IMG/VR virus record: IMGVR_UViG_3300029821_000004
Location: 1-61,729 of that record
DNA from: a virus
Length of the DNA: 61,729 nt
Reading direction: 5' to 3' (one strand)
The notes beneath the pieces are model-generated. The model did no database searches and was not told the origin of the DNA. It saw nothing but the letters and a program-made list of their open reading frames with translations. Each line of letters begins with the position of its first letter. Within the stretch, counting starts at the first letter, position 1. Below, piece by piece: positions 1-61,729 of the stretch. The translations under genes and the position numbers were made by a program.

Positions 1-127
1 TACCTTATATATTGCGGATAAAAGTTGAGAATCGGTCATTATTTTATCCTCCTTACCTTAATGTAGTCGGGACAATCTTTCTCTGTACACTCAAAATCAA
101 ACCCCCTCATTCGGAGGCGAGATATTG
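1..127. repeat. Terminal direct repeat copy 1 (identical to 61603..61729); circular-contig overlap
   Basis: Bases 1-127 read identically at 61603-61729. The start codon of ORF 61393..61641 lies inside the repeat and overlaps (TAATG) the stop of ORF 39..245, so the map closes into a 61602-bp circle. Confidence 0.9.
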
Positions 128-245
128 CGGTTCGTACAGATTGAGTCTTATAACTACTATGCTTTATTGAAGCCCAAGTATCACAAGGCAAGTCTCTTAA
201 AATTTTAGAGAGTGATTTTTGTCTTTTTATTTGTACAACTTCCAT
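39..245 (-). CDS. Hypothetical small basic protein
   Basis: 68-aa ORF. Its TAA stop overlaps the ATG of the next minus-strand gene across the circular junction. It is divergent from the HTH gene at 398. Confidence 0.5.
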   Translation of the reverse strand: MEVVQIKRQKSLSKILRDLPCDTWASIKHSSYKTQSVRTAISRLRMRGFDFECTEKDCPDYIKVRRIK

Positions 246-341
246 TTTTTTATTATAGCTTTACTGATAATTTCTGTTTTATACTCATTGTATATACTCA
301 GAATAAATACACAAAGAATAACGACACAAATATAAAGAAAT

Positions 342-374
342 AATCTTGATATAAACAAGAAAAAATCTTGATAT
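342..374. promoter_or_regulatory. Two AATCTTGATAT direct repeats (342-352, 364-374) in a divergent intergenic region; candidate operators
   Basis: An exact 11-mer repeated with 22-bp spacing between divergent genes 39..245 (-) and 398..649 (+). Confidence 0.35.
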
Positions 375-397
375 TTTTAAAAATATTTTTCAGAGCA

Positions 398-649
398 ATG
401 CAACAAACAGAAGCACAAAGGTTTATCCAAGAGGTGCAAAGGGTTATATCCCTCGGAAAAGAAAAAAGTATTGCCTCATTAGCTAAAAAGATAGGTAAAA
501 CATCACAGTATTTTACCGACTTAAAGTCTGGCAAAATGGCTCTTACTCGGTCAGTCCTTGACCAAGCTGCTGAAATTATAGAGATAGATAAAGAATATAT
601 CTTGATAGGGGAAAGAGTCATCTTCTCTCCTATGATGAGATTTAATTGA
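398..649 (+). CDS. XRE/Cro-like helix-turn-helix regulator (putative)
   Basis: ORF track 368..649, with the ATG at 398 chosen. KSIASLAKKIGKTSQYFTDLKSG looks like an HTH. It is the only plus-strand gene in this region. Confidence 0.5.
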   Translation: MQQTEAQRFIQEVQRVISLGKEKSIASLAKKIGKTSQYFTDLKSGKMALTRSVLDQAAEIIEIDKEYILIGERVIFSPMMRFN

Positions 650-667
650 TATACCTAGGTTGGCCAT

Positions 668-686
668 TTCGTACAGTTTTCGTACA
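668..686 (+). repeat. Direct repeat pair TTCGTACA (668-675, 679-686), 11-bp phasing
   Basis: Read directly. The same pairing recurs at 921-939 on the other side of the tRNA fragment. Confidence 0.6.
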
Positions 687-815
687 ACTATTTATTGTAA
701 ATGTATGTAAATTTACGATTAATTAGAACTTTATTTGACAAAATATTAAATAAAAAAGCGCACTAAAACTCTAAATTAAGTCTTAATGCGCTGAATTAAA
801 GGTTAGTCAACTTTG

Positions 816-862
816 AGCGGCAAATGAGATTCGAACTCACGGCCCTCAGCTTGGGAAGCTAA
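816..862 (-). other. 3' portion of a tRNA-Gly(CCC)-like sequence (anticodon arm, variable loop, T arm, 3' acceptor strand); candidate attP core
   Basis: The minus strand reads TTAGC-TTCCCAA-GCTGA GGGCC GTGAG-TTCGAAT-CTCAT TTGCCGC T. It has a 5-bp anticodon stem, a 7-nt loop with U33 and CCC, a canonical GTTCGAATC T-loop and an acceptor 3' strand. No matching 5' acceptor strand or D arm lies upstream. Confidence 0.55.
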
Positions 863-920
863 AGGCTAAATCACCCTAACTAATTAACAAATAAAGAACT
901 GAGAAAGGGTAAAAATCACT

Positions 921-939
921 TTCGTACATCTGCCGTACA
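921..939 (+). repeat. Direct repeat pair TTCGTACA / GCCGTACA (921-928, 932-939), 11-bp phasing
   Basis: Read directly, in the same orientation and phasing as 668-686. Confidence 0.6.
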
Positions 940-941
940 AC

Positions 942-1208
942 TTATTGTTTTTTCTGAGGTATTTTGGTGAAAGAAATACCCAGACCACAAGCACGAAGAT
1001 AGCGAATAAAAGTTGTCATTGTGTAATTCCGGGTTCCTTCTTCAATATCTATGATCACATTCTGAGAAATCTTTGTTGCCTTATGAAGATCGTACCTTTG
1101 AATATCCACTTGCTCCCGGAAATCTTTTAAAGAAAGGCCTATCAGTTTAAGATAAGCCTCCTCTTCGGTATGTCTCCCCCTACGGATTTTAAGTCTGTTT
1201 TTAGCCAT
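942..1208 (-). CDS. XRE-family helix-turn-helix transcriptional regulator
   Basis: DLHKATKISQNVIIDIEEGTRNYTMTTFIRYLRACGL matches the XRE HTH pattern (HTH, then iE.G, then a C-terminal helix). Confidence 0.65.
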   Translation of the reverse strand: MAKNRLKIRRGRHTEEEAYLKLIGLSLKDFREQVDIQRYDLHKATKISQNVIIDIEEGTRNYTMTTFIRYLRACGLGISFTKIPQKKQ

Positions 1209-1473
1209 TACCCTCCCTTAAAATATTATCCACAATCGTAGCTATTGCAGTAATAGGTAAATTGGTTAGTGAATCATTATACTTACCCCACCTTACCCAA
1301 ATAGTTTGATTATCGTCTTCCAAAAACCAGACCTCGCAAATGTGATAGTTAAGCTCTTTGCAGTATCGCTTATACTCTATACAAGGAGTTCCTTTATGTT
1401 GCAAGAAAGAAGTAACCTCTTTAATCATCTCGCTTAATAAGTCTGATGCCTTTTCTGTGTAGGTTGTTTTCAT
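1201..1473 (-). CDS. Hypothetical protein
   Basis: 90-aa ORF that overlaps the downstream gene by 8 nt, in an operon-like array. Confidence 0.5.
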   Translation of the reverse strand: MKTTYTEKASDLLSEMIKEVTSFLQHKGTPCIEYKRYCKELNYHICEVWFLEDDNQTIWVRWGKYNDSLTNLPITAIATIVDNILREGNG

Positions 1474-1479
1474 AGACCT

Positions 1480-1689
1480 TTAATTTGAGCGGTTAGAATG
1501 ATGTCCTGATGTCTGGTCTGCAAAGGTAGGCTGCTCTTCTACTTGAATAGGGCTGTGAAAATTAGACCCTGTGTAGCATACGTTCTTAGCGCTTGTAATA
1601 GCCTCTTTTTCGTCTCTTGCTTTCACGATAATGGTTGATTGCTCGTTGTTAGCTTTTGTGTAGCTGGCTTGATAGTGATTTGCTTTCAT
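1480..1689 (-). CDS. Hypothetical protein
   Basis: 69-aa ORF in the same tightly spaced minus-strand array. Confidence 0.45.
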   Translation of the reverse strand: MKANHYQASYTKANNEQSTIIVKARDEKEAITSAKNVCYTGSNFHSPIQVEEQPTFADQTSGHHSNRSN

Positions 1690-1703
1690 AATTTAATTAT
1701 TGA

Positions 1704-1949
1704 TTAATTAATATGATTTTTAAACGCCTCTAAGCACCATTTTTGATAATCTTCCTCGGCAACATTATACTGCTCGTCTCTATCAATATCTTCATTAGTG
1801 CGATTATCATAGTAATTAGAAGCAAGTTGTTTTACATTACTGGTCGCCTCTTCGGTAGCTTTGCCCTCAAAGGTGGGATACATATCTGCGTATGTTTTAA
1901 AATTATCATATGCTAAGTCTTTGATAATTCTCTCGATTTGTGTTTTCAT
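1704..1949 (-). CDS. Hypothetical small acidic protein
   Basis: 81-aa ORF rich in D/E/Y, at the start of an early-looking array. Confidence 0.5.
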   Translation of the reverse strand: MKTQIERIIKDLAYDNFKTYADMYPTFEGKATEEATSNVKQLASNYYDNRTNEDIDRDEQYNVAEEDYQKWCLEAFKNHIN

Positions 1950-1970
1950 AAGATTGATTTTAATGGTTGT

Positions 1971-2216
1971 TTAAAGGGTTTGAAAATAATCATTTGCAGT
2001 TTTCAATTCTTCGTCTGTTAGATTGTTTCCAAAATCCGCTATATCACAATCGTTAAATAGCCACCTGTAAAAATCTGGGTCACTCTGCGATTCTAATTCG
2101 CACCATTCTGCGATAGTGTGGGGTTTATCGGCAGGGTTCTGCTCATCCCATCTGCTGACAAATCTATTGTAGTTCTCATTCAGCACGTTTTCTGCGTAAG
2201 TTGCGATTGTTTTCAT
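1971..2216 (-). CDS. Hypothetical small acidic protein
   Basis: 81-aa ORF with about 17 D/E against 6 K/R by count. It is the first gene after the 445-bp non-coding region. Confidence 0.5.
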   Translation of the reverse strand: MKTIATYAENVLNENYNRFVSRWDEQNPADKPHTIAEWCELESQSDPDFYRWLFNDCDIADFGNNLTDEELKTANDYFQTL

Positions 2217-2420
2217 AATATTGTGGTTTTGGTTGTTTCCACAAACCTATGCAAAAAGATTGATTTCTACAATAGGTTGTAGAAAAATAGTTTAAAAATA
2301 TTATCTATGTTATTGATACTCAGGGAGAATAATTTTAAAGAGGGCTAAATAGGGTAAAAAACGGGAAAAATCGTAAAAATGTTACGAATCTCGTATATAT
2401 TTACTCAAATCGTAACAAAA

Positions 2421-2435
2421 TGACAACTTGTGTCA
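2421..2435. promoter_or_regulatory. Inverted repeat TGACA-N5-TGTCA in the 445-bp intergenic region
   Basis: tgacaacttgtgtca read directly. Related TTGACA..TGTCAA palindromes lie at 9769 and 32911. Confidence 0.3.
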
Positions 2436-2556
2436 ATTTTAGAGGGTAATTTCACTAATTGCTTAACTTATTCTAACCCTATTTGCTTATAATTCTCTAC
2501 TTCTGTCAGCGTAGAGTGTGTTGATTGTGGGCTAAACTATGTGGTTTTGGTAATAG

Positions 2557-2595
2557 ATTAAAAGAAAAAGGGGTTCAGCTTCACAGCCCACCCCC
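2557..2595 (-). terminator. Putative rho-independent terminator of the 9749->2662 operon
   Basis: The minus strand reads GGGGT..(imperfect inner stem GCT/AGC)..ACCCC followed by TTTTTCTTTT, 67 nt after the stop of ORF 2662..3027. Confidence 0.45.
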
Positions 2596-2661
2596 TAAAC
2601 AACCTTATGGTAAAATCAACGACACAAAGATAGAAAGGTTAATTTATAACGCCAAATGTGA

Positions 2662-3027
2662 TTAGCGATGCTTTTTCGCTATCACGCAACACTTAACTAT
2701 CCACTGTAACAAGTATTCGAATGGCTCGTGGATCACTATATCAGCACTTATTCGCTCAAAGACAAACTTTGCAGCGTGACACGCTTCGTGAGCCATATAT
2801 TCTGGTGTGGCAAGAGCCTTGTTTTTAAAGACTATTAACACTCCAAAATCATTACTACCCTTATCGTAAACCTCAAAAGTAGATGCTACCCTACAATCTT
2901 TAATATGCTCACGAAAAAGGGGACTATTATCTGTGTACGCTAATAATTCAGTCACCCTATCTGGGTTCGGTCTATACACTATCCATAATTTGAATGGATA
3001 TATGTCTTGGTCAAATCTATGTATCAT
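2662..3027 (-). CDS. Small HExxH (minimal zincin-like) protein
   Basis: 121 aa with YMAHEACHAAKF after three predicted beta strands. It is the last gene of the coupled operon, with a 4-nt overlap to the upstream gene. Confidence 0.5.
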   Translation of the reverse strand: MIHRFDQDIYPFKLWIVYRPNPDRVTELLAYTDNSPLFREHIKDCRVASTFEVYDKGSNDFGVLIVFKNKALATPEYMAHEACHAAKFVFERISADIVIHEPFEYLLQWIVKCCVIAKKHR

Positions 3028-4355
3028 CGTAGCTTATTTTGCATCTTATCGTCAATCTCGGTGTCCATATATGCTAAGTTTGTTCTTATATCAACCATCC
3101 CCCCGAAAGAGATTATAAAGTAACGGAAAGATAATTTACTTCTAAATAGTCTAAGGTTAGCAGAGTTTTCCTCGGTTTGAGCAGCGCATATCATCTGCCA
3201 ATCTAAAAGGTCATTACTCCCGAATATATAAGCCCCAAACGGAAGGAAAGGATAGATTTCACCCCTAAGAATAGCTCTATACACAGTTTTGAAGCCCTGA
3301 GAATTGAATATTTGCGGTCTGGTGTGCATATGTACGCAAATAACACGAGGATCTTGCCCTTCAAGTGGGGTTTCGTACTGACATTCCTCCGAAAGGTCAA
3401 CTAAGTCCACATTAGCTCCATTAGTCTGGAGTGCATATTTACCTTTGCCGGATGAAAAAGATGCTGAAATTTTATGCCATAATCCCGAATTAAGATTAAA
3501 CACATACGAAAAGTCGTGATTGATATTTGATACAACAAGCTCATTTTTGACTGAATCGTAAAGCAATTTTGCTCCGGAGAGGTAGTCTCGAAAGTCGATT
3601 GTCGAAAGAAGATTACTCACCTCGTACAACTCCTCATTAGAAGAAGCTAAAAGGAAGTTCTCATTCTCCTGAATAGAATCTAGGCGACCTTCTAAGATTT
3701 GAGATATGTTTTTACCTTGTCTCCCAACCATTATATTAACTGATTTATTTGAGATATAAGCTACCCCGTTTGAAGTCTGAACTGCTCCGGGAGAACAAAT
3801 ATCGTTTGAGATAGGAATTAAGTTAGAGTAAAGAACCTTACCAGATCCTTGTTCTAAAGCGAATATACCTCTATCCGTTAAAACGATCACCGGCCATTGT
3901 CCTGTTTGGGAGTCTGAAATCTGCTCAACCATAAGAGAAAGGTCGGTTACATTGCCGCCTATTCTATATGAAGTCTCCACCGGAAAGAAAAAGGGAACGG
4001 AATTTTCACTCACAATAACTACATTGCTCTCCCTATAACTTTTATTTTCAGTTATAGGAGAAAAAGCCTCGGTTAATATCACATCTTCCTTCTTCACCCA
4101 AAACGAATGGTTATACACATTTGAAGGAGTTAAATAGATTGTCGTATTATAAGATATCTCAGTAATCGACTCCTGATACTGAAAAATGATCTTATACGCC
4201 CTCGAATCGGGATAAGAAACAAAATCTCTTAACAAAAGTGTTCTCACCTCTCCGGTTATGTCAACTTCAAAAATCATCCTGCCTTTAACCATAAGGTCAT
4301 CCCCGGATGTTCTTAGATAAACTAAGATATCAAATAATTTCTCACTTACTGCCAT
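3024..4355 (-). CDS. Hypothetical protein, probably virion-associated
   Basis: 443-aa ORF coupled to its neighbours. No motif recognised. Confidence 0.6.
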   Translation of the reverse strand: MAVSEKLFDILVYLRTSGDDLMVKGRMIFEVDITGEVRTLLLRDFVSYPDSRAYKIIFQYQESITEISYNTTIYLTPSNVYNHSFWVKKEDVILTEAFSPITENKSYRESNVVIVSENSVPFFFPVETSYRIGGNVTDLSLMVEQISDSQTGQWPVIVLTDRGIFALEQGSGKVLYSNLIPISNDICSPGAVQTSNGVAYISNKSVNIMVGRQGKNISQILEGRLDSIQENENFLLASSNEELYEVSNLLSTIDFRDYLSGAKLLYDSVKNELVVSNINHDFSYVFNLNSGLWHKISASFSSGKGKYALQTNGANVDLVDLSEECQYETPLEGQDPRVICVHMHTRPQIFNSQGFKTVYRAILRGEIYPFLPFGAYIFGSNDLLDWQMICAAQTEENSANLRLFRSKLSFRYFIISFGGMVDIRTNLAYMDTEIDDKMQNKLR

Positions 4356-4926
4356 TGCCGCTCTGTATTAAATAATATATATATTCTCCTTCAATTTTCT
4401 TTAACTTAATCTCCATCGGTTTAAAATCTTCATCATAAATCTCATTATCTACTATCTGAAGAGCTTTAGGGTTGGTTATTCTGAGTTGTTTCAGTCTTTC
4501 CGGGTTAGGAATAGAAACTAACAAGGTACCGGTGCAATGGTCAGATATGTTTTTAATGAACTTCTTTTTATCCAAAATATGCTCTAGGCAATCAAAACAA
4601 CAGACTAAATCGAACTTACCTAAGTTTACCCCGGTAAAATCACCACTCATATAATTTATGTCGGTGTAGAGATTGTGCTCTTTAGCTGCTTTAATATTTT
4701 CAGTCGAGAGGTCAATAGCTGTAATATTGTGGGCGTATTTCCTCAGGTGTTCGCTTGTTATCCCGGTTCCGCACCCTATATCCAGACAATTATCAAGGTG
4801 TTTAGAAGAAAGCTGACTATCAATAAACGATAGCACTTTCGTTAATCGTGGGCTCTTTGCTTTAAAATACGACTGCAAATACTTAGATTTATTGTCGTAA
4901 AACTCTTTTACTTCGTCTATTTGCAT
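4342..4926 (-). CDS. Class I SAM-dependent methyltransferase
   Basis: Motif I LDIGCGTGITSEHL, acidic post-I residue (AIDLS), and later FDLVCCFDCLEHI. Confidence 0.75.
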   Translation of the reverse strand: MQIDEVKEFYDNKSKYLQSYFKAKSPRLTKVLSFIDSQLSSKHLDNCLDIGCGTGITSEHLRKYAHNITAIDLSTENIKAAKEHNLYTDINYMSGDFTGVNLGKFDLVCCFDCLEHILDKKKFIKNISDHCTGTLLVSIPNPERLKQLRITNPKALQIVDNEIYDEDFKPMEIKLKKIEGEYIYYLIQSGNGSK

Positions 4927-5663
4927 ATTCTTGCAATTAAATCATTACTCAAAAACTCTCTCATATCTTTAGAGACCTTCATATAATCTACATTTTTAGC
5001 CTCTTCTATCAACTCTAACACATTATCTTTATTCCAAGGTAGCGCATTAGGTGTATTTCCGTTCCAAAGTACTTTTCTACCCATTAATCCCATTTCGCAA
5101 ACAGTATTGGAAAGCCCATCGTGAGGGGTAAATCTTAATCCTACGAAACATTTTTTATAAATGTCGAATATCTCTTTCCGGGAGTAAGAGTGAAAATCAC
5201 ACTCAATAACCTTATAAGAGGCGTGTCTCTTCACCCAATTATTAAGATCACGACCATATAAAGGGGATTGCGACTTATAAACATAAATAGAATCACCCAG
5301 AGGACAAGGCTCTGCCTCTGTCTTAAAAGGAAGCACCGGAGCAGAGATGAACGGAATACCCCATTCTTTTAAGTCGTTTTCAATAAAAGAGCTTATTGCA
5401 ATATGAGTAATATGCTCTCCCCTGACTGAATCTATAAGGTGGGGGTTCTTTCTTAGCCACCTTATATCCCCACCGGTCCAACACAGATAAAGTTTAGCAT
5501 CGTGAAGCCTTGCTTGTTCAATCTGTTTTTCACCATAACAACCAAAGAAAAAAGCCTCACTCTCTTGATTAGTGTAAGGAAGAAAATCAATATCAGGGTA
5601 TTTCTCAATAAAACCCCTGCGAAAGTGCCCTCCGGCATTACAAGCTAATTGAATCTTTCTCAT
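4917..5663 (-). CDS. Putative GT-B-like glycosyltransferase (weak)
   Basis: HDGLSNTVCEMGLMGRKVLWNG resembles the GT4 E-x7-E region (EGFGLxxLEAMAxGxPVI). At 248 aa it is shorter than a typical GT-B. Confidence 0.35.
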   Translation of the reverse strand: MRKIQLACNAGGHFRRGFIEKYPDIDFLPYTNQESEAFFFGCYGEKQIEQARLHDAKLYLCWTGGDIRWLRKNPHLIDSVRGEHITHIAISSFIENDLKEWGIPFISAPVLPFKTEAEPCPLGDSIYVYKSQSPLYGRDLNNWVKRHASYKVIECDFHSYSRKEIFDIYKKCFVGLRFTPHDGLSNTVCEMGLMGRKVLWNGNTPNALPWNKDNVLELIEEAKNVDYMKVSKDMREFLSNDLIARICK

Positions 5664-6766
5664 TTCTGTTCTGAATAAATCTTTCGTATGATAGTAGCTA
5701 ACTCCATATTATTAGGAGTGTTCTTAAATATACTCTCAGGAATCTGAATCATTCTCTCTTTTCTCAGGTCAATGTTGAATTTTTGACACAAGTTGTCAAA
5801 AGTCATCACAAACTTACCCTTGTATTCTTCCCTTTTTTCCATTATGGGGCACTCAGAAAGCATCTGTCTAGCTTTAACTTTGGAGCCGGTATTAGGAAGG
5901 AAATTAGTCAATCGCTTATAATCTTCCACAAAAAGGGTTGCAGTAAGTAGCTTATTAAACTGAAAGTTCTCCTGCCTGAGTCCGTGAGTGCCTTTCTTTT
6001 TAAATATATGCCCGGTCTCTATATGTGGAGCCACCCTACAAGATCCTCCCATCATCCAACTTTTAATCGAGATATAAGGCTCTAGAGTTCCCCATTGTCT
6101 ATGTCCCCACCATCCGTCTATATATTCGTACCAACTCTTTTTAACCCCGTAAATAGCCCCTAGAACACAGGGAACTTCATAAGATCCTTCTTTGGTTGAG
6201 TCTCTTCCCAACCATTTAGCCTCTAAAATACTTTTATACCCAATAGGCTTACGAGGGTTGCTTTCGTGATCGTGAAAGGCTATAAAGGTTGCTCCGTGCC
6301 AATGGTTCTTAACTCTTCTCTTGGCAAAGTCCATATTATTTAACGGATTGTCCGGGTTCTTACAATTCTCCCCGGTACATTTACCATTTATAATATCCGC
6401 ATCACAACATTGAGACCTCATATTTAACCCTACACAAGTAGTACAAGTCCACGCTTTGGGGTGCATTTCAATCTCTTTAACCAGAAGTGAAGCCCAATTA
6501 TTCTTTACAAATCGAATATCACAAGCCATAATAATTAGGTTTTCACCTTTTGCCTGTTTAACCCCTGCATCAAAACTCTGTCCCACTCCTACATTAACAA
6601 GGTTACGAATGATAGTTACCCCCTCCAATGAAGGAAGGGGTTTATCACTACAATCGTCAACTACGATTATCTCGTGCTGAATATCTATCGTCTCTTTAAT
6701 CTGTTTGAGACAATCGGTAAGAACCTCTAAAGGCTCGTTGTGATAAGTTATTATTATGCTTGTCAT
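5660..6766 (-). CDS. GT-A glycosyltransferase resembling mucin-type polypeptide GalNAc-transferase catalytic domain (GT2/GT27-like)
   Basis: The N-terminus reads SIIITYHNEPLEVL...EIIVVDDCSD. Later, WGTLEPYISIKSWMMGGSCRVAPHIETGHIFKK aligns by eye with the Gal/GalNAc-T motif WGGENLEISFRxWxCGGxLEIxPCSxVGHVFR. Confidence 0.6.
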   Translation of the reverse strand: MTSIIITYHNEPLEVLTDCLKQIKETIDIQHEIIVVDDCSDKPLPSLEGVTIIRNLVNVGVGQSFDAGVKQAKGENLIIMACDIRFVKNNWASLLVKEIEMHPKAWTCTTCVGLNMRSQCCDADIINGKCTGENCKNPDNPLNNMDFAKRRVKNHWHGATFIAFHDHESNPRKPIGYKSILEAKWLGRDSTKEGSYEVPCVLGAIYGVKKSWYEYIDGWWGHRQWGTLEPYISIKSWMMGGSCRVAPHIETGHIFKKKGTHGLRQENFQFNKLLTATLFVEDYKRLTNFLPNTGSKVKARQMLSECPIMEKREEYKGKFVMTFDNLCQKFNIDLRKERMIQIPESIFKNTPNNMELATIIRKIYSEQK

Positions 6767-9357
6767 TGTATTGTTCCGTTAATAAATTGATAAATCACTG
6801 AATCTTCTACGCCTGAGTTCTTCTCAAACATCCAATATCCATCTGCAATCAAAGTGGATCCTTCCTCGGTTGTGTACCATAGGTCATCATTAGGATCACT
6901 CCATATTGTCCCTGTTAAGTTGCTTGTAAAGCAATCAGAAGCGGAGGTAGCACTATATCCATAATAAGCGTTAGCTGCTCTAGGTGCGTCTGTCGTTCCT
7001 GCACTTGTTGTTCCGGGCTCAGTTGTATCTTCCTCGGTAGTGCCGGAAGCAGTAGTTCCTTCATCCGTAGTCCCTGGAGCAGTAGTTGGTTCCTCAGTAG
7101 TTCCGCTTTCTGTTGTAGGTTCAGGGGTGGTTGGCTCTTCGGTTGTTCCTTCTTCTGTTGTGCCGGAAACTAAGATCCCGTCAGAATCATACAAAGGCAC
7201 TCCACTTGCACCTATTTGAATCCTTCTTTCGACTCCAAAAACATAAGTACCAACTGCATAATAACCCTCTTGTGCGAATGTGGTAAACTCATCATCTGCG
7301 TAGGCAATATAGTTTCCACCCACCAGATTAACATAAAGAGCAACTGTATTGTAGTTATTAGAAAGTATGCGAGTATCTGCATCATTTTGAGCGTATGCAT
7401 CAAAACCATTACAAACAATAGGTTCAGGAGGCGCTATTGTTGTCCCTGGGCTAGTCGTGCCTATTTCTGTCGTACCTTCTTCGGTGGTAGTAAGTTCACT
7501 TACGGGTTCGGTTACAAATGATTTTTGACCACCATAAGCCGTTCCTGCACTATTTATAGCATAAGCTCTAAAGTTGTAAGTAGTATTTGCTTCTAAGAAT
7601 AATATAGTAGCCCCCACTAATCCAAGACCAAAACTCACTCCTACTTTAGTGTCTGCAGTTGTAGGTTCGTCAGAGGTTGAGTAAACTATTCCACTCTCAG
7701 TAACAGGAGAACCGCCCTCACTAGTAACTGCTCCGCTAACCTCTGCCGAATACGCCCCTATATTGGCTGCATCGTAAGTAACAACAGTAGCGTAAGTTTC
7801 TGCATCAGTAGTCCCCTCTTCGCTTGTCCCTTCCTGAGTAGTTCCTATTTCAGTAGTCCCCTCGGAAGTTGTACCTTCGCTTGATGTTCCGTCAGAAGTT
7901 GTTTCATCCTCTATTTCCCCAATCCTTATCGCCCTGATTGTAGAAAAACTATAAGGCTCTCCATAATTAACCAGATACCAACCCGGATCTACAAGGGTGC
8001 TTCCATTTTCTGTTGTGTAATAATTCCCATCGGTAAGGTCGTACCAAAGTGTACCAATAACAGGTCTAGGTTGCCCTACAAGTACCTCCCAAGCATTATA
8101 AGAGGAAATTATTGAATGAGAATAATACTCCTCAGAAACTCTGCCCGGAGCTGCAGTTGTGGTTGGAAGAGGCAAAGTCTCAGCTAAAGACATTAGCATA
8201 AAAACCTCAGGATCGGGGGTAAGAGTCTTTTTTATATCGAAAAGATGAAGCCTATTGTTATAGACAAAAGGTTTGCCTACAACAGACACCCACCCGGAAG
8301 AGTCAACCGGCATAGTTTTTCCGGTAAGAATCTCGTCTCCAAATTTGATTTGATACTTTTCTTCAATGGAATTAATCTCAATCTGGTGGCATTTGTACAT
8401 TAACTCGGAAAGAAACAAAGCCTCGTTAAAGACTACCGGGGCCACTTCGGAGGTTTCTAAAAGAGTGTTGTTAATATCATAATTGAGAGTAATTCCATCC
8501 AAAGTCGCTTTATAATAAGAGATAGGTCTCGAGCAGTAAATATTGACATACTTTAATATATCTGAGAATTGGGCGTAATTTGCAGGTAACCCTATACCTA
8601 AGTACAGCCTTTCCACCTGAATATTCACCCACACATTCTGCCTCATTGAACCGCCCCACTCAACCCTAATCGGAGTTTCATTATACGCTCCCAACTTATA
8701 AAGAGTAGGAGGGGACATTTTTGTTTCTGAACCATCAAAAAGAGTGTAAGAAGAGGAAACTAGAATATAACCTTCGCAAAATTCAAGGTCAAGGTTTCGC
8801 GCCTCATTTATCGCAGCACCTATCTTCTCTTTAAAATCTCTTATTACAGAAGCCTCAAAAGGCACATCAGCATCTATAAGCCCTGTACTGAATTTACTTG
8901 AAGCATTTACCTTAGTATCTCCCTCTTCAAGTTCAAATCTTTGAATAAGAGCCATAGCCGGGAGTCCGTTAAAGAGTAATGAATAAGCCCCTGCCTTGTA
9001 TTGATACACAACTAACTTAGTAGCTTCTGCACAATTAATAATAAGCATATTATTCAAAGTAGAAAGCTCAATATTTACCGAGGGGCAAGAGTGTATTTGA
9101 GTAGGGGTTCCGGTTGTCCTATCCACCTGATAAACCTTATTGCCTATCACGACAATAAGATTATTAAATGAGGATGAAATATGCTCTATGACTCTGGAAT
9201 AAGTCTTATTGGATAGGATGACTCTCTTTCCTCCTATCACCCTGAGACTGCCATTTTCAGACCTTAAATTAATAAGCTCCTCACAGGCTCCCTCAATAGG
9301 GGTTTGGTCAGAGGTATTTCTTATAATACCTTGAAAATTTACTTTTTCTCTTCTCAT
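6763..9357 (-). CDS. Virion-associated multidomain protein with three mucin-like Thr-rich linkers and an Fn3/Ig-like domain
   Basis: 864 aa. Linkers of GTT(E/P/S)x pentads lie at about 7795-7912, 7421-7515 and 6979-7167. The Fn3-like segment ends ...NTTYNFRAYAINSAGTAYGGQKSF. Three small domains share WY..(E)GSTL..G(W)Y. Confidence 0.7.
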   Translation of the reverse strand: MRREKVNFQGIIRNTSDQTPIEGACEELINLRSENGSLRVIGGKRVILSNKTYSRVIEHISSSFNNLIVVIGNKVYQVDRTTGTPTQIHSCPSVNIELSTLNNMLIINCAEATKLVVYQYKAGAYSLLFNGLPAMALIQRFELEEGDTKVNASSKFSTGLIDADVPFEASVIRDFKEKIGAAINEARNLDLEFCEGYILVSSSYTLFDGSETKMSPPTLYKLGAYNETPIRVEWGGSMRQNVWVNIQVERLYLGIGLPANYAQFSDILKYVNIYCSRPISYYKATLDGITLNYDINNTLLETSEVAPVVFNEALFLSELMYKCHQIEINSIEEKYQIKFGDEILTGKTMPVDSSGWVSVVGKPFVYNNRLHLFDIKKTLTPDPEVFMLMSLAETLPLPTTTAAPGRVSEEYYSHSIISSYNAWEVLVGQPRPVIGTLWYDLTDGNYYTTENGSTLVDPGWYLVNYGEPYSFSTIRAIRIGEIEDETTSDGTSSEGTTSEGTTEIGTTQEGTSEEGTTDAETYATVVTYDAANIGAYSAEVSGAVTSEGGSPVTESGIVYSTSDEPTTADTKVGVSFGLGLVGATILFLEANTTYNFRAYAINSAGTAYGGQKSFVTEPVSELTTTEEGTTEIGTTSPGTTIAPPEPIVCNGFDAYAQNDADTRILSNNYNTVALYVNLVGGNYIAYADDEFTTFAQEGYYAVGTYVFGVERRIQIGASGVPLYDSDGILVSGTTEEGTTEEPTTPEPTTESGTTEEPTTAPGTTDEGTTASGTTEEDTTEPGTTSAGTTDAPRAANAYYGYSATSASDCFTSNLTGTIWSDPNDDLWYTTEEGSTLIADGYWMFEKNSGVEDSVIYQFINGTIQ

Positions 9358-9749
9358 TTTCCTGATAATTTTTCGTTTAGATCTTCATAAAAACTCTTTA
9401 CGGGAGATGCTTCTTGATCCCTCTTTTTAAGGTCGTGCAACTTATAGAGTGCATTGATCAAAGGAGGTGCGTCAGTAGCCTTTTCGATGATTATTTCTAA
9501 TCTTCTCATTGCTTTATCGTATAAATCATTAAGACTTGGTATCTCGCTTTGATTAAAGACCTCTGCACACTTATCCTCTTTAAGTAGTTTCTTTACTTGA
9601 TCGAGATACTGAGTTTGCATTTTAGCAAGTCTTTTACAGGGTACGCCCATATCCTTATATAAAGGAACGATCTCACCCCCATAACGAAAGTGTAACAGAA
9701 ACACATAATTGATCATCTGTTGTTCTGTGTATTCAAATTTCCTTGGCAT
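9354..9749 (-). CDS. Hypothetical protein (first gene of the operon)
   Basis: ORF track 9354..9854, with the ATG at 9749 (MPRKFEYTEQQ) preferred. The upstream part is hydrophobic junk lying in the promoter region. Confidence 0.5.
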   Translation of the reverse strand: MPRKFEYTEQQMINYVFLLHFRYGGEIVPLYKDMGVPCKRLAKMQTQYLDQVKKLLKEDKCAEVFNQSEIPSLNDLYDKAMRRLEIIIEKATDAPPLINALYKLHDLKKRDQEASPVKSFYEDLNEKLSGK

Positions 9750-9768
9750 AAAAGTTAAATAATTGATA

Positions 9769-9782
9769 TTGACAAATGTCAA
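9769..9782. promoter_or_regulatory. Palindrome TTGACA-AA-TGTCAA in divergent late promoter region A
   Basis: Read directly. A similar TTGAC-ATAA-GTCAA lies at 32911-32924. Confidence 0.35.
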
Positions 9783-9800
9783 TGTAAGTTTTAGATAAAA

Positions 9801-9817
9801 CTCCACAGATTGTGGAA
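9801..9817. promoter_or_regulatory. Conserved near-palindromic motif CTCCACAGATTGTGGAA (core TCCACA-N3-TGTGGA)
   Basis: It matches 32852-32868 except for one base and shares an AAA 5' flank. It is centred between divergent start codons 9749 and 9871. Confidence 0.5.
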
Positions 9818-9870
9818 TTAATAATATGGTTATCCGTACTATTGTACAGTACACACTAAATTAGGATGAG

Positions 9871-10479
9871 ATGTTGACAGCAGCGATAATAGCAGGATTA
9901 GCCTCTGCAGCCGTTTCAGGGCTTGGGGCGTATAAATCTGCACAAGCAAACAAAAGAAATCAGGGGCTACTTAATAATATGGGAGACGAATACAAGTCTG
10001 ACTATATGAAAGAGTATTATCGGGGAACTTTAGAAAACCCCGGATCTAAGGCGTATCTAAAAAGACTCGACCAACAGCTTCGGGACAGAACTAAGGCGAC
10101 TGAAAATACAGCAGCAGCTACCGGAGCTACACAAGAGAATGTTCTTGCAGCAAAACAAGCCAACAATGAGGTTATGTCAAATGCAGTCGGAGACCTTGTT
10201 CAGAACGAAGATTATCGCAAACAGAACATCAAAGAGAGATATTTCCAAAGAAAAGCAGGGTTGGATCAGGCACAAATGGGTATTAACTCCCAACAAGGGC
10301 AGAATTGGGCTACACTAGCCTCTAATATTGCCGGTGCAGGAAGCTCTTTGGCGAATGTTTATTTACAATCCGGGCAAGGGTTTATTCCCAAAGCACCAAA
10401 TCAAGGAGAGATAATCCAAAACCAACTCGGCAGAATAGGAACAGAGACTAAGTTTAAGACTCCGGCAAAAAAATATTAA
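9871..10479 (+). CDS. Hypothetical protein, putative internal virion protein
   Basis: 202 aa with a Gly/Ala-rich hydrophobic N-terminus and a Q/N-rich body. It is the first gene of the operon carrying the giant ORF and the portal. Confidence 0.5.
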   Translation: MLTAAIIAGLASAAVSGLGAYKSAQANKRNQGLLNNMGDEYKSDYMKEYYRGTLENPGSKAYLKRLDQQLRDRTKATENTAAATGATQENVLAAKQANNEVMSNAVGDLVQNEDYRKQNIKERYFQRKAGLDQAQMGINSQQGQNWATLASNIAGAGSSLANVYLQSGQGFIPKAPNQGEIIQNQLGRIGTETKFKTPAKKY

Positions 10480-10480
10480 T

Positions 10481-11464
10481 ATGGCAAAGCAAGAGAATAA
10501 ACTAAGGACAACAGTTGCTAAGACTGTCAACCCTAATCCTCTCCCAGAGGTGCAGCAAATACAGCCTGACACCACTCCTTTTGTATATACACCCGGGACA
10601 AGTGTTTTAGATATCATTAAGCAAGGCAAAAGACAAGAAGAGGTATATCAAGCGCAAGAGGTAGATCTTAAAAAACAAGCCAAGCTAAACGCTTATATGG
10701 ACTTCTTTAAATCTTTAGGAGGTCTGGCCGGTGGTGGTTGGGCCAATGTACAACAATACCAACCTTCCCCTTACTTAACTCAGGCCTTTGGGAAGATTGA
10801 CCAACTAAGACAAGACAAGCAGACTTCTCAGCAATATTATGATGAAATGGCCCGTAGAGGTCAAAAAGAAGATTATAACACCCAATTATCAGCCTATAAT
10901 CGTTCTCAGGATAAGAATTTCCAGATACAGAAAGCAAATACTGACGCTCTAAACAGAAGGAACCTCGAACAATATAAAATGGGAGCAGAGAAAGTTACTA
11001 CCATAGACGATCCATTAGCAGAAAAAAGAGCCGAAACATCCGCTTTTAACGCACAAACCGCAAGGATAAGAGCAGAGAAGGGGCCACAATCACAAAATAA
11101 AGCTGAAAAGAAAGAGGCCGAAGAGAAGGAAGTCATTTATACTTTAAATAAACCGGAAGGTTCTACTCAAATAACCAAAGAGAGAGCGACCAAGTTAGTT
11201 GAGAGAGTTGAGAAAGACCTTAAAGACAACACTAAAATCTTATCTCCGGAAGAAGAACAAATCAGAGAGGCGTTAAAAGATGCTAAACTTGATAAGAAAG
11301 CACTTATAAAAGCTATTGACCTGATTAGGAAATACGATAAGACGGGTAAGTATAAAGGATATTGGATTGAGCAGAAGAAAGAAGATACTGCCCCGAAATC
11401 TTTTTTACCACAAAGCCCCAAAACTCAGTCAAACACCCCTAAGAAATCACTATTACCAAAATGA
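10481..11464 (+). CDS. Hypothetical Lys/Glu/Gln-rich protein, putative internal virion protein
   Basis: 327 aa. ATGA overlap with the giant ORF start. Confidence 0.5.
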   Translation: MAKQENKLRTTVAKTVNPNPLPEVQQIQPDTTPFVYTPGTSVLDIIKQGKRQEEVYQAQEVDLKKQAKLNAYMDFFKSLGGLAGGGWANVQQYQPSPYLTQAFGKIDQLRQDKQTSQQYYDEMARRGQKEDYNTQLSAYNRSQDKNFQIQKANTDALNRRNLEQYKMGAEKVTTIDDPLAEKRAETSAFNAQTARIRAEKGPQSQNKAEKKEAEEKEVIYTLNKPEGSTQITKERATKLVERVEKDLKDNTKILSPEEEQIREALKDAKLDKKALIKAIDLIRKYDKTGKYKGYWIEQKKEDTAPKSFLPQSPKTQSNTPKKSLLPK

Positions 11465-14400
11465 TAGACAACAATAAAAGAGGACAGCTCTACGATAATC
11501 TCATAGGTACGGGTAGGGTAAATCAGGAGCAGATAGGAACCAAAGATGAGTTTCTTTCTGCAATAGGTGATCGTGTGAAGGCTTCTGAGTTTCACAAAAA
11601 CTTACTTACTGTCTTTGATAAAGAAGAGGTCGGAGATGAACTTTCTTTCCTTGCATCCATAGAAGAGGATTTTATGCCAAATGATCCGGTTAATAAGTTT
11701 ATGGCTAAACAACCTCAGGGAGTAGTGGGAGCAATGAAAACAAAGATGGGAGAGCCAAGAATGAAAGACGGCCTTCCTGTTCAGGAGTCTATCCCCTTAG
11801 AAGTAGATGAGCCGGACCAAACTGATTACCCCACACCACAATCTTTGCCCGAAATTGACAACCAGATTGAACAATTAAGCCAAGAGGATAAGGGTTTTAT
11901 TAATATCTATCGTGATGTAAAAAAGAAAAAAGAGGGCGATTATCAGGAAATGGCAGCTCTTGGCCGGGAAGGTAAGTCTATGAACCTCTTTAACGTGATT
12001 ACCAAACCCAAACTCTCAAAAGAGGAAGAGGCCTTTTATACAGAAAACAGAGAAAGAGGCGACCAGATGCTTGACAGAGAAAAAGCTCTGTACCTACAAA
12101 AAGACTTTTTAAGACTAAAAGAGAACCTCGAAAAGTACGATAGTAAAGATAGTGGACTAAAGACTTTCTGGAAGGGACTCACACAAACAGGACTTTTAAA
12201 AGATTTCCTCTCATTAGGCCAAGTGGAACTACAAAGAAACCTCGATGTAATGGGAGTCTTTAATAAGGCCGTAGAAGAGCCTGAAAAACTCACTAAGGAG
12301 GAAGAAAGGCTACTCACTTTATATAAAGAGTGGGATAACGCTTCTAAACAAAAAACAGATTTCTGGTACACAGCCGGGCAATCTTCTCAGATTATGGGAG
12401 AGTTTATTGCAAATATGGTTGGTGCTAATATAGCTGCAGGAGGATTAAGGGCCGGAATGAGGTCTGCCTTTAATGTAGCAACAAAGGAGTTTCTTAAAGG
12501 GGCGGGGAAAAAGGTTATTGCAGCCAATATTGGCAAAAAATTAGGTGAAGCAGCTATCTTTAATGTGATGGCTCTTCCTTCCCGGACTACATTTTATAAA
12601 GAGTTTACCGGCAAATCGCTTGAAGGGTACGGAAAGAATCAGTACGGGGAATACGAAAATACCGGCTCAATAGGAAAAGACCTTTACGAATCTTCCATTA
12701 GAACTTTTATGGAATATTTTGCTGAGGAATATTCTACCTCAGTTTCCGGTGGTTATGCTACCAACCTTTTAAAAAGTAAAGCAGGAAATAAATTACTTGG
12801 GAACACCTTTGAAAAACTAAGTAAAATAACCGACAATCCGGCCTTTAATCAGGTTACTAAGGTAATGAATTACGCCAATATAGGCAATGTGCCTGAGGAG
12901 ATGTTTGAGGAAGTTCTAACCCAAGCAGGGAATGGACTCTTTTTATGGAGTAAAGACGATATCGCCCAATTAGCGGATCCTGATTTTTACAAATCTATTG
13001 CAGTAAGTGTTATTGCTCTGCAGGGGGCAATTACCGGAACACAATTAGTTGCCGGTGGAGTAGGGAATAAGATTGAAAAGAACAGAATAAACAGACAAGC
13101 CACAAGGTCGATAAATGAACTGAATACCTTAAATGTTACAGACGAATCCCTGATAAATCAGATATCACTTTTATCGGAAGATCTACAAAAAGGCGAGTTT
13201 GCAGATACCGAGGGAAGAATAGAGTTGGGACCAATCTTAACTAAGTTAGAAGATATACGAAACAACCCACAAGTAACAAGCGAAGTTTTAGCTGCATCTA
13301 CCAAAGCAGTTATGGATAACGCAAGGAAATACGGAACCTATACAGGAATTGAAGCTATGGCCGTAGAATCTATTGGGGAGTTTTCACATAAAAGAACCGG
13401 GAATGTTATTATAGCAAAACGAGGGGAGGAAACATTTTATATTTTAGATGAGCTCCCTCAGGAAGAAGGCAGGGCTATTATGGTAGCCAGACCACTTGAA
13501 GGAGGCGAATCTGTTTCAATAAATTCAATAGAGTTTGACGACTTTCAGGTTGTACCTAAACAGGAGTTTTTAGAATCTTGGTTACAAGGTAGAGAAATAA
13601 TCGAACCGGCTATTGCAGAACAAGAACAAGAGGAAGCTATTGTACAAGAATCTTTGCAAGAAAACCCTGTAATCGAACCACAGATAGGAAATGGATACCT
13701 TTTAGCTGGGGAGCCTGTAAGTGTAATTGATATTTCCGATGAAGGAATAGGAGTACAAGACAGAGAAGGAGGAATGCACATAGTTGACATTTCCGAACTG
13801 ACCGAGATACCTCAATTAGCTAAACAAGTAGCAGAGCAGCAAGTACAAGTACAGGAACAGCCACAAGTACCTATTGACGAAAAAGGAGTAATAGACTACT
13901 CTCAAATAACCTCTCCCGAACTTTACGCACAAGCCTTAAATGACGAATTTGGGGAAGAATCTATCACTATGATAGACGAACTTATAGCCGAGCAGCAAGA
14001 CCTTCTAAAAAAGGCTGAAAAGGGCTCTACAATCGAAAGAAAAAGAAGCGAGAGAATAATCAATGCCGAGATTGAGAAACTTAATCAGGTGAGAGGTATT
14101 CTTGTTCCGCAAGAGGCGGAAGCACCGATTGAGAAAGTGCCTATAAATATTGAATCGGAAGTAGTTGAAGATTTACCAGAGGTAGAACAAAAACCCGTAC
14201 AAGAAGAACTCCCGGAGATAACTAAGAAACCTTTATCTGAAACAGAAAGACGAAACAAACTCGTTGATGATGTTCGCGCCTACAATAAACTATCCTCTGC
14301 CAAGAAAAAGAAATTTAACCAAGTAGGACTTTTAAGAACTACAAATGAGTTGGGGTTTGTATTTGGTTACGATAAGGGCGGAAACATAACTATCAAGACC

Positions 14401-17400
14401 AAAGAAGGAAAAACAGTAACCAAGGTCGCTGATAAACAAAGCAAGGAACAGACAGAATCTCACAAAGGGCTCTCGGACTATTCAGACGAGATGCAGCAAG
14501 TAATGTTACTATTCTTGAATAACCCCGAATCTTTAGTAGGATTAAGCGGAATAGGTAAAGCACAAACAGAACAAGGGATTAAGAATATACTTGCAGCAAA
14601 AAAGACAGTAGCTGCCAATGCTTTACTTGACCAATTAGAGAGTGATATTCAGTTTGGTTGGGTTACAGTTAATGATTATAAAACAGGACAAAAAGCAGAT
14701 GTGGAGATTGGCGAATATTTGCTTTTATTTGTATCGGAAATTGAGGCGATAAACGAAGATGCTACCGAACTTAATGACCTCCCGGACTTTGAAGCTATGG
14801 ATGCTTTGGAGGATATGCCAGAAGATATTTTTGGCGTATATGAAGATATGCCAGACTTTGAAGAAGAAATAATAAATACACAAAATAATGAACAAGCAAG
14901 AGAGATTACAGAGAATCAAGACGAATCTCAAGCTGATGTTCCTATTCAAATGCAAGGAGAAGGGGATATCGCCAGAGGTGAGCAACCTGACACCGGAATT
15001 GAGGCAGGAGATGAAGCAAGAGTACCGCAACAGACGAGGCAGATAACACCTCAGTCTATTGAGATTGAAAAACTACAAAAAGACCGGGAAGCTGCAATCG
15101 CAGAGAAAAACCGGCTAATAAAAAACAATGTTGACAGAGTAGGTTTATTTGGGGACACCAAAATAGATCCTAACGACCTATTTGAAGGGGCAGGGTTTGA
15201 TCCCACCGCTTCTCAACCTCTTATTGATAAGCAAACCGAAGTCATAAAAGAGATTGACCGCAAGATTGAAGTCTTAAAAAAGAACGAAGCAGCCGGTATT
15301 GAGGAAGCTAAGGGGCAGCAGTCTATTGAGGATAAACTTGCCGAAGAAGAAGCTAAAGTAAACCTTAATCCGAGTGAGGGGCAAAAGGAAGCGGGTAACT
15401 ATAAAAAAGGACATATCACTATCCAAGGTTTTGATTTGACTATTGAGAACCCAAAAGGCTCTCAAAGGTCTGGCGTTGATGAATCAGGTCGTGAATGGAG
15501 TCAAATCCTAAATAATACCTACGGATATATCTTAGGCACAACAGGAAAAGACGGAGGGCATATTGATGTGTTCTTAGGGGATAACCTTGAATCAGACCGA
15601 GTGTTTGTAGTTGACCAGATAAACAAAGATAAATCATTTGATGAACATAAAGTAATGTTAGGCTTCGATACTATTATTGAAGCAGAACAGGCCTATCTCT
15701 CCAACTATGAAGAAGGATGGCAGGGGTTAGGCAATATCACTCAGGTTCCTATTGAAGATTTTCGGAAGTGGACTGAATCAGGAACAAGAAAAATTAAGCC
15801 TTTTGCGGAATATAAACAAGTAAAAGACCAACCAAAAGCGGAAGAGGTACAACCCGAGCAGGGAGAGGTTGAGGATGCACCTGAACGCTCTGTAAGTAGC
15901 AATAGGGTAAAGGCAGTAGAAACTGAAGAAGGGGAAATAGCCATAGTAGATAATTCTATTCAACCCGATATAGACAATAAGGCGGGGGAGATAGGAGAAG
16001 AAATGTCGGAAGCAGATATAAAAGAGGGAGAAGAAACCCTTAGTAAGATGCAAGACTTTGGCCAAAAAATTGGTATGGCAAGAAAAGATACTGCCGAAAG
16101 AGGGTTTACTCTTAAAAGAGGAAAAGGGGAAAAAGAAGCTCCGGGATGGTCGAAAAAGTACAAAATATTCAAGCAGGAGAAAGGCACATCATATTCAGAT
16201 TGGAACACGATAGAGGGTAAGTATTCTGTGAACATTGTTAGTGGTAATTTCTTCAAGACACTACAAAAGAACTTTAACACAGAGGAAGAAGCTATGGCAG
16301 CTATCCCAATGATAGAGGTATCGAGAAATCATAGAGTTTACCAATCAAAAAAAGAAGATGAATATTCAATATATCGAAAATGGAGTAGTGGTAAGTTGTG
16401 GGAGATAAAAAAAGGATTTAAAAGCAGGGAAGAGGCGTTAATGTATATGGCAAAAAACGCTGAGGAGATTATTGGCTACAAAGTTGGTAGAGTAGAAAGG
16501 CCACATTTAGATAAGATAGAAAGAGAGGGAGTTGAAAGAAGAAAGGGCAATGTTACTCCTGAGCAGTTTATGGAAACCTTCGGGTTTAGGGGAGGCGAAT
16601 TTGGGAATTGGGTAGCAGCAGACGAAAGACAGTCGATGCTTAATTTCGCTTTTGACGCTCTCTTAGATATGGCTGATATAATCGGGGTATCTCCAAGAGC
16701 CTTATCATTAGGGGGTAGGTTAGCTATTGGTTTTGGCAGTAGGGGACAAGGGCTATCTGGAGCAGCAGCGCATTTTGAGCCAGAAAGAGGGGTTATTAAC
16801 CTTACTAAAATAAGTGGGGCCGGATCTCTTGCTCACGAGTGGTTTCACGCTTTTGATTCATATTTTGGTGTAGTTGGTAGAAAGGGATTTATTCCCAATC
16901 AAGAGGGAGTTATGCCTGAGCCTTCTCGTGAAAGAGATTATTTAAGTGGGGACTATAACTCTAATCCTTATGTGCGCAAAGAGGTTAAAGATGCTTGGAG
17001 GCAAGTGTGGGAGACAATGAGGTATAAAAAAGAGTTGTCTGAGTATGATATGACTCGACTACAAAGACAATATGATTCAGCAATAAATTCTTTAAATAGC
17101 TCACTAAAGACAGCAAGAGCTTGGATGGAAAGAGATAGGACTTATGGACTGAGAAAAAAAGCAGCAACGCCTGAGCAATTAGCAAAATGGGATAGTCTCG
17201 CAGAAAAGGCGAATAAGTTTGAATTTGGTAAGGTGCAACCTAAAAAAACCAAGAAAAAATACTCATTTGAGAATGAATATCAACTCCAAAGAGAACTACA
17301 AGATCTATATAAAGAAGTTACCGGCAGAGAGAGCGGACAGCTCGAATACGGAGAATTTAGAAATATAGAACTAAATAGAGAACTTATCCAAAAAGCAGAG

Positions 17401-20400
17401 AAGGATAAGACATTTGAGGCGAGGAAGAATACTACATTTTATAATGGAAGTAAGGATATGGATGCTTCAAGAGTAAGTTCTTATTGGGGTACTAATCTTG
17501 AAATGGCAGCAAGGGCGTTTGAGGCCTATGTGGATGATAGAATAAAGGAAGCGGGGGCAAGGAACGACTATTTAGTGCATTCGGTAAATAATTACATATA
17601 CGAGGTGCTTTATGATGCAAAACCATACCCGGAAGGAGAAGAAAGACAGAACATAAATAAAGCATTTGATAACCTATTTAAGGTATTGGAAGAAAAGATA
17701 GACGAAGAGGGTAATACTCTTCTTTATCGCACAAGCGACAATACCGACTTAACAGATTTTAAACGAGCTCAATTTAATATCATACAAGCAACTAATCCGA
17801 TGCTTGATGATTATCATACCGGAATAAGGAGCGTAGAGGATATTTATACATTCGAGGAGGCATATCGGAAAGATATAGACACAGATAATTTTATGCTATC
17901 TCCTGACTATAAACAGAAAGATGTAGAAGATGCCCTAGAAAGCGGAAGTATTACAATATACTCCTCAAAACCTATACAGAACGGAGTATTTGTTACTCCA
18001 AGTAAAATGGAAGCAGAAGCGTATTCAGCTAATGGGAAAACTTACTCTAAAATAGTAGCTTTAAGTGATGTTGCTTGGATAAATAATTACGAGGGGCAAT
18101 ATGCAAAACAAGACACTAATCTTTATCGCACCATAGGCGAACGAGGCGTATCTAACCAATCCGAAGAAGCTATCATAAGACTTGATAACTTGAAAGTAGC
18201 AAGAGAAATGGAGACTCAAAACAAGTCCCAAAAACAAATCAAACTTGCGACAGGATGGGAGAGAGGCAAAGATACTAAATGGAGGTATGAAGTTGAGGAT
18301 GATATTACTATTAAAAAAATACCAACTTTGGAGTTTCCACCTAAGTTTCATAAATTTGACGAAATATTTGAGAGTAAGACCTTATTTAAGCAATACCCTC
18401 AAATAAAGGATATAAAGGTTGTATTTATTGATAAGCCAAATGGTGGATTTGGTTCATTTACACCGATTGCTGACATTTTAGAATTAAATATAAATGAAGG
18501 ATTATTACAGAGGCTCTTGCGTGGACTACGCAGATCCACTACAAGAGTGGAAACCTCAGAAAATAGAGGAAATGACCAAAGTAGAAATGATTATGCAGAT
18601 GTTCTGGGACAATCCCTTGTTCACGAAGTACAGCATATTATTCAAATGTATGAAGGTTTTACCCAAGGCAGTCGTACAGAGGATATACAAGCACTTTATC
18701 CGGAACTTGTCGTGGAGCGACTTAAAGCTAATGAGTCAATGGGAGAGCCAACGGATGATGAAGGCGTGTTTGGAAGCAGTGGCACAAGGGCGGCAAGAGA
18801 TATATATTACAAAACCGCTGGGGAGGTAGAGGCAAGAAATGTAGCAAGGCGTTTAGATATGCCTTTACAAGAAAGATTAAGCACTTTACTTTCCGAAACA
18901 GAGGATGTTTCAAGAGAAGATCAAATCATTTTAGGGGAACAATTAAGTTCAGGACTCCTTCTGAGAACCCCTTATTTCTACTCCCCAACGGAACAGGCCT
19001 TAAATTCAATCAAACAAGAAAAAGCAACTCCCGAGCAATGGAGGGCTATGTTGCTCAAAAACGGAGCGAAACAGGCTGAAATGGACTGGATGGGATTTGA
19101 CGAATTTAGTCAAGACAGGAAAAGTCTAACTAAAGCAGATATTCAAGAGTGGATTGACCAGAATAAGATTGAGATAGAGGAGGTTGAGAAAAGACAAGAG
19201 AGTGGTTCTATAACAAATGAATTAACTGATAATGCAAAAGAAGAACTCGAAAGACTGCAAGAAATTGAACAACGTTGGTTATCTATTGAATCAGCACAGG
19301 TAAATGGTTATGAATTAACTAAAAAAGATCAAGAAAGATTAACGGAGTATGAAAATGAATTTGAAGATATATCAGAGGTTAGTGATAAAATAAATGATCT
19401 TCAAAACGATGCAAATAACTATAAACTTGACGAAAATGGCGATACCAAATACTCCCAATACCAACTCCCCGGAGGAACCAATTACAAAGAGTTGTTATTG
19501 ACGATGCCTTCAAAATTGGAAAAAGAGAAGAGAAGGCAAGAAAACGCAAACGAGTTTATAAATATTGAAGAAGGAAAATACCAAGACGACTTCCACTCCG
19601 GTCACTGGGATGAACCAAACATCCTTGCTCATATAAGATTCAACGAGAGAGAAGTAAACGGAGAAAGGATACTATTCTTAGAAGAGATACAATCAGATTG
19701 GGCTCAGAAAGGGAAGAAGGATGGGTTTGTAAATGATAGGGATAAGTCTATCTATAATTTTGCAAAGTCAATCTATAATATAAAGATAGCTGCACTACGA
19801 AAGCAAATATCACAAGAAGAGGCTGAGCGAAAACTATTATCAGAGAAAGTATTATCAGAATCCCAAGGGATAACAGAGCAGGAAATAAATCAATTTCTCT
19901 ATAAATATGGAGATTTTACAATGCCATACGCAGCAGCAGTCCCCGATATGCCTTTCAAGAATACCGACCAATGGGTAAACCTTGCGCTCCGTAGGATGAT
20001 GATTTTCGCAGCAGAGAACGGATTTGACAGGATAGCTTGGACAACGGGCGATATTCAAGCAGAGAGGTACGATTTGAGTAAGCAGGCGAAGCGCATACAG
20101 TTCTTTAAGCAAAAGGATGGCACATACCGTGGTATAGCATACGATAAGGATGATGATGTTGCTATGAATTTTAATGGAGATGCAAATAAACTTGAAACAA
20201 TTATAGGCAAAGAGGCTACTCAAAAAATAGTTGAAAAAGCAGAAGAGACGGGGAGGCAATATTATCTAAATAACCAAGATCTCAAAGTAGGCGGACAAGG
20301 TATGAAAGCCTTTTACGACCAGATACTCCCTGCACAAGCAAATAAGATAGGCAAAAAGTTTAACGCAAAGGTTGAGAGTGTTGAAATTCCTGCAAGTGAG

Positions 20401-23400
20401 GTAGCTTTTAATGAGAATAAAGAACTCGATCCTGCCGACTTTACACCTAAAGCACAAGAGTACACAAGCAGATACGAAGAGTCCATTGAGGAAAACGGAG
20501 ATTATTCTGCAGAGGACTACATTGACGATATGGCTAAAGAAGGTTTTATAGTTGAAATGGACTTCAATTCAGGAGAGCCTATCTCAGTAATGAAAGCCTC
20601 TAAAGGAAATACTACTCCTGTTCAATCAATCCCAATAACACAAGGGATAAGAGAACAAGCTCAGATTGGTATGCCTCTCTTCTCTATTCTTGGCGAAAAA
20701 GGGGCAAAAGCACTTGATATAGCCAATAATTCAGAGGTTATATTAAACAACCTTGCCATTGCAAAACAATTCACAAAAGACGGCAAAGATGCAAAAACCA
20801 TTCGTCTTGCTACGGGTTGGGAAATGGGTAATGATAAGAAGTGGAGATACGAGATACCTGATGATATTAAGATAAAGCAACTACCAATCGTAGAGGGTAA
20901 TATTCCAAAATTTACTACCTTTGGGGAAATTATTGAAAGTAAGAGTTTACTCACCGCTTATCCTGAGTTAAAAGATGTTCAGGTAATAGTGGAAAATGTG
21001 CCGAGTAAAAACTCATTTGGCTCATACACAGAATTAACTAATACATTATCAATAAATGCGAGTAAAGAAGTATATAGACTTTGGCTGCAGGGACTCAATT
21101 TGGGGACTACTCGGAATGGAGGAGCCACCACAACCACCACCAACAAAGGAGGAATTGATTATGAGACTTTTTTGGGACAATCGGTGGTTCACGAGATTCA
21201 ACATATTATTCAGTCTTATGAGGGCTTTACCAGAGGGAGTAGTACAGAATATATACTCTCGTCTTACCCGGAACCTATCCTACAAGGAGATGTTGATAGT
21301 GGAGGATTGGCAAATGCAGAGGAACGGAAAGCTGCTCGAAGAGCATCTGCGACAGAAATCTATAAAAAACTCTCAGGCGAAGTAGAGGCTCGTAATGCCG
21401 TAGAGCGAATGAATTACTCTGTGGAAGAAAGGCGACAAACCTTACTTTCTGAGACCGAAGATGTGGCAAGGGAAGACCAGATATTGCTTGAAAGCGCAAT
21501 CTTAGGAACCGCCAATTCAGAAATACAAAACACATCAGTATTCAATTTAGCAGAAGAAGCAAATAGACTAGCCTCTAATTTAGGGGTTAAGGTTACTATT
21601 AAATTAGACGCTTCCGATATGCCACCTATGAGGATTGCTTTAAGAAAAACAAAAGGGTGGTTCGATCCAAAAACTAAAGAGATAGTCATTATTTTAAGCA
21701 ATCACGACAGCTTAAAAGATATTCAAGAGACTATCTTCCACGAAGCAGTAGGGCATATGGGGTTAAGAGGTCTTTTAGGGGCGAAATTTAACCCTGTAAT
21801 GAATCAGGTATTCGAGTCTATGCCAAGAGATGCTAGGGCTACATTTTTAGCTAAATACGGAAACAAGGCACTAGCAGCAGAAGAGTACCTTGCAACCTTA
21901 GCAGAACAAGATATTAACCCGACTCTTTTACAGAAGATAATCTCAATAGTAAGAGATGCTTTTAGAGCAATAGGCATAGATTTACGCTTCAATGATAGCG
22001 ATATGCTCTTTATGCTATGGAGGTCAAAAAACAGACTAAAACGCAACCCTACGATTGTAGATACAATAAAAGACTTTAATCGGGTGAAAGAGGTTAAAGA
22101 GAGGCTGAGGGAAGGAGTTATTCCGGAAACAATCTCTATTATCGGAGTACAAAAACCAACCCGCAATAGTGAAGGTAAATACATTCACCCAACAGAAGAG
22201 GGGATAAGGAACTTTTATAAGTGGTTTGGGGATTCAAAAGTGGTGGATAATGAAGGGAGGCCGTTGGTGGTTTATCACGGGACTAATAGTGAATTTAATG
22301 AGTTTAAAAATAAGAAAGATGTTGGATTGTATGGTAGTGGGTATTATTTTACTCAATATAAAGAGACGGCAAACCAATACGGGAACATAAAAGAATATTA
22401 TTTAGCGTCTGAAAAACCAATAATTATAACGCCACAAAAAACCCCATCTATTTTATATAAATTAATAAATGCAAGTGGAAAATATGATTATGGGTATACA
22501 GGAGTTATTGTAAAGGATAATCAAAAAGGGTTGGAATCTATAACCGTTTTTTCTCCCTCCCAAATCAAATCAATAAACAATCAAGGCACATTTGACGGGG
22601 ATAATAACGATATCCGTTTCCGAGAATCATCAGGGCTTGGATTGATTAACAATACAGATTGGCAAGATCAAGTATGGGAACAAAATAAAGATTTAATCGA
22701 GGTTGAGAATTTGGGAATATTTCAACGCAATCAAGAAACGGAAAATATACCTGAAAATTATTCGTCTCAGCACTTTACTTATGAACCGGGATTAAGAGAT
22801 ATTTATGCTAATCCGAAAGCGTATAATGAAGTAGATGCCCTCTATAAAAAACAAGGATATTTAGATGAGGGGTATGTTGAAAATTATTATAACCCAGAAG
22901 ACTTCCAACTAAAAGCAGGGTATGTGGCAGCTATTCAAGCGTCAGAAACGGGCAACCCAAAACAAGTCGGAGGTTCAGCAGACGATACTTACGCTATAAC
23001 CTTTATAGGGGAGAAAATTGCAGATGTTTACGATGGAGAAATAGTAAGGCCTATTCGACAATTAGAAGTGTGGCAAAAACAAGGTAGTAGCTACACTAAG
23101 CTATTAGATAATAGCCTCCGTTTCCGAGATGATGATAACGCCATTCTAGATACAAACGATATCCAACTAACCGCCTCTCAGAAGTTCATTCAAGCAATGC
23201 AAGACCGAATGATGTCGGGGCGTATCTTGATTGATGAGATACAAAAAAGAGGTGGGAAAGTAGGGCAGATGTCAAACTTTGTAACCGAAGAAACTCGTTC
23301 ATCTTCAAGAGGAAAGTATGAGATTGATAATTTCCTAGACAACTATTTTAAACCTTTGACAAACAAAGTCAAAGACTTAATGAACAAGGGAGGCGTTTCT

Positions 23401-26253
23401 CAATTTGATATTGAGGATTATATGAAAGCCAAACACGCTCCCGAAGTAAACAAAAGACTAACTAGCGCAGAAGTTTATAAATCGGTTCTCACAAATTATC
23501 AGTCAGAGATAACTAAACTCAAAAACGCAAAAGCAGACCTGACCACCGAGCCTGAGATTAAGGCAATGAACGAAGCAATAGAAACCGCTATAAGGTTGTC
23601 TAATTTCTATCAAGCGAAAGAGAATAGGGAATTGGTTGATGGATTGCTTTCTAATGCTTACGACAATAAGTTTAACGGAGAAGAACTGAACCCTATTGAA
23701 GTTGGGGGTGCTGAGTTTAATCTTGCAAAAGATATTCAAAAGAGGTTTGTCTCCCGAATGAAAAAAGTTGAGAAGAGCGAAGATGGAAACATACGCTCAG
23801 GAAAGGGAGATGCAGAAGCTAAAGCAATAGTAGAAGGTTTTGAGGGCAGATTTGAACCAGAAGATATTACAGACCTCTGGGATAAGATAAGAGCAGCTAC
23901 AAGGTTCTCTTTAGATATTTCGTTTAAGTACGGGCTAATCAGTAAAGAGACTTACGAGGCTTCTAAGTCTATGTATGAATACTATGTTCCATTAAGAGGG
24001 TGGGAGGTTACCGAACAAGTAGACTACTCCAACATCTTTGGAAAGGAGTATATGGGGCACGAGATTCTAAACCCTGTAAATAAACAAGCAAAAGGAAGGC
24101 AATCAGAAGCAGACGCACCTCTAGGATATATAGGCTCAATGGCTGAGACTGCTATCATTGCAGGGAATAAAAACGAAGTTCGTAAACAGGCTTGGCGTTT
24201 GGTTATGAATAATGCTGAGATGACAGACCTTTTCCTTATAAAAGATGCTTGGGAAGTAAATATAGGAACACCGGAAGAACCTAGTTGGGAGCAGCAATAT
24301 GAAGTTCCGACTCAGGAATTATTAGAAACCGGTATGGCTCGTAAATTACCTCTAAATAATAAGTACACTTGGCACAAAACTAAAGCTCAGTTAAATATGC
24401 ACCAAGTACCCGTAATGATTGACGGAAAAAGGGTAGTGATTGAATTTAAAGGAAACTTAGGTGCAGAAGTAGCCGGGGCCATAAATGGGGATAAAGTTTT
24501 AAGATGGAGGGGAACTGATAAGATAGGAAACATAACCCGAGTAATGGCTGCCTTAAAAACTTCTAAGAACCCTGACTTTATGCTGACCAACTTTACCAGA
24601 GACTTTTTCTTTGGAAATATGGCTTATTACATTCGTGGAGGAAACCCTATTGCTCTTACCTCAAACTTAGGTAGGGCTTGGAAAGCTATACATTTAGATA
24701 TATCAGGCAAGGAAAATAAAGATCCTTATATGAGAGAAATGCGAGAATCTTTCAAGCAAGAGGGAGCGCAAACCGGATATGCGCATATGCTAGGACAACC
24801 AGACTTTAAAAAGAAGGCTGAGAAACTAATCAAAGAGGCTAACGATGCACAAGGATCTCCTTCTGTTTATGCAAGAAAATCATTCGAAGCAATGAATCAC
24901 GGACTAGATTACTTAGCCGTAATGTCAGAGGATGCTATGAGGTTTGCAATATTCATAACTGAGATTGAACGCTTAATGAAGGAAGCAGGAGTAGATACAC
25001 CAACCGCCTCAATGAAAAAACAAGCTGCCCTTGCTGCAAAAGAACTCACAACGAACTTTAATAAAAAAGGGAATTTTAGTAGTCAAATAGGCACATTCTA
25101 CGCTTTCTTTAACGCATCTGTTCAGGGAACGACTAATTATATCAAATTAGCCAAAGAGAACCCGGCACGATTTATTAAAGCGAACCTATTTATTTTAAGT
25201 TTAAGAGTTGCCCTTCACGCTTTATGTAGTATGCTTGACGGAGATGATGACGACTATGAGGCTTTGTCAGATTTTGTCAAAGAGAACAATCTGGTTATCC
25301 CAATCACAAACGGAGAATATATTACCATACCTCTTCCTCACGGAGCCAGAGCTTTGACTTCGATAGGGAATTATGCAGTAGATGTGATTAATGGAACGAG
25401 AGAGGCAGACGAGGCTATGAGTGATTACATTAAAAACTTAATATCCGAATCTTCTCCAATCAATTTAGTGGGTATGGATAAAAGTAAATTCATTATGCCT
25501 CAAAATATCAAAGAAGGAATCTTAACCGCACTACCGACAGCTTTAAGACCAATAACAGAAGCAGGACTTGGAGTTGACTTTATGGGGAACCCGATAGAGA
25601 GAAAGAACTTTGTAATAACCTTAGAAGGTAAGGTTCCAAGGTTCCAAAACGCTTATCCAAGTACCAATAAACTTTTAGTAGGAGGGACTAAGTTTTTAAA
25701 CAAGGTTTGGGGAGGTACAGATTACCGCTCTTCCGGGAAGCAAATTGAGGATGGAATGGTAGTAGATAGTTGGAAAGGAATCTTTGATATAAGTCCTGCA
25801 TTGACTGAACATATTATTGAAGGTTATCTTGGAGGTTTAGGGAGGTTCTTTAACGACACCTATAAGACTGCTCGTAGTTTAGTTCAAGGCGAGGTTCCGG
25901 CAAAACAAAATATCCCGGTAGTAAGGAGGCTTTACCAAGAGCCTTACCAATCTATGCCTTGGGAGAGATATTATGAAACACGCCAGAGGGTTGATGAGAT
26001 AAATTTCTACAAAACCCAAGCTAAGAAAAACGGGGATGAGAAGTCTTTTAGCGATTTGAATAGTCTTTATAACAACACAATTTCCGATACTTTCGATAAA
26101 TATAGTAAGGTGATTACCCTCTTTAGTAAAGAGATGAAAACCCTTGATAAAAAGAGCCCGGAATATAAAGAAAGGAAAACCGCTATTGATGCTCTGGTTA
26201 ATAAGCTAGATGTAGAAATAAAAAATATTGACAAACGATTTAATAAGAAATAA
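11461..26253 (+). CDS. Giant polyvalent (multi-effector) protein, 4930 aa, probably virion-packaged
   Basis: A single uninterrupted ORF carrying:
- a PPase-like segment, about 15394-15726
- HEWFH zincin at 16834-16848, in an FGFRGGEFGNW...INLTK...SLAHEWFHAFD context
- a duplicated HE(V/I)QHIIQ module, 18121-18935 and 20671-21495
- ETIFHEAVGHMGLRGL zincin at 21739-21756
- an ART-like segment, 22183-22625 (VVYHGT, GSGYYFT, SQIKS..GTFD..DIRF)
- a hydrophobic C-terminal part, about 25095-25240. Confidence 0.9.
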   Translation: MIDNNKRGQLYDNLIGTGRVNQEQIGTKDEFLSAIGDRVKASEFHKNLLTVFDKEEVGDELSFLASIEEDFMPNDPVNKFMAKQPQGVVGAMKTKMGEPRMKDGLPVQESIPLEVDEPDQTDYPTPQSLPEIDNQIEQLSQEDKGFINIYRDVKKKKEGDYQEMAALGREGKSMNLFNVITKPKLSKEEEAFYTENRERGDQMLDREKALYLQKDFLRLKENLEKYDSKDSGLKTFWKGLTQTGLLKDFLSLGQVELQRNLDVMGVFNKAVEEPEKLTKEEERLLTLYKEWDNASKQKTDFWYTAGQSSQIMGEFIANMVGANIAAGGLRAGMRSAFNVATKEFLKGAGKKVIAANIGKKLGEAAIFNVMALPSRTTFYKEFTGKSLEGYGKNQYGEYENTGSIGKDLYESSIRTFMEYFAEEYSTSVSGGYATNLLKSKAGNKLLGNTFEKLSKITDNPAFNQVTKVMNYANIGNVPEEMFEEVLTQAGNGLFLWSKDDIAQLADPDFYKSIAVSVIALQGAITGTQLVAGGVGNKIEKNRINRQATRSINELNTLNVTDESLINQISLLSEDLQKGEFADTEGRIELGPILTKLEDIRNNPQVTSEVLAASTKAVMDNARKYGTYTGIEAMAVESIGEFSHKRTGNVIIAKRGEETFYILDELPQEEGRAIMVARPLEGGESVSINSIEFDDFQVVPKQEFLESWLQGREIIEPAIAEQEQEEAIVQESLQENPVIEPQIGNGYLLAGEPVSVIDISDEGIGVQDREGGMHIVDISELTEIPQLAKQVAEQQVQVQEQPQVPIDEKGVIDYSQITSPELYAQALNDEFGEESITMIDELIAEQQDLLKKAEKGSTIERKRSERIINAEIEKLNQVRGILVPQEAEAPIEKVPINIESEVVEDLPEVEQKPVQEELPEITKKPLSETERRNKLVDDVRAYNKLSSAKKKKFNQVGLLRTTNELGFVFGYDKGGNITIKTKEGKTVTKVADKQSKEQTESHKGLSDYSDEMQQVMLLFLNNPESLVGLSGIGKAQTEQGIKNILAAKKTVAANALLDQLESDIQFGWVTVNDYKTGQKADVEIGEYLLLFVSEIEAINEDATELNDLPDFEAMDALEDMPEDIFGVYEDMPDFEEEIINTQNNEQAREITENQDESQADVPIQMQGEGDIARGEQPDTGIEAGDEARVPQQTRQITPQSIEIEKLQKDREAAIAEKNRLIKNNVDRVGLFGDTKIDPNDLFEGAGFDPTASQPLIDKQTEVIKEIDRKIEVLKKNEAAGIEEAKGQQSIEDKLAEEEAKVNLNPSEGQKEAGNYKKGHITIQGFDLTIENPKGSQRSGVDESGREWSQILNNTYGYILGTTGKDGGHIDVFLGDNLESDRVFVVDQINKDKSFDEHKVMLGFDTIIEAEQAYLSNYEEGWQGLGNITQVPIEDFRKWTESGTRKIKPFAEYKQVKDQPKAEEVQPEQGEVEDAPERSVSSNRVKAVETEEGEIAIVDNSIQPDIDNKAGEIGEEMSEADIKEGEETLSKMQDFGQKIGMARKDTAERGFTLKRGKGEKEAPGWSKKYKIFKQEKGTSYSDWNTIEGKYSVNIVSGNFFKTLQKNFNTEEEAMAAIPMIEVSRNHRVYQSKKEDEYSIYRKWSSGKLWEIKKGFKSREEALMYMAKNAEEIIGYKVGRVERPHLDKIEREGVERRKGNVTPEQFMETFGFRGGEFGNWVAADERQSMLNFAFDALLDMADIIGVSPRALSLGGRLAIGFGSRGQGLSGAAAHFEPERGVINLTKISGAGSLAHEWFHAFDSYFGVVGRKGFIPNQEGVMPEPSRERDYLSGDYNSNPYVRKEVKDAWRQVWETMRYKKELSEYDMTRLQRQYDSAINSLNSSLKTARAWMERDRTYGLRKKAATPEQLAKWDSLAEKANKFEFGKVQPKKTKKKYSFENEYQLQRELQDLYKEVTGRESGQLEYGEFRNIELNRELIQKAEKDKTFEARKNTTFYNGSKDMDASRVSSYWGTNLEMAARAFEAYVDDRIKEAGARNDYLVHSVNNYIYEVLYDAKPYPEGEERQNINKAFDNLFKVLEEKIDEEGNTLLYRTSDNTDLTDFKRAQFNIIQATNPMLDDYHTGIRSVEDIYTFEEAYRKDIDTDNFMLSPDYKQKDVEDALESGSITIYSSKPIQNGVFVTPSKMEAEAYSANGKTYSKIVALSDVAWINNYEGQYAKQDTNLYRTIGERGVSNQSEEAIIRLDNLKVAREMETQNKSQKQIKLATGWERGKDTKWRYEVEDDITIKKIPTLEFPPKFHKFDEIFESKTLFKQYPQIKDIKVVFIDKPNGGFGSFTPIADILELNINEGLLQRLLRGLRRSTTRVETSENRGNDQSRNDYADVLGQSLVHEVQHIIQMYEGFTQGSRTEDIQALYPELVVERLKANESMGEPTDDEGVFGSSGTRAARDIYYKTAGEVEARNVARRLDMPLQERLSTLLSETEDVSREDQIILGEQLSSGLLLRTPYFYSPTEQALNSIKQEKATPEQWRAMLLKNGAKQAEMDWMGFDEFSQDRKSLTKADIQEWIDQNKIEIEEVEKRQESGSITNELTDNAKEELERLQEIEQRWLSIESAQVNGYELTKKDQERLTEYENEFEDISEVSDKINDLQNDANNYKLDENGDTKYSQYQLPGGTNYKELLLTMPSKLEKEKRRQENANEFINIEEGKYQDDFHSGHWDEPNILAHIRFNEREVNGERILFLEEIQSDWAQKGKKDGFVNDRDKSIYNFAKSIYNIKIAALRKQISQEEAERKLLSEKVLSESQGITEQEINQFLYKYGDFTMPYAAAVPDMPFKNTDQWVNLALRRMMIFAAENGFDRIAWTTGDIQAERYDLSKQAKRIQFFKQKDGTYRGIAYDKDDDVAMNFNGDANKLETIIGKEATQKIVEKAEETGRQYYLNNQDLKVGGQGMKAFYDQILPAQANKIGKKFNAKVESVEIPASEVAFNENKELDPADFTPKAQEYTSRYEESIEENGDYSAEDYIDDMAKEGFIVEMDFNSGEPISVMKASKGNTTPVQSIPITQGIREQAQIGMPLFSILGEKGAKALDIANNSEVILNNLAIAKQFTKDGKDAKTIRLATGWEMGNDKKWRYEIPDDIKIKQLPIVEGNIPKFTTFGEIIESKSLLTAYPELKDVQVIVENVPSKNSFGSYTELTNTLSINASKEVYRLWLQGLNLGTTRNGGATTTTTNKGGIDYETFLGQSVVHEIQHIIQSYEGFTRGSSTEYILSSYPEPILQGDVDSGGLANAEERKAARRASATEIYKKLSGEVEARNAVERMNYSVEERRQTLLSETEDVAREDQILLESAILGTANSEIQNTSVFNLAEEANRLASNLGVKVTIKLDASDMPPMRIALRKTKGWFDPKTKEIVIILSNHDSLKDIQETIFHEAVGHMGLRGLLGAKFNPVMNQVFESMPRDARATFLAKYGNKALAAEEYLATLAEQDINPTLLQKIISIVRDAFRAIGIDLRFNDSDMLFMLWRSKNRLKRNPTIVDTIKDFNRVKEVKERLREGVIPETISIIGVQKPTRNSEGKYIHPTEEGIRNFYKWFGDSKVVDNEGRPLVVYHGTNSEFNEFKNKKDVGLYGSGYYFTQYKETANQYGNIKEYYLASEKPIIITPQKTPSILYKLINASGKYDYGYTGVIVKDNQKGLESITVFSPSQIKSINNQGTFDGDNNDIRFRESSGLGLINNTDWQDQVWEQNKDLIEVENLGIFQRNQETENIPENYSSQHFTYEPGLRDIYANPKAYNEVDALYKKQGYLDEGYVENYYNPEDFQLKAGYVAAIQASETGNPKQVGGSADDTYAITFIGEKIADVYDGEIVRPIRQLEVWQKQGSSYTKLLDNSLRFRDDDNAILDTNDIQLTASQKFIQAMQDRMMSGRILIDEIQKRGGKVGQMSNFVTEETRSSSRGKYEIDNFLDNYFKPLTNKVKDLMNKGGVSQFDIEDYMKAKHAPEVNKRLTSAEVYKSVLTNYQSEITKLKNAKADLTTEPEIKAMNEAIETAIRLSNFYQAKENRELVDGLLSNAYDNKFNGEELNPIEVGGAEFNLAKDIQKRFVSRMKKVEKSEDGNIRSGKGDAEAKAIVEGFEGRFEPEDITDLWDKIRAATRFSLDISFKYGLISKETYEASKSMYEYYVPLRGWEVTEQVDYSNIFGKEYMGHEILNPVNKQAKGRQSEADAPLGYIGSMAETAIIAGNKNEVRKQAWRLVMNNAEMTDLFLIKDAWEVNIGTPEEPSWEQQYEVPTQELLETGMARKLPLNNKYTWHKTKAQLNMHQVPVMIDGKRVVIEFKGNLGAEVAGAINGDKVLRWRGTDKIGNITRVMAALKTSKNPDFMLTNFTRDFFFGNMAYYIRGGNPIALTSNLGRAWKAIHLDISGKENKDPYMREMRESFKQEGAQTGYAHMLGQPDFKKKAEKLIKEANDAQGSPSVYARKSFEAMNHGLDYLAVMSEDAMRFAIFITEIERLMKEAGVDTPTASMKKQAALAAKELTTNFNKKGNFSSQIGTFYAFFNASVQGTTNYIKLAKENPARFIKANLFILSLRVALHALCSMLDGDDDDYEALSDFVKENNLVIPITNGEYITIPLPHGARALTSIGNYAVDVINGTREADEAMSDYIKNLISESSPINLVGMDKSKFIMPQNIKEGILTALPTALRPITEAGLGVDFMGNPIERKNFVITLEGKVPRFQNAYPSTNKLLVGGTKFLNKVWGGTDYRSSGKQIEDGMVVDSWKGIFDISPALTEHIIEGYLGGLGRFFNDTYKTARSLVQGEVPAKQNIPVVRRLYQEPYQSMPWERYYETRQRVDEINFYKTQAKKNGDEKSFSDLNSLYNNTISDTFDKYSKVITLFSKEMKTLDKKSPEYKERKTAIDALVNKLDVEIKNIDKRFNKK

Positions 26254-26254
26254 G

Positions 26255-28159
26255 ATGAAGCGAGTAACGAAAGAAGAGCTTGGGAAGTACAAAAAACTAG
26301 GGTACACTCCCAAAAAGCAATCGCAAGAGATAACCTCTTACCCTCAGGGGGAGAAGTATTACAATATTTTAAATCAGGCGGAATATTGTTTTAACTCTAT
26401 GTACGATATTCGCAAGAGAGCCAGAAGGAATATGGACTTTTACCGGGGGCGTCAATGGGGAGATATTGTTGAGGTGAATGGAGTAAGGATGACCGAAGAA
26501 GAATATATCCAAGCCCAGGGTAAACCGGCACTAAAGCAGAATCTTATCAGGCCACCTTTAAGGAACCTTTTAGGGCAATTCAGAAGCAACCCTTTTAAGT
26601 CAGTAGTCAACTCAGCCAACAAAGACGACCAATCGGCAGCAGAGATGATGACAGTCGCCCTAGAGAGTGCAAATGAAATGAACAACAGTAAAGCAAGACA
26701 CGCAAGGATGTTGGAATATTTCTTACTTACCGGGGGAGTAATAGCTGAGACTTGTTATAAGTTTGACGACAAAAGAATGAGGGCTATTCCTAAATTCAAA
26801 ATGGTTTCTTTAGAGAGGTTTTTTGTTGACCAAAATATTGAAGATACCGAAGGGGAGGATATTAGGATTATAGGCGAGATTTCAGATATACCTATGATTG
26901 ACCTTGTGGCTGCTTACGCTAAGAACGAACAACAGCAAGAACAACTACAAAGGATATACGCAGGGGTAAGAGAAGATCAGAACGACAGAGGGAAAACATT
27001 TGATGAGTATTATTATCAGTCCCTTGCTTTTAAAATTCCATCCACAACCGGACTTTGCAGGGTGATTAAAGTTTGTGTTAAGGAAGCAAGGTTTATGCTC
27101 TTAGCACACGACTACGCAGATGCTTCCTATGAAGCCTATGAAATGAAAGATAAGGCTCTTTTAGATGCCGAAAATGAAGCCAGAAAAGCCCTCTCTTTAG
27201 AATATGGTACTGAGGTTCCTCTTATTGAATATAAGAAACAATTTATCACTAAATGGAGGTACTACCACTTATCCCCTCTGGGGCATTGTTTATGGGAAGG
27301 GGAGAATCCTTATTTACATAACTCACATCCGTATGTATTCAAGTTTTACCCAATGATAAACGGGGCAGTATGGAGTTTTGTAGAGGATCTTATTGACCAA
27401 CAGAAAATGATTAATCGTATGTTTATCCTTTGGGACTTTATGAACTCTGCAGCAGCTAAGGGGGTTTTATTATTCCCGGAAGAATTAAAGCCGGATGACT
27501 TGTCTTGGGAAGATATAGCTGACGAGTGGACTAGGTATAATGGACTAGTAAGGATAAAAGCTAAAGCCGGAATTGAATTACCTAAGCAAATCGTAAATAG
27601 TACCCTCAATTCAGGCGTTACTGAAATGATTAACGCCCAAATGAAACTTATGCAAGACATAGGAGGGGTTACAGATGCTAATCAAGGCAAAAACTTCCCT
27701 TCCGGCACTCCTGCTTCCTTAGTTCATCAATTAGCCTCAAATGGTGCTTTAAACACCTTGGACTACTTAGAGACTTTCTCAGAGTTTATTCAACAGATAG
27801 ACTTTAAGATTATCCAACTTATCAAACAATTCTACAAAGACAAGAGGTATCAAGACTTGGGAGGAAGAAACACCTCTCCACAAGCTAAGGTTTATAACCC
27901 GGATATTATCCGAAACATTGACTTCACCAACACAATAAGCAAAGGAAATGATACTCCTGCTTATCGTATGGTTATTGACGATATGCTTTGGAATATGCTA
28001 CAAGCACAATTCATAGACCTTAAAATGTTCTTGGAACACTCCTCAATGCCTTTCTCAGATAAACTTCTTTCATCATTAAAGAGCGCACAAGAGCAGATGC
28101 AAGAGATACAAGGCGCACAAGTATCACAAATACCACAAGAAACTCCTCAACAAGTATAA
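26255..28159 (+). CDS. Portal protein (putative)
   Basis: ORF track 26228..28159, with the ATG at 26255 just after the giant-ORF stop preferred. Supporting points are the size of about 634 aa, the NMDFYRGRQW motif near the N-terminus, and its position in the virion operon. Confidence 0.6.
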   Translation: MKRVTKEELGKYKKLGYTPKKQSQEITSYPQGEKYYNILNQAEYCFNSMYDIRKRARRNMDFYRGRQWGDIVEVNGVRMTEEEYIQAQGKPALKQNLIRPPLRNLLGQFRSNPFKSVVNSANKDDQSAAEMMTVALESANEMNNSKARHARMLEYFLLTGGVIAETCYKFDDKRMRAIPKFKMVSLERFFVDQNIEDTEGEDIRIIGEISDIPMIDLVAAYAKNEQQQEQLQRIYAGVREDQNDRGKTFDEYYYQSLAFKIPSTTGLCRVIKVCVKEARFMLLAHDYADASYEAYEMKDKALLDAENEARKALSLEYGTEVPLIEYKKQFITKWRYYHLSPLGHCLWEGENPYLHNSHPYVFKFYPMINGAVWSFVEDLIDQQKMINRMFILWDFMNSAAAKGVLLFPEELKPDDLSWEDIADEWTRYNGLVRIKAKAGIELPKQIVNSTLNSGVTEMINAQMKLMQDIGGVTDANQGKNFPSGTPASLVHQLASNGALNTLDYLETFSEFIQQIDFKIIQLIKQFYKDKRYQDLGGRNTSPQAKVYNPDIIRNIDFTNTISKGNDTPAYRMVIDDMLWNMLQAQFIDLKMFLEHSSMPFSDKLLSSLKSAQEQMQEIQGAQVSQIPQETPQQV

Positions 28160-28162
28160 GTT

Positions 28163-28648
28163 ATGATAGATATTTCAAACACCGCAACGACAAAGAGGTG
28201 GGACATAAGAGTCTCCAGAGCAGATTTATTCAAGATAGTATCTCTGCAAACCTCTTATATAAATAATAGATTGCCCGTAAGAGATGATTTAAGGGTATTA
28301 TCTGAAGACGACACTGCTATTTATAATACTTACCTTTTAAACGCAGTAGCTGACCTAAATGTTATGTTGGCTAGGTATTATCAAAGGGAATTTGACGAGG
28401 GAGAAATGGACTCAGACTACATTTACTTAGACCTCTCACTCAGTCTGAACGCAAAAGACTCTATTGCCTTCTCTTTAGGAAAATACATAGAGCAGTATCT
28501 TGAAAAATCTATTTTAAAAGAGTGGTACGGAGCCGACTCTTACGCCTTGGGGATTGATAATTTACTTGCTCAGTACGAAGCGAGGATAAAAACCACCCTA
28601 AATTACAGAAAAACGCCCACAAGATTAAATATTAACCCTTTATTTTAA
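28163..28648 (+). CDS. Hypothetical protein (head-tail connector position)
   Basis: 161-aa ORF 4 nt after the portal candidate. Confidence 0.5.
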   Translation: MIDISNTATTKRWDIRVSRADLFKIVSLQTSYINNRLPVRDDLRVLSEDDTAIYNTYLLNAVADLNVMLARYYQREFDEGEMDSDYIYLDLSLSLNAKDSIAFSLGKYIEQYLEKSILKEWYGADSYALGIDNLLAQYEARIKTTLNYRKTPTRLNINPLF

Positions 28649-28654
28649 ATTATT

Positions 28655-29131
28655 ATGTACAATAAATCATCAGTAAGCGTAGGGTTTATATACACATCAG
28701 ACGAGATATTTGATGCGACCTCTTTAATGAGTACCTATATGACCAAAGATATAAAAACAAAGGAAGGGCAAAGTCTTTTTGAGGAGCTTTCTCTCTCCCC
28801 TGACGAAAGAAATATCTTTGAGGAGAACTTTAAAACCATCAGGAGCCAACTCTATGAGCTTCTCCAAACCCATTTAGGGAGCGAATTGATAAGTTTAGCT
28901 TACACAACTACTTTGAACATAGTAATAAAAGCAAACTCCAATTATACCGACAATAACCTTATCTTAATTAACGAAGGGTTGAAGGAAACTATAATTGAAG
29001 GCTGCCTTTCCGAGTGGTTTAAGACTTGCGGATATGAACCCTTATATAAACTAAGTGCCGAGAAATACTTGTTACTTGGAGTTCAGTTAAGAAATAGGTT
29101 GTTCCTGCTTAAAAAGAAGAGGGCTATTTAG
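28655..29131 (+). CDS. Hypothetical protein (head-tail connector position)
   Basis: 158-aa ORF, last in the plus operon. Confidence 0.5.
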   Translation: MYNKSSVSVGFIYTSDEIFDATSLMSTYMTKDIKTKEGQSLFEELSLSPDERNIFEENFKTIRSQLYELLQTHLGSELISLAYTTTLNIVIKANSNYTDNNLILINEGLKETIIEGCLSEWFKTCGYEPLYKLSAEKYLLLGVQLRNRLFLLKKKRAI

Positions 29132-29297
29132 TTATTCCGAACATATCTTTGAGGTGATCTACCATATTATCAACCTCCTCAACTTTATGGAAAATTATTT
29201 TATCCTTGACCGCTTTCTTTGCAGCTTCGGAAGAGATTGCATTAACCTCTGTTTTCATTTTCTTTCCGAAGATTTCAAAATAAACTTTGTATTTCAT
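29124..29297 (-). CDS. Hypothetical 57-aa protein (not in ORF track)
   Basis: ATG at 29297 to TAG at 29124, reading MKYKVYFEIFGKKMKTEVNAISSEAAKKAVKDKIIFHKVEEV... It fills the otherwise empty end of the minus-strand terminase operon. Confidence 0.45.
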   Translation of the reverse strand: MKYKVYFEIFGKKMKTEVNAISSEAAKKAVKDKIIFHKVEEVDNMVDHLKDMFGITK

Positions 29298-29307
29298 AAT
29301 AAAGTAT

Positions 29308-29565
29308 TTAAAGAATCAAGTCCCTAAAGTGGGTGATTTCAGTTAGTGCAGTATCTGACCAATCTGTCTGACAATAAAAAGTGTTCCATATAGGATCTGT
29401 TTCGTAGATATTCCTACCAATATAACCATAGGCAATATCACCATCAATACTTTTGCATAAATACTGTTTTTCAGTATGTGGCGAACTATCCCCTTCATAT
29501 TGGGGTGCAAGAATATCATCGGTTACGGGAGTCCATTCTGTGTATATTTTATCTTTTGTGTGCAT
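29308..29565 (-). CDS. Hypothetical protein
   Basis: 85-aa ORF in an operon array. Confidence 0.5.
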   Translation of the reverse strand: MHTKDKIYTEWTPVTDDILAPQYEGDSSPHTEKQYLCKSIDGDIAYGYIGRNIYETDPIWNTFYCQTDWSDTALTEITHFRDLIL

Positions 29566-29575
29566 AATTTACTTT

Positions 29576-29866
29576 TTAAAAATTACCCTTAGCAAGTTTT
29601 AACGCATCTCTTAATGTGGGATGGCGAACATAATGGATCTCATATCCAAGAATCATAAGATTAGATCCCCGAAACTTTTTTATTTTCTGGTTTTTCTTTA
29701 TGTATTTCTGAATTTCTTCAATACCAAATTGCTGTATTAATGGCTCAGGAATTAACCACACACCTTTTCTTCCATTTAATGAATACTTGCACAAAACAAT
29801 TAATATCCTTATCCATTTACTTTTCTTTGCAGGAAACAACCCTACGCTTTTAAATATGTTTTTCAT
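29576..29866 (-). CDS. Hypothetical protein
   Basis: 96-aa basic ORF in an operon array. Confidence 0.45.
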   Translation of the reverse strand: MKNIFKSVGLFPAKKSKWIRILIVLCKYSLNGRKGVWLIPEPLIQQFGIEEIQKYIKKNQKIKKFRGSNLMILGYEIHYVRHPTLRDALKLAKGNF

Positions 29867-29887
29867 ACCATTTATTTATTATATAGC

Positions 29888-30103
29888 TTATCTTCTGTTT
29901 TCACGATGGTTTTTTATTAAGGTTTGGATTATACCCTCTTTATTATATATCTCAGTCCTTAAATCGGCTATAATTCTTTCTTGCCTCTTAATTTCTGCTC
30001 TGTACTCATCAAGCACACTCGCTTGTGTCTTGTTTGCTACCTCTTTTAGTCGCAGCTTCTCCCTATACCCGTGTGTTAGGAGCTTTAAATTTTGCGCTTT
30101 CAT
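29888..30103 (-). CDS. Hypothetical coiled-coil protein
   Basis: 71 aa, charged and heptad-like. Confidence 0.45.
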   Translation of the reverse strand: MKAQNLKLLTHGYREKLRLKEVANKTQASVLDEYRAEIKRQERIIADLRTEIYNKEGIIQTLIKNHRENRR

Positions 30104-30106
30104 ATT

Positions 30107-30463
30107 TTACTTTTTAAAAATCTTCCTCCAAAAAGGTTTTTTAGCTTCCGCAAGTTCGAGATTAAGTCTATCTATTGTCTTAGCATAATTATCTCGTTTA
30201 TGTTGATTAACGATTAGTTGATGCTGAAATGAGTCAATAATCTTCCTCGCTTCCATTAGTTCATTCTGTTGTTTGCGGTAATCAACTCTTTGTTCATCTA
30301 TCATAGATTTCAAGGCTTGCTCTTTCTCTCGATATTGCGCTTCTATCTCTAACCTAATATTGGCTCTGTCTGTTCTGACAGATGTTACTTCCGCCTTTAA
30401 ACGCTCATATTTCTCAGCGTATTTCTGCTTTGTTATTATTCTTTTTTCATATGATTCTTCCAT
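30107..30463 (-). CDS. Hypothetical coiled-coil protein
   Basis: 118 aa, K/E/R-rich helical sequence directly after the terminase. Confidence 0.5.
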   Translation of the reverse strand: MEESYEKRIITKQKYAEKYERLKAEVTSVRTDRANIRLEIEAQYREKEQALKSMIDEQRVDYRKQQNELMEARKIIDSFQHQLIVNQHKRDNYAKTIDRLNLELAEAKKPFWRKIFKK

Positions 30464-30488
30464 ATATGTATTTATTAGTTGTTATCCC

Positions 30489-32537
30489 TTAAAACCCTGC
30501 CACCCCTACACTCTTCTTTGTCCTTACCCCTGCTTGTGAATTAGGTCTGAGCGAAACTATCTTTGGAAGAGGCATCTCTTCAAACCCAATATAAACTCCT
30601 ATTGCAGTTGTATCTTGTATATCGTCTCTCTTTCCTACCGAGGCTTCTATCTGCCCCGTAGGCTTAATTTGCAGCCATTGCATCTCATTAACGGCTTCGT
30701 GAGACCTTTCTATATATTCATCATCTCTTATTGCAGCTACAAGTCTGTCATACGCTTGATACTTGGTTTTTTTATTCATATGCCAACCAAACTTTGTAGG
30801 CTTTCCTGTTTCTATTGCCTTATCTGGCGTGCCTGTTCTGGCATAAAGATTATCGTACTCATCAGCAAGTTCGTCAATGACTGTAAAAAAGTGGTCTCCC
30901 TCATAAAGTATGCTTTCAGCCTTTTTCTTATCTCTTGTATCAAGGGTGTTACTTTCTATCACTATAAAAGCGTGATTGTAGTATTCGGCTATCTGAGCTG
31001 CTTTCCAAGCTAAAATATCGTGGTCTATGTGCCCTACCCATTCGGCACACTTCTCTAAAGCACCAAAAGGAGACATTAGGGCTGCTCTGTTAAATACAGA
31101 GATAACTGAATTGTCGGACTTAAAATGTTTCCCCCCAATATCCACTACGACTAAGTATTGATAAAGCATTTTCTCTTCATCGTATTGTTCGGGGTGTTCC
31201 CATATTTTTAAAAGTTCGGAACCACCAGAGTTCTTTTCGTAAATGGAAATGTTATTTAAAGCTGCTTTTCCTACATAAGAGTCCCCTTTTATATCCCCAA
31301 TCCAAATAGGGGCCCTGCAAGTTTCTCTACATTTATTTATTGCTTCGTCTGTGTAAAATCTTCCAGACTTAGCTTGAAACGCCTCTGCTGCTGTTGTAGG
31401 AAACTCTGACCTCATTTGAAAGTCGGAATAGTTCTTACCACTCTTATAGGTGTTATACCAATTTATCCCCTCTAAAGTTGCACCCTCGTACCATTGCCAC
31501 CAATTATATTGAGACATACTTTCTAGAAAAGTCTTGTAATTCTTAATAGGCTTGGTGTACATCTCTATTTCAAACCAAGAGACGAATACAGGGTGTAGTT
31601 CACTATTTCCACTTTCTGCAGACAACCATTTTTCGTGAAAGAAATTACCTATCCCCTTAGCTGTTGATTCAAGACAAATGAAAGTCCCGGGCATATCCGG
31701 AATAGCTGCATAGATAGCTTGGGCCAAATCTTCTCCTGACTTCTGAGCTGTTTCAGCCCAAAAGGCTACTTCGGAAAGATGAGCCATTGCTATATCGAAA
31801 GAACGGATAGAGTCAGGCTCTTCTGCAGAACCTATTTGTATCTCACAACCCCTCTCTGTTATTTGTCTTACGCTTTGTGTTCCTCCTACTGCATCAAAAG
31901 AATAAACCCCGGCAGTCCTTGGGTATCTCTTTAATGTTTTGGCTAACATATTACGAATATTGACCGCCTGAGTCTTAAACTGAGATACGATAGCACTATG
32001 CCAATTCTCAAAATGGAATAGTTGGAGCCATAACATATAAATCTGAGTCAGGGTTGAACCTCCCCATTGCCGGGCCTTTACGATTATAGTTCTTATTGGT
32101 TTTTCAGCCAAGCGTTGCCTTTCATATTCTCCGAGTAGCTTCCTTTGGCCCCTGTTTAATTTGAACGGAATAGGCTGTTTGGTTAGCTTATCTTGAATAC
32201 GGACACAAGTTACGGCCCAAAATTCAAAGTCGTGCTTAAACCTATCCCCATAAAACCCTCTTAAAATAAGTGCCTCTAAATCTTTTACCCTTTGTTCCGG
32301 CTTATAAGTTTTCTCAATTATAGCACTAAAGGAGCCGTATTTTTCTAAGGCCCCTACTATTGGGATAGAAAACATAGACTCTGGAAGGTAAATCGTTTTC
32401 CCATTTATTAAGATAGCCTTTCTTTGAACTGACTCTGAGTCGTGATCCCCTTCCTCTCTGGAATAATCCCGAAAGTACAGAGATTTTCTATTTTCATTCT
32501 CTGCTAAGATCCTCTTTACCTCATTGTCAGATCTCAT
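30489..32537 (-). CDS. terL: Terminase large subunit
   Basis: 682 aa with a Walker-A-like VKARQWGGSTLTQ, an acidic nuclease-half pattern (VVVDIGGK...), and typical size and position. Confidence 0.8.
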   Translation of the reverse strand: MRSDNEVKRILAENENRKSLYFRDYSREEGDHDSESVQRKAILINGKTIYLPESMFSIPIVGALEKYGSFSAIIEKTYKPEQRVKDLEALILRGFYGDRFKHDFEFWAVTCVRIQDKLTKQPIPFKLNRGQRKLLGEYERQRLAEKPIRTIIVKARQWGGSTLTQIYMLWLQLFHFENWHSAIVSQFKTQAVNIRNMLAKTLKRYPRTAGVYSFDAVGGTQSVRQITERGCEIQIGSAEEPDSIRSFDIAMAHLSEVAFWAETAQKSGEDLAQAIYAAIPDMPGTFICLESTAKGIGNFFHEKWLSAESGNSELHPVFVSWFEIEMYTKPIKNYKTFLESMSQYNWWQWYEGATLEGINWYNTYKSGKNYSDFQMRSEFPTTAAEAFQAKSGRFYTDEAINKCRETCRAPIWIGDIKGDSYVGKAALNNISIYEKNSGGSELLKIWEHPEQYDEEKMLYQYLVVVDIGGKHFKSDNSVISVFNRAALMSPFGALEKCAEWVGHIDHDILAWKAAQIAEYYNHAFIVIESNTLDTRDKKKAESILYEGDHFFTVIDELADEYDNLYARTGTPDKAIETGKPTKFGWHMNKKTKYQAYDRLVAAIRDDEYIERSHEAVNEMQWLQIKPTGQIEASVGKRDDIQDTTAIGVYIGFEEMPLPKIVSLRPNSQAGVRTKKSVGVAGF

Positions 32538-32811
32538 CTTTTATCTCGTCTAATAAATCTGAAAGCATATCTCTACGAAGAACCATAAGGTTATACATCA
32601 TTGGATCGCTTTTCCTTTCCTGAGCATAAATAATATTCTCCGCCCTCCCTCTTGAAATACAATACCTTAATTCTATTGCCGAATACGCTTCATCGTTGGC
32701 TTCTTTTGAGGAGAGTCCTCTTTTCATCGCTCTTTTGTGAACGATAAGATATAAGTGGTATATCTCGTAATTCCTTATCTCTGACTCTTTATACAAATGT
32801 ACTTGCGTCAA
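32527..32811 (-). CDS. Hypothetical protein, possible small terminase subunit
   Basis: 94-aa ORF that overlaps the TerL start by 11 nt. The call rests on position only. Confidence 0.3.
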   Translation of the reverse strand: MTQVHLYKESEIRNYEIYHLYLIVHKRAMKRGLSSKEANDEAYSAIELRYCISRGRAENIIYAQERKSDPMMYNLMVLRRDMLSDLLDEIKDEI

Positions 32812-32851
32812 TAATTATAATTCCCCACAAAGATAAGTAAATATTTTTAAA

Positions 32852-32868
32852 CTCCACATATTGTGGAA
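32852..32868. promoter_or_regulatory. Conserved near-palindromic motif CTCCACATATTGTGGAA (second copy)
   Basis: It matches 9801-9817 except for one base and lies between divergent start codons 32811 and 32946. Confidence 0.5.
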
Positions 32869-32910
32869 AGTTAGCATATATGTAGAGTCATATTTGCTTA
32901 ACTTAATAAA

Positions 32911-32924
32911 TTGACATAAGTCAA
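32911..32924. promoter_or_regulatory. Palindrome TTGAC-ATAA-GTCAA in divergent late promoter region B
   Basis: Read directly. It is related to 9769-9782. Confidence 0.3.
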
Positions 32925-32945
32925 TATAACATTTAAAACGAGGAT

Positions 32946-33761
32946 ATGGCAAAAGAGAAAGAAGAGATAGACCAAATGGCTATCCAATCAGAAGCACAGG
33001 AGTCTCCAATGGAAACGACTGAGGCTCCTATGACTCTTCGCAAATACCGGGAGATGATCAAGGCTCGTTACCCTGATGAGAACCCACAGACTGACGAAGA
33101 GTGGGCCGATCTCGAAGATAGGTATGCAGAAGAAACCGAAGGCGTGATCTCGAACTACAAGGATTCGGAGATGACTCTCAATGAAGTAATGACTGCCTAT
33201 CCTGAGTTGGCCTCGATACTACACGATATCGTGGTAAATAAGCTGCCTGTAAGGGCTGCCATTGCAAAGCATTTTGAGCAGGAAGACCTTATTCCGCAAG
33301 AGGGAGATCCTGATTACCCGGAGTTCGATGCAGTTCTAAAAGAAAAGCAAGGAGCCAAAGAGAAAAAGTCTGCCCTTGACAAAGAGATTGAAGATAATAT
33401 GGATCAATCCATAAAATCTATTGATGCCTTTTGTGAGCAAAAAGGGTATGACGACACCCAAAAACAAACTCTACTTGACTTTATCGAGTCCACCTTCCAA
33501 GACCTTTTGATGAAAAAGGTTACTGAGAACATTCTGGATGCCTTTAACAAAGCTATGAGCTACGATAAGGACTTGGCTATGGCAGAAGAAGCAGGAGAGA
33601 TTAAGGGAAAGAATACCGCCATTGAAGCAAAGATGGCCAAGGTAGATGAGCAGATGGGAGACGGAATCCCTGACATAAGCAAAGGGGGTACAATGAGAGA
33701 GGTAGAACCGGGGGTAGTACAAAAACACTTCGGGGATATCGGAAAGAGAAAGGGAATTTAA
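32946..33761 (+). CDS. Scaffolding protein (putative)
   Basis: 271 aa, very acidic and helical, immediately upstream of the capsid gene. Confidence 0.55.
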   Translation: MAKEKEEIDQMAIQSEAQESPMETTEAPMTLRKYREMIKARYPDENPQTDEEWADLEDRYAEETEGVISNYKDSEMTLNEVMTAYPELASILHDIVVNKLPVRAAIAKHFEQEDLIPQEGDPDYPEFDAVLKEKQGAKEKKSALDKEIEDNMDQSIKSIDAFCEQKGYDDTQKQTLLDFIESTFQDLLMKKVTENILDAFNKAMSYDKDLAMAEEAGEIKGKNTAIEAKMAKVDEQMGDGIPDISKGGTMREVEPGVVQKHFGDIGKRKGI

Positions 33762-33783
33762 AAACAATTAAAAGAATAAGAAG

Positions 33784-35106
33784 ATGAAAAAACATTTAAA
33801 ATTTATTGCCCTATTAGGTTGCATACTGCTTATGGTGGGACTTGTAACTTTGGGAGCCGATGCAATGATTAGTTTCATTGTAGGCGGTGGAACTATTATA
33901 CTTGCTTCCCCGGCCTTAGTTGGTACGGGAGTTGGAGAAAGCGGATTGGCCACAGGTGAACTTTATGATACGAATAGTATCACACAAGAAGACCTGAATA
34001 AAATTGTTATAAAAGTACGGCCTTCCGACACTCCGCTTGACACTTTGACTCGTGAAATAAATAATGTGTCCCAAGCAAAAAACAGAGAGACGGGAGGTTT
34101 TGAGGTAGGTACCCGTGATGTAGAAGATGCAGTTACCTTCGCATTTGCCGGTGGGGCCGATGTGGCCAACTTAAGAGTAGGTAAAAAAGCTATCTGGCAA
34201 GTATCTGACACTATCTATCTTCCTGAGATTGCCGGTGGAGACGGCAAACCTTTGCAGCTTTATGTAGCAGCTAAGGATAACGCAGCCTCAACTCTTCAGG
34301 TAGTAGCTTGTAACCCGGTAGATGGGAATATCCCTGCAATAGCTAACGCAAGTCTTCTTATGAGACTCTCTAAAGCTATGGGTGAGGTCGATGCTCAGAC
34401 AGATCCGTTTACTACTTTACCAACCGATAGAAAGAACTACACTCAAATACATATGACTCAGGTCGAAGTTTCTACTTTGTCCGAAATCTACAATAAAAGA
34501 GTAGCCCTTGACTTTACCACTCATAAAGAAATATCTATCTGGGATTGGAAAAGAGCAATGGAGCTTACTAACCTATTTGGTAAGAAAGGTAAGTTTGTCG
34601 ATCCGGTAGCTAATAAAACTATTTACACTTCAGATGGTCTTTGGAACCAATTAACCGGAGTATCAGAATATGCTTCGACTGCAACTAACGCAGCTTTCGT
34701 TAAGATGACTAAAGAGATTTTTGACGGGAATAACGGTTCTGAAAGACGAATACTTCTTGCCGGTAGTGAGCTTATCGAATGGCTTTCAACTGTTGAGAAC
34801 TACTCTAAACAACAAAGGCCTGAGGGCGTAGAGATTGTTCACGGAGTACGCTTCAATAAGATCATAACCAACTTCGGAGAACTGCTTGTAAAACCTATGT
34901 CAAGTCTATTCTTGGGCGATATGGCAGCTTGTGGAATGGTGCTCGATATGAGTTATATCCGCAAAGATGTTCAAGAGGCACTACAAGTAACCGAACTTGA
35001 CCTTGATAAGACAGGCCAAAGAAGGGTAAAAGCTGTTCGTATGCTCGAGAACTACTGTCTATTTGCAGAGAATCTTCCTGTACATAGAAAGATTATACCG
35101 GCATAA
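33784..35106 (+). CDS. Major capsid protein (putative); start uncertain
   Basis: The size, the position after the scaffold, and the segments VRPSDTPLDTLTR and RKNYTQIHMTQVEVSTLSE...ELTNLFGKK resemble podovirus-type (SU10/DUF5309-like) coat proteins as I recall them. The N-terminal 55 aa are hydrophobic. Confidence 0.65.
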   Translation: MKKHLKFIALLGCILLMVGLVTLGADAMISFIVGGGTIILASPALVGTGVGESGLATGELYDTNSITQEDLNKIVIKVRPSDTPLDTLTREINNVSQAKNRETGGFEVGTRDVEDAVTFAFAGGADVANLRVGKKAIWQVSDTIYLPEIAGGDGKPLQLYVAAKDNAASTLQVVACNPVDGNIPAIANASLLMRLSKAMGEVDAQTDPFTTLPTDRKNYTQIHMTQVEVSTLSEIYNKRVALDFTTHKEISIWDWKRAMELTNLFGKKGKFVDPVANKTIYTSDGLWNQLTGVSEYASTATNAAFVKMTKEIFDGNNGSERRILLAGSELIEWLSTVENYSKQQRPEGVEIVHGVRFNKIITNFGELLVKPMSSLFLGDMAACGMVLDMSYIRKDVQEALQVTELDLDKTGQRRVKAVRMLENYCLFAENLPVHRKIIPA

Positions 35107-35179
35107 TTAATTAAACATAAATTGGGTAGAGGGGGAGGTGGTTGTAGCGATTAGCTCCCCCTTTAATTTAAAAAGTATT

Positions 35180-35695
35180 ATGACAAAAACATATATAAGC
35201 CTATTAGGACAGCATCACGCAACTTCGATTTACATAAACGGAGTTGAGAAGAGAATAGTATTCTCAGGAGCAGAGGGCGACACTAACGGCATTTTTACCA
35301 CAGGCAAGATTGAGGAACAGGAGGCTATTGAAAAGAACCCTTCTTTTAATAAGAGATACGCACTTTATAAAGAGTATAAAGATCCTGTTGGTATATCCGG
35401 CCCCGGAACTCTTGTAAACAAATCTCTGACCTCAGAAGACCTCAAAGAAGCAGGAATGATTCTCGGAATACCGGCTAAAGAGGTGGCAAAGATTGGAAAG
35501 ATAACTAACCATCCTGCCGTAGCTGTACCTGAGCCAATAAAGGAAAAGCCAAACACAAAAACCTTTAAGACCACCAATGAGGCGCAAGAGTTTTTTATGA
35601 CTGAGTACAACATTCCTAAAAACAAGATGCGCACTTATACTGAGATACGCAAAGTAGGAGCAGATAATGGACTTGAAATAATCTTTCAAAAATGA
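35180..35695 (+). CDS. Hypothetical protein
   Basis: ORF track begins at a GTG at 35138. The ATG at 35180 (MTKTYISLLG) is preferred. Confidence 0.5.
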   Translation: MTKTYISLLGQHHATSIYINGVEKRIVFSGAEGDTNGIFTTGKIEEQEAIEKNPSFNKRYALYKEYKDPVGISGPGTLVNKSLTSEDLKEAGMILGIPAKEVAKIGKITNHPAVAVPEPIKEKPNTKTFKTTNEAQEFFMTEYNIPKNKMRTYTEIRKVGADNGLEIIFQK

Positions 35696-36549
35696 ACAGA
35701 CAAGCCTTAATAAATCAAGTCAAATCAAAGATTGACGAACTCTCAGTAGAGGATGCTATTCTCGTGGATGTAGGACTGACCGATGAGAAGCCTATTGACG
35801 ATATGATAGAGTCCCTCTTAGATGAGAGTGCTAAAGAGATTTTATTAAAGGCTCCTATTCATAAATTAACTCCTACTGTTTGTGCTTTTACTGCACAACC
35901 GGACACCCCTGACCTCTTTACTTACGACGTTGATACTCACTTTCCTTTAGAGGAAGGTTATTACACTTCTGCTCAGGCAAGAGCTATCGTTCCTGCCAAT
36001 ATAAGAAAAGTAGGTTTAGTTATCACTTATGAAAGAGAGGTTCCCGGCACTCCCGGAACTTATGAGCAATACACCGAACAATATATTGGAGTAGGCATAA
36101 GTGGTTGGGCTACGGAAGGTAATTGGACCATAACCATTTCTCTTCCCCCGGCCCCTGTTGCACAAAGCTACACCGGTATAGTTCCTGTACCAACAGACTA
36201 TTTAAGGCTCGTAGAGTTTAAAATGACCGAATGGGAAAGACCGGTAGTAAAAGAGACCTTCCCCGAGGAGATAATGGCTCAAAAGCAATATAACCGGTGG
36301 CTAAGAGCCGGTAAAAGTAAACCCGTACTTATTTTAACTCACCGCTCTACCGGGAGAGTGTTTGAATACTTCTCAGTAGAAACAGAAAACACCATTGAAA
36401 GATACTTATACATTAAATCTGATGTGGCCGAAAACATACCCGTAATACTACAAGACGCTCTATGTTGGGTATGTGCCTCAAAAGTTCTTTCTATACTCAA
36501 TAACGCTGCATACAAGACGGCTCTGGAAAACGCAATCAGCTTACTTTAA
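35692..36549 (+). CDS. Hypothetical virion protein
   Basis: 285 aa, ATGA overlap with the upstream gene. Confidence 0.55.
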   Translation: MNRQALINQVKSKIDELSVEDAILVDVGLTDEKPIDDMIESLLDESAKEILLKAPIHKLTPTVCAFTAQPDTPDLFTYDVDTHFPLEEGYYTSAQARAIVPANIRKVGLVITYEREVPGTPGTYEQYTEQYIGVGISGWATEGNWTITISLPPAPVAQSYTGIVPVPTDYLRLVEFKMTEWERPVVKETFPEEIMAQKQYNRWLRAGKSKPVLILTHRSTGRVFEYFSVETENTIERYLYIKSDVAENIPVILQDALCWVCASKVLSILNNAAYKTALENAISLL

Positions 36550-36562
36550 AAAAATATAAATT

Positions 36563-36778
36563 ATGATCGTAGGAAAACACTCAGCAATAAAAGGATTTAG
36601 TTTACTCGTTATTCTATTTATCCTCCAGATACCTTGTTGGAACGCTTTTGCAAACTCTGAATATTGGATAGTTCGTGCAACCGGAGTGATCTCAATATTT
36701 ATCACTGCAACAGTAGTCTTTCTTGCTTACAAATATGAAAAGCAAATACTCAAATTCTTTCAGAACCCTAAATCCTAA
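36563..36778 (+). CDS. Small membrane protein (2 predicted TM)
   Basis: Hydrophobic stretches FSLLVILFILQIPCW and GVISIFITATVVFLAY. Confidence 0.5.
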   Translation: MIVGKHSAIKGFSLLVILFILQIPCWNAFANSEYWIVRATGVISIFITATVVFLAYKYEKQILKFFQNPKS

Positions 36779-36783
36779 AGACA

Positions 36784-37041
36784 ATGAGCTTAACTGACGA
36801 GAGATTTAAACGCAACGATGAAGAACATAATACGATTATGGAGAAACTAGATACCCTTAAAGATGCTATACAGAAGGATATTAAAGACCTTTCAGTTGCA
36901 GTTGCAGAGATGCCTGACAAGATACTCGCAAGAGGAGATCGTCGTTATGCCTCTAAGACAGTTGAGAAGGTTATTTATGGAGTAATAGGTGCTGCCGGTG
37001 CTGCAATCATTTTAGCACTACTACAATTAATAATGAAGTGA
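36784..37041 (+). CDS. Small tail-anchored membrane protein
   Basis: Charged helical N-terminus and a C-terminal TM, VIYGVIGAAGAAIILALLQLIM. Confidence 0.5.
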   Translation: MSLTDERFKRNDEEHNTIMEKLDTLKDAIQKDIKDLSVAVAEMPDKILARGDRRYASKTVEKVIYGVIGAAGAAIILALLQLIMK

Positions 37042-37274
37042 TGAAATTTATAAAAGAGATATTCACAGGAACCAATGGGAGCGCATCTTCGAAAAGAGTC
37101 GTAGGGGCAATATGTATAACCTATGCAATGATAATGTGCGCAGTTGCCTTCTTTGTAAGCGGAGGGCAAGACATACCACCTAATGTTCAAGTAGTCTCTT
37201 TACAATTTCTTATCACCGGAGCTTCCCTGATAGGTTTAGGAGTTTTAGAAAAAACACAAAATGAAAAGATCTAA
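37038..37274 (+). CDS. Small membrane protein (2 TM), holin-like topology
   Basis: VVGAICITYAMIMCAVAFFV and VVSLQFLITGASLIGLGV. ATGA overlap with the upstream gene. Confidence 0.45.
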   Translation: MMKFIKEIFTGTNGSASSKRVVGAICITYAMIMCAVAFFVSGGQDIPPNVQVVSLQFLITGASLIGLGVLEKTQNEKI

Positions 37275-37473
37275 AATAAAAGAGTTTTTTGGCCTTAAAA
37301 TTATCGCCAATGACAACACAAAGGAACTTCATAAAGTCGAAAAGATGACCGACAGATGCAGACTTACTTTTATGCACAACGCAAGATATGTTTCAAATCG
37401 CAAAGCAGAAATCTTGATTAAGCAAGGCTATAACGGTTGTAGATACTGCAATAAAGAGAAAGATACAGATTAA
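37261..37473 (+). CDS. Hypothetical small basic protein
   Basis: 70-aa ORF that overlaps the upstream gene by 14 nt. It has a C-terminal CRYCNKE. Confidence 0.4.
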   Translation: MKRSKIKEFFGLKIIANDNTKELHKVEKMTDRCRLTFMHNARYVSNRKAEILIKQGYNGCRYCNKEKDTD

Positions 37474-37495
37474 CAATTTAAAAAACAGAGAGAAT

Positions 37496-38227
37496 ATGAG
37501 CAAGTATTTTTACAAAGGAGCAACGCTTAATATGGTTTTTGCGACTCCTATCCCACAATCGGGAAACAGAAAGACCATAACCGGCTACACTTTTAACGCT
37601 ACCCTGAAAGCAGGGGTAACTACTTACACCCTACCCGTAGAGGTGGTGGATCAGTATTCATTCAAACTATTTCTTACCGAGTCAATCTCTTCCCGGCTCT
37701 TAGCAGTAGATCTTCTACTTGTTATTGAGGCAAGAAAAGACAACAAGGTGCTTATCGGGAGAAACACCGACCTAGTTTGTGTGAATCCAGAGAACGGATT
37801 AGCTGTACCTGATTTGGATAGCGAAGAGGCAATGACTGTAATCTTCGGGGATGGTGGAGAATTGGAATTTGAGTTTGACCTTCCTACTATTTCTACTTCA
37901 CCTTTTGAGATGTGGTTAGAAACACACCCAGAAGGAACACAGGCGCAGTTTCTCGCTTCAATACTTAACCCGACCTATAACGGAGCAGTTCCCGAGTATA
38001 GCGACTCTGCCGGTAATAAAGGCGAATTTGCAGTTGATTCAACATACCTCTATGTATGTTTTGCTGATAACTCTTGGGGAACGATAGCTATTGGAAAAAG
38101 CGTCTTAGACGCTGCCCCTACAACTACTCCAGAACCTACAACCCCTGAGCCTACCACCGAAGAAGGAACTACCCCTGAAGCCACAACTGACGAGGGTACT
38201 ACACCTGACGGAACCACAGGAGAATAA
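37496..38227 (+). CDS. Fibre-related protein, N-terminal paralogue of the 1199-aa fibre, with a mucin-like Thr/Pro/Glu tail
   Basis: MSKYFYKGATL...ITGYTFNATL parallels MRKEFYKGESL...ITDYTVEATL of the next gene. Both carry W..(N/H)PEGT(E/Q)..F motifs. The C-terminus (38107-38224) reads PTTTPEPTTPEPTTEEGTTPEATTDEGTTPDGTTGE. Confidence 0.65.
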   Translation: MSKYFYKGATLNMVFATPIPQSGNRKTITGYTFNATLKAGVTTYTLPVEVVDQYSFKLFLTESISSRLLAVDLLLVIEARKDNKVLIGRNTDLVCVNPENGLAVPDLDSEEAMTVIFGDGGELEFEFDLPTISTSPFEMWLETHPEGTQAQFLASILNPTYNGAVPEYSDSAGNKGEFAVDSTYLYVCFADNSWGTIAIGKSVLDAAPTTTPEPTTPEPTTEEGTTPEATTDEGTTPDGTTGE

Positions 38228-38250
38228 TTAACTAATCAAGGGAGAACAAG

Positions 38251-41200
38251 ATGAGAAAGGAATTTTATAAAGGAGAGAGTTTGTCGCTTATTTTAACCAC
38301 TCCAACACCAGAAACGGGAACAAGAGTAAAGATAACCGACTACACAGTAGAGGCGACTTTGCAGGGCGTTTCTCCCTTGATAACCATACTTAACGATTAT
38401 CAGGTGCAGTTGTTTCTAAGTGCTGAGACAACTGCCTTTTTAAACGAAGGGAGAGTAGATACTATTCTTAAATTAACAGACGAAGATCAAGTAATTATCG
38501 GAAAGAATATTGACCTCTTTGCGAAAGATCCTGCCACCTCACGACCTATTGACGGACTTGATGAAAATAATACCTTATCTCTCACAGTAAACACAGGGGA
38601 TATTGTTTTTGAAGTTTCACTAGAGCATATTTCCAGAAGTGCTTTAAAAGTATGGCAAGATAACGGAAACCCAGAAGGAACCGAAGAGGAGTTTTTAATC
38701 TGGTTACAGGAACCCGCCACAGAAGCAGCTTCACTAGCTAATGAAAAAGCCCTTTTAGCAGACGAAAAAGCCACTCTTGCAGCAGAGAAGGCGCAAGATG
38801 CCATTACTGCAACCCAAGGGGCTATAACTGCCACTAATGAGGCAATAGAAGCCACCGAAGATACTATTCTAGCTAAAGAAGCAGCACTCGCAGCAGCAAA
38901 TGAAACTTTAGAAGTGATTAACGCAACCGAACAAGCACTTTCAGAACTAGAGCAACTAAAAACCGATACTGAAAATATCGGTATAGCAGTTACTTTAAAA
39001 GGAAATCAAGCAGAAGCACAAGGCGTACTTGCAGAACAAAAGGCTACTTTAGCCGAAGATGCAGCAACAAACGCCCTAATAAAAGGAAATAACGCTCAGA
39101 CACAAGCAGACTTAGCTAATCAAGCCAGAGCATCAACTTTAGCAGCTAAAGCAGCTACCGAACAAGCAACTGAGCTTACTATAATTGAAACAAACAAAGC
39201 CACTCAAGCAGCAGCTTTAGCACAAGAGAAAGCTACTTTAGCAAATAGTAGGGCAACTCTAGCCAATCAAAAAGCAGACGAAGCAGCACTAGCTACCCTT
39301 GCAGCTAATCAGGCAACAGAAGGGGCGTTAAATGCAAAAGCACAAGCACTTTTAGCCTCCCAATCTACTCAACAAGCTACTCTGTCAGCTAATCTTGCTG
39401 CAGATAACGCAAATCAAGCAGCCGAGGCCGAGGCAGAATTAGAACTTCTCATTGCAGCAGCCGAGAGCGCAAGAGAATCAGCCGAGAGCTTGAGGATAAG
39501 TGCGGAGAGTGCAAGGGATTCAGCCGAAGGATTAAGAGCAACAGGGGAGGATAATAGAGAATCAGCTGAAGATGCAAGGGTAACGGCAGAAGGTTTACGT
39601 GTAAGTGCAGAAGAAGCGAGAGTTACTGCGGAAGGTCTTAGGGTTACTGCAGAAGAAGGTCGTGTAACCGAAGAAGGATTAAGGGTAACTGCCGAACAAG
39701 GCAGAGATACCGCAGAGGGGTTAAGAGTTACTGCGGAGGAAGGCAGGGTTACTGCAGAAGGTCTTAGAGTTACTGCCGAAGATGCGAGAGTAACTGCGGA
39801 AGCTGCAAGGGTACAAGCAGAAATTGACCGAGTTAATTCGGGGGCTGCTCTTTCTGTTGATGTGAAGGCAATTCAACCAGCTGTTGCATTCCTCAAACGG
39901 GTAACCGCAGACGGAGGAACAGTTGTAGATAAATCACTCTTAGCTAAATTCTACACCGAAATGAATCAGAGTTTAGCAAACACCCACGCACTCTATTTCT
40001 TCCAATTAGGCATAAAAGAAAGGGTTTCAGGTATTAATCGTTTTTGCAATAAGGCATACGATATGGGACCGTTAAATAATGACGGAGTACAAGTAACAGA
40101 AGCAACTCAATCTTTTGTGGGTGGCTACATTGCACCGAATGAGTTTAGATGCCTGAAATATCTTCAAGGGCAAACACAAACGGGTGAGATAACCATCCCT
40201 ACAAAGAGTTATTTAGCTACGGATAGTTGGACTTTGTTCTTGGTTTTAAAGGCAAATAAGAGAGGAACTACCCGAATATTAACGGGGGCTAATTCTTATA
40301 TAGACATCACCGCTACCACAATCGTTTTGCATAACGGAACAAGCGCCACATTAACGGGTACACATACCTACGATGTTGGCAAGATTGCACAGGTTGAGTT
40401 TCAATACTCAAACGGAACGGGGTTAATTAAAGTTAATAATATACCTCTTGCTACTACTGTTATCAGTACGACAATGAGCATAACATGTTTGGCATATAGT
40501 TCAACCAATCCTTTCGACGGCTCTATCTACTATTTCCACCTTGAAAATGTAAGAATCTCCGAAAGTGATAGCCAAAAGCGTTTCACATTTCTCCGTTCAC
40601 TTTTCGCAGAGATTGAGGGCATAGGCATAGGCAATCAGTTTTGGCAGACGAGCAATACAGAACAGACTGTTGCTGCAAACGGAACAGTAATACCCGAAGT
40701 TCAATTAGCGACAAGTGGGGCAGAATTATTAACCCTTGACTTTAATAATTGGACTCCCGTAGGAACAGTAACTATTGATGCAGTAGCGACATTCAGCACA
40801 ACGGGTGCGGGTGGGGTGCATAAAAGTTTATTGACAATTGGTACAGTTTATTTAATCACATTCACAAAGGATAACGCAAACTGCAAACTATACAACAATG
40901 CAGGAACGGGGGCAACCGCAGAGATAACAAGCGGAACACCTTTTGTGGCAGTAAGTGCAAGTATATACTTTCTAAATTCAGAAACGGGTACAACAGTATT
41001 TTCAGCAGCATCGGTTAAGGCGGCGGGTTGGGCGGATTTAACTATTCCCGCTTGGTGCTACTACAACAATTCGGTTGCTAATGGGGCAGTTTATGGAAAG
41101 CTCTATAATTGGTACGCTATTGACCTAATCAACAAATACGCACCACAAGGGTTTAGAGTGCCAAGCAAGGCAGATTATGACCAATTAATGGCGGCATTAG

Positions 41201-41850
41201 GTGGAACATCTATTGCAGGGGGTAAGATGAAAGTACAAGGGTTGACCTATTGGAACACACCTAATACAGGAGCAACAAATGAGAGCGGGTTTAGTGCTTT
41301 AGGAACTGGTTATAGAAAGGTGGATGGAGCATTTAGCAATTTAGGAGATAATGGATTTTTGTCAACAAGAGACATAAGTGCTGGTGCTAATTATGGATAT
41401 ATAACATATAGGACAGGAGTAAATTTTACAAATACCAATGTTGGTCTTACGGTAACCGAAAAAGCAGGTATGCCAATAAGGTTAATTCGCACCTCACCAA
41501 CTGTACCACAACGAGGGGTGATTCGGGTAAGCACTACTGCAAACATTGCAAGTACACCCGTATCAATCCCAATCCCGTTTGGCTGTCAAGTTGAGAGTAT
41601 TCGCATAAGAAACAAGCAATCTGCTACAAACCTAACCTCTATAAGTGCTACTCACAACAACACCGCAGGGGCAAGTTTGGGTACTTTGATTACAGGTAAA
41701 ACGGTCAATGCTGCAACCTCAAGTATTTTTGTAGCGACCCTTTTAGATATGGCAAGTCAGGAGACTGACGGAACGATAAGGATATTGGCTACGGGCAACG
41801 CTGCGGAGGGCTGCGATATTGAAGTAACTTATAAAGCAATGGCATTATGA
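38251..41850 (+). CDS. Tail fibre / receptor-binding protein with Ala-rich coiled coil, 18 heptad repeats and a C-terminal FISUMP (lectin-like) domain
   Basis: 1199 aa. The coiled coil spans about 38700-39460, and the heptad array AE(G/E/D)xRVT spans 39460-39837. WCYYNN..YGKLYNWYA...GFRVPSKADYDQL...GGKMK...YWNTPNTGATNESGFSALGTGYR matches the Fibrobacter succinogenes major paralogous domain pattern. Confidence 0.8.
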   Translation: MRKEFYKGESLSLILTTPTPETGTRVKITDYTVEATLQGVSPLITILNDYQVQLFLSAETTAFLNEGRVDTILKLTDEDQVIIGKNIDLFAKDPATSRPIDGLDENNTLSLTVNTGDIVFEVSLEHISRSALKVWQDNGNPEGTEEEFLIWLQEPATEAASLANEKALLADEKATLAAEKAQDAITATQGAITATNEAIEATEDTILAKEAALAAANETLEVINATEQALSELEQLKTDTENIGIAVTLKGNQAEAQGVLAEQKATLAEDAATNALIKGNNAQTQADLANQARASTLAAKAATEQATELTIIETNKATQAAALAQEKATLANSRATLANQKADEAALATLAANQATEGALNAKAQALLASQSTQQATLSANLAADNANQAAEAEAELELLIAAAESARESAESLRISAESARDSAEGLRATGEDNRESAEDARVTAEGLRVSAEEARVTAEGLRVTAEEGRVTEEGLRVTAEQGRDTAEGLRVTAEEGRVTAEGLRVTAEDARVTAEAARVQAEIDRVNSGAALSVDVKAIQPAVAFLKRVTADGGTVVDKSLLAKFYTEMNQSLANTHALYFFQLGIKERVSGINRFCNKAYDMGPLNNDGVQVTEATQSFVGGYIAPNEFRCLKYLQGQTQTGEITIPTKSYLATDSWTLFLVLKANKRGTTRILTGANSYIDITATTIVLHNGTSATLTGTHTYDVGKIAQVEFQYSNGTGLIKVNNIPLATTVISTTMSITCLAYSSTNPFDGSIYYFHLENVRISESDSQKRFTFLRSLFAEIEGIGIGNQFWQTSNTEQTVAANGTVIPEVQLATSGAELLTLDFNNWTPVGTVTIDAVATFSTTGAGGVHKSLLTIGTVYLITFTKDNANCKLYNNAGTGATAEITSGTPFVAVSASIYFLNSETGTTVFSAASVKAAGWADLTIPAWCYYNNSVANGAVYGKLYNWYAIDLINKYAPQGFRVPSKADYDQLMAALGGTSIAGGKMKVQGLTYWNTPNTGATNESGFSALGTGYRKVDGAFSNLGDNGFLSTRDISAGANYGYITYRTGVNFTNTNVGLTVTEKAGMPIRLIRTSPTVPQRGVIRVSTTANIASTPVSIPIPFGCQVESIRIRNKQSATNLTSISATHNNTAGASLGTLITGKTVNAATSSIFVATLLDMASQETDGTIRILATGNAAEGCDIEVTYKAMAL
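39460..39837 (+). repeat. 18 tandem 21-bp (heptad) coding repeats
   Basis: The units were counted codon by codon from 39460 (AESARES) to 39837 (AEIDRVN). Confidence 0.9.
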
Positions 41851-42164
41851 TAACAAGAGAAGTAAATAGAGAAGATAGTAATTTGGCTATTATAAAACAC
41901 ATTTACCCTGCAACGGGTGAGTATCTTTGTAAGATTCAGTTAATAGAAAATGGCGAGGTGATAAGGGAAAATGAGAATGTAATTTTCCCTGCCGATGCTT
42001 TTCAGCTAACCGAAGATGAATTAAAGGAGTTCTTTCCTGATGGAACACCTCTTTTTGAGGCAATAGAACAACCCGCCACACTATCAATAGAGGAACGCCT
42101 AACCTTAACAGAGGAAGCGACAGACGAGATTATAAATGTGCTTAACGAAAAGAATATACTATGA
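41847..42164 (+). CDS. Hypothetical protein
   Basis: 105 aa, ATGA overlap with the fibre gene. Confidence 0.5.
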   Translation: MITREVNREDSNLAIIKHIYPATGEYLCKIQLIENGEVIRENENVIFPADAFQLTEDELKEFFPDGTPLFEAIEQPATLSIEERLTLTEEATDEIINVLNEKNIL

Positions 42165-42304
42165 GTAAGATAACTGAATTTCTAAAGTCAAGGGGCAAGG
42201 AATTGAAGCCTCTAAAGAAAAAAGTGGATAGCAAAAAGCTGACCGCAAAACAAAGGAACGACTTAATAGACCAAATGTTAAAGGATTTGGGATATACGGA
42301 ATAA
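42161..42304 (+). CDS. Hypothetical 47-aa basic protein (not in ORF track)
   Basis: Its ATG overlaps the upstream stop (ATGA), and its TAA lies 1 nt before the next ATG. It reads MSKITEFLKSRGKELKPLKKKVDSKKLTAKQRNDLIDQMLKDLGYTE. Confidence 0.45.
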   Translation: MSKITEFLKSRGKELKPLKKKVDSKKLTAKQRNDLIDQMLKDLGYTE

Positions 42305-42305
42305 T

Positions 42306-42647
42306 ATGTGGGAGATTGACGGTATAATAATTAAAGAGAAACAGTTGTCAGTAATTTGGCAATGGTGCGGAATACAAGCTGCCGTTAGGTGGGGGGTAAT
42401 TAGCGTTAATCCGAGTGGTGATTTCACAGAGCAGACACAAAGGCACGAATTAGTACACCAAGCACAACAGAAAGCACAAAGCAAGTATATCATTTTTGGT
42501 TATCCGAAGTTCGTTTTTAAGTATTTATGGTGGTATTTGCAGAGAGGGTACGAAAATAACCCGTTTGAATTGGAAGCAAGGGCGGGGGAGAATAGAGTTA
42601 GGTTTTGGGAGAGTGTGAGTAAGGATAGTTGGAAAGGTTACATATAA
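42306..42647 (+). CDS. Small zincin-like protein (HExxHxxQ ... ELEAR), related to the duplicated module of the giant ORF
   Basis: RHELVHQAQQ followed by NPFELEARA parallels VHEVQHIIQ...GEVEARN inside the giant ORF. The motif also recalls DUF4157-type HExxHxxQQ. Confidence 0.5.
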   Translation: MWEIDGIIIKEKQLSVIWQWCGIQAAVRWGVISVNPSGDFTEQTQRHELVHQAQQKAQSKYIIFGYPKFVFKYLWWYLQRGYENNPFELEARAGENRVRFWESVSKDSWKGYI

Positions 42648-42658
42648 AATTAAACCAA

Positions 42659-43726
42659 ATGACTAAAACAGAAATCGCAAAAGCGTACATAGAGGCTCGG
42701 AGTAAAGAACTCCCACTAAAAAAGATTCTCGTTTCAAAAGAGCTGATGAGCTTTGATCCTGTAAATTTCCCAAAACTTGATGCTACTCGCAAAGTCGTAG
42801 ATTGTGCATTTTCTGAATTAGAATTGGTTACGGAGAAGTATAGTTGCGAAAAACCTATTGCCGACACAGATTATGCTACTCAAATTTATAGAAAGGAAGA
42901 ACAGGATAAAAAAATAAGACAGATACACCCTTTATTTGAAAAAATAATAGAGAGGTACACAGAGGCGGAATTAAAGGATATTGCAGACGGACATAGCAGT
43001 AAACCAATAGTAAGAGCAGCGAATATAGAATTTAGGGGACTTAGGTTTAAATGGATGCAGATTTCCGATACACATTTAGGCTCAAAACACACCAACCCCG
43101 CAGATATTGTTGCTGCATTCAAACACGCAGAAGAAGAGGGTTGTCAAATGATTGCTCACGTTGGCGATGTTTTTGAAGGAATGAGTGGAAGAGAAGGGCA
43201 TATTTACGAGCTTTCCGAGATAGGTTATGCTGCACAATTAGAATTAGGCAGACAAGTATTTTCCGAAACCAAATTGCCTGTAAACGCTATAAGTGGGAAT
43301 CACGATGAGTGGTTCATTAAATCTAATGGTGCTTACATTGTTAAAGAGTTATGCGACAGATTGCCACACCTGAATTACTTAGGGCAGAATTACGGCACTA
43401 TCTACCTTAATGGGGCGAGATATGAACTTACTCACGGGCTTGATGGTGGGGGCTCTTATGCTATCTCTTATCGGGTTCAGAAAATTATTGAAGCCTATGA
43501 GGGAGGACAAAAACCACAGATAATTGGGACAGGACACGACCATAAAGCGGGGTATTTTTTCTTGCGTAATGTACACGCTTTTCTTGGGGGTTGTATGCAA
43601 AATCAATCCGATTGGATGCGACAAACACGCAAGGCAGCAATGAAGGGTTATTGGATTATTGATGCCCTTATAGACGATGGAGAGGTTAAGACAATTAAGA
43701 TGCAGTTTACACCATTTTATAGGTAG
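42659..43726 (+). CDS. Calcineurin-like metallophosphoesterase
   Basis: Motifs ISDTHLG, HVGDVFEG, GNHDEW and GTGHDH appear in canonical order. The track start 42629 is a TTG, so the ATG at 42659 is preferred. Confidence 0.75.
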   Translation: MTKTEIAKAYIEARSKELPLKKILVSKELMSFDPVNFPKLDATRKVVDCAFSELELVTEKYSCEKPIADTDYATQIYRKEEQDKKIRQIHPLFEKIIERYTEAELKDIADGHSSKPIVRAANIEFRGLRFKWMQISDTHLGSKHTNPADIVAAFKHAEEEGCQMIAHVGDVFEGMSGREGHIYELSEIGYAAQLELGRQVFSETKLPVNAISGNHDEWFIKSNGAYIVKELCDRLPHLNYLGQNYGTIYLNGARYELTHGLDGGGSYAISYRVQKIIEAYEGGQKPQIIGTGHDHKAGYFFLRNVHAFLGGCMQNQSDWMRQTRKAAMKGYWIIDALIDDGEVKTIKMQFTPFYR

Positions 43727-43768
43727 GATATGACAAGAATCTATTAATTCCAACCAATATTTTGAATT

Positions 43769-44182
43769 ATGAGAATAACACTAAATAGAAAATACAAGGG
43801 GCAAGATTATACTATTAGTCATTCATTTATTAATGGCGAATACTTTTGCGACTTTATTGAAGATAGAGTAAGGGACTTGGGAGAGAATGGAGAAAATAAG
43901 GTTTATGGAGAAACGGCTATTCCTGCCGGTAAATATAGGATAGTATTAACCTACTCCCCGAAATTTAAGAGAGAACTACCTTTACTTTTAAATGTGCCAT
44001 TCTTTGAAGGGATAAGGATATATCGTGGGAACACAGCCCAATCATCCTCCGGGTGCTTAATTCCGGGGGAGAACAAGATAAAAGGTCAGGTAATTAATTC
44101 TACTAAATATGAGATTGAGTTAATTAGGAGAATAAAAGAAGCTATTAGCCATAACGAAGAAATCTGGATAACTATACAATGA
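43769..44182 (+). CDS. Hypothetical protein (DUF5675-like by recollection)
   Basis: GIRIYRGNTAQSSSGCLIPG resembles the IHxGN...GCI motif of that family. Function is unknown and the usual His is Tyr here. Confidence 0.3.
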   Translation: MRITLNRKYKGQDYTISHSFINGEYFCDFIEDRVRDLGENGENKVYGETAIPAGKYRIVLTYSPKFKRELPLLLNVPFFEGIRIYRGNTAQSSSGCLIPGENKIKGQVINSTKYEIELIRRIKEAISHNEEIWITIQ

Positions 44183-44769
44183 AAAAATACATTTATATAA
44201 CAACAGCCCTTTTAATCTCGGGACTTTTTATCTACACTTCTATCCTAAAAACAAATCTTATTGAAGAAAGAAGCAGGGCAGAACGCTTTGAAGGTAACTT
44301 TAGAATAACCCAAGATACCCTGACTTTCATAAGGGCTAAAAACGGAGATATGATGGCAAGGATTGAGGCTTTACAATTCTCTGAAAAGGAACTAAAGACC
44401 TATAATAAAGATTTAACCAAAAGACTTAAAGAAAGAGATATTAGAATTAAAGATTTACAGACTGCTTTAAATATCTCATCTCAGACAGAAGTTGATATTA
44501 CTATTCCAAGGAGAGATACTATGATTAAGTTGCAACCCGTATCAATGGGGACTTATAAAGACAAATGGAACTCGCTTACGGGAGTGATAACAAAAGATTC
44601 AATAAACTTTAGATTCTCTGCTACGGATAGTCTTTATATTTATCATCATATCCAAAAGCATAAATTTTTATGTATAAGGTGGGGTAAGAAAGCTGAGTGG
44701 TGGGATATATCAAACAAAAACCCCTTTATAAAAATATCGGGGTTTAAAGTCGTTCAGGTTAATCATTAA
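44179..44769 (+). CDS. Hypothetical N-terminally membrane-anchored protein
   Basis: An N-terminal TM (IYITTALLISGLFIYTSIL) is followed by a coiled coil. ATGA overlap with the upstream gene. Confidence 0.5.
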   Translation: MKKYIYITTALLISGLFIYTSILKTNLIEERSRAERFEGNFRITQDTLTFIRAKNGDMMARIEALQFSEKELKTYNKDLTKRLKERDIRIKDLQTALNISSQTEVDITIPRRDTMIKLQPVSMGTYKDKWNSLTGVITKDSINFRFSATDSLYIYHHIQKHKFLCIRWGKKAEWWDISNKNPFIKISGFKVVQVNH

Positions 44770-45125
44770 AGCATTCCGTTGTCCCTCATTTCTTTTATTG
44801 CCTTGAATTGTAAGAGGACATTATTTGAAAACTCCAAGGCTTGTTCTTCGGATAATCTTCGGGCAAGTTTCTTAAACCCTAATTGCTTTCCACACCGGGA
44901 GCAGAAATAAACATAATACGGATCGAACCTATCCACGACCTCTAAATTACCCCCGGTCTTATGTTGTTTATCCCGGCCCCTCCATCTTTTTTTGTTGTAA
45001 GGGTAAAGCTGATACCGGACTGCCCTTTTATGGCCCCAATATTTACAAACAAAAGGCTTTAGCCAATTATAGAGATAAAAATATTTACTCAAAAACTGAA
45101 TGATAATAGTAATAAATTTTTTCAT
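44766..45125 (-). CDS. Hypothetical protein
   Basis: 119-aa ORF, last gene of the long minus operon. It overlaps the convergent plus gene by 4 nt. Confidence 0.45.
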   Translation of the reverse strand: MKKFITIIIQFLSKYFYLYNWLKPFVCKYWGHKRAVRYQLYPYNKKRWRGRDKQHKTGGNLEVVDRFDPYYVYFCSRCGKQLGFKKLARRLSEEQALEFSNNVLLQFKAIKEMRDNGML

Positions 45126-45131
45126 TTTAAG

Positions 45132-45266
45132 TTAATTAAATGGTGGATAAAAAGGATGAGGGTAGCCACAATTCGCGCATACGGGCCTATCTATATTTTG
45201 GCTTGGTATAAATTTCTTACTGCAGCATCTTTGGCACTCAGGAGGTTTTTCTTTAGTCTTTTTCAT
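45132..45266 (-). CDS. Hypothetical 44-aa zinc-ribbon-like protein (not in ORF track)
   Basis: MKKTKEKPPECQRCCSKKFIPSQNIDRPVCANCGYPHPFYPPFN has two CxxC pairs. Its ATG overlaps the end of the NinG-like gene. Confidence 0.4.
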   Translation of the reverse strand: MKKTKEKPPECQRCCSKKFIPSQNIDRPVCANCGYPHPFYPPFN

Positions 45267-45681
45267 AGTTCTTGATTTTGAGTTTGAAGTATTCTATCTT
45301 CTCCATAAGCTCAGATCTACTCCACTTGTACCCGTTCATTTTATAGTCTGCAGCTTTCTTCTTTAAGGCCTCGTATCTTTCCGGACCAATCCTATTTCTA
45401 AGATTATCGCAATACCCGATAAGGTGGCTTTCGTTAAACCCATTACAACCGGCACATTCCCCGTGAATATTATCCTCATCAAACCTCAAACTATCGTGCC
45501 TCTTTACTGCAAAAAAATGCCCTGCTTGAAGATACTTATGCTCTCCACAAGAGATACAAGGTAATCCTTCATCCCTTAATCGGACAAACTTATTACACAA
45601 CTCTTGGCACTCTGCTTTTAATTTGGGTAAGGTTTTCAGCTTCTTCTTTTTCTTTGGTTCTTTCTTTTTCTCGTTCTTCAT
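45253..45681 (-). CDS. ninG: NinG/Rap-like recombination protein
   Basis: CQELCNKFVRLRDEGLPCISCG...AGHFFAV...LRFDEDNIHGECAGCN matches the lambda NinG family pattern. Confidence 0.7.
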   Translation of the reverse strand: MKNEKKKEPKKKKKLKTLPKLKAECQELCNKFVRLRDEGLPCISCGEHKYLQAGHFFAVKRHDSLRFDEDNIHGECAGCNGFNESHLIGYCDNLRNRIGPERYEALKKKAADYKMNGYKWSRSELMEKIEYFKLKIKNYEKD

Positions 45682-46087
45682 AGAGTTTAATTTTTGTATT
45701 TACTTTTTTATACTTTACTCTGAAAGAAGGACAAGACATTAAGTATGAATTAAAATTATTTTTGTGATGTAATATTGTTGCGTGATCTCTCTCTAAAACT
45801 TTAGCGACCTTTGTAGAGGATCCAAGCACACTATAAAGTAATTTAATAGCTATCTTTCGTGCCTCCATTATATCCTCTGATTTAGTAGTTTCTTTCATCT
45901 GGGAGAGGGTTATTCCAAGTTCTTCTTCAATAGATTTTAAGATAACATCAACACTGCCAAAAGCAGAGAGTTCCTCAACAGCTTTAGCGTAGCCAAGTAA
46001 ATAAGATTCTTTTACAAGTTTCATCGCTTTTGCTTTTGGCACTCCGCACCTATGAGAGTTGATGCTATCTTTAATCTTTTCGGTCAT
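45593..46087 (-). CDS. DnaA domain IV-like HTH protein
   Basis: DIMEARKIAIKLLYSVLGSSTKVAKVLERDHATILHHKNNF resembles the DnaA C-terminal DNA-binding domain. It overlaps the NinG ORF by 89 nt. Confidence 0.5.
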   Translation of the reverse strand: MTEKIKDSINSHRCGVPKAKAMKLVKESYLLGYAKAVEELSAFGSVDVILKSIEEELGITLSQMKETTKSEDIMEARKIAIKLLYSVLGSSTKVAKVLERDHATILHHKNNFNSYLMSCPSFRVKYKKVNTKIKLYEEREKERTKEKEEAENLTQIKSRVPRVV

Positions 46088-46120
46088 AGTCTTGAAATCA
46101 TAGTTTGAGTTTTTGGTTAT

Positions 46121-46327
46121 CTATAATTCAAAATCTTTTATCTGCCCCTCAAGTGATTCTACCTCTTCTTTTAGCTCGTCAATCTGCTTATTTAGCCTAT
46201 CGATTTCGTCTTGCATATCGTCTTTTTCAGATTCTAATTGTTCAATTTCTGAAACAAGGTCTGAGGTAATACTCTCAATATCGTTTGTAATATTATCAAC
46301 TCTTCTTTGTAAATTGTTATTTTTCAT
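46121..46327 (-). CDS. Hypothetical acidic coiled-coil protein
   Basis: 68-aa ORF. Confidence 0.45.
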   Translation of the reverse strand: MKNNNLQRRVDNITNDIESITSDLVSEIEQLESEKDDMQDEIDRLNKQIDELKEEVESLEGQIKDFEL

Positions 46328-46344
46328 CTTATTTAAGTTTTTGG

Positions 46345-46713
46345 TTAATCTTTTCGTTTACTTTGTGGTGGCTTAGTCGTTTCAAAATAAAATACCTCAT
46401 TCCACTTAGTGTGTTGAATCGAACCCATATTCATAGCCACCTGCATCTTTGTCTTACTCTTAAATAGGTATTCGGGCTTTTCATTTAGCATTTTACTAAG
46501 CTGTTTTCTATATCCCTCCAAGTCTGTATGGCATTTATAGTTATTACAATCTTTGCAGCTTGGATTTAGATTTTCAAATAAATTAGAACCTCCATAAACT
46601 TGCGGCACTATATGGTCAATGTGCCATCCTTTAATTAGTTCAGTTCCACAATAAGCACACTTTCCGTTATACTTCTCATAGACTAATTGCCGTAGTTTTT
46701 CAGATATTGCCAT
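46345..46713 (-). CDS. HNH endonuclease
   Basis: CAYCGTEL..WHIDHIVPQ..GGSN..NLNPSCKDCNNYK. The ATG at 46713 is preferred over the track start 46788. Confidence 0.8.
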   Translation of the reverse strand: MAISEKLRQLVYEKYNGKCAYCGTELIKGWHIDHIVPQVYGGSNLFENLNPSCKDCNNYKCHTDLEGYRKQLSKMLNEKPEYLFKSKTKMQVAMNMGSIQHTKWNEVFYFETTKPPQSKRKD

Positions 46714-46717
46714 AGTC

Positions 46718-47068
46718 TTAGTCGTGAATGTTGCCGATGACTTCAAAGGTGCTTGTGTTTTTCCCAATATTCCACCCACACTCTTCATAATCCCATTTCA
46801 CTTGATAAGAAAGATATATACCACCTTTAAGATTATCGCCTTCAAACACTTTCACCCCGTTTTTATCTTCAAGCCCTGTGTATTGGCAGACTGTTTCGGG
46901 GAGGACTTCAATAGGAAAACTATAAAAGCCATTTATATTTTTTTTCATTTTGTAACGAATAGAAAATGGAATAAATGTGTCACCTCCTACCCAATAATCG
47001 TGTAGTAAATCTCCCTCTATCCATTCACCATTGTCGGCTCTTTTTGCTTTAAATAATATTGTTCTCAT
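46718..47068 (-). CDS. YopX family protein
   Basis: FKAKRADNGEWIEGDL...YTGLEDKNGVKVFEGD is the typical YopX pattern. Confidence 0.65.
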   Translation of the reverse strand: MRTILFKAKRADNGEWIEGDLLHDYWVGGDTFIPFSIRYKMKKNINGFYSFPIEVLPETVCQYTGLEDKNGVKVFEGDNLKGGIYLSYQVKWDYEECGWNIGKNTSTFEVIGNIHD

Positions 47069-47072
47069 AGTT

Positions 47073-47399
47073 TTAAATTATTTCTTTCCAATGGGTAACA
47101 TTCTTATCTTTTATTGCAAGAAAATCGGGATAAAATCTGCCATCCTCAAATAGCGCAACTGAACGGATAGGGCTTACGGAATCATCCCTTACTAATACAG
47201 AAGTACCTTGCTTCGGCAGCCTCTCGCCTACGGGTATCCATCTGGTTTTTTCTTCCCAAATCTGATTGGCGAAGTTTGCACCAAATTCAAAATCATTGAC
47301 ACATTGTAGTTTTTGTTCAGCTAAGGTACTTACCTCGTACACATCGGAGTAAATTATTTCACAATACTCTTTTGCTGCTTTTTTAATTTGTTCTTTCAT
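47073..47399 (-). CDS. DUF551-like protein
   Basis: The C-terminal RWIPVGERLPKQGTSVLV motif. Confidence 0.45.
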   Translation of the reverse strand: MKEQIKKAAKEYCEIIYSDVYEVSTLAEQKLQCVNDFEFGANFANQIWEEKTRWIPVGERLPKQGTSVLVRDDSVSPIRSVALFEDGRFYPDFLAIKDKNVTHWKEII

Positions 47400-47412
47400 A
47401 ATCTATTCTATT

Positions 47413-47595
47413 TTATTCCTCAATTAATTGCACATCTGTTATTTCGGTTATCTTTCCAAGTTCCTCACCAAACTCATTATCTATTATCCAAAAATGAGTA
47501 GTCGGCAGTTGCTCTAAAAAGTAATCTTGTTCCTCTTTAGTGTTTCCGCAAAAGGCATCTGCAACCTTAATGGTTAGTGTTAGTTTTACTTTCAT
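47413..47595 (-). CDS. Hypothetical protein
   Basis: 60-aa ORF, ATGA overlap with the upstream small ORF. Confidence 0.45.
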   Translation of the reverse strand: MKVKLTLTIKVADAFCGNTKEEQDYFLEQLPTTHFWIIDNEFGEELGKITEITDVQLIEE

Positions 47596-47765
47596 TCCGT
47601 TGCTTTTTTGAGTGCTTCTTCAATTTTTTCCCAAACTTCTTGTGTTGCTACTTGTTTATTTAATCTAAAGCAACCAATAAGCTCCTTTGCACTAATTAAC
47701 GCCTCATACATCAAAGGTGCTGCTGCTTCAAGTTTTCTCAATTGCTCTTCTGTATATTTTTCCAT
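47592..47765 (-). CDS. Hypothetical 57-aa protein (not in ORF track)
   Basis: MEKYTEEQLRKLEAAAPLMYEALISAKELIGCFRLNKQ... Its stop overlaps the next ATG (ATGA). Confidence 0.45.
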   Translation of the reverse strand: MEKYTEEQLRKLEAAAPLMYEALISAKELIGCFRLNKQVATQEVWEKIEEALKKATE

Positions 47766-47777
47766 CTTTATTTAATT

Positions 47778-48011
47778 TTATATTTTCGCTAAATCAGTTA
47801 ACTCTTTTACCAAATCAATCTTATCTTTCTGATTATAGAGATTCTGAATAAACAAACAAGCGTCTATTGTTTGGGTGTGCTTCCATCCCCCCTCTATCAA
47901 ATGAGGGTGTAATGCTATTGAGTTTACGGTGTCTATTACCATAATTTTCCCATCCTTTGCGTAAACAAATACAGCTGCTTTTGAAGGTGTGTTTGTTTCC
48001 ATATTATTCAT
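47778..48011 (-). CDS. Hypothetical protein
   Basis: 77-aa ORF. Confidence 0.45.
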   Translation of the reverse strand: MNNMETNTPSKAAVFVYAKDGKIMVIDTVNSIALHPHLIEGGWKHTQTIDACLFIQNLYNQKDKIDLVKELTDLAKI

Positions 48012-48516
48012 ATGGGTTAATATCTAAGGTGTTCACGTCAATAAATTCTTCGCCTTCATCCATAAGGTTGAAGTGCCATTCAATGAGTTTTTGAAACATA
48101 CTTAGTTGGTTGTGAGTTTTCTGATGCTTCCTATTCCAATCCTTAAGCCCATTAACGTAAAAAGAATTTTGGTCTATCATATACCTAAGCATCCAATCTC
48201 CGTTAGTGCCACTTACTACCTTTAAGTTTTCAGTATGGAAATGAAAGTTCCAATTTTTAATATTACCGACATTAAAGCCTTGTAACTTTGCTAATTCAAA
48301 CATCGGCACAAACTCCTCCCCTTTATGCTTAATCGGTTTGGTTAAATCTGATAATGGGCGTAAGATTGGCTTAACATATTCAGCACTATCAATTGATAGG
48401 TAGCTGCCAAAATGGTACTCATTGTCCATTATTCCTGTTAATTTTGGGGTTGAAAAAATATCTTTTATTTTCAACCCATACGGCAAACTCATTGCCAAAA
48501 ATTCTTGTTTATTCAT
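48004..48516 (-). CDS. Hypothetical protein
   Basis: 170-aa ORF. Confidence 0.5.
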   Translation of the reverse strand: MNKQEFLAMSLPYGLKIKDIFSTPKLTGIMDNEYHFGSYLSIDSAEYVKPILRPLSDLTKPIKHKGEEFVPMFELAKLQGFNVGNIKNWNFHFHTENLKVVSGTNGDWMLRYMIDQNSFYVNGLKDWNRKHQKTHNQLSMFQKLIEWHFNLMDEGEEFIDVNTLDINPYE

Positions 48517-48522
48517 CTTATT

Positions 48523-48723
48523 CTATTTTGCTTTGTTAATTATGATTGGCTTTAAATCTCCTTTTGGATTGTATTTTTCCAAGTTGTTTATAAACTCGTC
48601 AAAGCACTCATTACTACTACATAATAGCAGTTCTACTGGCTGTCCCATACATCCGCAATCTCTGCCAGAACAGCACATTATTACTTCAATGTCTTTTCCG
48701 CAAACTATACAGTTTCCTTTCAT
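48523..48723 (-). CDS. Hypothetical Cys-rich protein
   Basis: 66 aa, with CIVCG...CCSGRDCGC. Confidence 0.45.
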   Translation of the reverse strand: MKGNCIVCGKDIEVIMCCSGRDCGCMGQPVELLLCSSNECFDEFINNLEKYNPKGDLKPIIINKAK

Positions 48724-48731
48724 AATCTATT

Positions 48732-48929
48732 CTATTTTACTTCGGTGAAAATTACTCCTTGTTCATCGCTTCTTACTCCATCCCCACAATGCCCTATTAT
48801 AGCCCTATGTGGTGCGCAAAATGTTACTCTTTGTGGACAGAAATAGCACTTTTCGCAGTTGTCTATTTCGCCCTCCACTCGCAACTCCACTCCATCGTGA
48901 GTGAATGTTTCGCCTATTGGTCTTTCCAT
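48732..48929 (-). CDS. Hypothetical Cys-rich protein
   Basis: 65 aa, with CEKCYFC...C...GHCG..R.D..GVIF. Confidence 0.45.
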   Translation of the reverse strand: MERPIGETFTHDGVELRVEGEIDNCEKCYFCPQRVTFCAPHRAIIGHCGDGVRSDEQGVIFTEVK

Positions 48930-49115
48930 AATCTTATTGTCGTTTTTTAAATAAAAGTAATATTACTCGGTTGTTAATTGTTTATTGTCCAAATTTTGAT
49001 GTCTGGAATTTGTTTGAGTTCTTTACTAAATATAACTATTGTCTTGCCAAACAGATTAATCCCATAAATTCTTTTTATAATTACTTTTTTAATGTCTATC
49101 ATAGATTTGTGTATA

Positions 49116-49463
49116 TTATTTTGATTTTAATTGTTTAAATTTCTTAGGCTTACTAAACATTCCAGTTCTAAATTTTACAATAGCCTCATTGAGACAACTT
49201 ATTGTTTCTTTTTGATTATTAATAGTTTGTTCCATTTTTAATATTTTTTCCTTTAAAGCACTATTTGCCTCTTCAATTTTTTTAATATGTCTCTCCATGC
49301 CACTCAGGTCTTTCATTTGGAAGTGCGTCAAATGCCATTTATTGCATTCTTCACATAAATATGCTCTAATTGGTTTGACATATCTCTTAGATGTTTTCCT
49401 GAGTATCTCAATATAATCCAATGCATACTGCTCATTTATAAAAGAAACTTTCTTACACTCCAT
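49116..49463 (-). CDS. Hypothetical protein (N-terminal CxxC, C-terminal coiled coil)
   Basis: 115-aa ORF. Confidence 0.45.
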   Translation of the reverse strand: MECKKVSFINEQYALDYIEILRKTSKRYVKPIRAYLCEECNKWHLTHFQMKDLSGMERHIKKIEEANSALKEKILKMEQTINNQKETISCLNEAIVKFRTGMFSKPKKFKQLKSK

Positions 49464-49510
49464 AATTATTAGATGTTATATGGAGGGTTTTTAAGCCCTC
49501 CATAAATTAA

Positions 49511-49801
49511 TTACAAACGTTCAAATGTTTGACCACTTTCAGTCATAATAAAATATGACCTCTGCGTGAGCTCTGTGTCTGCCTCAATAAAGTATTTTTT
49601 ACCGTTGCTGCCACAAATAATAGATTCAATTTCCTCTTTTTTAAAGTCTGGAAACTCTCTGTCTATCATATCGTCAAACTCCGATGTGCGACCCTTTGCC
49701 AATCTTGTGTAGGCATCTCCAAGTTCGAAGTTTTCTATCACCTGCTCAAATGGAGCATTTTTTGTTTTTCTGTCCTCTTGGACAATTCTCAGAATAAACA
49801 T
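49511..49801 (-). CDS. Hypothetical protein
   Basis: 96-aa ORF. Confidence 0.45.
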   Translation of the reverse strand: MFILRIVQEDRKTKNAPFEQVIENFELGDAYTRLAKGRTSEFDDMIDREFPDFKKEEIESIICGSNGKKYFIEADTELTQRSYFIMTESGQTFERL

Positions 49802-49866
49802 ATATTCATGTATTTATATATTTTGGCTACTCTGTTAAAGGTTTTCGCCATCCCCTCGCTTTAATA

Positions 49867-50391
49867 CTATTGTTTTAATTGTTTAATCATTTCATTAGCT
49901 GCTTCGATACATTCCTCTGTAATTCGTACTACCTCATCCCAATTTCTCAAAGGAGTAATGTGTTGGGCTATTATTGCAGCCATAAACTCCTTCGCAAGTT
50001 CATATTTGCGTTGCTCCCAATCAATTTCAGTTGAGAGGTTTTGAGGTGACAATGTAGATGCCTTAAGATGCGGATAGTCCCTTTCTATATGCTCGTCTGA
50101 AATCATTTCAATCCCTGCTTTCATAGGTTTGGTTTCAACTCTGACTTCTGATGTAACAGAATAATCTTGCCCTGTTGCAGTATCTACCCCAATAAACACC
50201 TTTTCGCACCAATCGGGGTGGAAGCAATAGCAATTTGATTCAACACATTCTAACATTCCATCAGTAGTTACATTACTAATAGTTAATATATTGCCATTAT
50301 ATATGTCCATTTGTTTCTCCCAAATAGGAAATTGAGATAAATCTTTTGGCTTGTGGACTATAATTTTATCCCCTGCTTTGAATTTTTCCAT
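49867..50391 (-). CDS. Hypothetical protein
   Basis: 174-aa ORF. Confidence 0.5.
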   Translation of the reverse strand: MEKFKAGDKIIVHKPKDLSQFPIWEKQMDIYNGNILTISNVTTDGMLECVESNCYCFHPDWCEKVFIGVDTATGQDYSVTSEVRVETKPMKAGIEMISDEHIERDYPHLKASTLSPQNLSTEIDWEQRKYELAKEFMAAIIAQHITPLRNWDEVVRITEECIEAANEMIKQLKQ

Positions 50392-50396
50392 AATAT

Positions 50397-51098
50397 TTAA
50401 TATTTAACTGCTGATTCTCTTGCTATAAAAAAATGTATCCCTGCTGAACATTCATTAAATCTATTTTCGTCAAAATCTTTTACCTCTATTGTTTCGCCTA
50501 TTGTGTACGTAAAACTATTGTCGTGGCTGGATAAAACTGTTTTAACATCTGCTTTTGTGCCATCGCAATTTTCAATAGCTAAAACAGTAGCTTTTGAGCA
50601 TCTACATTTGAGGGTGGTAGCACTTGACCTTTTCGCATCCTCGCAAACAAGTAATTTTACTATATAACCACTTGCTTTTTTCCAAGCAATAAAACTTCCT
50701 TCCGCTGGGCATTGAGATAATAAAAAACCCGTATCCTCATTGTGGTTAGCACCGCTTAGGTTAGCACCGCTTAGGTTAGCACCGCATAGGTTAGCACCGC
50801 ATAGGTAAGCATCGCTTAGGTAAGCACCGCTTAGGTTAGCATCGCATAGGTTAGCACCGCTTAGGTTAGCACCGCTTAGGTTAGCACCGCATAGGTTAGC
50901 ACCGCATAGGTAAGCATCGCTTAGGTAAGCACCGCTTAGGTTAGCATCGCATAGGTAAGCACCGCATAGGTAAGCATCGCTTAGGTTAGCACCGCTTTTA
51001 ATTGCCTCCAATACTGTTTCTTTAATCGTGTTATTTTCGCTTTCGTAGGAAAATAAAACACTCCCATAGATACTTTTGATTTCTATTTTTGTTTTCAT
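50397..51098 (-). CDS. Pentapeptide-repeat protein with a conserved C-terminal domain
   Basis: About 17 consecutive A(N/Y)L(S/C)(G/D) pentads. The C-terminal domain ends ...CSAGIHFFIARESAVKY. Confidence 0.85.
   Translation of the reverse strand: MKTKIEIKSIYGSVLFSYESENNTIKETVLEAIKSGANLSDAYLCGAYLCDANLSGAYLSDAYLCGANLCGANLSGANLSGANLCDANLSGAYLSDAYLCGANLCGANLSGANLSGANHNEDTGFLLSQCPAEGSFIAWKKASGYIVKLLVCEDAKRSSATTLKCRCSKATVLAIENCDGTKADVKTVLSSHDNSFTYTIGETIEVKDFDENRFNECSAGIHFFIARESAVKY
50745..50995 (-). repeat. 15-bp tandem coding repeats (about 17 units) with a 105-bp higher-order duplication
   Basis: ttagcaccgcttagg-type units read directly. Pentads 4-10 repeat as pentads 11-17. Confidence 0.9.
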
Positions 51099-51100
51099 AA

Positions 51101-51613
51101 TTACGATTTTCTAAATTGTTCATACTGTTCTATTGATTCAAAGGGGATGGCGTTATTGTAAGGTAATCTTTCATTTGTATAGTATCCATCCTCTATAATT
51201 TCTAAAACTGCTATGATTGCTTCTTTGTGCAAATCATCCCAAAATATCGCCAATTCCCCAACTTTCAACTCCCTATAATCTTCAAGGGTTTTAGTATCGG
51301 GATTCCAAACCTTGCCGTTCTCTTTTAGCTTGGTGTGTAAAAGGGCGATTTCTTCGGGGGTGGCGGGGCGAAGGTTTTTAATTTGGTAGGGATAACAAAC
51401 TACTTTTGTGCTTGTTGTAATATCTTCAAACTCTAATCCATAATCTACATATTTACTGGTTAGATAAAAACCATCCCTATAAATATATAAATAACTACTA
51501 TCCGTGTTAGTGCATACAAACCATATCTCCCCCTCTTTCGGGGTTGGTTGTTCTTTCTTTTCGTACTCTATGCCATCTATGGTTATAAAGTTTTCGTTGA
51601 TTTCTATTTTCAT
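51101..51613 (-). CDS. Hypothetical protein
   Basis: 170-aa ORF. Confidence 0.5.
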   Translation of the reverse strand: MKIEINENFITIDGIEYEKKEQPTPKEGEIWFVCTNTDSSYLYIYRDGFYLTSKYVDYGLEFEDITTSTKVVCYPYQIKNLRPATPEEIALLHTKLKENGKVWNPDTKTLEDYRELKVGELAIFWDDLHKEAIIAVLEIIEDGYYTNERLPYNNAIPFESIEQYEQFRKS

Positions 51614-51705
51614 TGTCTATTCTGTTTATCTTGTTCTACATAAGTTGCTACTAAATACATCCCTGCTAAAACTGCAATGATGCCAATAAATTGAATCGGG
51701 TTCAT
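51610..51705 (-). CDS. 31-aa single-TM microprotein (not in ORF track)
   Basis: MNPIQFIGIIAVLAGMYLVATYVEQDKQNRQ. There are ATGA overlaps at both ends, with the glucosaminidase gene upstream and the 170-aa ORF downstream. Confidence 0.5.
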   Translation of the reverse strand: MNPIQFIGIIAVLAGMYLVATYVEQDKQNRQ

Positions 51706-52229
51706 AGCTGCAGAGATTTTTTGTAAGTCGTTTTAATAATTCTCAACTTCTTTTCATAATCTGTATCTTCGGCATAAATCTGATTGAGTCTTGAAAAGTA
51801 TTCATCCTCCGTAAGTCCTCTCATAAAAGCTGATTGGTATAAAGCGTAATCTATAAGGCAATCTCTCCAAGAGTTAAATACTGCGTGTCCTCGGTTTATT
51901 CCTATCGCAAGAGTCGGTCTTCTTTCCGGGATCTTCATTCCGAATAAATTATTATTCTCCCTAAAGACTACTGAATTAAAGTTGCCACTCTCAATTATCG
52001 CCTGAGAATAGACTATGTAGGGGTGTTCCATTCTCAGGTTAAAAATCTTAGTCAGCAAAGAGTCTTGAAACGAAAGAGTGTCTTTAATCGTCAAGAGTTC
52101 TCTCTTAGGTAAATCTTTTGAGTCCGAGTTAAAAAATGTGATAGCATACACAAGAATAACCACACAAGAGACTGCAAAAACGATTTGCTTAACTAAGTTG
52201 CTTTTTGGGTTTTTTGATTTTCTTTTCAT
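51702..52229 (-). CDS. Peptidoglycan hydrolase, glucosaminidase (FlgJ/LytD-like) domain with an N-terminal signal-anchor
   Basis: QAIIESGNFNS..FRENNNLFGMK...AVFNSWRDCLIDYALYQ follows a TM (IVFAVSCVVILVYAITFF). The start is ambiguous (52229 or 52304), and either choice overlaps the upstream ORF. Confidence 0.65.
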   Translation of the reverse strand: MKRKSKNPKSNLVKQIVFAVSCVVILVYAITFFNSDSKDLPKRELLTIKDTLSFQDSLLTKIFNLRMEHPYIVYSQAIIESGNFNSVVFRENNNLFGMKIPERRPTLAIGINRGHAVFNSWRDCLIDYALYQSAFMRGLTEDEYFSRLNQIYAEDTDYEKKLRIIKTTYKKSLQL

Positions 52230-52605
52230 ATTTTTTGGTTGTTTTAAATTTTCTTTTAATCTTCTCTCTCTTGCCGGAAATAATATACCCATCGTCTTTT
52301 TCAATAATGATATAATTCTTCCGGGCTTTCTCTACTCCGAGTTCGTACTTACCCCTTGAACAAGCAAATACGCTTCGGGCAATCTCTCGGGTTAAAACAT
52401 TCTCTTTCATAAACTTTATAAACTCTCTGGTAGGTATGCCTCTTGTCTGTTGTCCTTCTCCTTCATATCTGGAACAACCCTCTTTGGCAAGATCGCACCA
52501 AGAAGTAAGCTTATCCTCTACTCTTTCCTTATGGGTGCAGTAGCTTAACTTGTCGCAATTCTCACAAGAAGCAGTTATATCTTTTGGGTAGTTGGTGTAT
52601 AGCAT
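52189..52605 (-). CDS. Hypothetical protein (Cys-rich N-terminus, Lys-rich tail)
   Basis: 138-aa ORF. Confidence 0.45.
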   Translation of the reverse strand: MLYTNYPKDITASCENCDKLSYCTHKERVEDKLTSWCDLAKEGCSRYEGEGQQTRGIPTREFIKFMKENVLTREIARSVFACSRGKYELGVEKARKNYIIIEKDDGYIISGKREKIKRKFKTTKKYEKKIKKPKKQLS

Positions 52606-52608
52606 GGT

Positions 52609-53265
52609 TTAAAGTATTTTCGTTTTACCCTCTTTTTTGCATTGTTCAAAAAACGCATTTAAAGGGGTGTTATTTGATTTAAGACCTTCCCTGACAAGGA
52701 AACTATCACGATTGTCATTAACTTTGGAAATAAAGCTATCAAAAGGGGCTTTTTTGGGGGCGTAGGCACTCACTCCATTTCTTGACAACCGTAAATACTC
52801 CGAATAAGCAGAATTTATCCCATCAATCATTATTTGTCTTTGTTCGGTTAAGGTGAGTTCGCAAGAAGCGGTTAATTGTTTTGCCTCATTATCGGAACGC
52901 AAAGAGTTATATGCTTGTTCTCTGGTGTCGCTTTCAATGTAACACAATAGCCATTTGTAAAAAGTCTGGTAGTTCATCCCGAAAGTCTTTACATCAAGTT
53001 TCCCTTTAATCCCGGATAATAGGCAATAGTCAATTTCCGGTACTCTTAGCCCTTTGAAAATTGGCTCTCTTTGTAGGTCGTCTATAAGTTGAGATGAAAT
53101 AATACTCATCTCCTGCTCTAATTGTTGGGGCTGAAAAGTCTTTGCCACTCCTGAGAGTGTGTAAACTTTCAAAAGAGAACCCGTCAAAGAGAGGGTTAAT
53201 ATGTCCCGGGGAGTCTCGCTTACTTTAGGAGAGAGTAAGAGTCTCTTGATTTCCATTACTTGCAT
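52609..53265 (-). CDS. Hypothetical protein (replication-module position); start uncertain
   Basis: 218-aa ORF downstream of the DUF1376 gene, overlapping it by 41 nt. Confidence 0.45.
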   Translation of the reverse strand: MQVMEIKRLLLSPKVSETPRDILTLSLTGSLLKVYTLSGVAKTFQPQQLEQEMSIISSQLIDDLQREPIFKGLRVPEIDYCLLSGIKGKLDVKTFGMNYQTFYKWLLCYIESDTREQAYNSLRSDNEAKQLTASCELTLTEQRQIMIDGINSAYSEYLRLSRNGVSAYAPKKAPFDSFISKVNDNRDSFLVREGLKSNNTPLNAFFEQCKKEGKTKIL

Positions 53266-54052
53266 TTTCCAATCTGTTTTTCGTGTTTAGTAAAATTTGC
53301 TGCATATCCTCTATTGAGGTTCCTTTTTGAGTTGGTTGGTCTGCCTTGTAAACTTTGTTGAAATTTATCGAGTTGGTCAAGGTTGCTTTCCAATCAATCG
53401 TTTTAGATTTTTCTTTTTTCTTGTGTTTCCATCCGGCTTCTTTTCCCCAGAAATTTGTGTAGGCTTTTTTGAGAGAAAGTTGAATATCCACTTTAGGGTA
53501 AAATTCCTGCTGTTGTAAAATAAATTCTTGATCGTTGAGTAGCGAATAATAAACCTGATCCAATTCTTGTTTATAAACCTGAAAATCCTCTCGCCAAGAT
53601 TTAGGAGTTTCCTCTCCCATACCCTCTCCTAATACATCAATAATAGGTACTATAATTTCATTTCTATTTTCATTTTCCATATGGGAGGTCATATGACCAT
53701 CCATATGACCTACTTTTTTTTGAGGTTTACTACTCTCTTTTTTCCCTTTTTCTGAGTGTTGGTTTATTCCAGAAATGTTATTGCGCCTACTTTCTGTGTA
53801 CTTTTTTCGCTTTATTATCTCCTGTTCAAAACGAACATTATACCATAAGCCGTTTTCATCCTGAACGAACTTGTCTTGTATTTTATCCCAAAGTTGACCT
53901 ACTGTTTGACCTATCATATGACCTCCCATATGACCTCGGTTAAACTGCAGCACAAGCAGCTCCATATAGGCTCCTTTTTCTTCAAAAGTCATCCCCATAG
54001 TTCCGCCTATGTAGTCATTAGGGTAGAAAAGTATTGCAGGATCTTTACTCAT
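53225..54052 (-). CDS. DUF1376 (YdaU-like) replication-associated protein
   Basis: The N-terminus reads DPAILFYPNDYIGGTMGMTFEEKGAYMELLVLQFNRG. The gene contains GHM-encoding iterons. Confidence 0.65.
   Translation of the reverse strand: MSKDPAILFYPNDYIGGTMGMTFEEKGAYMELLVLQFNRGHMGGHMIGQTVGQLWDKIQDKFVQDENGLWYNVRFEQEIIKRKKYTESRRNNISGINQHSEKGKKESSKPQKKVGHMDGHMTSHMENENRNEIIVPIIDVLGEGMGEETPKSWREDFQVYKQELDQVYYSLLNDQEFILQQQEFYPKVDIQLSLKKAYTNFWGKEAGWKHKKKEKSKTIDWKATLTNSINFNKVYKADQPTQKGTSIEDMQQILLNTKNRLENASNGNQETLTLS
53678..53710. repeat. Iteron cluster 1: CATATG x3 at 12-bp phasing including the palindrome GGTCATATGACC (53687-53698)
   Basis: Read directly: catatgggaggtcatatgaccatccatatgacc. Confidence 0.7.
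53894..53936. repeat. Iteron cluster 2: (T/A)TGACCT x4 at exact 12-bp phasing
   Basis: TGACC at 53895, 53907, 53919 and 53931. The second pair extends to CATATGACCT. Confidence 0.7.
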
Positions 54053-54054
54053 AA

Positions 54055-54330
54055 TTATAAATTTGTCTGTATGGTTTTATGCTCCCCTATAATCTCTTCT
54101 ATTTTACCTCTCCATTTGTCAGATGTAGAAAATAAATTACAAGCAGCAGTATCTTTTGCAGATGCTATATTTTTACGCTTACAATACTTTTTGCCCTCGT
54201 AAAATACACAAGTATAACAGCACTTTATCAGCTCTATTTTAACCTTACTCATTATATCAGACCGAGAGGCTTTCTTATTATTGAGTGCCTCTAATTGAGC
54301 CTTGCGTAGATGTACATTTATGTAGTCCAT
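54055..54330 (-). CDS. Hypothetical protein
   Basis: 91-aa ORF. Confidence 0.45.
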   Translation of the reverse strand: MDYINVHLRKAQLEALNNKKASRSDIMSKVKIELIKCCYTCVFYEGKKYCKRKNIASAKDTAACNLFSTSDKWRGKIEEIIGEHKTIQTNL

Positions 54331-54333
54331 AAC

Positions 54334-54735
54334 TTAAAAAGGTAAATCTTCTGTTTCTTCTCCCGAATTATCAATAACGACTTGCTTAGGCTCTATTGTT
54401 CCTTCGTTTCTCTTCTTCACCTCTCCAAGAAGCTCAATCTTTTCAGCATAAACCTTTGTAGTGCCTCTTTTCGCTCCTATGCTATCAGTCCACTCCTCGT
54501 GCCTTATTTCGCCAACAACAGCAATCTTATCCCCTTTCTCTACAAACATCTCTACCACTTCGGCAAGTTTGCCATTTACTACTACATTGTGCCACTCGGT
54601 TCTCTCTTGTCTTTCACCCTCTTTGTTTCGCCAGAAAGTTGTAGTTGCAACAGAAAAGGTCGCTTGTTTCCCGTTTGAAAAAGTCTTTATTTCGGGGGTT
54701 TTACCAACCCTTCCGATTAAAAATAGTGTGTTCAT
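54334..54735 (-). CDS. ssb: Single-stranded DNA-binding protein
   Basis: OB-fold pattern NTLFLIGRVGKTPE...TEWHNVVV...KGDKIAVVGEI and an acidic C-terminal tip EETEDLPF. Confidence 0.85.
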   Translation of the reverse strand: MNTLFLIGRVGKTPEIKTFSNGKQATFSVATTTFWRNKEGERQERTEWHNVVVNGKLAEVVEMFVEKGDKIAVVGEIRHEEWTDSIGAKRGTTKVYAEKIELLGEVKKRNEGTIEPKQVVIDNSGEETEDLPF

Positions 54736-54739
54736 AGTT

Positions 54740-55120
54740 TTACAAATATTTCATTTCTTCTTTTGCTTTACTTATCAAAGTCCTGCACCAATCTAATTGT
54801 CTTGTTGCGGTCTTATGTAGTCTATCAGTCCAAGTAACTAAAGACTGTTCTTTTGCAGAGATTGAATCTACAAGGGCGTTTTGCACCTTTGCGGATAGCA
54901 TTGCTTCTTTAACTACTCTTTCAATTATCTTCCCCACCTCAGAGGCTTTGGAAAGGTTATAATGTAGTTCAGCATCTTTCATTAAAAGTCCTGTTCTGGC
55001 CAAGTAAACTGACAACTGATTGCCTCTTTCAGCTATTGCGTTTACATCGTCAGGAATAGGCTCTTCTAAAAAGTCCTGTACTGCTTGGCATTCAAGCTCT
55101 ATGTCGTGGAGGGAGGTCAT
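54740..55120 (-). CDS. Hypothetical protein
   Basis: 126-aa helical ORF. Confidence 0.5.
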   Translation of the reverse strand: MTSLHDIELECQAVQDFLEEPIPDDVNAIAERGNQLSVYLARTGLLMKDAELHYNLSKASEVGKIIERVVKEAMLSAKVQNALVDSISAKEQSLVTWTDRLHKTATRQLDWCRTLISKAKEEMKYL

Positions 55121-55121
55121 A

Positions 55122-55880
55122 TTAAAATATTGTTAATTGTTTTGTATACTCATTAAATCGTTTTACACTTGCCTCAAAATGGTTTATGTCTTTTTCAAAT
55201 GCCATAAATGGAATATTTGCCTTATCTGCTACAATTCTATGACTTCCGCTTCCAAGGTGAGTGTCCAAAATACCCCCCCCCGTATAATACCGAGCAATCA
55301 AAAACTCATACAAGGCAATAGGTTTTTGAGTAGGATGTATTTTTTTCTCCGAGTTAATACCTCCTGTGTTTGAGTAACGGAATAGTGCTGCAGGTTTATC
55401 AAATGAAGTCCAAGCCATCTCAAATTGTGAGAAATTTTCCCAAGGCTGACATTTGTCCCATACTACAAGGCAGCGACTCGGTGGAAGCGGATAATAATTA
55501 CCTCCCCAAATAATTCTATTAACACTAACCTTAGAGAGTAGGTCAAAATACTCAGGAGGTGGAATTTCGCAATCCCATTCGCAATCCATCGTGTTTAATA
55601 CTCTATTTTTTAACTTGCCAGAACCAGAGTTTAACCTTCCTTTTTTAATCTTAACTGCGGTACTCTCTCCCGAATATTGATTTTTCCCTTTTCTATTTGG
55701 AGCCGAACCCATTTGCATTTGGGGAGCATTAATACCATAAGGCGGATCTACAATAGCCAATGAAAAGTATTTATCAGGAATTTGAGGCAAAGCATCCATA
55801 CAATCCATAAGATAAACAACAGATTTAACTCCGTTCTTATTGGTGTATTCGTGCTTGTCTTTATAGCCTTGTATTTCCAT
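55122..55880 (-). CDS. DNA methyltransferase (N6-adenine/N4-cytosine, beta class)
   Basis: The DPPY catalytic motif (AIVDPPYG) precedes the SAM-binding ILDTHLGSGSH. No cognate endonuclease was recognised. Confidence 0.8.
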   Translation of the reverse strand: MEIQGYKDKHEYTNKNGVKSVVYLMDCMDALPQIPDKYFSLAIVDPPYGINAPQMQMGSAPNRKGKNQYSGESTAVKIKKGRLNSGSGKLKNRVLNTMDCEWDCEIPPPEYFDLLSKVSVNRIIWGGNYYPLPPSRCLVVWDKCQPWENFSQFEMAWTSFDKPAALFRYSNTGGINSEKKIHPTQKPIALYEFLIARYYTGGGILDTHLGSGSHRIVADKANIPFMAFEKDINHFEASVKRFNEYTKQLTIF

Positions 55881-56617
55881 CAGTACGGCATTTCATCAAT
55901 ATTTATCTTCAATCCTCTATTGGCTACATAAACCACTTTCCCCGTTGCTTCCTCAATCTCTTTCTTAAATAGATTAGCGTTTGAATTTTCGCTTGAAAGG
56001 TGTAAGAGAATGATATTATTCACTTGGGTTAAATCGTGGTTTAAAACGAGCCTTTTTGTTGTTTCTAACTCCATATGAGAGTAGAGTAGTCTCTTACGCA
56101 TTACGGAGTTTACTCTCCCACTTTGGATATTTGCTTCTAAGATTTTGTCAGAGTAGTTTGCTTCAACCATTATCGTACTTAGGTTGTCAAACTTATATTC
56201 ACAAGTAAAGGTGTCAGTCAGAAAAAGAATGTTTCCTGTTTCGGGATGAGAGATTAAGAACCCCACACAAGGTACATCGTGAGCCACTTCAAAAACATAA
56301 ACTCGGAAATTCCCTAACTTATATCCTTTTCCTGCGGTTATAGGTTTGCCTCTGTGGTGTCCTTTTAATTCCCTAAACTCTAAAACAGATTCTAAAGCCA
56401 TTACAACTATACCTGAGTTGGCAAAATCTTTTACATACTTAGAATGGTCTCCGTGCTTATGAGTAACTAAACATCCTACCACCTTGCTTAAATCGTAGTC
56501 AAGAGCCTTTTTAACAGAAGCAAAGTTTATCCCTGCCTCTATTATTAGGGTTTCGGAATTGTTTGAAAGGAGGTAGCAATTCCCGACTGAGCTTGATGAT
56601 AGGATGTGTAGTTGCAT
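55880..56617 (-). CDS. Metallo-beta-lactamase-fold hydrolase (probable recombination exonuclease)
   Basis: HxHxDH motif VTHKHGDHSKY. It sits adjacent to RecT. Confidence 0.7.
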   Translation of the reverse strand: MQLHILSSSSVGNCYLLSNNSETLIIEAGINFASVKKALDYDLSKVVGCLVTHKHGDHSKYVKDFANSGIVVMALESVLEFRELKGHHRGKPITAGKGYKLGNFRVYVFEVAHDVPCVGFLISHPETGNILFLTDTFTCEYKFDNLSTIMVEANYSDKILEANIQSGRVNSVMRKRLLYSHMELETTKRLVLNHDLTQVNNIILLHLSSENSNANLFKKEIEEATGKVVYVANRGLKINIDEMPY

Positions 56618-56618
56618 A

Positions 56619-57503
56619 TTAATATCCGGGATCTTCTTCTGGTTTAACTTCTTTTTCCTCTACCTCTTCGTAGCTTATGCTTTCTGCGGAGATAGTTTTA
56701 GAAGCGGTCTTTTCAAGTTCTTCCTTACGAGTTTCCTCGTAGTCGTAGTCCTTATCTTCAACAATAGCTTGTTCCATCTCAATAGAGAGGTGGCCGTATT
56801 TTGAGATAAGGTTCCGGGAAACAGTTTTAAGAGCCATTGCAGTAAAACTTCCTTCCCAACCTACCTTTCCTGTTTCGGGAGAGTTAGCAAGAGCGATAAG
56901 AGTTTCTACTGTAACCTTAGTGTTGTTCTTTAAGGTCGGCACGAATTTCTTTGCGTGTTTGGCAATCTGCTCAACTGTCATATACAGAGTTTTTGAGAAC
57001 CCGTTTAAGAGTTCAAAATGGCAGAAATAGCCAATTATCTTATCCGAAGTTGCCTCTCCGTCAAAATGGATTACTCCGGTAAGTTTGTCCTTTTTCCCAA
57101 TCTCCCCCTCATAAACCACATCGGCATTTAAGTAACGATATTGTCCGGTTCTCATTGCAAGTTGAATAAGGCCTTTATATCCTATTGTGAAAGTAGGAGT
57201 AGGGACTTTTACCCAAGAGCCATCGGGTTGTTTAATTGAATTATTATAAGGAACGATATAGGCAAACCCCAAAGATTTATTAATTGGGAGTTTGAGAACG
57301 GCAGCTTTAAGAGCTTCCATTACTACGGCCTTAGGCTCACAAGCCTGTAACCCCGAATCAGAGTTATAGAGGTCGATAATAGAAGCTACAAAGGGGCCGG
57401 AGTTCTTGTCGAGAGCGTTTTTAAACTGCTCCTGAACGCTTGGTGCGTTGATCATACTTTTCAGAACATCCACTTTGGATTTCTGTGCTAATTGAGTGCT
57501 CAT
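56619..57503 (-). CDS. recT: RecT-family single-strand annealing protein
   Basis: ALKAAVLKLPINKSLGFAYIVPY...TIGYKGLIQLAMRTGQY matches the RecT pattern. Confidence 0.75.
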   Translation of the reverse strand: MSTQLAQKSKVDVLKSMINAPSVQEQFKNALDKNSGPFVASIIDLYNSDSGLQACEPKAVVMEALKAAVLKLPINKSLGFAYIVPYNNSIKQPDGSWVKVPTPTFTIGYKGLIQLAMRTGQYRYLNADVVYEGEIGKKDKLTGVIHFDGEATSDKIIGYFCHFELLNGFSKTLYMTVEQIAKHAKKFVPTLKNNTKVTVETLIALANSPETGKVGWEGSFTAMALKTVSRNLISKYGHLSIEMEQAIVEDKDYDYEETRKEELEKTASKTISAESISYEEVEEKEVKPEEDPGY

Positions 57504-57504
57504 A

Positions 57505-59439
57505 CTATTTAACTGTTAAAGGTGAATTGTTTACTACAAAAAGGTTGATTATCTGAGAATCTGTCTCAGGAATAGAGGTAACACTCTCCCGGTTATCTAA
57601 CCAGATAGGGGCGGTTATTCCCAAGTGTTTTGAGATAGCGTTTATAATATCTATCCCGGCACTAATTTTCATTGCGTTATTCAAAGAAGAAAAAGGAACT
57701 CCGTTTACCATTGGTACGCAAGTCTCGTCTATGTTTCCGTTAATCTTCTGGTCGAAGATTTTAAACTTGACAATCTTAAAGAGGTCAGAGATACGCTCTT
57801 CAACTGCACTCATTAAGAGAGAAGAATAGTCTTTTACTAACTGTTCCTCTTTCTCTTCCTTAGCAAGTTCACCGGCAAGGGCTTTTTCCTCACCTAAAAG
57901 CTCGTTAAGCCTCTTAGAGTGTCTTTCTACCTCATCACGAAGGGAGAGGCTTTTATTTAGGCCTTCTATTTCGATTATAAGGGAGTCTTTCTTTTCTTGA
58001 AGTTCTTTTGTGTCCGGGAGGCTGATAGGGGAGTTAATGAGGTCTATTAAGTTCCCAATCTTTAGGTTAATTTCTAATACCTGAGGCGTCTGAGTAAAAA
58101 TAAAAAGAGGCTGAGAAGGCTCTACATCTTTAGCTAACCCGGATACGACAGAAATAATGGTTTCAAGTTTTGGGAGTTCAAGGTCTATCTTCTCGATCTT
58201 CTCTTGTAATTCGATTTTTTGTGCTTGTAATGCTTTTCCTGCTTTTACATTTTCTTCCAGACGATTTGCTTTAGAAAGATTAAAGGAGGCCATCATCTCC
58301 GCTTGTTTTTCAGCTACATCATCAACCTCAAACATTCTTTTACAAGTAGGGCAGGAGAAATCTTTATCTGAAAAAACCAAGGCTTCGGACTTAATTGCAA
58401 ACCACGCTTGTTTAGAAAGAGTGATCTTACCTTCTATCTCTTCGATTGCTTTACTATGGGAGATTTTCTCCGCTTGAAGTTCTTTAGCTTTTGATAAAGC
58501 AGAGTTCAGTTCGACTCTCTTTGCGTTATACTCTTCTAGGGAGGTGTAAAACTCTTTCAGGTTATCTTTTTTCTGGTCTGCCTCAATCTCTGCAAGTTTA
58601 TTTTGTAACTCCCGAACCTCGTTACGATAGCTCTGAACCTCTACTTGCTTCACTTCCACCCTAGAAATCTCGGAGTTGATTTGTTCCTCAATCTCTTTTA
58701 AAGAGGTCTTTTTATCCTTAATGTCTTTTTCAATCCCGGACCAATCCATAATTTGTGGAGTCATTCTTTTGTTCTCTTCGATCTTAGGCTTAACCTGATC
58801 TAAGGCCTCTTTACATTTCAATCTCCGGGCAGCAACGATTTTCTTATAATCCTCCGTCTTATAAGTACCCATTCTTTCCAGAAGGTCTAAAAGGTCATTC
58901 TTACCTACACAGATTAGTTTAGGATCAATAGTCCCGGCCATCTTGAAAAGAAGGTCTCTTTGTACTTGCCAATGAAGCGAAGGAAAAGATAAGGGGTTAG
59001 TGATTAATCTAAATTGACTCTCAGGGCATACCTCATTAATTTTCATTCCGTACTCAGTAATACTCATAGCCACATCGTCTATAAAACAGTCCGTAGTATG
59101 GCCGGTCATCTCTTCTTCGTCATTTCCTCTTCTGCGAGTCCACTTTTCCGAATAGACTTTTTTCAAAGTCATAACCGAGTTACCTACAATCAGTTTTACC
59201 TCAACTTCGTGAGAGAGTCTGTGAATAGGTTTGTTATTTTCATCAAGCGTCTTTAACTCAAAGTCCGCTCTCCCTTCGGAGTCTTTACCAAACAGGAGCC
59301 ACATAAAAGCATCCATCAAAGTTGTTTTCCCGGAAGCGTTTGCTCCCTCAATATTCGTTTGTTGAATAAAGTCTGTTTCAAAGGATTGAATACCTTTAAA
59401 ATTTAAAAGTCTTAGTTTAGTTAATTGGATATTTTTCAT
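57505..59439 (-). CDS. Rad50/SbcC-like SMC-type ATPase
   Basis: Walker A GANASGKTTLMDAF, a long central coiled coil with a CPTC zinc-hook-like motif, and a C-terminal IWLDNRES Walker B/D-loop. Confidence 0.7.
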   Translation of the reverse strand: MKNIQLTKLRLLNFKGIQSFETDFIQQTNIEGANASGKTTLMDAFMWLLFGKDSEGRADFELKTLDENNKPIHRLSHEVEVKLIVGNSVMTLKKVYSEKWTRRRGNDEEEMTGHTTDCFIDDVAMSITEYGMKINEVCPESQFRLITNPLSFPSLHWQVQRDLLFKMAGTIDPKLICVGKNDLLDLLERMGTYKTEDYKKIVAARRLKCKEALDQVKPKIEENKRMTPQIMDWSGIEKDIKDKKTSLKEIEEQINSEISRVEVKQVEVQSYRNEVRELQNKLAEIEADQKKDNLKEFYTSLEEYNAKRVELNSALSKAKELQAEKISHSKAIEEIEGKITLSKQAWFAIKSEALVFSDKDFSCPTCKRMFEVDDVAEKQAEMMASFNLSKANRLEENVKAGKALQAQKIELQEKIEKIDLELPKLETIISVVSGLAKDVEPSQPLFIFTQTPQVLEINLKIGNLIDLINSPISLPDTKELQEKKDSLIIEIEGLNKSLSLRDEVERHSKRLNELLGEEKALAGELAKEEKEEQLVKDYSSLLMSAVEERISDLFKIVKFKIFDQKINGNIDETCVPMVNGVPFSSLNNAMKISAGIDIINAISKHLGITAPIWLDNRESVTSIPETDSQIINLFVVNNSPLTVK

Positions 59440-59440
59440 A

Positions 59441-59752
59441 TTAATTACATAATTTTTTTACCACAAGTCTTGCTATCCCCCCTGTACTCAGGTCTAGAAT
59501 ACACTCCTCTCCTGAGGTTGTGATGATTGAGATAGGGGCTACATTATTAATTCTAAATTCTCTTTGTACTACCACTCCTGTAACGGAGGTGCTGATCGAT
59601 TGTAAGTTTTCATCTTCAAGGTCTGGTTCTACCTCGATTTTGATATTAAAAAGACCTTCTTCGTCTTTTATTTTCTCGATAATTTCCGAGACAATGGCTT
59701 TCTTAATCACCTGAGCCTCTTGGCCGGATAATTTATATTCCATAACTTCCAT
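59441..59752 (-). CDS. Hypothetical protein
   Basis: 103-aa ORF. Confidence 0.5.
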   Translation of the reverse strand: MEVMEYKLSGQEAQVIKKAIVSEIIEKIKDEEGLFNIKIEVEPDLEDENLQSISTSVTGVVVQREFRINNVAPISIITTSGEECILDLSTGGIARLVVKKLCN

Positions 59753-60047
59753 TTAAATAGTGTTTTTGTGTTCCTACTGATAATCTTTGATGTTGACTTA
59801 TAAGAGCCTGAGCTACTTCTGCAATAGTGTTTTCAGTAGCCAGAAGGGGGAATTTCCCTGCGATAACTCTTGCTTGATAAAGTTGAGTTTTAGGATCTTT
59901 CTTGTCGTTCTCAATAAACTTTAACCCTCTCCAATCTATCGGGCCTATAATGGGCTCTACGAGTTCGTTTATACTTCTTTTAACGAGAAACAAAAGCTCC
60001 TCTTGATATTGGTTTGTCATACTGTTATGGGGTTTAATGTGTGCCAT
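59733..60047 (-). CDS. Hypothetical protein
   Basis: 104-aa ORF. Confidence 0.5.
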   Translation of the reverse strand: MAHIKPHNSMTNQYQEELLFLVKRSINELVEPIIGPIDWRGLKFIENDKKDPKTQLYQARVIAGKFPLLATENTIAEVAQALISQHQRLSVGTQKHYLNGSYGI

Positions 60048-60820
60048 TTCTTGTGAATAGCCTTACGGCCTCTTTCAGTCCAAACAGTTTCCAGATAGGT
60101 AACTGCCTCACCCCTCTCATTTACTCTTACGAAAGTTCTTGTCTTAGTATAGCCACAGTCTTGAAACTTGGCGTAAAGGAGCCATTGACCACTTTGTTTG
60201 TATTGAACCTTCTCTTGTTCGAGGAATTTATTTAGGCGAACAGCACTTGTCCCAAGTTCTTTTGCTATCTGAGTAGTGGTGTATGTACTCACACTCTGGA
60301 GGACTGCGTGGTAATATTCCACTTTAGGGGCCACCTGAATAAGAGTTTCATTTGCTTTTTCAAGCCTCTCATTTAAGAGTTCTGCTTCCCTAGTCTTTTC
60401 TTGTAGTAAAAGTTTGTGCCTTTCGAGAGTAGCTGCAGTTATTTGCATAGCTTTTGCTACAATCATTTCCGGGGTATCCTCTTCTCTGGTTACTATATAT
60501 CCTCCAGATTTACGAATTGAGGGCAGGACTTCGGATGTAACCCACCTTTTAAAGTCTTTTGCTGCCGTTAATTTTGAACCAAAGATTAAAGAGTATAATC
60601 CTGACTCGTTAATAAAGGTAATCTCCTGCATACCCCCCTTTGTAGGGGTGTCGCATTTCACGACATCCTCTGAGTCGATATGCTTACTTACCGCATCACG
60701 AGGGTTTGAATAACCAAGGGCGTTGCAAATATCATTGGCTGCAAAATAGGGATCTCCTTTTTCGTTTTGAGTAACCCTGATACGTCCAAATTGAATGTGG
60801 GTGAAAATTATTGGTTTCAT
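60017..60820 (-). CDS. Bro-N / KilA-C antirepressor-type protein
   Basis: The N-terminal FGRIRVTQNEKGDPYFAANDICNALGY is a Bro-N pattern. The C-terminal YTTTQIAKELGTSAVRLNKFL...GY is a KilAC pattern. Confidence 0.75.
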   Translation of the reverse strand: MKPIIFTHIQFGRIRVTQNEKGDPYFAANDICNALGYSNPRDAVSKHIDSEDVVKCDTPTKGGMQEITFINESGLYSLIFGSKLTAAKDFKRWVTSEVLPSIRKSGGYIVTREEDTPEMIVAKAMQITAATLERHKLLLQEKTREAELLNERLEKANETLIQVAPKVEYYHAVLQSVSTYTTTQIAKELGTSAVRLNKFLEQEKVQYKQSGQWLLYAKFQDCGYTKTRTFVRVNERGEAVTYLETVWTERGRKAIHKKWHTLNPITV

Positions 60821-60957
60821 CTCAATAAATCGTTTAGTTTGTTGATTTCTTCCTGAAGCTCCTCACAGGTCATATTAGATATATTCCCTAAAAGTGAGTA
60901 GCCATTTACCGCCTCAAATAGAGATTGGTATTGCTGCATAAGGTCTTGTTTTTCCAT
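60817..60957 (-). CDS. Hypothetical 46-aa protein (not in ORF track)
   Basis: MEKQDLMQQYQSLFEAVNGYSLLGNISNMTCEELQEEINKLNDLLR. There is a TAATG overlap upstream and an ATGA overlap downstream. Confidence 0.45.
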   Translation of the reverse strand: MEKQDLMQQYQSLFEAVNGYSLLGNISNMTCEELQEEINKLNDLLR

Positions 60958-61211
60958 TATTCCAAATAGTCTAGGGTGGTGAATATTACTGTTGTATTAA
61001 TTTCCGGGGAGAGTTCCATAGCACCTTTAAGCGCACATCCGGCTTTACCTTCTGCTGCTGCATAACAAACTACGCCCTGCTCAACTTCAATGAGAGTGCA
61101 TAGTAAAAAACTAACTGTACCGGGGTGTTCTTGGTTAAGAGTTCTGATTTCCTCTACGAGTGTGTCGAGCTTAACTTTCAGCTCCGCACCTTTTTGATGC
61201 TTAATTTCCAT
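60957..61211 (-). CDS. Hypothetical protein
   Basis: 84-aa ORF, first gene after the 181-bp non-coding gap. Confidence 0.5.
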   Translation of the reverse strand: MEIKHQKGAELKVKLDTLVEEIRTLNQEHPGTVSFLLCTLIEVEQGVVCYAAAEGKAGCALKGAMELSPEINTTVIFTTLDYLE

Positions 61212-61392
61212 ATATAATGTTAGTTAGGTTTCAAACAAGCCGGTCTTTCCCGGCAGTCAGTCTTTGTAAGAAATAGAGCCTAATGGTTTAAAGAGCACTC
61301 TACTCCAACACTTGCGATATGTTCCTTCTCCTCATTGGTTCCGCAAGTATCTTATTTCTTACCCCACCCTTACCCCGACTAGGGCAAACGCT

Positions 61393-61641
61393 TCATTCGC
61401 TCTGACCAATGAGGGCGTTTACTATATCTTCTCTTCGGTATTTTACTTTCGATGTTCTCCCGGGGCCCTTCTTCCCTTGAATCCTTTGCCTCTTTAGTAG
61501 TTCTTTAAAAGAGTTCCCCCAGATTTGTATAGCCTCAGTTTTTGATACCTCAGGACTGATTAGACCAAGCTCTGCCATAGCAACCTTAGTCCCTTCCTTT
61601 GATACCTTATATATTGCGGATAAAAGTTGAGAATCGGTCAT
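61393..61641 (-). CDS. Hypothetical DNA-binding-like protein (possible excisionase/HTH type, weak)
   Basis: 82-aa basic ORF. Its start lies in the terminal repeat and it is coupled to ORF 39..245 across the junction. Confidence 0.45.
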   Translation of the reverse strand: MTDSQLLSAIYKVSKEGTKVAMAELGLISPEVSKTEAIQIWGNSFKELLKRQRIQGKKGPGRTSKVKYRREDIVNALIGQSE

Positions 61642-61729
61642 TATTTTATCCTCCTTACCTTAATGTAGTCGGGACAATCTTTCTCTGTACACTCAAAATC
61701 AAACCCCCTCATTCGGAGGCGAGATATTG
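61603..61729. repeat. Terminal direct repeat copy 2 (identical to 1..127)
   Basis: Same 127-nt string as the window start. Confidence 0.9.

Follow-up and report, generated by a model that had tools for sequence, protein, structure and literature searches.

A GT27-like glycosyltransferase cassette inside a split phage tail nozzle gene: a candidate system for mucin-type glycosylation of tail proteins

Layout of the operon and the split nozzle

The window, the whole 61,729-nucleotide stretch of viral DNA that was analysed, contains an operon of seven minus-strand ORFs running from position 9749 to 2662. The starts and stops of successive ORFs overlap by 4, 4, 4, 10, 14 and 4 nt, and the overlap between the 131-aa ORF and the 864-aa ORF is one of those of 4 nt. 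The original prediction had proposed a coupled seven-gene operon with overlaps of 4–14 nt, and the ORFs were found as described. Scanning the operon for promoters and terminators gave background scores only, which are uninformative, and no convincing terminator was detected inside the cassette. The promoter scan used a sigma-70 model that covers no Bacteroidota-type promoters; the host of the window phage is probably a member of the Bacteroidota. The operon and one further gene of the window comprise the following features.

9354..9749, minus strand: 131-aa small ORF, which always precedes the nozzle gene and lies outside the glycosylation chemistry
8158..9357, minus strand: nozzle N-half proper (aa 1 to ~400 of the 864-aa protein), assigned by homology to unsplit nozzles
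6766..8157, minus strand: display array on the N-half at the split junction (beta-modules, Fn3-like domain, Thr-rich linkers)
5660..6766, minus strand: GT-A glycosyltransferase of a GT27-like phage family (Pfam PF00535; PDB phmmer and profile)
4917..5663, minus strand: compact 248-aa GT-B glycosyltransferase (AlphaFold2 and Foldseek)
4342..4926, minus strand: class I SAM-dependent methyltransferase (Pfam Methyltransf_23/11/25)
3024..4355, minus strand: nozzle C-half, 443 aa, a separate polypeptide (homology to unsplit nozzles)
2662..3027, minus strand: 121-aa last ORF of the operon, with an HExxH motif (PHROG match, phrog_1365)
37496..38227, plus strand: 243-aa tail-appendage protein, second candidate substrate (PHROG tail-protein match; Thr-rich tail)

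Homologs of the 131-aa ORF were located directly 5' of the nozzle gene in loci L149–L152 and L234–L236 (BLASTP E 1e-7 to 1e-18). The N-terminal domain of the 864-aa protein was 30–39% identical to the N-terminal ~380–390 residues of the unsplit 835–838-aa homologs P0189 and P0192 (39% for the N-terminal half of P0189), and P0191 was a third unsplit homolog of this domain. The 443-aa ORF showed 42% identity to residues 393–838 of P0189, 35% to P0192 and 50% to the C-half of L235, and it matched positions 515–941 of the 968 in phrog_32516. By this homology, the two ORFs are two halves of one ancestral protein. A paralogous relationship between the 864-aa N-domain and the 443-aa ORF was also considered and was rejected (BLASTP E above 4).

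The AlphaFold2 model of P0189 (pLDDT 81.6, pTM 0.77) matched the tail complexes of SU10, T7, P22 gp10 and cyanophage A4. Its 13 best PDB matches were all podophage tail complexes (Foldseek E 1.3e-15 to 5e-8), with low TM-scores (0.24–0.37), as expected for a multi-domain protein, and its BFVD matches were labelled P22 Gp10 or stabilization protein. Judged from the model of this homolog, the 864-aa protein and the 443-aa ORF correspond to the N-terminal and the C-terminal half of a podovirus tail nozzle. The 864-aa product had been predicted to be a virion protein; the fold of its homolog makes it a tail protein, but it does not stand alone, being one half of a split gene. The split maps to a flexible inter-domain loop of the nozzle, and the array and the enzyme genes sit at this point. 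In L149, the nozzle gene is the last of a late structural operon and follows the genes for capsid, adaptor and tail fibre, a position compatible with a hexamer docked on the adaptor in the virion. The window phage itself encodes a capsid protein of SU10 type and a portal of P22 type. The nozzle family counts at least 507 loci in IMG/VR and ~2,400 representatives. Neither the 864-aa protein nor the profile of the nozzle family had a match in Pfam, the PHROGs or PDB sequences, and the fold became apparent through structure prediction only. Among GenBank phages, a tblastn search with the 864-aa protein and a DNA search at near identity returned no relative except one Fn3-like fragment.

The display array is made up of the following parts, all on the minus strand.

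7924-8136, 7168-7416 and 6766-6981, minus strand: three ~70-aa beta-modules (repeat-module alignment)
7795..7923, minus strand: Thr-rich linker 1, aa 479–521, with 13 Thr and 5 Ser in 43 residues; predicted O-glycosylation tract
7492-7794, minus strand: Fn3-like domain (weak PDB matches, to Fn3 only)
7417..7491, minus strand: Thr-rich linker 2, aa 623–647, with 9 Thr in 25 residues; predicted O-glycosylation tract
6982..7167, minus strand: Thr-rich linker 3, aa 731–792, with 24 Thr in 62 residues, 8 GTT and 3 PTT; predicted O-glycosylation tract

Of the 130 linker residues, 46 are Thr, and GTT triplets occur 15 times; the three Thr-dense, GTT-rich linkers of the original prediction are thus present. 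The DNA of linker 3 is an imperfect 15/30-nt tandem repeat. Control loci from phages and metagenomes, ~1.5 Mb in all, had ~0.9 ORFs per 100 kb with Thr tracts of linker-like density, and these tracts were short and weak. The same beta-modules were found at the N-half or C-half termini of the split relatives P0229, P0231, P0239, P0211 and P0219. A domain of Fn3/Ig type had been expected in the array; all PDB matches of this segment were Fn3 domains (titin, contactin and NCAM), which suggests the Fn3 assignment, at E values of 0.007 or worse. Thr/Pro-rich linkers also occur as plain spacers in many proteins, which counts against glycosylation.

The three enzymes of the cassette

The ORF at 5660–6766 matched Pfam Glycos_transf_2 (PF00535, E 5.6e-14). 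A single-sequence phmmer search against the PDB yielded GT27 polypeptide GalNAc-transferases in 16 of the 18 matches, with GalNAc-T4 as the best (E 1.3e-10). Residues 2–111 aligned with the same region of GalNAc-T4, T12 and T10, which is the nucleotide-sugar-binding half with the GT1 motif, and residues 198–312, the region of the Gal/GalNAc-T motif, aligned with GalNAc-T4 at E 1e-6 for the stretch. The Gal/GalNAc-T alignment, originally made by eye, proved to be real in this search. With the family profile, the 16 top PDB matches were all GT27 polypeptide GalNAc-transferases (E 2e-17 to 3e-9), and these alignments ran across the entire catalytic domain with its Gal/GalNAc-T motif. The sixteenth of them was 8UHV, a Toxoplasma O-glycosyltransferase (PMC11074326). 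Generic GT2 enzymes appeared in the profile search at E 1e-7 or worse and covered the N-terminal ~85–116 profile positions only. Placement in a polysaccharide or teichoic-acid GT2 clade had been named as the outcome that would speak against a GalNAc-transferase; the profile did not place the enzyme there, its 16 best solved relatives being GT27.

Residues D37, D83, R85, H222, W225 and H253 are invariant in the GT-A family, and W225, G226, E229, S233, W237, G240, G241 and H253 were invariant or nearly so among 30 members. H253 falls on the His that is conserved in the GHVF segment of that GT27 motif, the Gal/GalNAc-T motif. The literal D-x-H manganese-binding motif of GT27 is absent from the phage enzyme, in which the aligned segment reads A-C-D83-I-R85. 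The family pattern at this site is [AGS]-[CSA]-D-[IMV]-R, with an invariant Arg after the Asp. HMMER sets D83 opposite the GT27 His, the position of the first Asp is taken by A, G or S, and a single acidic ligand is retained. The family members are about 315–330 aa long and end shortly after the catalytic domain; Pfam gave no ricin-type lectin domain in the enzyme. Identity to GT27 was ~20–30% in the aligned stretches. We describe the enzyme as GT27-like and not as an established member of GT27. Its predicted role is that of an initiating polypeptide O-glycosyltransferase, and its recurrent adjacency to Thr tracts (below) points indirectly to Ser/Thr of a polypeptide as acceptor.

The AlphaFold2 model of the ORF at 4917–5663 was of high confidence (pLDDT 95.9, pTM 0.90) and had 61 PDB matches at E ≤0.001, the best 50 of the 61 all being GT-B enzymes. 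The Foldseek matches at probability 1.0 were SenB, TarM, SdgB, GtfA, Gtf3 and BshA, with TM-scores to the query of ≤0.71; SdgB, GtfA and Gtf3 are glycosylation enzymes of Ser-rich repeat adhesins. The model and these matches bore out what had been a guess at a GT-B fold. No sequence-family match was obtained for this 248-aa ORF in Pfam (including GT4), the PHROGs or PDB sequence searches. The D-x7-E segment noted earlier is present as D182 to E190, D182 being invariant and E190 nearly so, and its likeness to the GT4 E-x7-E is at the sequence level only. The enzyme has 67 homologs, and its gene lies directly downstream of the GT-A gene in the window, L009, L010 and L072. The GT-B is predicted to extend the glycan.

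The ORF at 4342–4926 had been assigned to the class I SAM methyltransferases from its LDIGCGTG segment, and Pfam agreed (Methyltransf_23, E 2e-17; Methyltransf_11, E 4.5e-16; Methyltransf_25, E 6.9e-15). This segment, SAM-binding motif I, occupies residues 48–55. The protein shared 48% identity (E 9e-55) with the methyltransferase domain at the C-terminus of P0036, a GT-A fusion protein. Among 120 listed GT-A homologs, 14 were at least 480 aa long, and 12 of these 14 had precomputed methyltransferase Pfam domains. Such gene fusions link the GT-A with the methyltransferase, which is predicted to methylate the glycan.

No membrane segment, signal peptide or lipid-carrier feature was found in the three enzymes of the cassette. 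For the GT-A, this search covered a type II anchor as well, and the maximum Kyte–Doolittle mean over 19 residues was 1.04. Since the enzymes are soluble and have neither membrane segments nor signal peptides, the cassette is consistent with the cytoplasmic action proposed for it at the outset.

Phage distribution and pairing with Thr tracts

The GT-A family has at least 216 homologs. The first scans for related loci, in viral and metagenome sequences, were dominated by generic GT2 enzymes; those loci were reused as controls, and a family-specific DNA motif was designed to separate the family from them. The motif matched 11 viral contigs and, among 185,579 bacterial and archaeal species genomes, only two contigs of ~10 kb. 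All of the GT-A contexts examined were phage, including crAss-like phages, a 531-kb jumbo phage and a 145-kb phage. As far as these contexts and the motif search indicate, the family is restricted to phages.

The pairing of the GT with Thr-rich linkers was followed among the relatives of the nozzle. A family GT-A was located immediately downstream in five of the six Thr-linker forms as compared with none of the 83 unsplit forms; the Fisher p value of 1.4e-7 overstates the independence of the cases, since the five positives share ancestry and may represent one insertion event. Three additional positive cases were 44–57% identical to the window. L237 has a split nozzle with BACON domains, and both Thr linkers and a GT are missing from it. 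The Thr-linker nozzle of L149 is the exception, no family GT being present in its available 22.5 kb. The split of this nozzle is occupied by a 207-aa ORF that matched neither the GT-A family profile nor any PDB entry. A GT2 match below the Pfam threshold (E 0.003) and an IDDDD motif were noted in the same ORF.

The pairing was also found in unrelated phages. A poly-Thr tract was present in the gene directly upstream of the GT in 5 of 19 loci (L001, L009, L014, L143 and L144) as compared with 0 of 51 controls, which were generic-GT2 phage loci (p 0.001). In L143 and L144, the Thr-tract genes are surrounded by head-module genes and are close to the gene for the major capsid protein. The neighbouring gene had no Thr tract in ~11 of the 19 GT-family loci. 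Random assortment of linkers and GT, against which the original prediction had asked to be checked, was not what we observed in either comparison; the survey covered ±10 kb.

A second candidate substrate is encoded elsewhere in the window. The last ~38 residues of the 243-aa protein (nt 38111–38224 of 37496–38227) form a Thr-rich tail in GTT/PTT style with 15 Thr. Over its first 153 residues, the 243-aa protein resembles the N-terminal end of a Fib_succ_major tail fibre of 1471 aa from the relative L149 (30% identity, E 4e-19), and its ORF is directly upstream of a 1199-aa Fib_succ_major tail protein.

Proposed glycosylation of the tail and relation to known systems

With the above results in hand, we propose that the cassette is a phage-encoded cytoplasmic O-glycosylation module producing mucin-like glycodomains on tail proteins, a reading that we hold to be probable. 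The soluble GT-A would use a nucleotide sugar to place the first sugar residue on the Thr clusters of the three linkers in the N-half, and it would probably also act on the C-terminal Thr tail of the 243-aa protein. The compact GT-B may then add a further sugar, and the methyltransferase may methylate the glycan. In the assembled tail, six glycan-coated arms with beta-modules and the Fn3-like domain would project outward from the hub. Mucus adherence, shielding and receptor mimicry, which the original prediction had put forward, may be among the roles of such arms.

The linkers may instead be unglycosylated spacers, with the cassette acting on another phage protein or a small molecule and both being cargo co-inserted at a permissive site of the nozzle. 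The kinship of the positive nozzle cases fits this explanation, as do the linkers kept by L149 without a family GT and the lack of an adjacent Thr tract in more than half of the GT-family loci. However, the GT family adjoins non-homologous poly-Thr proteins in crAss-like and other phages, a pairing absent from the 51 controls, and L237 shows a split nozzle with a BACON array in which linkers and GT are missing together. The closest solved enzymes are, moreover, specifically those that glycosylate Thr or Ser of peptides. We regard the spacer explanation as unlikely.

Two further alternatives redirect the enzymes to other targets. Remodelling of host envelope glycans (LPS, capsule or host glycoproteins), for instance to block superinfection, is a role of many phage GT2 enzymes, and the serotype-converting phage glycosyltransferases are its textbook case (reviewed in PMC12619734). 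Pfam shows a generic GT2 domain only, and in L070 and L141 the gene adjoining the family GT encodes a nucleotide-sugar enzyme, as in polysaccharide clusters. Against this, the three enzymes have neither a membrane segment nor lipid-carrier features, and the cassette is inserted in a tail structural gene within one overlapping operon. The near absence of the family from the 185,579 genomes indicates that it was not borrowed from host polysaccharide loci, and its members occur in contigs of crAss-like and jumbo phages, which are generally lytic. We give this alternative a slim chance. The GT and the methyltransferase might also hypermodify the phage DNA, as in the glucosylation of hydroxymethylated bases, DNA glycosylation being the best-known role of phage glycosyltransferases (10.1101/2023.12.21.572611; PMC12619734). 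Yet the scanned ORFs of the replication module included an ordinary DNA methyltransferase only, with no hydroxymethylase or other enzyme for base-modification precursors, and the cassette belongs to the tail operon. The relatives of the GT act on peptides, no nucleic-acid-acting enzyme was among its PDB matches at E ≤0.01, and the tight pairing of GT and Thr tract would be left unexplained. Modification of DNA is very improbable.

Glycosylation of the tail proteins can be placed in a broader frame, to which we assign an even chance. In crAss-like, SU10-like and jumbo phages of Bacteroidota-type hosts, the phage GT27-like clade would equip virion appendages with mucin-type glycodomains, Thr-linked and in some cases methylated. 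The enzyme gene would typically lie directly 3' of the substrate gene, and in one lineage it would have been inserted into the nozzle gene and have split it. As part of the same reading, and with odds that we see as equally balanced, this clade would be the counterpart in prokaryotic viruses of eukaryotic mucin O-glycosylation. No earlier description of such a cassette was found in the literature. If the proposal is correct, virion glycosylation reaches a second, very different and abundant phage group (the nozzle family, crAss-like and jumbo phages), and a Thr tract adjoining this GT-A family becomes a genomic rule for glycosylated phage proteins. The enzyme would be a soluble, compact (~320 aa) and lectin-free relative of the mucin-initiating GalNAc-transferases that might serve to make mucin-like glycopeptides in bacteria and might help to ask where GT27 came from. 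An essential tail hub would be seen to tolerate a split in a loop and use as a display scaffold, which is relevant to phage engineering, and glycan-coated appendages would bear on phage persistence, immune recognition and host range.

Among the podovirus nozzles, gp17 of SU10 carries Ig-like domains inserted into its beta-propeller (PMC9509320). The unsplit homolog shares its fold, a platform and a beta-propeller core, with SU10 gp17, the T7 fiberless-tail chain 6r21_a and P22 gp10 (Foldseek E 1e-15 to 5e-8). In contrast to these nozzles, the present one consists of two ORFs, which are separated by a display array and as many as three enzyme genes, and no sequence-level similarity to the solved nozzles was found.

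With the eukaryotic GT27 enzymes (GalNAc-T1 to T12 and Toxoplasma GalNAc-T3), the phage enzyme has in common the GT-A domain with its nucleotide-binding half and Gal/GalNAc-T motif, the conserved His at the GHVF position and, as likely acceptors, clustered Thr residues in tracts of Pro/Thr/Ser type. It differs in having no membrane anchor, stem or ricin-type lectin domain, in the (A/G/S)-x-D-x-R segment that replaces DxH, and in the methyltransferase to which some members are fused. The phage enzyme is predicted to be cytoplasmic, whereas GT27 enzymes work in the Golgi.

The systems for Ser-rich repeat adhesins (GtfA/GtfB, Gtf3 and SdgB) likewise combine a long Ser/Thr-rich surface substrate with dedicated, adjoining cytoplasmic enzymes, as predicted here. 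Their initiator is a GT-B, whereas here it is probably the GT-A, and their substrates are secreted adhesins instead of phage tail proteins. The 248-aa GT-B is much smaller than the adhesin enzymes and is equally similar to SenB, TarM and BshA, which are GT4-type enzymes with non-protein acceptors.

Experimentally shown self-glycosylation of phage virions is, as far as our literature search found, confined to mycobacteriophages, where it reportedly changes antibody production and can keep antibodies from binding to the capsid. In Che8, Rita and other cluster F1 phages, the glycans are located on the C-termini of the capsid and tail-tube subunits, as reported by Freeman et al. 2023 according to two citing papers (PMC12619734, PMC11256854). 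Those phages use their own cytoplasmic glycosyltransferases on their own structural proteins; in the window phage, enzymes and candidate acceptor tracts are present and genetically linked. Several Thr tracts of the present phages (the 243-aa protein and the neighbours in L001, L009, L143 and L144) are likewise C-terminal tails of proteins from structural modules. The hosts differ, being Actinobacteria there and probably Bacteroidota here, and the predicted enzyme of the present phages is of a GT27-like family. Besides the C-terminal tails, the window phage has long, internal, mucin-like linkers in its nozzle, and its cassette, unlike that of the mycobacteriophages, is embedded in a split structural gene.

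The nozzle gene and its display array

The window is a near-complete phage genome of about 62 kb, with a P22-type portal, an SU10-type major capsid protein, a large terminase and a 1199-aa tail protein containing a Fib_succ_major domain. A search of GenBank phages found no close relative. The overlapping operon of the original prediction was confirmed: seven minus-strand ORFs, spanning 9749 to 2662, overlap one another at start and stop by 4, 4, 4, 10, 14, and 4 nt. The HEACH (HExxH-type) motif of the final ORF (2662–3027, minus strand; 121 aa, phrog_1365) suggests a small metallopeptidase-like protein. Just upstream of the portal gene, a 4930-aa polyvalent protein (11461–26253, plus strand) contains InPase, LPD1, LPD23, ART-PolyVal, and LPD38 domains; in relatives, it spans 3424–5791 aa and has other domain sets (helicase, MuF_C, LPD3/5).

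The three Thr-rich linkers noticed earlier in the 864-aa protein encoded directly 5′ of GT-A were located at residues 479–521, 623–647, and 731–792. They hold 46 Thr in 130 residues, chiefly as GTT/PTT units. Equally dense tracts in control loci (roughly 1.5 Mb) occurred in about 0.9 ORFs per 100 kb, and were short and weak. For the first ~400 residues, close homologs are few, and three of them (P0189, P0191, and P0192) are single proteins, in which the N-domain is fused directly to a region resembling the 443-aa ORF (3024–4355) of the window, with 35–42% identity to the latter. This unsplit family comprises 2,423 cluster representatives in a full HMMER scan and at least 507 IMG/VR loci. The AlphaFold2 model of P0189 (pLDDT 81.6) retrieved podophage tail complexes only among its best 13 PDB matches (E = 1.3e-15 to 5e-8), including cyanophage A4, SU10, T7, P22 gp10, and the Sf6/VP1/GP4 portal–tail complexes. 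BFVD matches bore the labels P22 Gp10 or stabilization protein. The SU10 nozzle protein, gp17, forms a hexamer on the adaptor and has inserted Ig-like domains (PMC9509320). Because the unsplit homologs join the 864-aa N-domain to the 443-aa-ORF region, the window nozzle gene is split into an N-half (864-aa ORF) and a C-half (443-aa ORF). The proposed virion-type nature of the 864-aa protein thus stood, given the nozzle fold of the unsplit homolog model; its description as a whole protein did not.

The order in the window is the N-half with its display array, GT-A, GT-B, methyltransferase, and the C-half. The array consists of one Fn3-like domain, the three Thr linkers, and three β-modules.

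Repeats of the display array (~70-aa β-modules, consensus YYGxSAxS...G..Y.D..DG..YTT..GSTL...GWY)
7924–8136, minus strand: β-module
7168–7416, minus strand: β-module
6766–6981, minus strand: β-module

The split site corresponds to residues 388–394 of the P0189 model, among its few low-confidence loops. Other split relatives carry the same β-modules and Thr linkers, placed either C-terminally on the N-half or N-terminally on the C-half. The β-module, which falls into no assigned family, also adorns nozzle halves at their split ends in the relatives P0211, P0219, P0229, and P0253. In the related locus L237 (10001–14840), the gene is split at the same place around a BACON-domain array, and enzyme genes are absent. 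Judging from this locus, the junction seems to serve as a site for display in general.

The tail module encodes a candidate second substrate, 30 kb from the cassette and directly before the Fib_succ_major tail protein.

Candidate second substrate
37496–38227, plus strand: 243-aa protein
38111–38224, plus strand: its Thr-rich last 38 residues

This tail has the GTT/PTT style of the 864-aa linkers, and the protein and the tail fibre of a relative have homologous N-termini.

The cassette enzymes

Pfam assigned only a generic GT2 N-terminal domain to GT-A (5660–6766). Against all PDB sequences, GT27 polypeptide GalNAc-transferases made up 16 of its 18 single-sequence matches (best E = 1.3e-10), and the alignment extended through the Gal/GalNAc-T motif previously recognized by eye. 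The family has 216 or more metagenomic members, about 315–330 aa long. A profile built from 30 members returned GT27 structures as its top 16 PDB matches (E = 2e-17 to 3e-9), aligned over the whole catalytic domain; the 16th, 8UHV, is a Toxoplasma mucin-type O-glycosyltransferase (PMC11074326). Generic GT2 enzymes first appeared at E = 1e-7, covering only the first ~85–116 profile positions. Invariant residues include D37, D83, R85, H222, W225, and H253, the last aligned to the conserved His of the GHVF segment. Since (A/G/S)-x-D83-x-R85 replaces the literal DxH motif, and neither a lectin domain nor a membrane segment is present, we term the enzyme GT27-like by sequence and not a GT27 member. 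Roughly a third of the family carries a Cys-rich insert, missing in the rest (CCDADIINGKCTGENCKNP in GT-A; 6316–6423, minus strand, about residues 115–150), which could be a small loop of the metal-binding or disulfide kind.

The GT-A family is one of phages. A family-specific degenerate DNA motif from the C-terminal half matched 11 viral contigs and, in 185,579 species genomes of bacteria and archaea, only two contigs, both about 10 kb and from Bacteroidales/Bacteroidetes metagenome bins. The contexts examined were a crAss-like phage, a 531-kb jumbo phage, and a 145-kb phage. In jumbo-phage contigs of 308–531 kb (L003, 5975–20945; L141, 3294–5083), GT-A lies in a large glycan gene cluster with a 1147-aa double GT2, a GT10 fucosyltransferase, a GT8-like protein, several DUF6734 proteins, and a UDP-sugar dehydrogenase. 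In a 145-kb phage contig (L005, 13706–15625), GT-A is followed a few genes downstream by the gene for a collagen-like protein of 639 aa, which has long repeats of the GPQ triplet.

GT-B (4917–5663; 67 homologs) had no match in sequence-family searches. Its predicted structure (pLDDT 95.9) matches GT-B glycosyltransferases with probability 1.0, which bears out the earlier assignment; the matches include SdgB, GtfA, and Gtf3, enzymes glycosylating Ser-rich repeat adhesins. ORF 4342–4926 proved to be a class I SAM methyltransferase, as proposed. It is 48% identical to a methyltransferase domain fused to GT-A in the homolog P0036. Among 120 listed GT-A homologs, 14 are at least 480 aa long, and 12 of these have precomputed methyltransferase Pfam domains. 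Such gene fusions are evidence that the methyltransferase would act together with GT-A.

Co-occurrence of GT-A and Thr tracts

We counted poly-Thr tracts beside 19 non-redundant GT-family loci, leaving out the window. Five (L001, L009, L014, L143, and L144) had one in the same-strand ORF immediately upstream, 0–52 nt away, in a different protein each time; several were C-terminal tails. Two further loci had short Thr runs. Such a tract was absent from all 51 phage loci carrying a generic GT2 (Fisher p = 0.001). In L143 and L144, the Thr-tailed gene has head-module surroundings, close to the gene for the major capsid protein. L143 also has a GIY-YIG/HNH homing-endonuclease gene (5845–6837) between the major head protein gene and downstream structural genes.

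From the substrate side, all 80 fetched IMG/VR nozzle loci were unsplit, and all lacked GT-A family members, GT-B family members, and genuine Thr linkers; L151, L152, and L153 were alike, giving 83. L152 encodes a 312-aa GT2 outside the GT27-like family (13055–13993) after its unsplit nozzle gene. Family GT-A was immediately downstream in five of six Thr-linker split forms (window, L150, L234, L235, and L236) versus 0/83 unsplit loci, with p = 1.4e-7 when L234–L236, 44–57% identical to the window protein, are treated as separate cases. These and the window may, by sequence, go back to one insertion event. Independent evidence for co-occurrence comes from the enzyme side, where the substrates are unrelated. 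The exception, L149, has a 207-aa ORF (IDDDD motif, sub-threshold GT2 match) and a 68-aa ORF between its nozzle halves (12511–13344); the former may be a non-orthologous replacement of the family GT. In L235 and L236, the C-half directly follows GT-A, and GT-B and methyltransferase are absent; the minimal module is therefore GT-A alone. The split nozzle of L237 has no Thr linkers and no GT. Therefore, the GT tracks the Thr linkers rather than the split.

Alternative readings and known systems

The serious rival is that the Thr linkers are plain inert spacers and their pairing with the GT is co-inherited cargo. Against this stand the Thr tracts of unrelated proteins adjoining GT-A, and the L237 control. 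Remodelling of host glycans is unlikely because the cassette enzymes are soluble, GT-A family members hardly occur in cellular genomes, and the cassette is located in a tail operon. DNA hypermodification is likewise unlikely, since base-modification precursor enzymes were not found among the ORFs scanned and GT-A resembles peptide-acting enzymes. Glycosylation by the window cassette, as we infer it here, is well supported by comparative genomics.

Full-text literature searches turned up no account of GT27-like enzymes in phages, nor of glycosylated Thr tracts in phages of this kind. Among known systems, the nearest is the glycosylation of mycobacteriophage virions, whose glycans are located on the C-termini of capsid and tail-tube subunits (summarized in PMC12619734 and PMC11256854). 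The window cassette differs from it in enzyme family, in host group, in its split-gene architecture, and in its predicted acceptors, which are mucin-like internal linkers on a tail nozzle.

Follow-up and report, generated by a model that had tools for sequence, protein, structure and literature searches.

The closest described counterparts of the locus considered here are polyvalent proteins and ejection proteins of phages. According to Iyer et al. 2017 (J Bacteriol 199:e00245-17), the InPase and LPD38 domains are restricted to polyvalent proteins of the phage type; InPase also occurs as a fusion to portal proteins, at the C-terminus that faces the inside of the capsid. In the Sepvirinae (Stx) phage phi24B, gp47 (2811 aa, with LPD5, LPD1 and LPD38) is abundant in virions, invisible in cryo-EM and proposed by its authors to be an encapsidated ejection protein (bioRxiv 10.64898/2026.04.10.717836). 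Mass spectrometry of Burkholderia phage JC1 virions gave the 4515-aa gp69 the second-highest score, with gp67 and gp68 also virion-associated (Viruses 2022;14:938). The giant protein of N4/DEV (~3500 aa) is a beads-on-a-string molecule, the third protein of a gp14/gp15/gp16-like operon, which is present in ~4 copies per virion, unresolved within the capsid and thought to be threaded unfolded through the tail (Nat Commun 2026;17:7689).

The window analysed here is a viral stretch of 61,729 nucleotides (IMG/VR record IMGVR_UViG_3300029821_000004). Its positions 11461-26253 (+) hold a gene that begins with ATG and encodes, with no internal stop, a polyvalent protein of 4930 aa and a calculated mass of 558 kDa. 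We consider it probable that this giant is the third member of a three-gene ejection operon of a Bacteroidales podophage, in which a gp14-like protein, a 327-aa protein and the giant are followed by the portal. The features of the locus are as follows.

9871..10479, + strand: putative T7-gp14-family-like internal virion (ejection) protein, 202 aa, with an N-terminal hydrophobic helix and 0 Cys
10481..11464, + strand: low-complexity charged protein, 327 aa, 0 Cys; positional analogue of the second (gp15-like) ejection protein
11473..11685, + strand: N1, small helical domain, aa 5-75, also found as stand-alone 70-200-aa proteins; model pLDDT 80-88
11983..11997, + strand: junction-type motif MNLFN, aa 175-179, just upstream of N2, in a low-pLDDT linker (161-181)
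12013..13815, + strand: N2, large helical domain with two small Tudor/SH3-like beta-barrels, aa ~185-785
13828..15030, + strand: N3 (aa ~790-910) and N4 (aa ~925-1190), two mobile modules
15379..15774, + strand: InPase domain, aa 1307-1438 (Pfam PF18823, E = 9e-55)
16030..17697, + strand: zincin peptidase 1 (HEWFHAFD, aa 1792, CLCA_X-like) and LPD1 (aa 2001-2079)
17719..17733, + strand: junction motif LLYRT, aa 2087
17755..18108, + strand: module 4, aa 2099-2216 (phrog_13543), 56% identity to a module of P0006
18118..18132, + strand: junction motif NLYRT, aa 2220, with 19 alignment ends within +-10 aa
18121..18960, + strand: LPD23 and zincin peptidase 2 (HEVQH, aa 2388), copy 1 of a duplication
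18955..18969, + strand: junction motif LLLRT, aa 2499
18970..20676, + strand: module 6, aa 2504-3072, inserted between the duplicated units and common to P0005, P0032 and P0058
20674..20688, + strand: junction motif PLFSI, aa 3072-3076
20677..21489, + strand: LPD23 and zincin peptidase 3 (HEIQH, aa 3244), copy 2 of the duplication, 45% identity to aa 2221-2491
21508..22110, + strand: HExxxH zincin module (HEAVGH, aa 3427; consensus LHExVAHxGLR)
22246..22590, + strand: ART-PolyVal domain, aa 3596-3710 (E = 2e-16)
22609..22626, + strand: junction motif DIRFRE, aa 3717, downstream of the ART domain
22624..23112, + strand: module 10, aa 3722-3884, with essentially no relatives within the top 119
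23113..23130, + strand: junction motif SLRFRD, aa 3885, just upstream of the C-terminal module
23158..26250, + strand: C-terminal backbone module, almost all-alpha, aa 3900-4930
25171..25242, + strand: hydrophobic (TM-like) helix, aa 4571-4594, family-conserved
25246-25923, + strand: LPD38, aa 4596-4821 (PF18857, E = 2e-30)
26255..28159, + strand: P22-like portal, 634 aa (PF16510, E = 1.5e-34; phrog_156, E = 3e-57)

Its predicted domains place the giant among the phage-type polyvalent proteins as Iyer et al. 2017 define them, a known class. It totals one InPase, one ART-PolyVal, four zincin modules, one LPD1, two LPD23, one LPD38 and at least seven unnamed modules, which bears out the polyvalent identity proposed when only the letters had been read (the sequence-only reading), together with the pyrophosphatase-like, ART-like and C-terminal hydrophobic segments named there. 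That reading also counted at least four HExxH sites, of which it listed four; all four positions are right and three of the sites are true HExxH (HEWFH at nt 16834, HEVQH at nt 18622 and HEIQH at nt 21190, three against 0.029 expected, a number reached in none of 5000 shuffles), while the fourth, HEAVGH at nt 21739, is HExxxH. The PDB sequence match of the InPase region is the Pa193 portal, in its "undetected" C-terminal region.

Conservation is distributed unevenly along the protein. Among 119 relatives, 118-119 align across aa ~4150-4800, 116 have the InPase domain, and the HExxxH module is kept in most, with up to 111 aligning there. Giants of Sepvirinae, Vibrio, Ralstonia and Burkholderia phages end in homologs of the C-terminal module; it aligns with JC1 gp69 over aa 4113-4908 of the giant (E = 3e-27), and the phi24B record matches it, as POCJ13 gp71 does. 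Its sole family-conserved hydrophobic helix is the one at aa 4571-4594, which is followed downstream by an acidic GDDD-Y..LPE[YW].R.NNL motif. The N-terminal 1200 aa have 76 representative relatives in an exhaustive search, whereas a word-indexed search with aa 1-900 returned one protein only; N2 is common to the N-terminal parts of only a subset of giants, and its matches in relatives begin at aa 181-194. The ends, most of which matched nothing recognisable in the sequence-only reading, do have relatives, and conservation within the family is highest over the C-terminal ~1000 aa. Nor is the size extreme, as had been supposed: 415 relatives were found at E <= 1e-10, on ~60-65-kb podophage contigs and 3,600-7,000 aa long among the matches listed, and since hundreds of relatives of this length exist, the giant is typical for its family. 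The giant gene takes up 20.1 kb of the 61.7-kb contig P0059 and 22.1% of the JC1 genome.

Structure prediction led to no fold for the C-terminal module and to no function for the N-terminal 820 aa. The AlphaFold2 model of the C-terminal module is moderate (pLDDT 63, pTM 0.40). The module was aligned with trimmed relatives, since alignment to full-length ones scattered the first 217 residues of the fragment. A Foldseek comparison of this model with the PDB gave no fold match (best E only 0.49), and a profile of the module found nothing among PDB sequences. The model of the N-terminal 820 aa (pLDDT 67) matched the PDB only locally, in Tudor/SH3-like fashion at its small beta-barrels, and in BFVD it significantly matched only N-terminal pieces of giants from other metagenomic podoviruses.

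The gene neighbourhood is that of a virion operon. The 202-aa protein scored 68 bits against a profile of three syntenic counterparts (2000 shuffles gave at most 10.5 bits), and two of four syntenic small proteins match Pfam PF24072, T7_gp14, at best with E = 9e-8. The 202-aa protein itself has no direct Pfam match (none to PF24072 at E <= 1), and the family profile does not score T7 gp14 above shuffles. Transitive homology nevertheless supports membership of the 202-aa protein in the T7 gp14 internal-virion-protein family, and gp70 of Bacteroides phage BF1-TP2, its homolog, occupies the same position there. The stop of the 327-aa gene overlaps the start of the giant gene (ATGA, 11461-11464), and every relative examined has a 330-510-aa gene at this position; the 327-aa protein shows no similarity to these positional counterparts and no family match. 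Thus, of the two upstream genes that had been called internal proteins, the first stands as gp14-like by transitive homology and the second as a positional analogue only. The location within a virion gene block, the ATGA coupling and the portal next in line are as previously claimed, although the spacing to the portal is 1 nt and not 2 nt. Within 9 kb lie genes for TerL and for a major capsid protein of the SU10 type. The order of small protein, 330-510-aa protein and giant recurs in P0003, P0059, P0002, BF1-TP2 and JC1; in the first three, which are metagenomic relatives, the gene for a P22-like portal comes directly after the giant or only a few genes later, and in BF1-TP2 the portal is ~4 kb downstream on the opposite strand. 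A scan of a genome collection with the gp14-like alignment hit prophages of Parabacteroides and Bacteroides, and a portal scan of the same collection gave no match.

We suggest, by analogy with T7 and N4, that the giant most likely travels inside the capsid and is ejected into the host as the third protein of an ejection operon. The evidence from virions comes from homologs at 22-40% identity in phages of Proteobacteria, and a second line of evidence is amino acid composition. The giant has 1 Cys in 4930 aa, compared with 0.9% in 13 other ORFs of the same phage (P = 2e-18), and the two upstream proteins have none. The family median is 0.15%. The JC1 triad gp67-gp69 (5,221 aa) and POCJ13 gp71 (2,793 aa) have no Cys at all, and T7 gp14-16 have 1 in 2,261 aa. 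The extreme Cys depletion of the giant thus matches that of the T7 ejection proteins, and near-absence of Cys marks the ejected proteins T7 gp14-16, JC1 gp67-69 and POCJ13 gp71 as well as this operon. Packaging and ejection in this phage are inferences, as are the action of the C-terminal module at the membrane and whatever enzymatic activities there may be. A few copies of the giant might be enclosed in the procapsid and, at infection, leave through the portal and the short tail, either before the DNA or together with it, probably passing largely unfolded, module by module, like beads on a string. The C-terminal helical module of ~1000 aa, with its hydrophobic helix and LPD38, might then engage the cell envelope or inner membrane, taking the role of T7 gp16 or the N4 vRNAP; the N-terminal helical module is also common to a subset of relatives. 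The variable middle, with the four zincins, ART, InPase and unnamed modules, would enter the cell as cargo.

Short motifs recur where the modules of the giant meet. The five junction motifs LLYRT, NLYRT, LLLRT, DIRFRE and SLRFRD, noticed from the sequence alone, are real, lie within a few nt of the positions first given and extend across the family. At the position aligned with NLYRT, relatives carry DIRFQ, DLLFRF, NIRFSL or LRFQL; all aligned relatives have N-x-G-x-F-x(4,5)-D-I-R-[FY] after the ART domain, and relatives also have equivalent motifs ahead of the C-terminal module. The motifs generalise to [DN]-Φ-R-[FY]-[RQSH]. In the giant, [IL]RFR[ED] occurs twice compared with 0.013 expected, and L[YL]RT four times compared with 0.10 expected. 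Across 50 non-redundant giants, 18 of the 21 copies of a tight form of the motif lie at module boundaries (OR 40, p = 9e-14). For the strict form, 31 of 49 copies lie in boundary zones that make up 12.9% of residues (OR 11.6, p = 3e-16), and, since these zones are where alignments end and a conserved motif can itself shift the ends, the test is mildly circular. Reversed and substituted control motifs are at or below chance in the same zones. The overall enrichment of the motif is only ~2.2-fold, and many module joints lack it because there is about one copy per protein. This short module-joint motif of the family is previously undescribed; the text of Iyer et al. 2017 (J Bacteriol 199:e00245-17) contains no inter-module motif, the words "linker" and "cysteine" do not occur in it, and "cleavage site" appears in it only within the title of a reference.

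Other readings of the locus deserve consideration. That the ORF is an assembly chimera, which had been named as what would overturn the claim, or a run of fused genes, can practically be dismissed. Because the window ends carry an exact terminal repeat of 127 bp, the circular genome measures 61,602 bp, of which the gene occupies 24.0%, so that the single uninterrupted ~14.8-kb ORF with 24% of the genome is borne out by translation and repeat-corrected length. Four contigs of 61,743 bp encode the exact protein, and in the two that were read, which were assembled separately and differ in sample and circular permutation, the ORF is identical at the DNA level; the giant is not a chimera. The relatives listed share the same end-to-end order, and equivalents exist in the cultured phages BF1-TP2 (gp68), JC1 (gp69) and POCJ13 (gp71). 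At the DNA level, there is no close relative in 50,697 phage records, the sole match being a weak one of 99 bp to BF1-TP2, and a tRNA search of the genome found none. It is also very improbable, in our judgement, that the giant is a cytoplasmic anti-defence or host-takeover protein that is not packaged and lies among virion genes incidentally. Such an idea could draw on the fact that the virion evidence comes from homologs in other phages, and on the PHROG names of the matching families, "DarB-like antirestriction" and "endolysin". However, these matches are essentially confined to the InPase region (aa 1172-1460 for the "DarB-like" one), homologous giants are detected in virions by mass spectrometry, the gene is translationally coupled inside the block from the gp14-like gene to the portal, and its product shares the Cys depletion of ejection proteins.

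It is harder to decide what the ejected protein does, and here the catalytic residues are informative. The InPase signature DGDHxDV, conserved at >=80% across 73 relatives, reads DGGHIDV in the giant (D1364-G-G1366-H-I-D1369), and lacks the D-x-D-x-x-D metal-binding signature of a competent family I inorganic pyrophosphatase. In the ART-PolyVal domain, H3606 and Y3628/3629 are present, but the strand-5 Asp of the DG[VIL]I motif, invariant in seven relatives, is T3680 (codon ACA), giving H-Y-T in place of the H-Y-D triad of the competent Tox-ART-HYD2/ART-PolyVal clade. Both substitutions recur in independently assembled contigs. The earlier picture of a packaged, ejected multi-effector is indirectly supported for packaging and ejection, by virion homologs and Cys depletion, and is weakened for the effectors, as each named enzyme lacks a signature catalytic residue. 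It is conceivable, if rather unlikely, that the giant is mainly an ejectosome or capsid-internal scaffold whose recognisable effector enzymes are decayed passengers, and the family-wide conservation of the C-terminal, HExxxH and InPase modules, but not of the variable middle, would fit this idea. Against it, the metal-site motifs of all four zincins are intact, ~1,500 aa of unnamed modules may be active, the loss of one residue is no proof of inactivity, and the maintenance of an intact 14.8-kb ORF argues for selection over its full length. A somewhat less likely idea still is that the giant is a precursor which its own zincins or another protease cut at the junction motifs, either inside the capsid or once it has been ejected. 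The motif marks joints irrespective of which modules meet, its boundary enrichment is not reproduced by the controls, it falls in none of the Pfam models for the domains on either side, and the sole copy covered by a structure model is in a low-confidence linker. The giant has four zincin domains, one of them CLCA-like, and CLCA-type zincins are self-cleaving. Autoprocessing by metallopeptidases was indeed proposed by Iyer et al. (J Bacteriol 199:e00245-17), with no site named; yet the same paper has the N4 vRNAP, which also carries a metallopeptidase domain, packaged unprocessed. Moreover, no fragments of the giant are reported in the phi24B or JC1 papers, the modest overall enrichment, the joints without motif and the mild circularity of the zones weigh against cleavage, and the motif may serve instead as a capping strand of the structure or as a signal for handling. 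The more specific proposal, that [DN]-Φ-R-[FY]-[RQSH] is a processing or handling signal at which a 558-kDa polyprotein of a dsDNA phage is cut by its own zincins, within the capsid or inside the host, into a membrane conduit and free effector parts, is less likely again.

We retain ejection from the capsid as the preferred reading, and it has several implications. It would bring into the T7/N4 framework of genome delivery, with the giant as third ejection protein, many Bacteroidales (gut-type) podophages of ~60-65 kb, a large group with hardly any annotation, each of which devotes 20-33% of its genome to one protein. The motif delimits modules and makes the autoprocessing idea of Iyer et al. 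directly testable, and, if cleavage there were true, that hypothesis would gain a concrete site. The two named enzymes, each without a signature catalytic residue, also caution that a Pfam label alone does not make an active effector.

How, then, does the locus compare with known systems? Like the phage-type proteins of Iyer et al., the giant joins in one polypeptide (2-15 unrelated domains in that class) enzymes of unrelated chemistry and LPD domains, with multiple zincins of both the HExxxH and HExxHxxD (HEWFHAFD) clades and an ART from the H-Y-D clade, and its gene lies among the virion genes of a portal-terminase phage. Unlike them, so far as the passages on them go, it has an inter-module motif, Cys depletion and an operon with a gp14-like and a second protein, none of which is described there, as well as substitutions of the ART Asp and one InPase Asp. 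Sepvirinae POCJ13 gp71 (2793 aa) shares the HEWFH zincin (40.5% identity), LPD1 and the C-terminal LPD38 module (~850 aa at 26% identity), and has one VRFRD motif near aa 581; in contrast, Sepvirinae giants are ~2800 aa, InPase and ART are not among their reported domains, and the gene is the last of the late operon, away from the portal, in phages of Enterobacteriaceae. No gp14 likeness was detectable in the small genes upstream of it. Burkholderia JC1 (Bcep22-like) is likewise a ~61-kb podophage with a "DarB-like" giant and a triad of 196, 510 and 4515 aa devoid of Cys. The middle of its giant, unlike that of ours, has SLT, an Eco57I-type methylase, an SNF2 helicase and LPD3; its gp67 is not detectably gp14-like, and its giant gene, as in Lessievirus, does not adjoin the portal. 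Identity with the P1 DarB antirestriction protein was rejected because the N6-adenine methyltransferase and SF2 helicase modules are absent, no methylase or helicase domain being found in Pfam or NCBIfam.

The likeness to N4/DEV is one of organisation by analogy, and is not membership. In gp52/gp51/gp50 (vRNAP), too, two small ejection proteins and a giant multi-domain third are encoded together, and the N4 giant, itself polyvalent, likewise includes a zincin domain; our giant, unlike it, is without an RNA polymerase module, with no sequence similarity to N4 and no match to RNAP families or to RNAP sequences in the PDB. With T7 gp14-gp15-gp16 it shares the gene order of small, medium and largest, a first protein of the gp14 family (putatively, through transitive homology), the near-absence of Cys and a largest protein proposed to engage the inner membrane, whereas it is 3.7 times the length of gp16 and has effector-type domains. 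Profiles of its conserved ends do not detect T7 gp15 or gp16, so homology to gp16 was rejected and the analogy alone kept. The T7 record describes gp16 as an internal virion protein that carries an endolysin domain, and JC1 gp69 starts with an SLT lytic transglycosylase domain; Pfam finds no SLT or lytic transglycosylase domain in our giant. Because it has neither SLT nor a profile, fold or PDB match, our claim is that it may work like gp16, not that it is a member. The closest cultured relative of the operon is that of Bacteroides phage BF1-TP2 (PQ571263, host B. fragilis BL19), on which our literature search found no paper, and whose gp70, gp69 and gp68 are all annotated "hypothetical protein". 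This phage differs in being temperate (integrase and repressor) and in having its portal on the other strand, and its gp68 (3633 aa) in having PBECR5 and lacking the LPD23-zincin duplication. Nevertheless, its gp70 resembles gp14 (family profile score 144 bits), gp68 has InPase (66% identity), ART-PolyVal, the HExxxH module and LPD38, together with [IV]RFRE motifs at aa ~1752 and ~2478, and a cultured Bacteroides phage with the same operon provides an experimental entry point to the whole group.

The gene at 11461-26253 (+) reads without interruption into 4930 aa (~558 kDa), as the sequence-only reading had it, and its ATG and the stop codon of the preceding gene share bases (ATGA). An exact 127-bp direct repeat at the window termini (1-127 and 61603-61729) stems from overlap in the assembly of a genome that is circular or circularly permuted; the true genome is accordingly a closed circle of 61,602 bp, of which this one gene occupies 24.0%, in agreement with the 24% first estimated. 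Four 61,743-bp contigs carry the exact protein, and the two that were read come from different samples, have different circle start points and are DNA-identical across the ORF, which excludes an assembly chimera. Since the accession numbers of the two samples are near-consecutive and may belong to one common study, the contigs represent a single phage population that was assembled independently, and not two lineages.

The product, hereafter the giant, belongs to the phage-type polyvalent proteins, and the Bacteroidales podophage lineage that encodes it is poorly annotated. Its InPase, LPD38, ART-PolyVal, LPD1, LPD23 and zincin domains confirm the class first proposed for it. Most of its features are already described in Iyer et al. 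2017, which treats InPase and LPD38 as polyvalent-protein domains specific to phages and also covers fusions of InPase to portals, several zincin peptidases per protein (including HExxxH and HExxH + Asp clades) and an H-Y-D ART clade.

Modules and motifs of the giant (+ strand; domains by Pfam)
aa 5-75: N1, found on its own as small proteins too
aa ~185-785: N2
aa ~790-910: N3
aa ~925-1190: N4
aa 1307-1438: InPase (E = 9e-55)
aa 1792: zincin motif HEWFH
aa 2001-2079: LPD1
aa 2087: junction motif LLYRT
aa 2220: junction motif NLYRT
aa 2388: zincin motif HEVQH
aa 2499: junction motif LLLRT
aa 2504-3072: module 6
aa 3244: zincin motif HEIQH
aa 3427: zincin motif HEAVGH (form HExxxH)
aa 3596-3710: ART-PolyVal
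aa 3717: junction motif DIRFRE
aa 3885: junction motif SLRFRD
aa 4596-4821: LPD38
two copies: LPD23

All four predicted zincin sites were found within a few nt, although HEAVGH is of the HExxxH form, leaving three HExxH motifs instead of at least four (0.029 expected; 0/5000 shuffles reached 3). The HEWFH domain, searched additionally with NCBIfam, resembles CLCA_X zincins (a partial match under the curated cut-off), and self-comparison revealed an internal duplication of an LPD23 + zincin unit (aa 2221-2491 versus 3073-3343, 45% identity). When the top 119 relatives were placed on the giant, InPase was found in 116, the HExxxH module (aa ~3350-3550) in up to 111, and the last ~800-1000 aa aligned in 118-119. 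These three parts are the family backbone, between which lies a mosaic of modules, each common to only a few relatives. The sole PDB sequence match to InPase (E = 1e-30) is to residues 636-762 of 9b41 chain L, the portal gp19 of Pseudomonas phage Pa193; that stretch belongs to the C-terminal region of the portal, which comes from a myophage and is without cryo-EM density at residues 529-765. The InPase domain recurs on capsid-interior termini, and its structure is still unsolved.

A search found 415 relatives at E <= 1e-10. The 120 matches listed measure 3,600-7,000 aa, nearly all with InPase near the front and LPD38 last, and many of them lie on 61-65 kb contigs. A size that had seemed extreme is typical for such kin: a 6712-aa relative (P0059) fills 20.1 kb of a 61.7-kb contig, and the giant of Burkholderia phage JC1 takes up 22.1% of a 61.2-kb genome (Viruses 2022;14:938). 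Nor do both ends match nothing, as had been stated. Within the 119-relative set, BLAST matched nothing to the N-terminal 1250 aa; an exhaustive HMMER search found 76 representative relatives, whose matches divide the region into N1 to N4 and a pre-InPase stretch. No part of the family is better conserved than the C-terminal end. In the model of the N-terminal region (pLDDT 67), N1 is small and helical, and there are disordered linkers as well as a large helical domain and two small barrels of Tudor/SH3-like type. The C-terminal module is predicted to be nearly all alpha-helical (pLDDT 63, pTM 0.40), with a single hydrophobic helix conserved across the family (aa 4571-4594; mean Kyte-Doolittle score over the alignment 1.59) followed, at the LPD38 start, by the acidic stretch GDDD and the motif Y..LPE[YW].R.NNL, an arrangement that would be compatible with a membrane-engaging role. 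Neither end matched solved structures, T7 gp15 or T7 gp16. A fourth L[YL]RT-type string, GLLRT (window 14356-14370, aa 966-970), lies just ahead of the start of some N4-module matches (aa 971 in the relative P0178) and may mark a further sub-module joint.

All five junction motifs listed at the outset were recovered within a few nt, and [IL]RFR[ED] occurs twice in the giant against 0.013 expected (0/5000 shuffles reached 2). At the aligned sites, relatives carry similar short strings even where the joined modules differ: DIRFQ joins ART to LPD23 (P0005), NIRFRE follows the ART domain (P0010), DLLFRF, NIRFSL and LRFQL stand ahead of LPD23, MPLFQR and LPLFNR after module 6, and DIMFRD ahead of the C-terminal module. 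In the relatives aligned, N-x-G-x-F-x(4,5)-D-I-R-[FY] always trails the ART domain. Among cultured phages, [IV]RFRE occurs twice in gp68 of BF1-TP2 and VRFRD once in gp71 of POCJ13. The strict pattern [DNEST][ILV][RLM][FY][RQSH] was counted 49 times across 50 non-redundant giants, versus 22 +- 4.7 in shuffles and 21 for the reversed pattern, a modest enrichment of about one copy per protein. Independently defined boundary zones (at least three all-vs-all alignment ends within +-12 aa) make up 12.9% of residues and hold 31/49 strict copies (OR 11.6, p = 3e-16) and 18/21 of the tight form [DN][ILV]R[FY][RQSH] (OR 40, p = 9e-14), with the caveat that alignment ends can themselves be influenced by a conserved motif. 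The controls gave 0/21 (reversed), 2/12 (K or E at position -1) and 3/51 (A or G for the aromatic). Half of the ten loose matches in the giant fall on alignment-end clusters, and a sixth, MNLFN (aa 175), lies in a low-confidence linker directly ahead of N2. The Pfam models of the adjoining domains do not include the motif, and Iyer et al. 2017 make no mention of it. It had been speculated that the giant's own peptidases cut at these sites; such autoprocessing is unlikely, and the motif could equally be a cap strand or a handling signal rather than a cleavage site.

The metal-site motifs of all four zincins are intact. All seven relatives aligning over DG[VIL]I keep its Asp, where the giant has Thr3680 (codon ACA; window 22489-22512), and the H-Y-D ART clade requires a strand-5 Asp (Iyer et al. 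2017). Likewise, the InPase signature DGDHxDV, at least 80% conserved in 73 relatives, reads DGGHIDV (G1366; window 15547-15570). Both substitutions are present in independently assembled contigs and suggest that ART and InPase, the two effector enzymes that can be recognised, may lack activity in this phage. If so, weight moves to a structural or conduit role, or to the uncharacterised modules.

Other genes of the window
4342-4926, -: SAM-dependent methyltransferase
5660-6766, -: family-2 glycosyltransferase
6763-9357, -: 864-aa ORF, no family match
9871-10479, +: 202-aa gp14-like protein
10481-11464, +: 327-aa protein
26255-28159, +: P22-like portal (PF16510, E = 1.5e-34), beginning 1 nt past the giant's stop
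30489-32537, -: large terminase
33784-35106, +: SU10-type major capsid protein
38251-41850, +: 1199-aa protein with C-terminal Fib_succ_major (PF09603, E = 7e-22), probably a tail fibre or receptor-binding protein
50397-60820, -: early or replication arm (SMC/AAA_23-type ATPase, RecT, metallo-beta-lactamase-fold protein, N6/N4 DNA methylase, Bro-N/KilAC antirepressor, pentapeptide-repeat + DUF5758 protein)

The methyltransferase, glycosyltransferase and 864-aa ORF form a block divergent from the operon of the giant. The head genes (26255-35106) have an unusual layout, also seen in P0003 and P0059, in which a minus-strand block containing the terminase separates the portal and its two small neighbouring ORFs (+) from the capsid gene that comes after. 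No integrase was found among the window ORFs scanned, whereas P0003, P0059, P0002 and BF1-TP2 each encode one.

A small protein, a 330-510-aa protein and a giant follow one another in this order also in the metagenomic relatives P0003 and P0059 (portal next) and P0002 (portal four genes downstream), in the cultured, temperate Bacteroides phage BF1-TP2 (gp70/gp69/gp68; portal ~4 kb downstream on the opposite strand) and in JC1 (gp67/gp68/gp69). Pfam assigns T7_gp14 to two of four syntenic small proteins (best E = 9e-8). The window's 202-aa protein has no direct match to that model; a profile built from the other three gives it 68 bits (2000 shuffles, <=10.5 bits), it pairs with them at E 1e-16 to 6e-8, and by these comparisons it is a clear homolog of the T7_gp14-matching proteins. 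The tie to T7 rests on the Pfam model, since the four-sequence profile does not detect T7 gp14. The 327-aa protein is a positional analogue of the middle protein only. Prophage copies of the gp14-like gene occur in Parabacteroides distasonis, Bacteroides timonensis and an uncultured Bacteroides, and BF1-TP2 infects B. fragilis, which makes a host within the Bacteroidales very probable. In the BF1-TP2 record (PQ571263, 7360-20126), gp70 (gp14-like), gp69 and gp68 (polyvalent, 3633 aa) are all labelled 'hypothetical protein', and the large terminase is apparently labelled 'tail spike protein', with an annotation note citing a Terminase_6C structure match.

Cysteine content
Giant of the window: 1 in 4930 aa (P = 2e-18 against 0.9%)
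Two upstream proteins: 0 in 529 aa (P = 0.008 against 0.9%)
13 other ORFs of the phage: 61 in 6750 aa (0.9%)
JC1 gp67 + gp68 + gp69: 0 in 5221 aa
POCJ13 gp71: 0 in 2793 aa
T7 gp14 + gp15 + gp16: 1 in 2261 aa

Every ejection-operon protein examined lacks cysteine or nearly so, and the median in 148 giants is 0.15%. This might reflect selection against cysteine in proteins that cross the oxidising periplasm unfolded. Whatever its cause, the signature links the window's operon with proven ejection proteins, and low cysteine could be a simple predictor of ejected proteins. This signature common to giants and T7 ejection proteins, the family-wide junction motif and the link of giants to a T7_gp14-family gene were not found in the literature consulted.

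We suggest that the giant is most likely the third protein of a gp14-led ejection operon. The sequence-only reading is partly supported: the polyvalent class and the occurrence of homologous giants in virions uphold it, and its points on orphan ends and extreme size are not borne out. In phi24B, gp47 (2811 aa; LPD5, LPD1, LPD38, MuF-C) is abundant in virions, missing from all reconstructions and proposed to be an encapsidated ejection protein (2026 cryo-EM and proteomics preprint, bioRxiv 10.64898/2026.04.10.717836). Three regions of the window's giant recur in gp71 of POCJ13, the counterpart of gp47 in another Sepvirinae phage: the zincin with HEWFH (E = 3e-43 at 40.5% identity), LPD1 and, at 26% identity across ~850 aa, the C-terminal module, which the phi24B record also matches. 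Mass spectrometry of JC1 virions placed gp69 second by score, with 51 unique peptides, and also showed gp67 and gp68 to be virion-associated (Viruses 2022;14:938). The C-terminal module of gp69 matches aa 4113-4908 of the giant (E = 3e-27), and its N-terminus starts with an SLT lytic transglycosylase domain; the T7 record calls gp16 an internal virion protein and gives it an endolysin domain. The giant cannot be classed as a homolog of gp16 or the N4 vRNAP, and the likeness is kept as one of working only. The closest mechanistic precedent is N4/DEV, in which one operon encodes three ejection proteins, the one at the gp16 position being a ~3500-aa beads-on-a-string protein that is present in ~4 copies, is unresolved within the capsid and is thought to cross the tail unfolded (Nat Commun 2026;17:7689).
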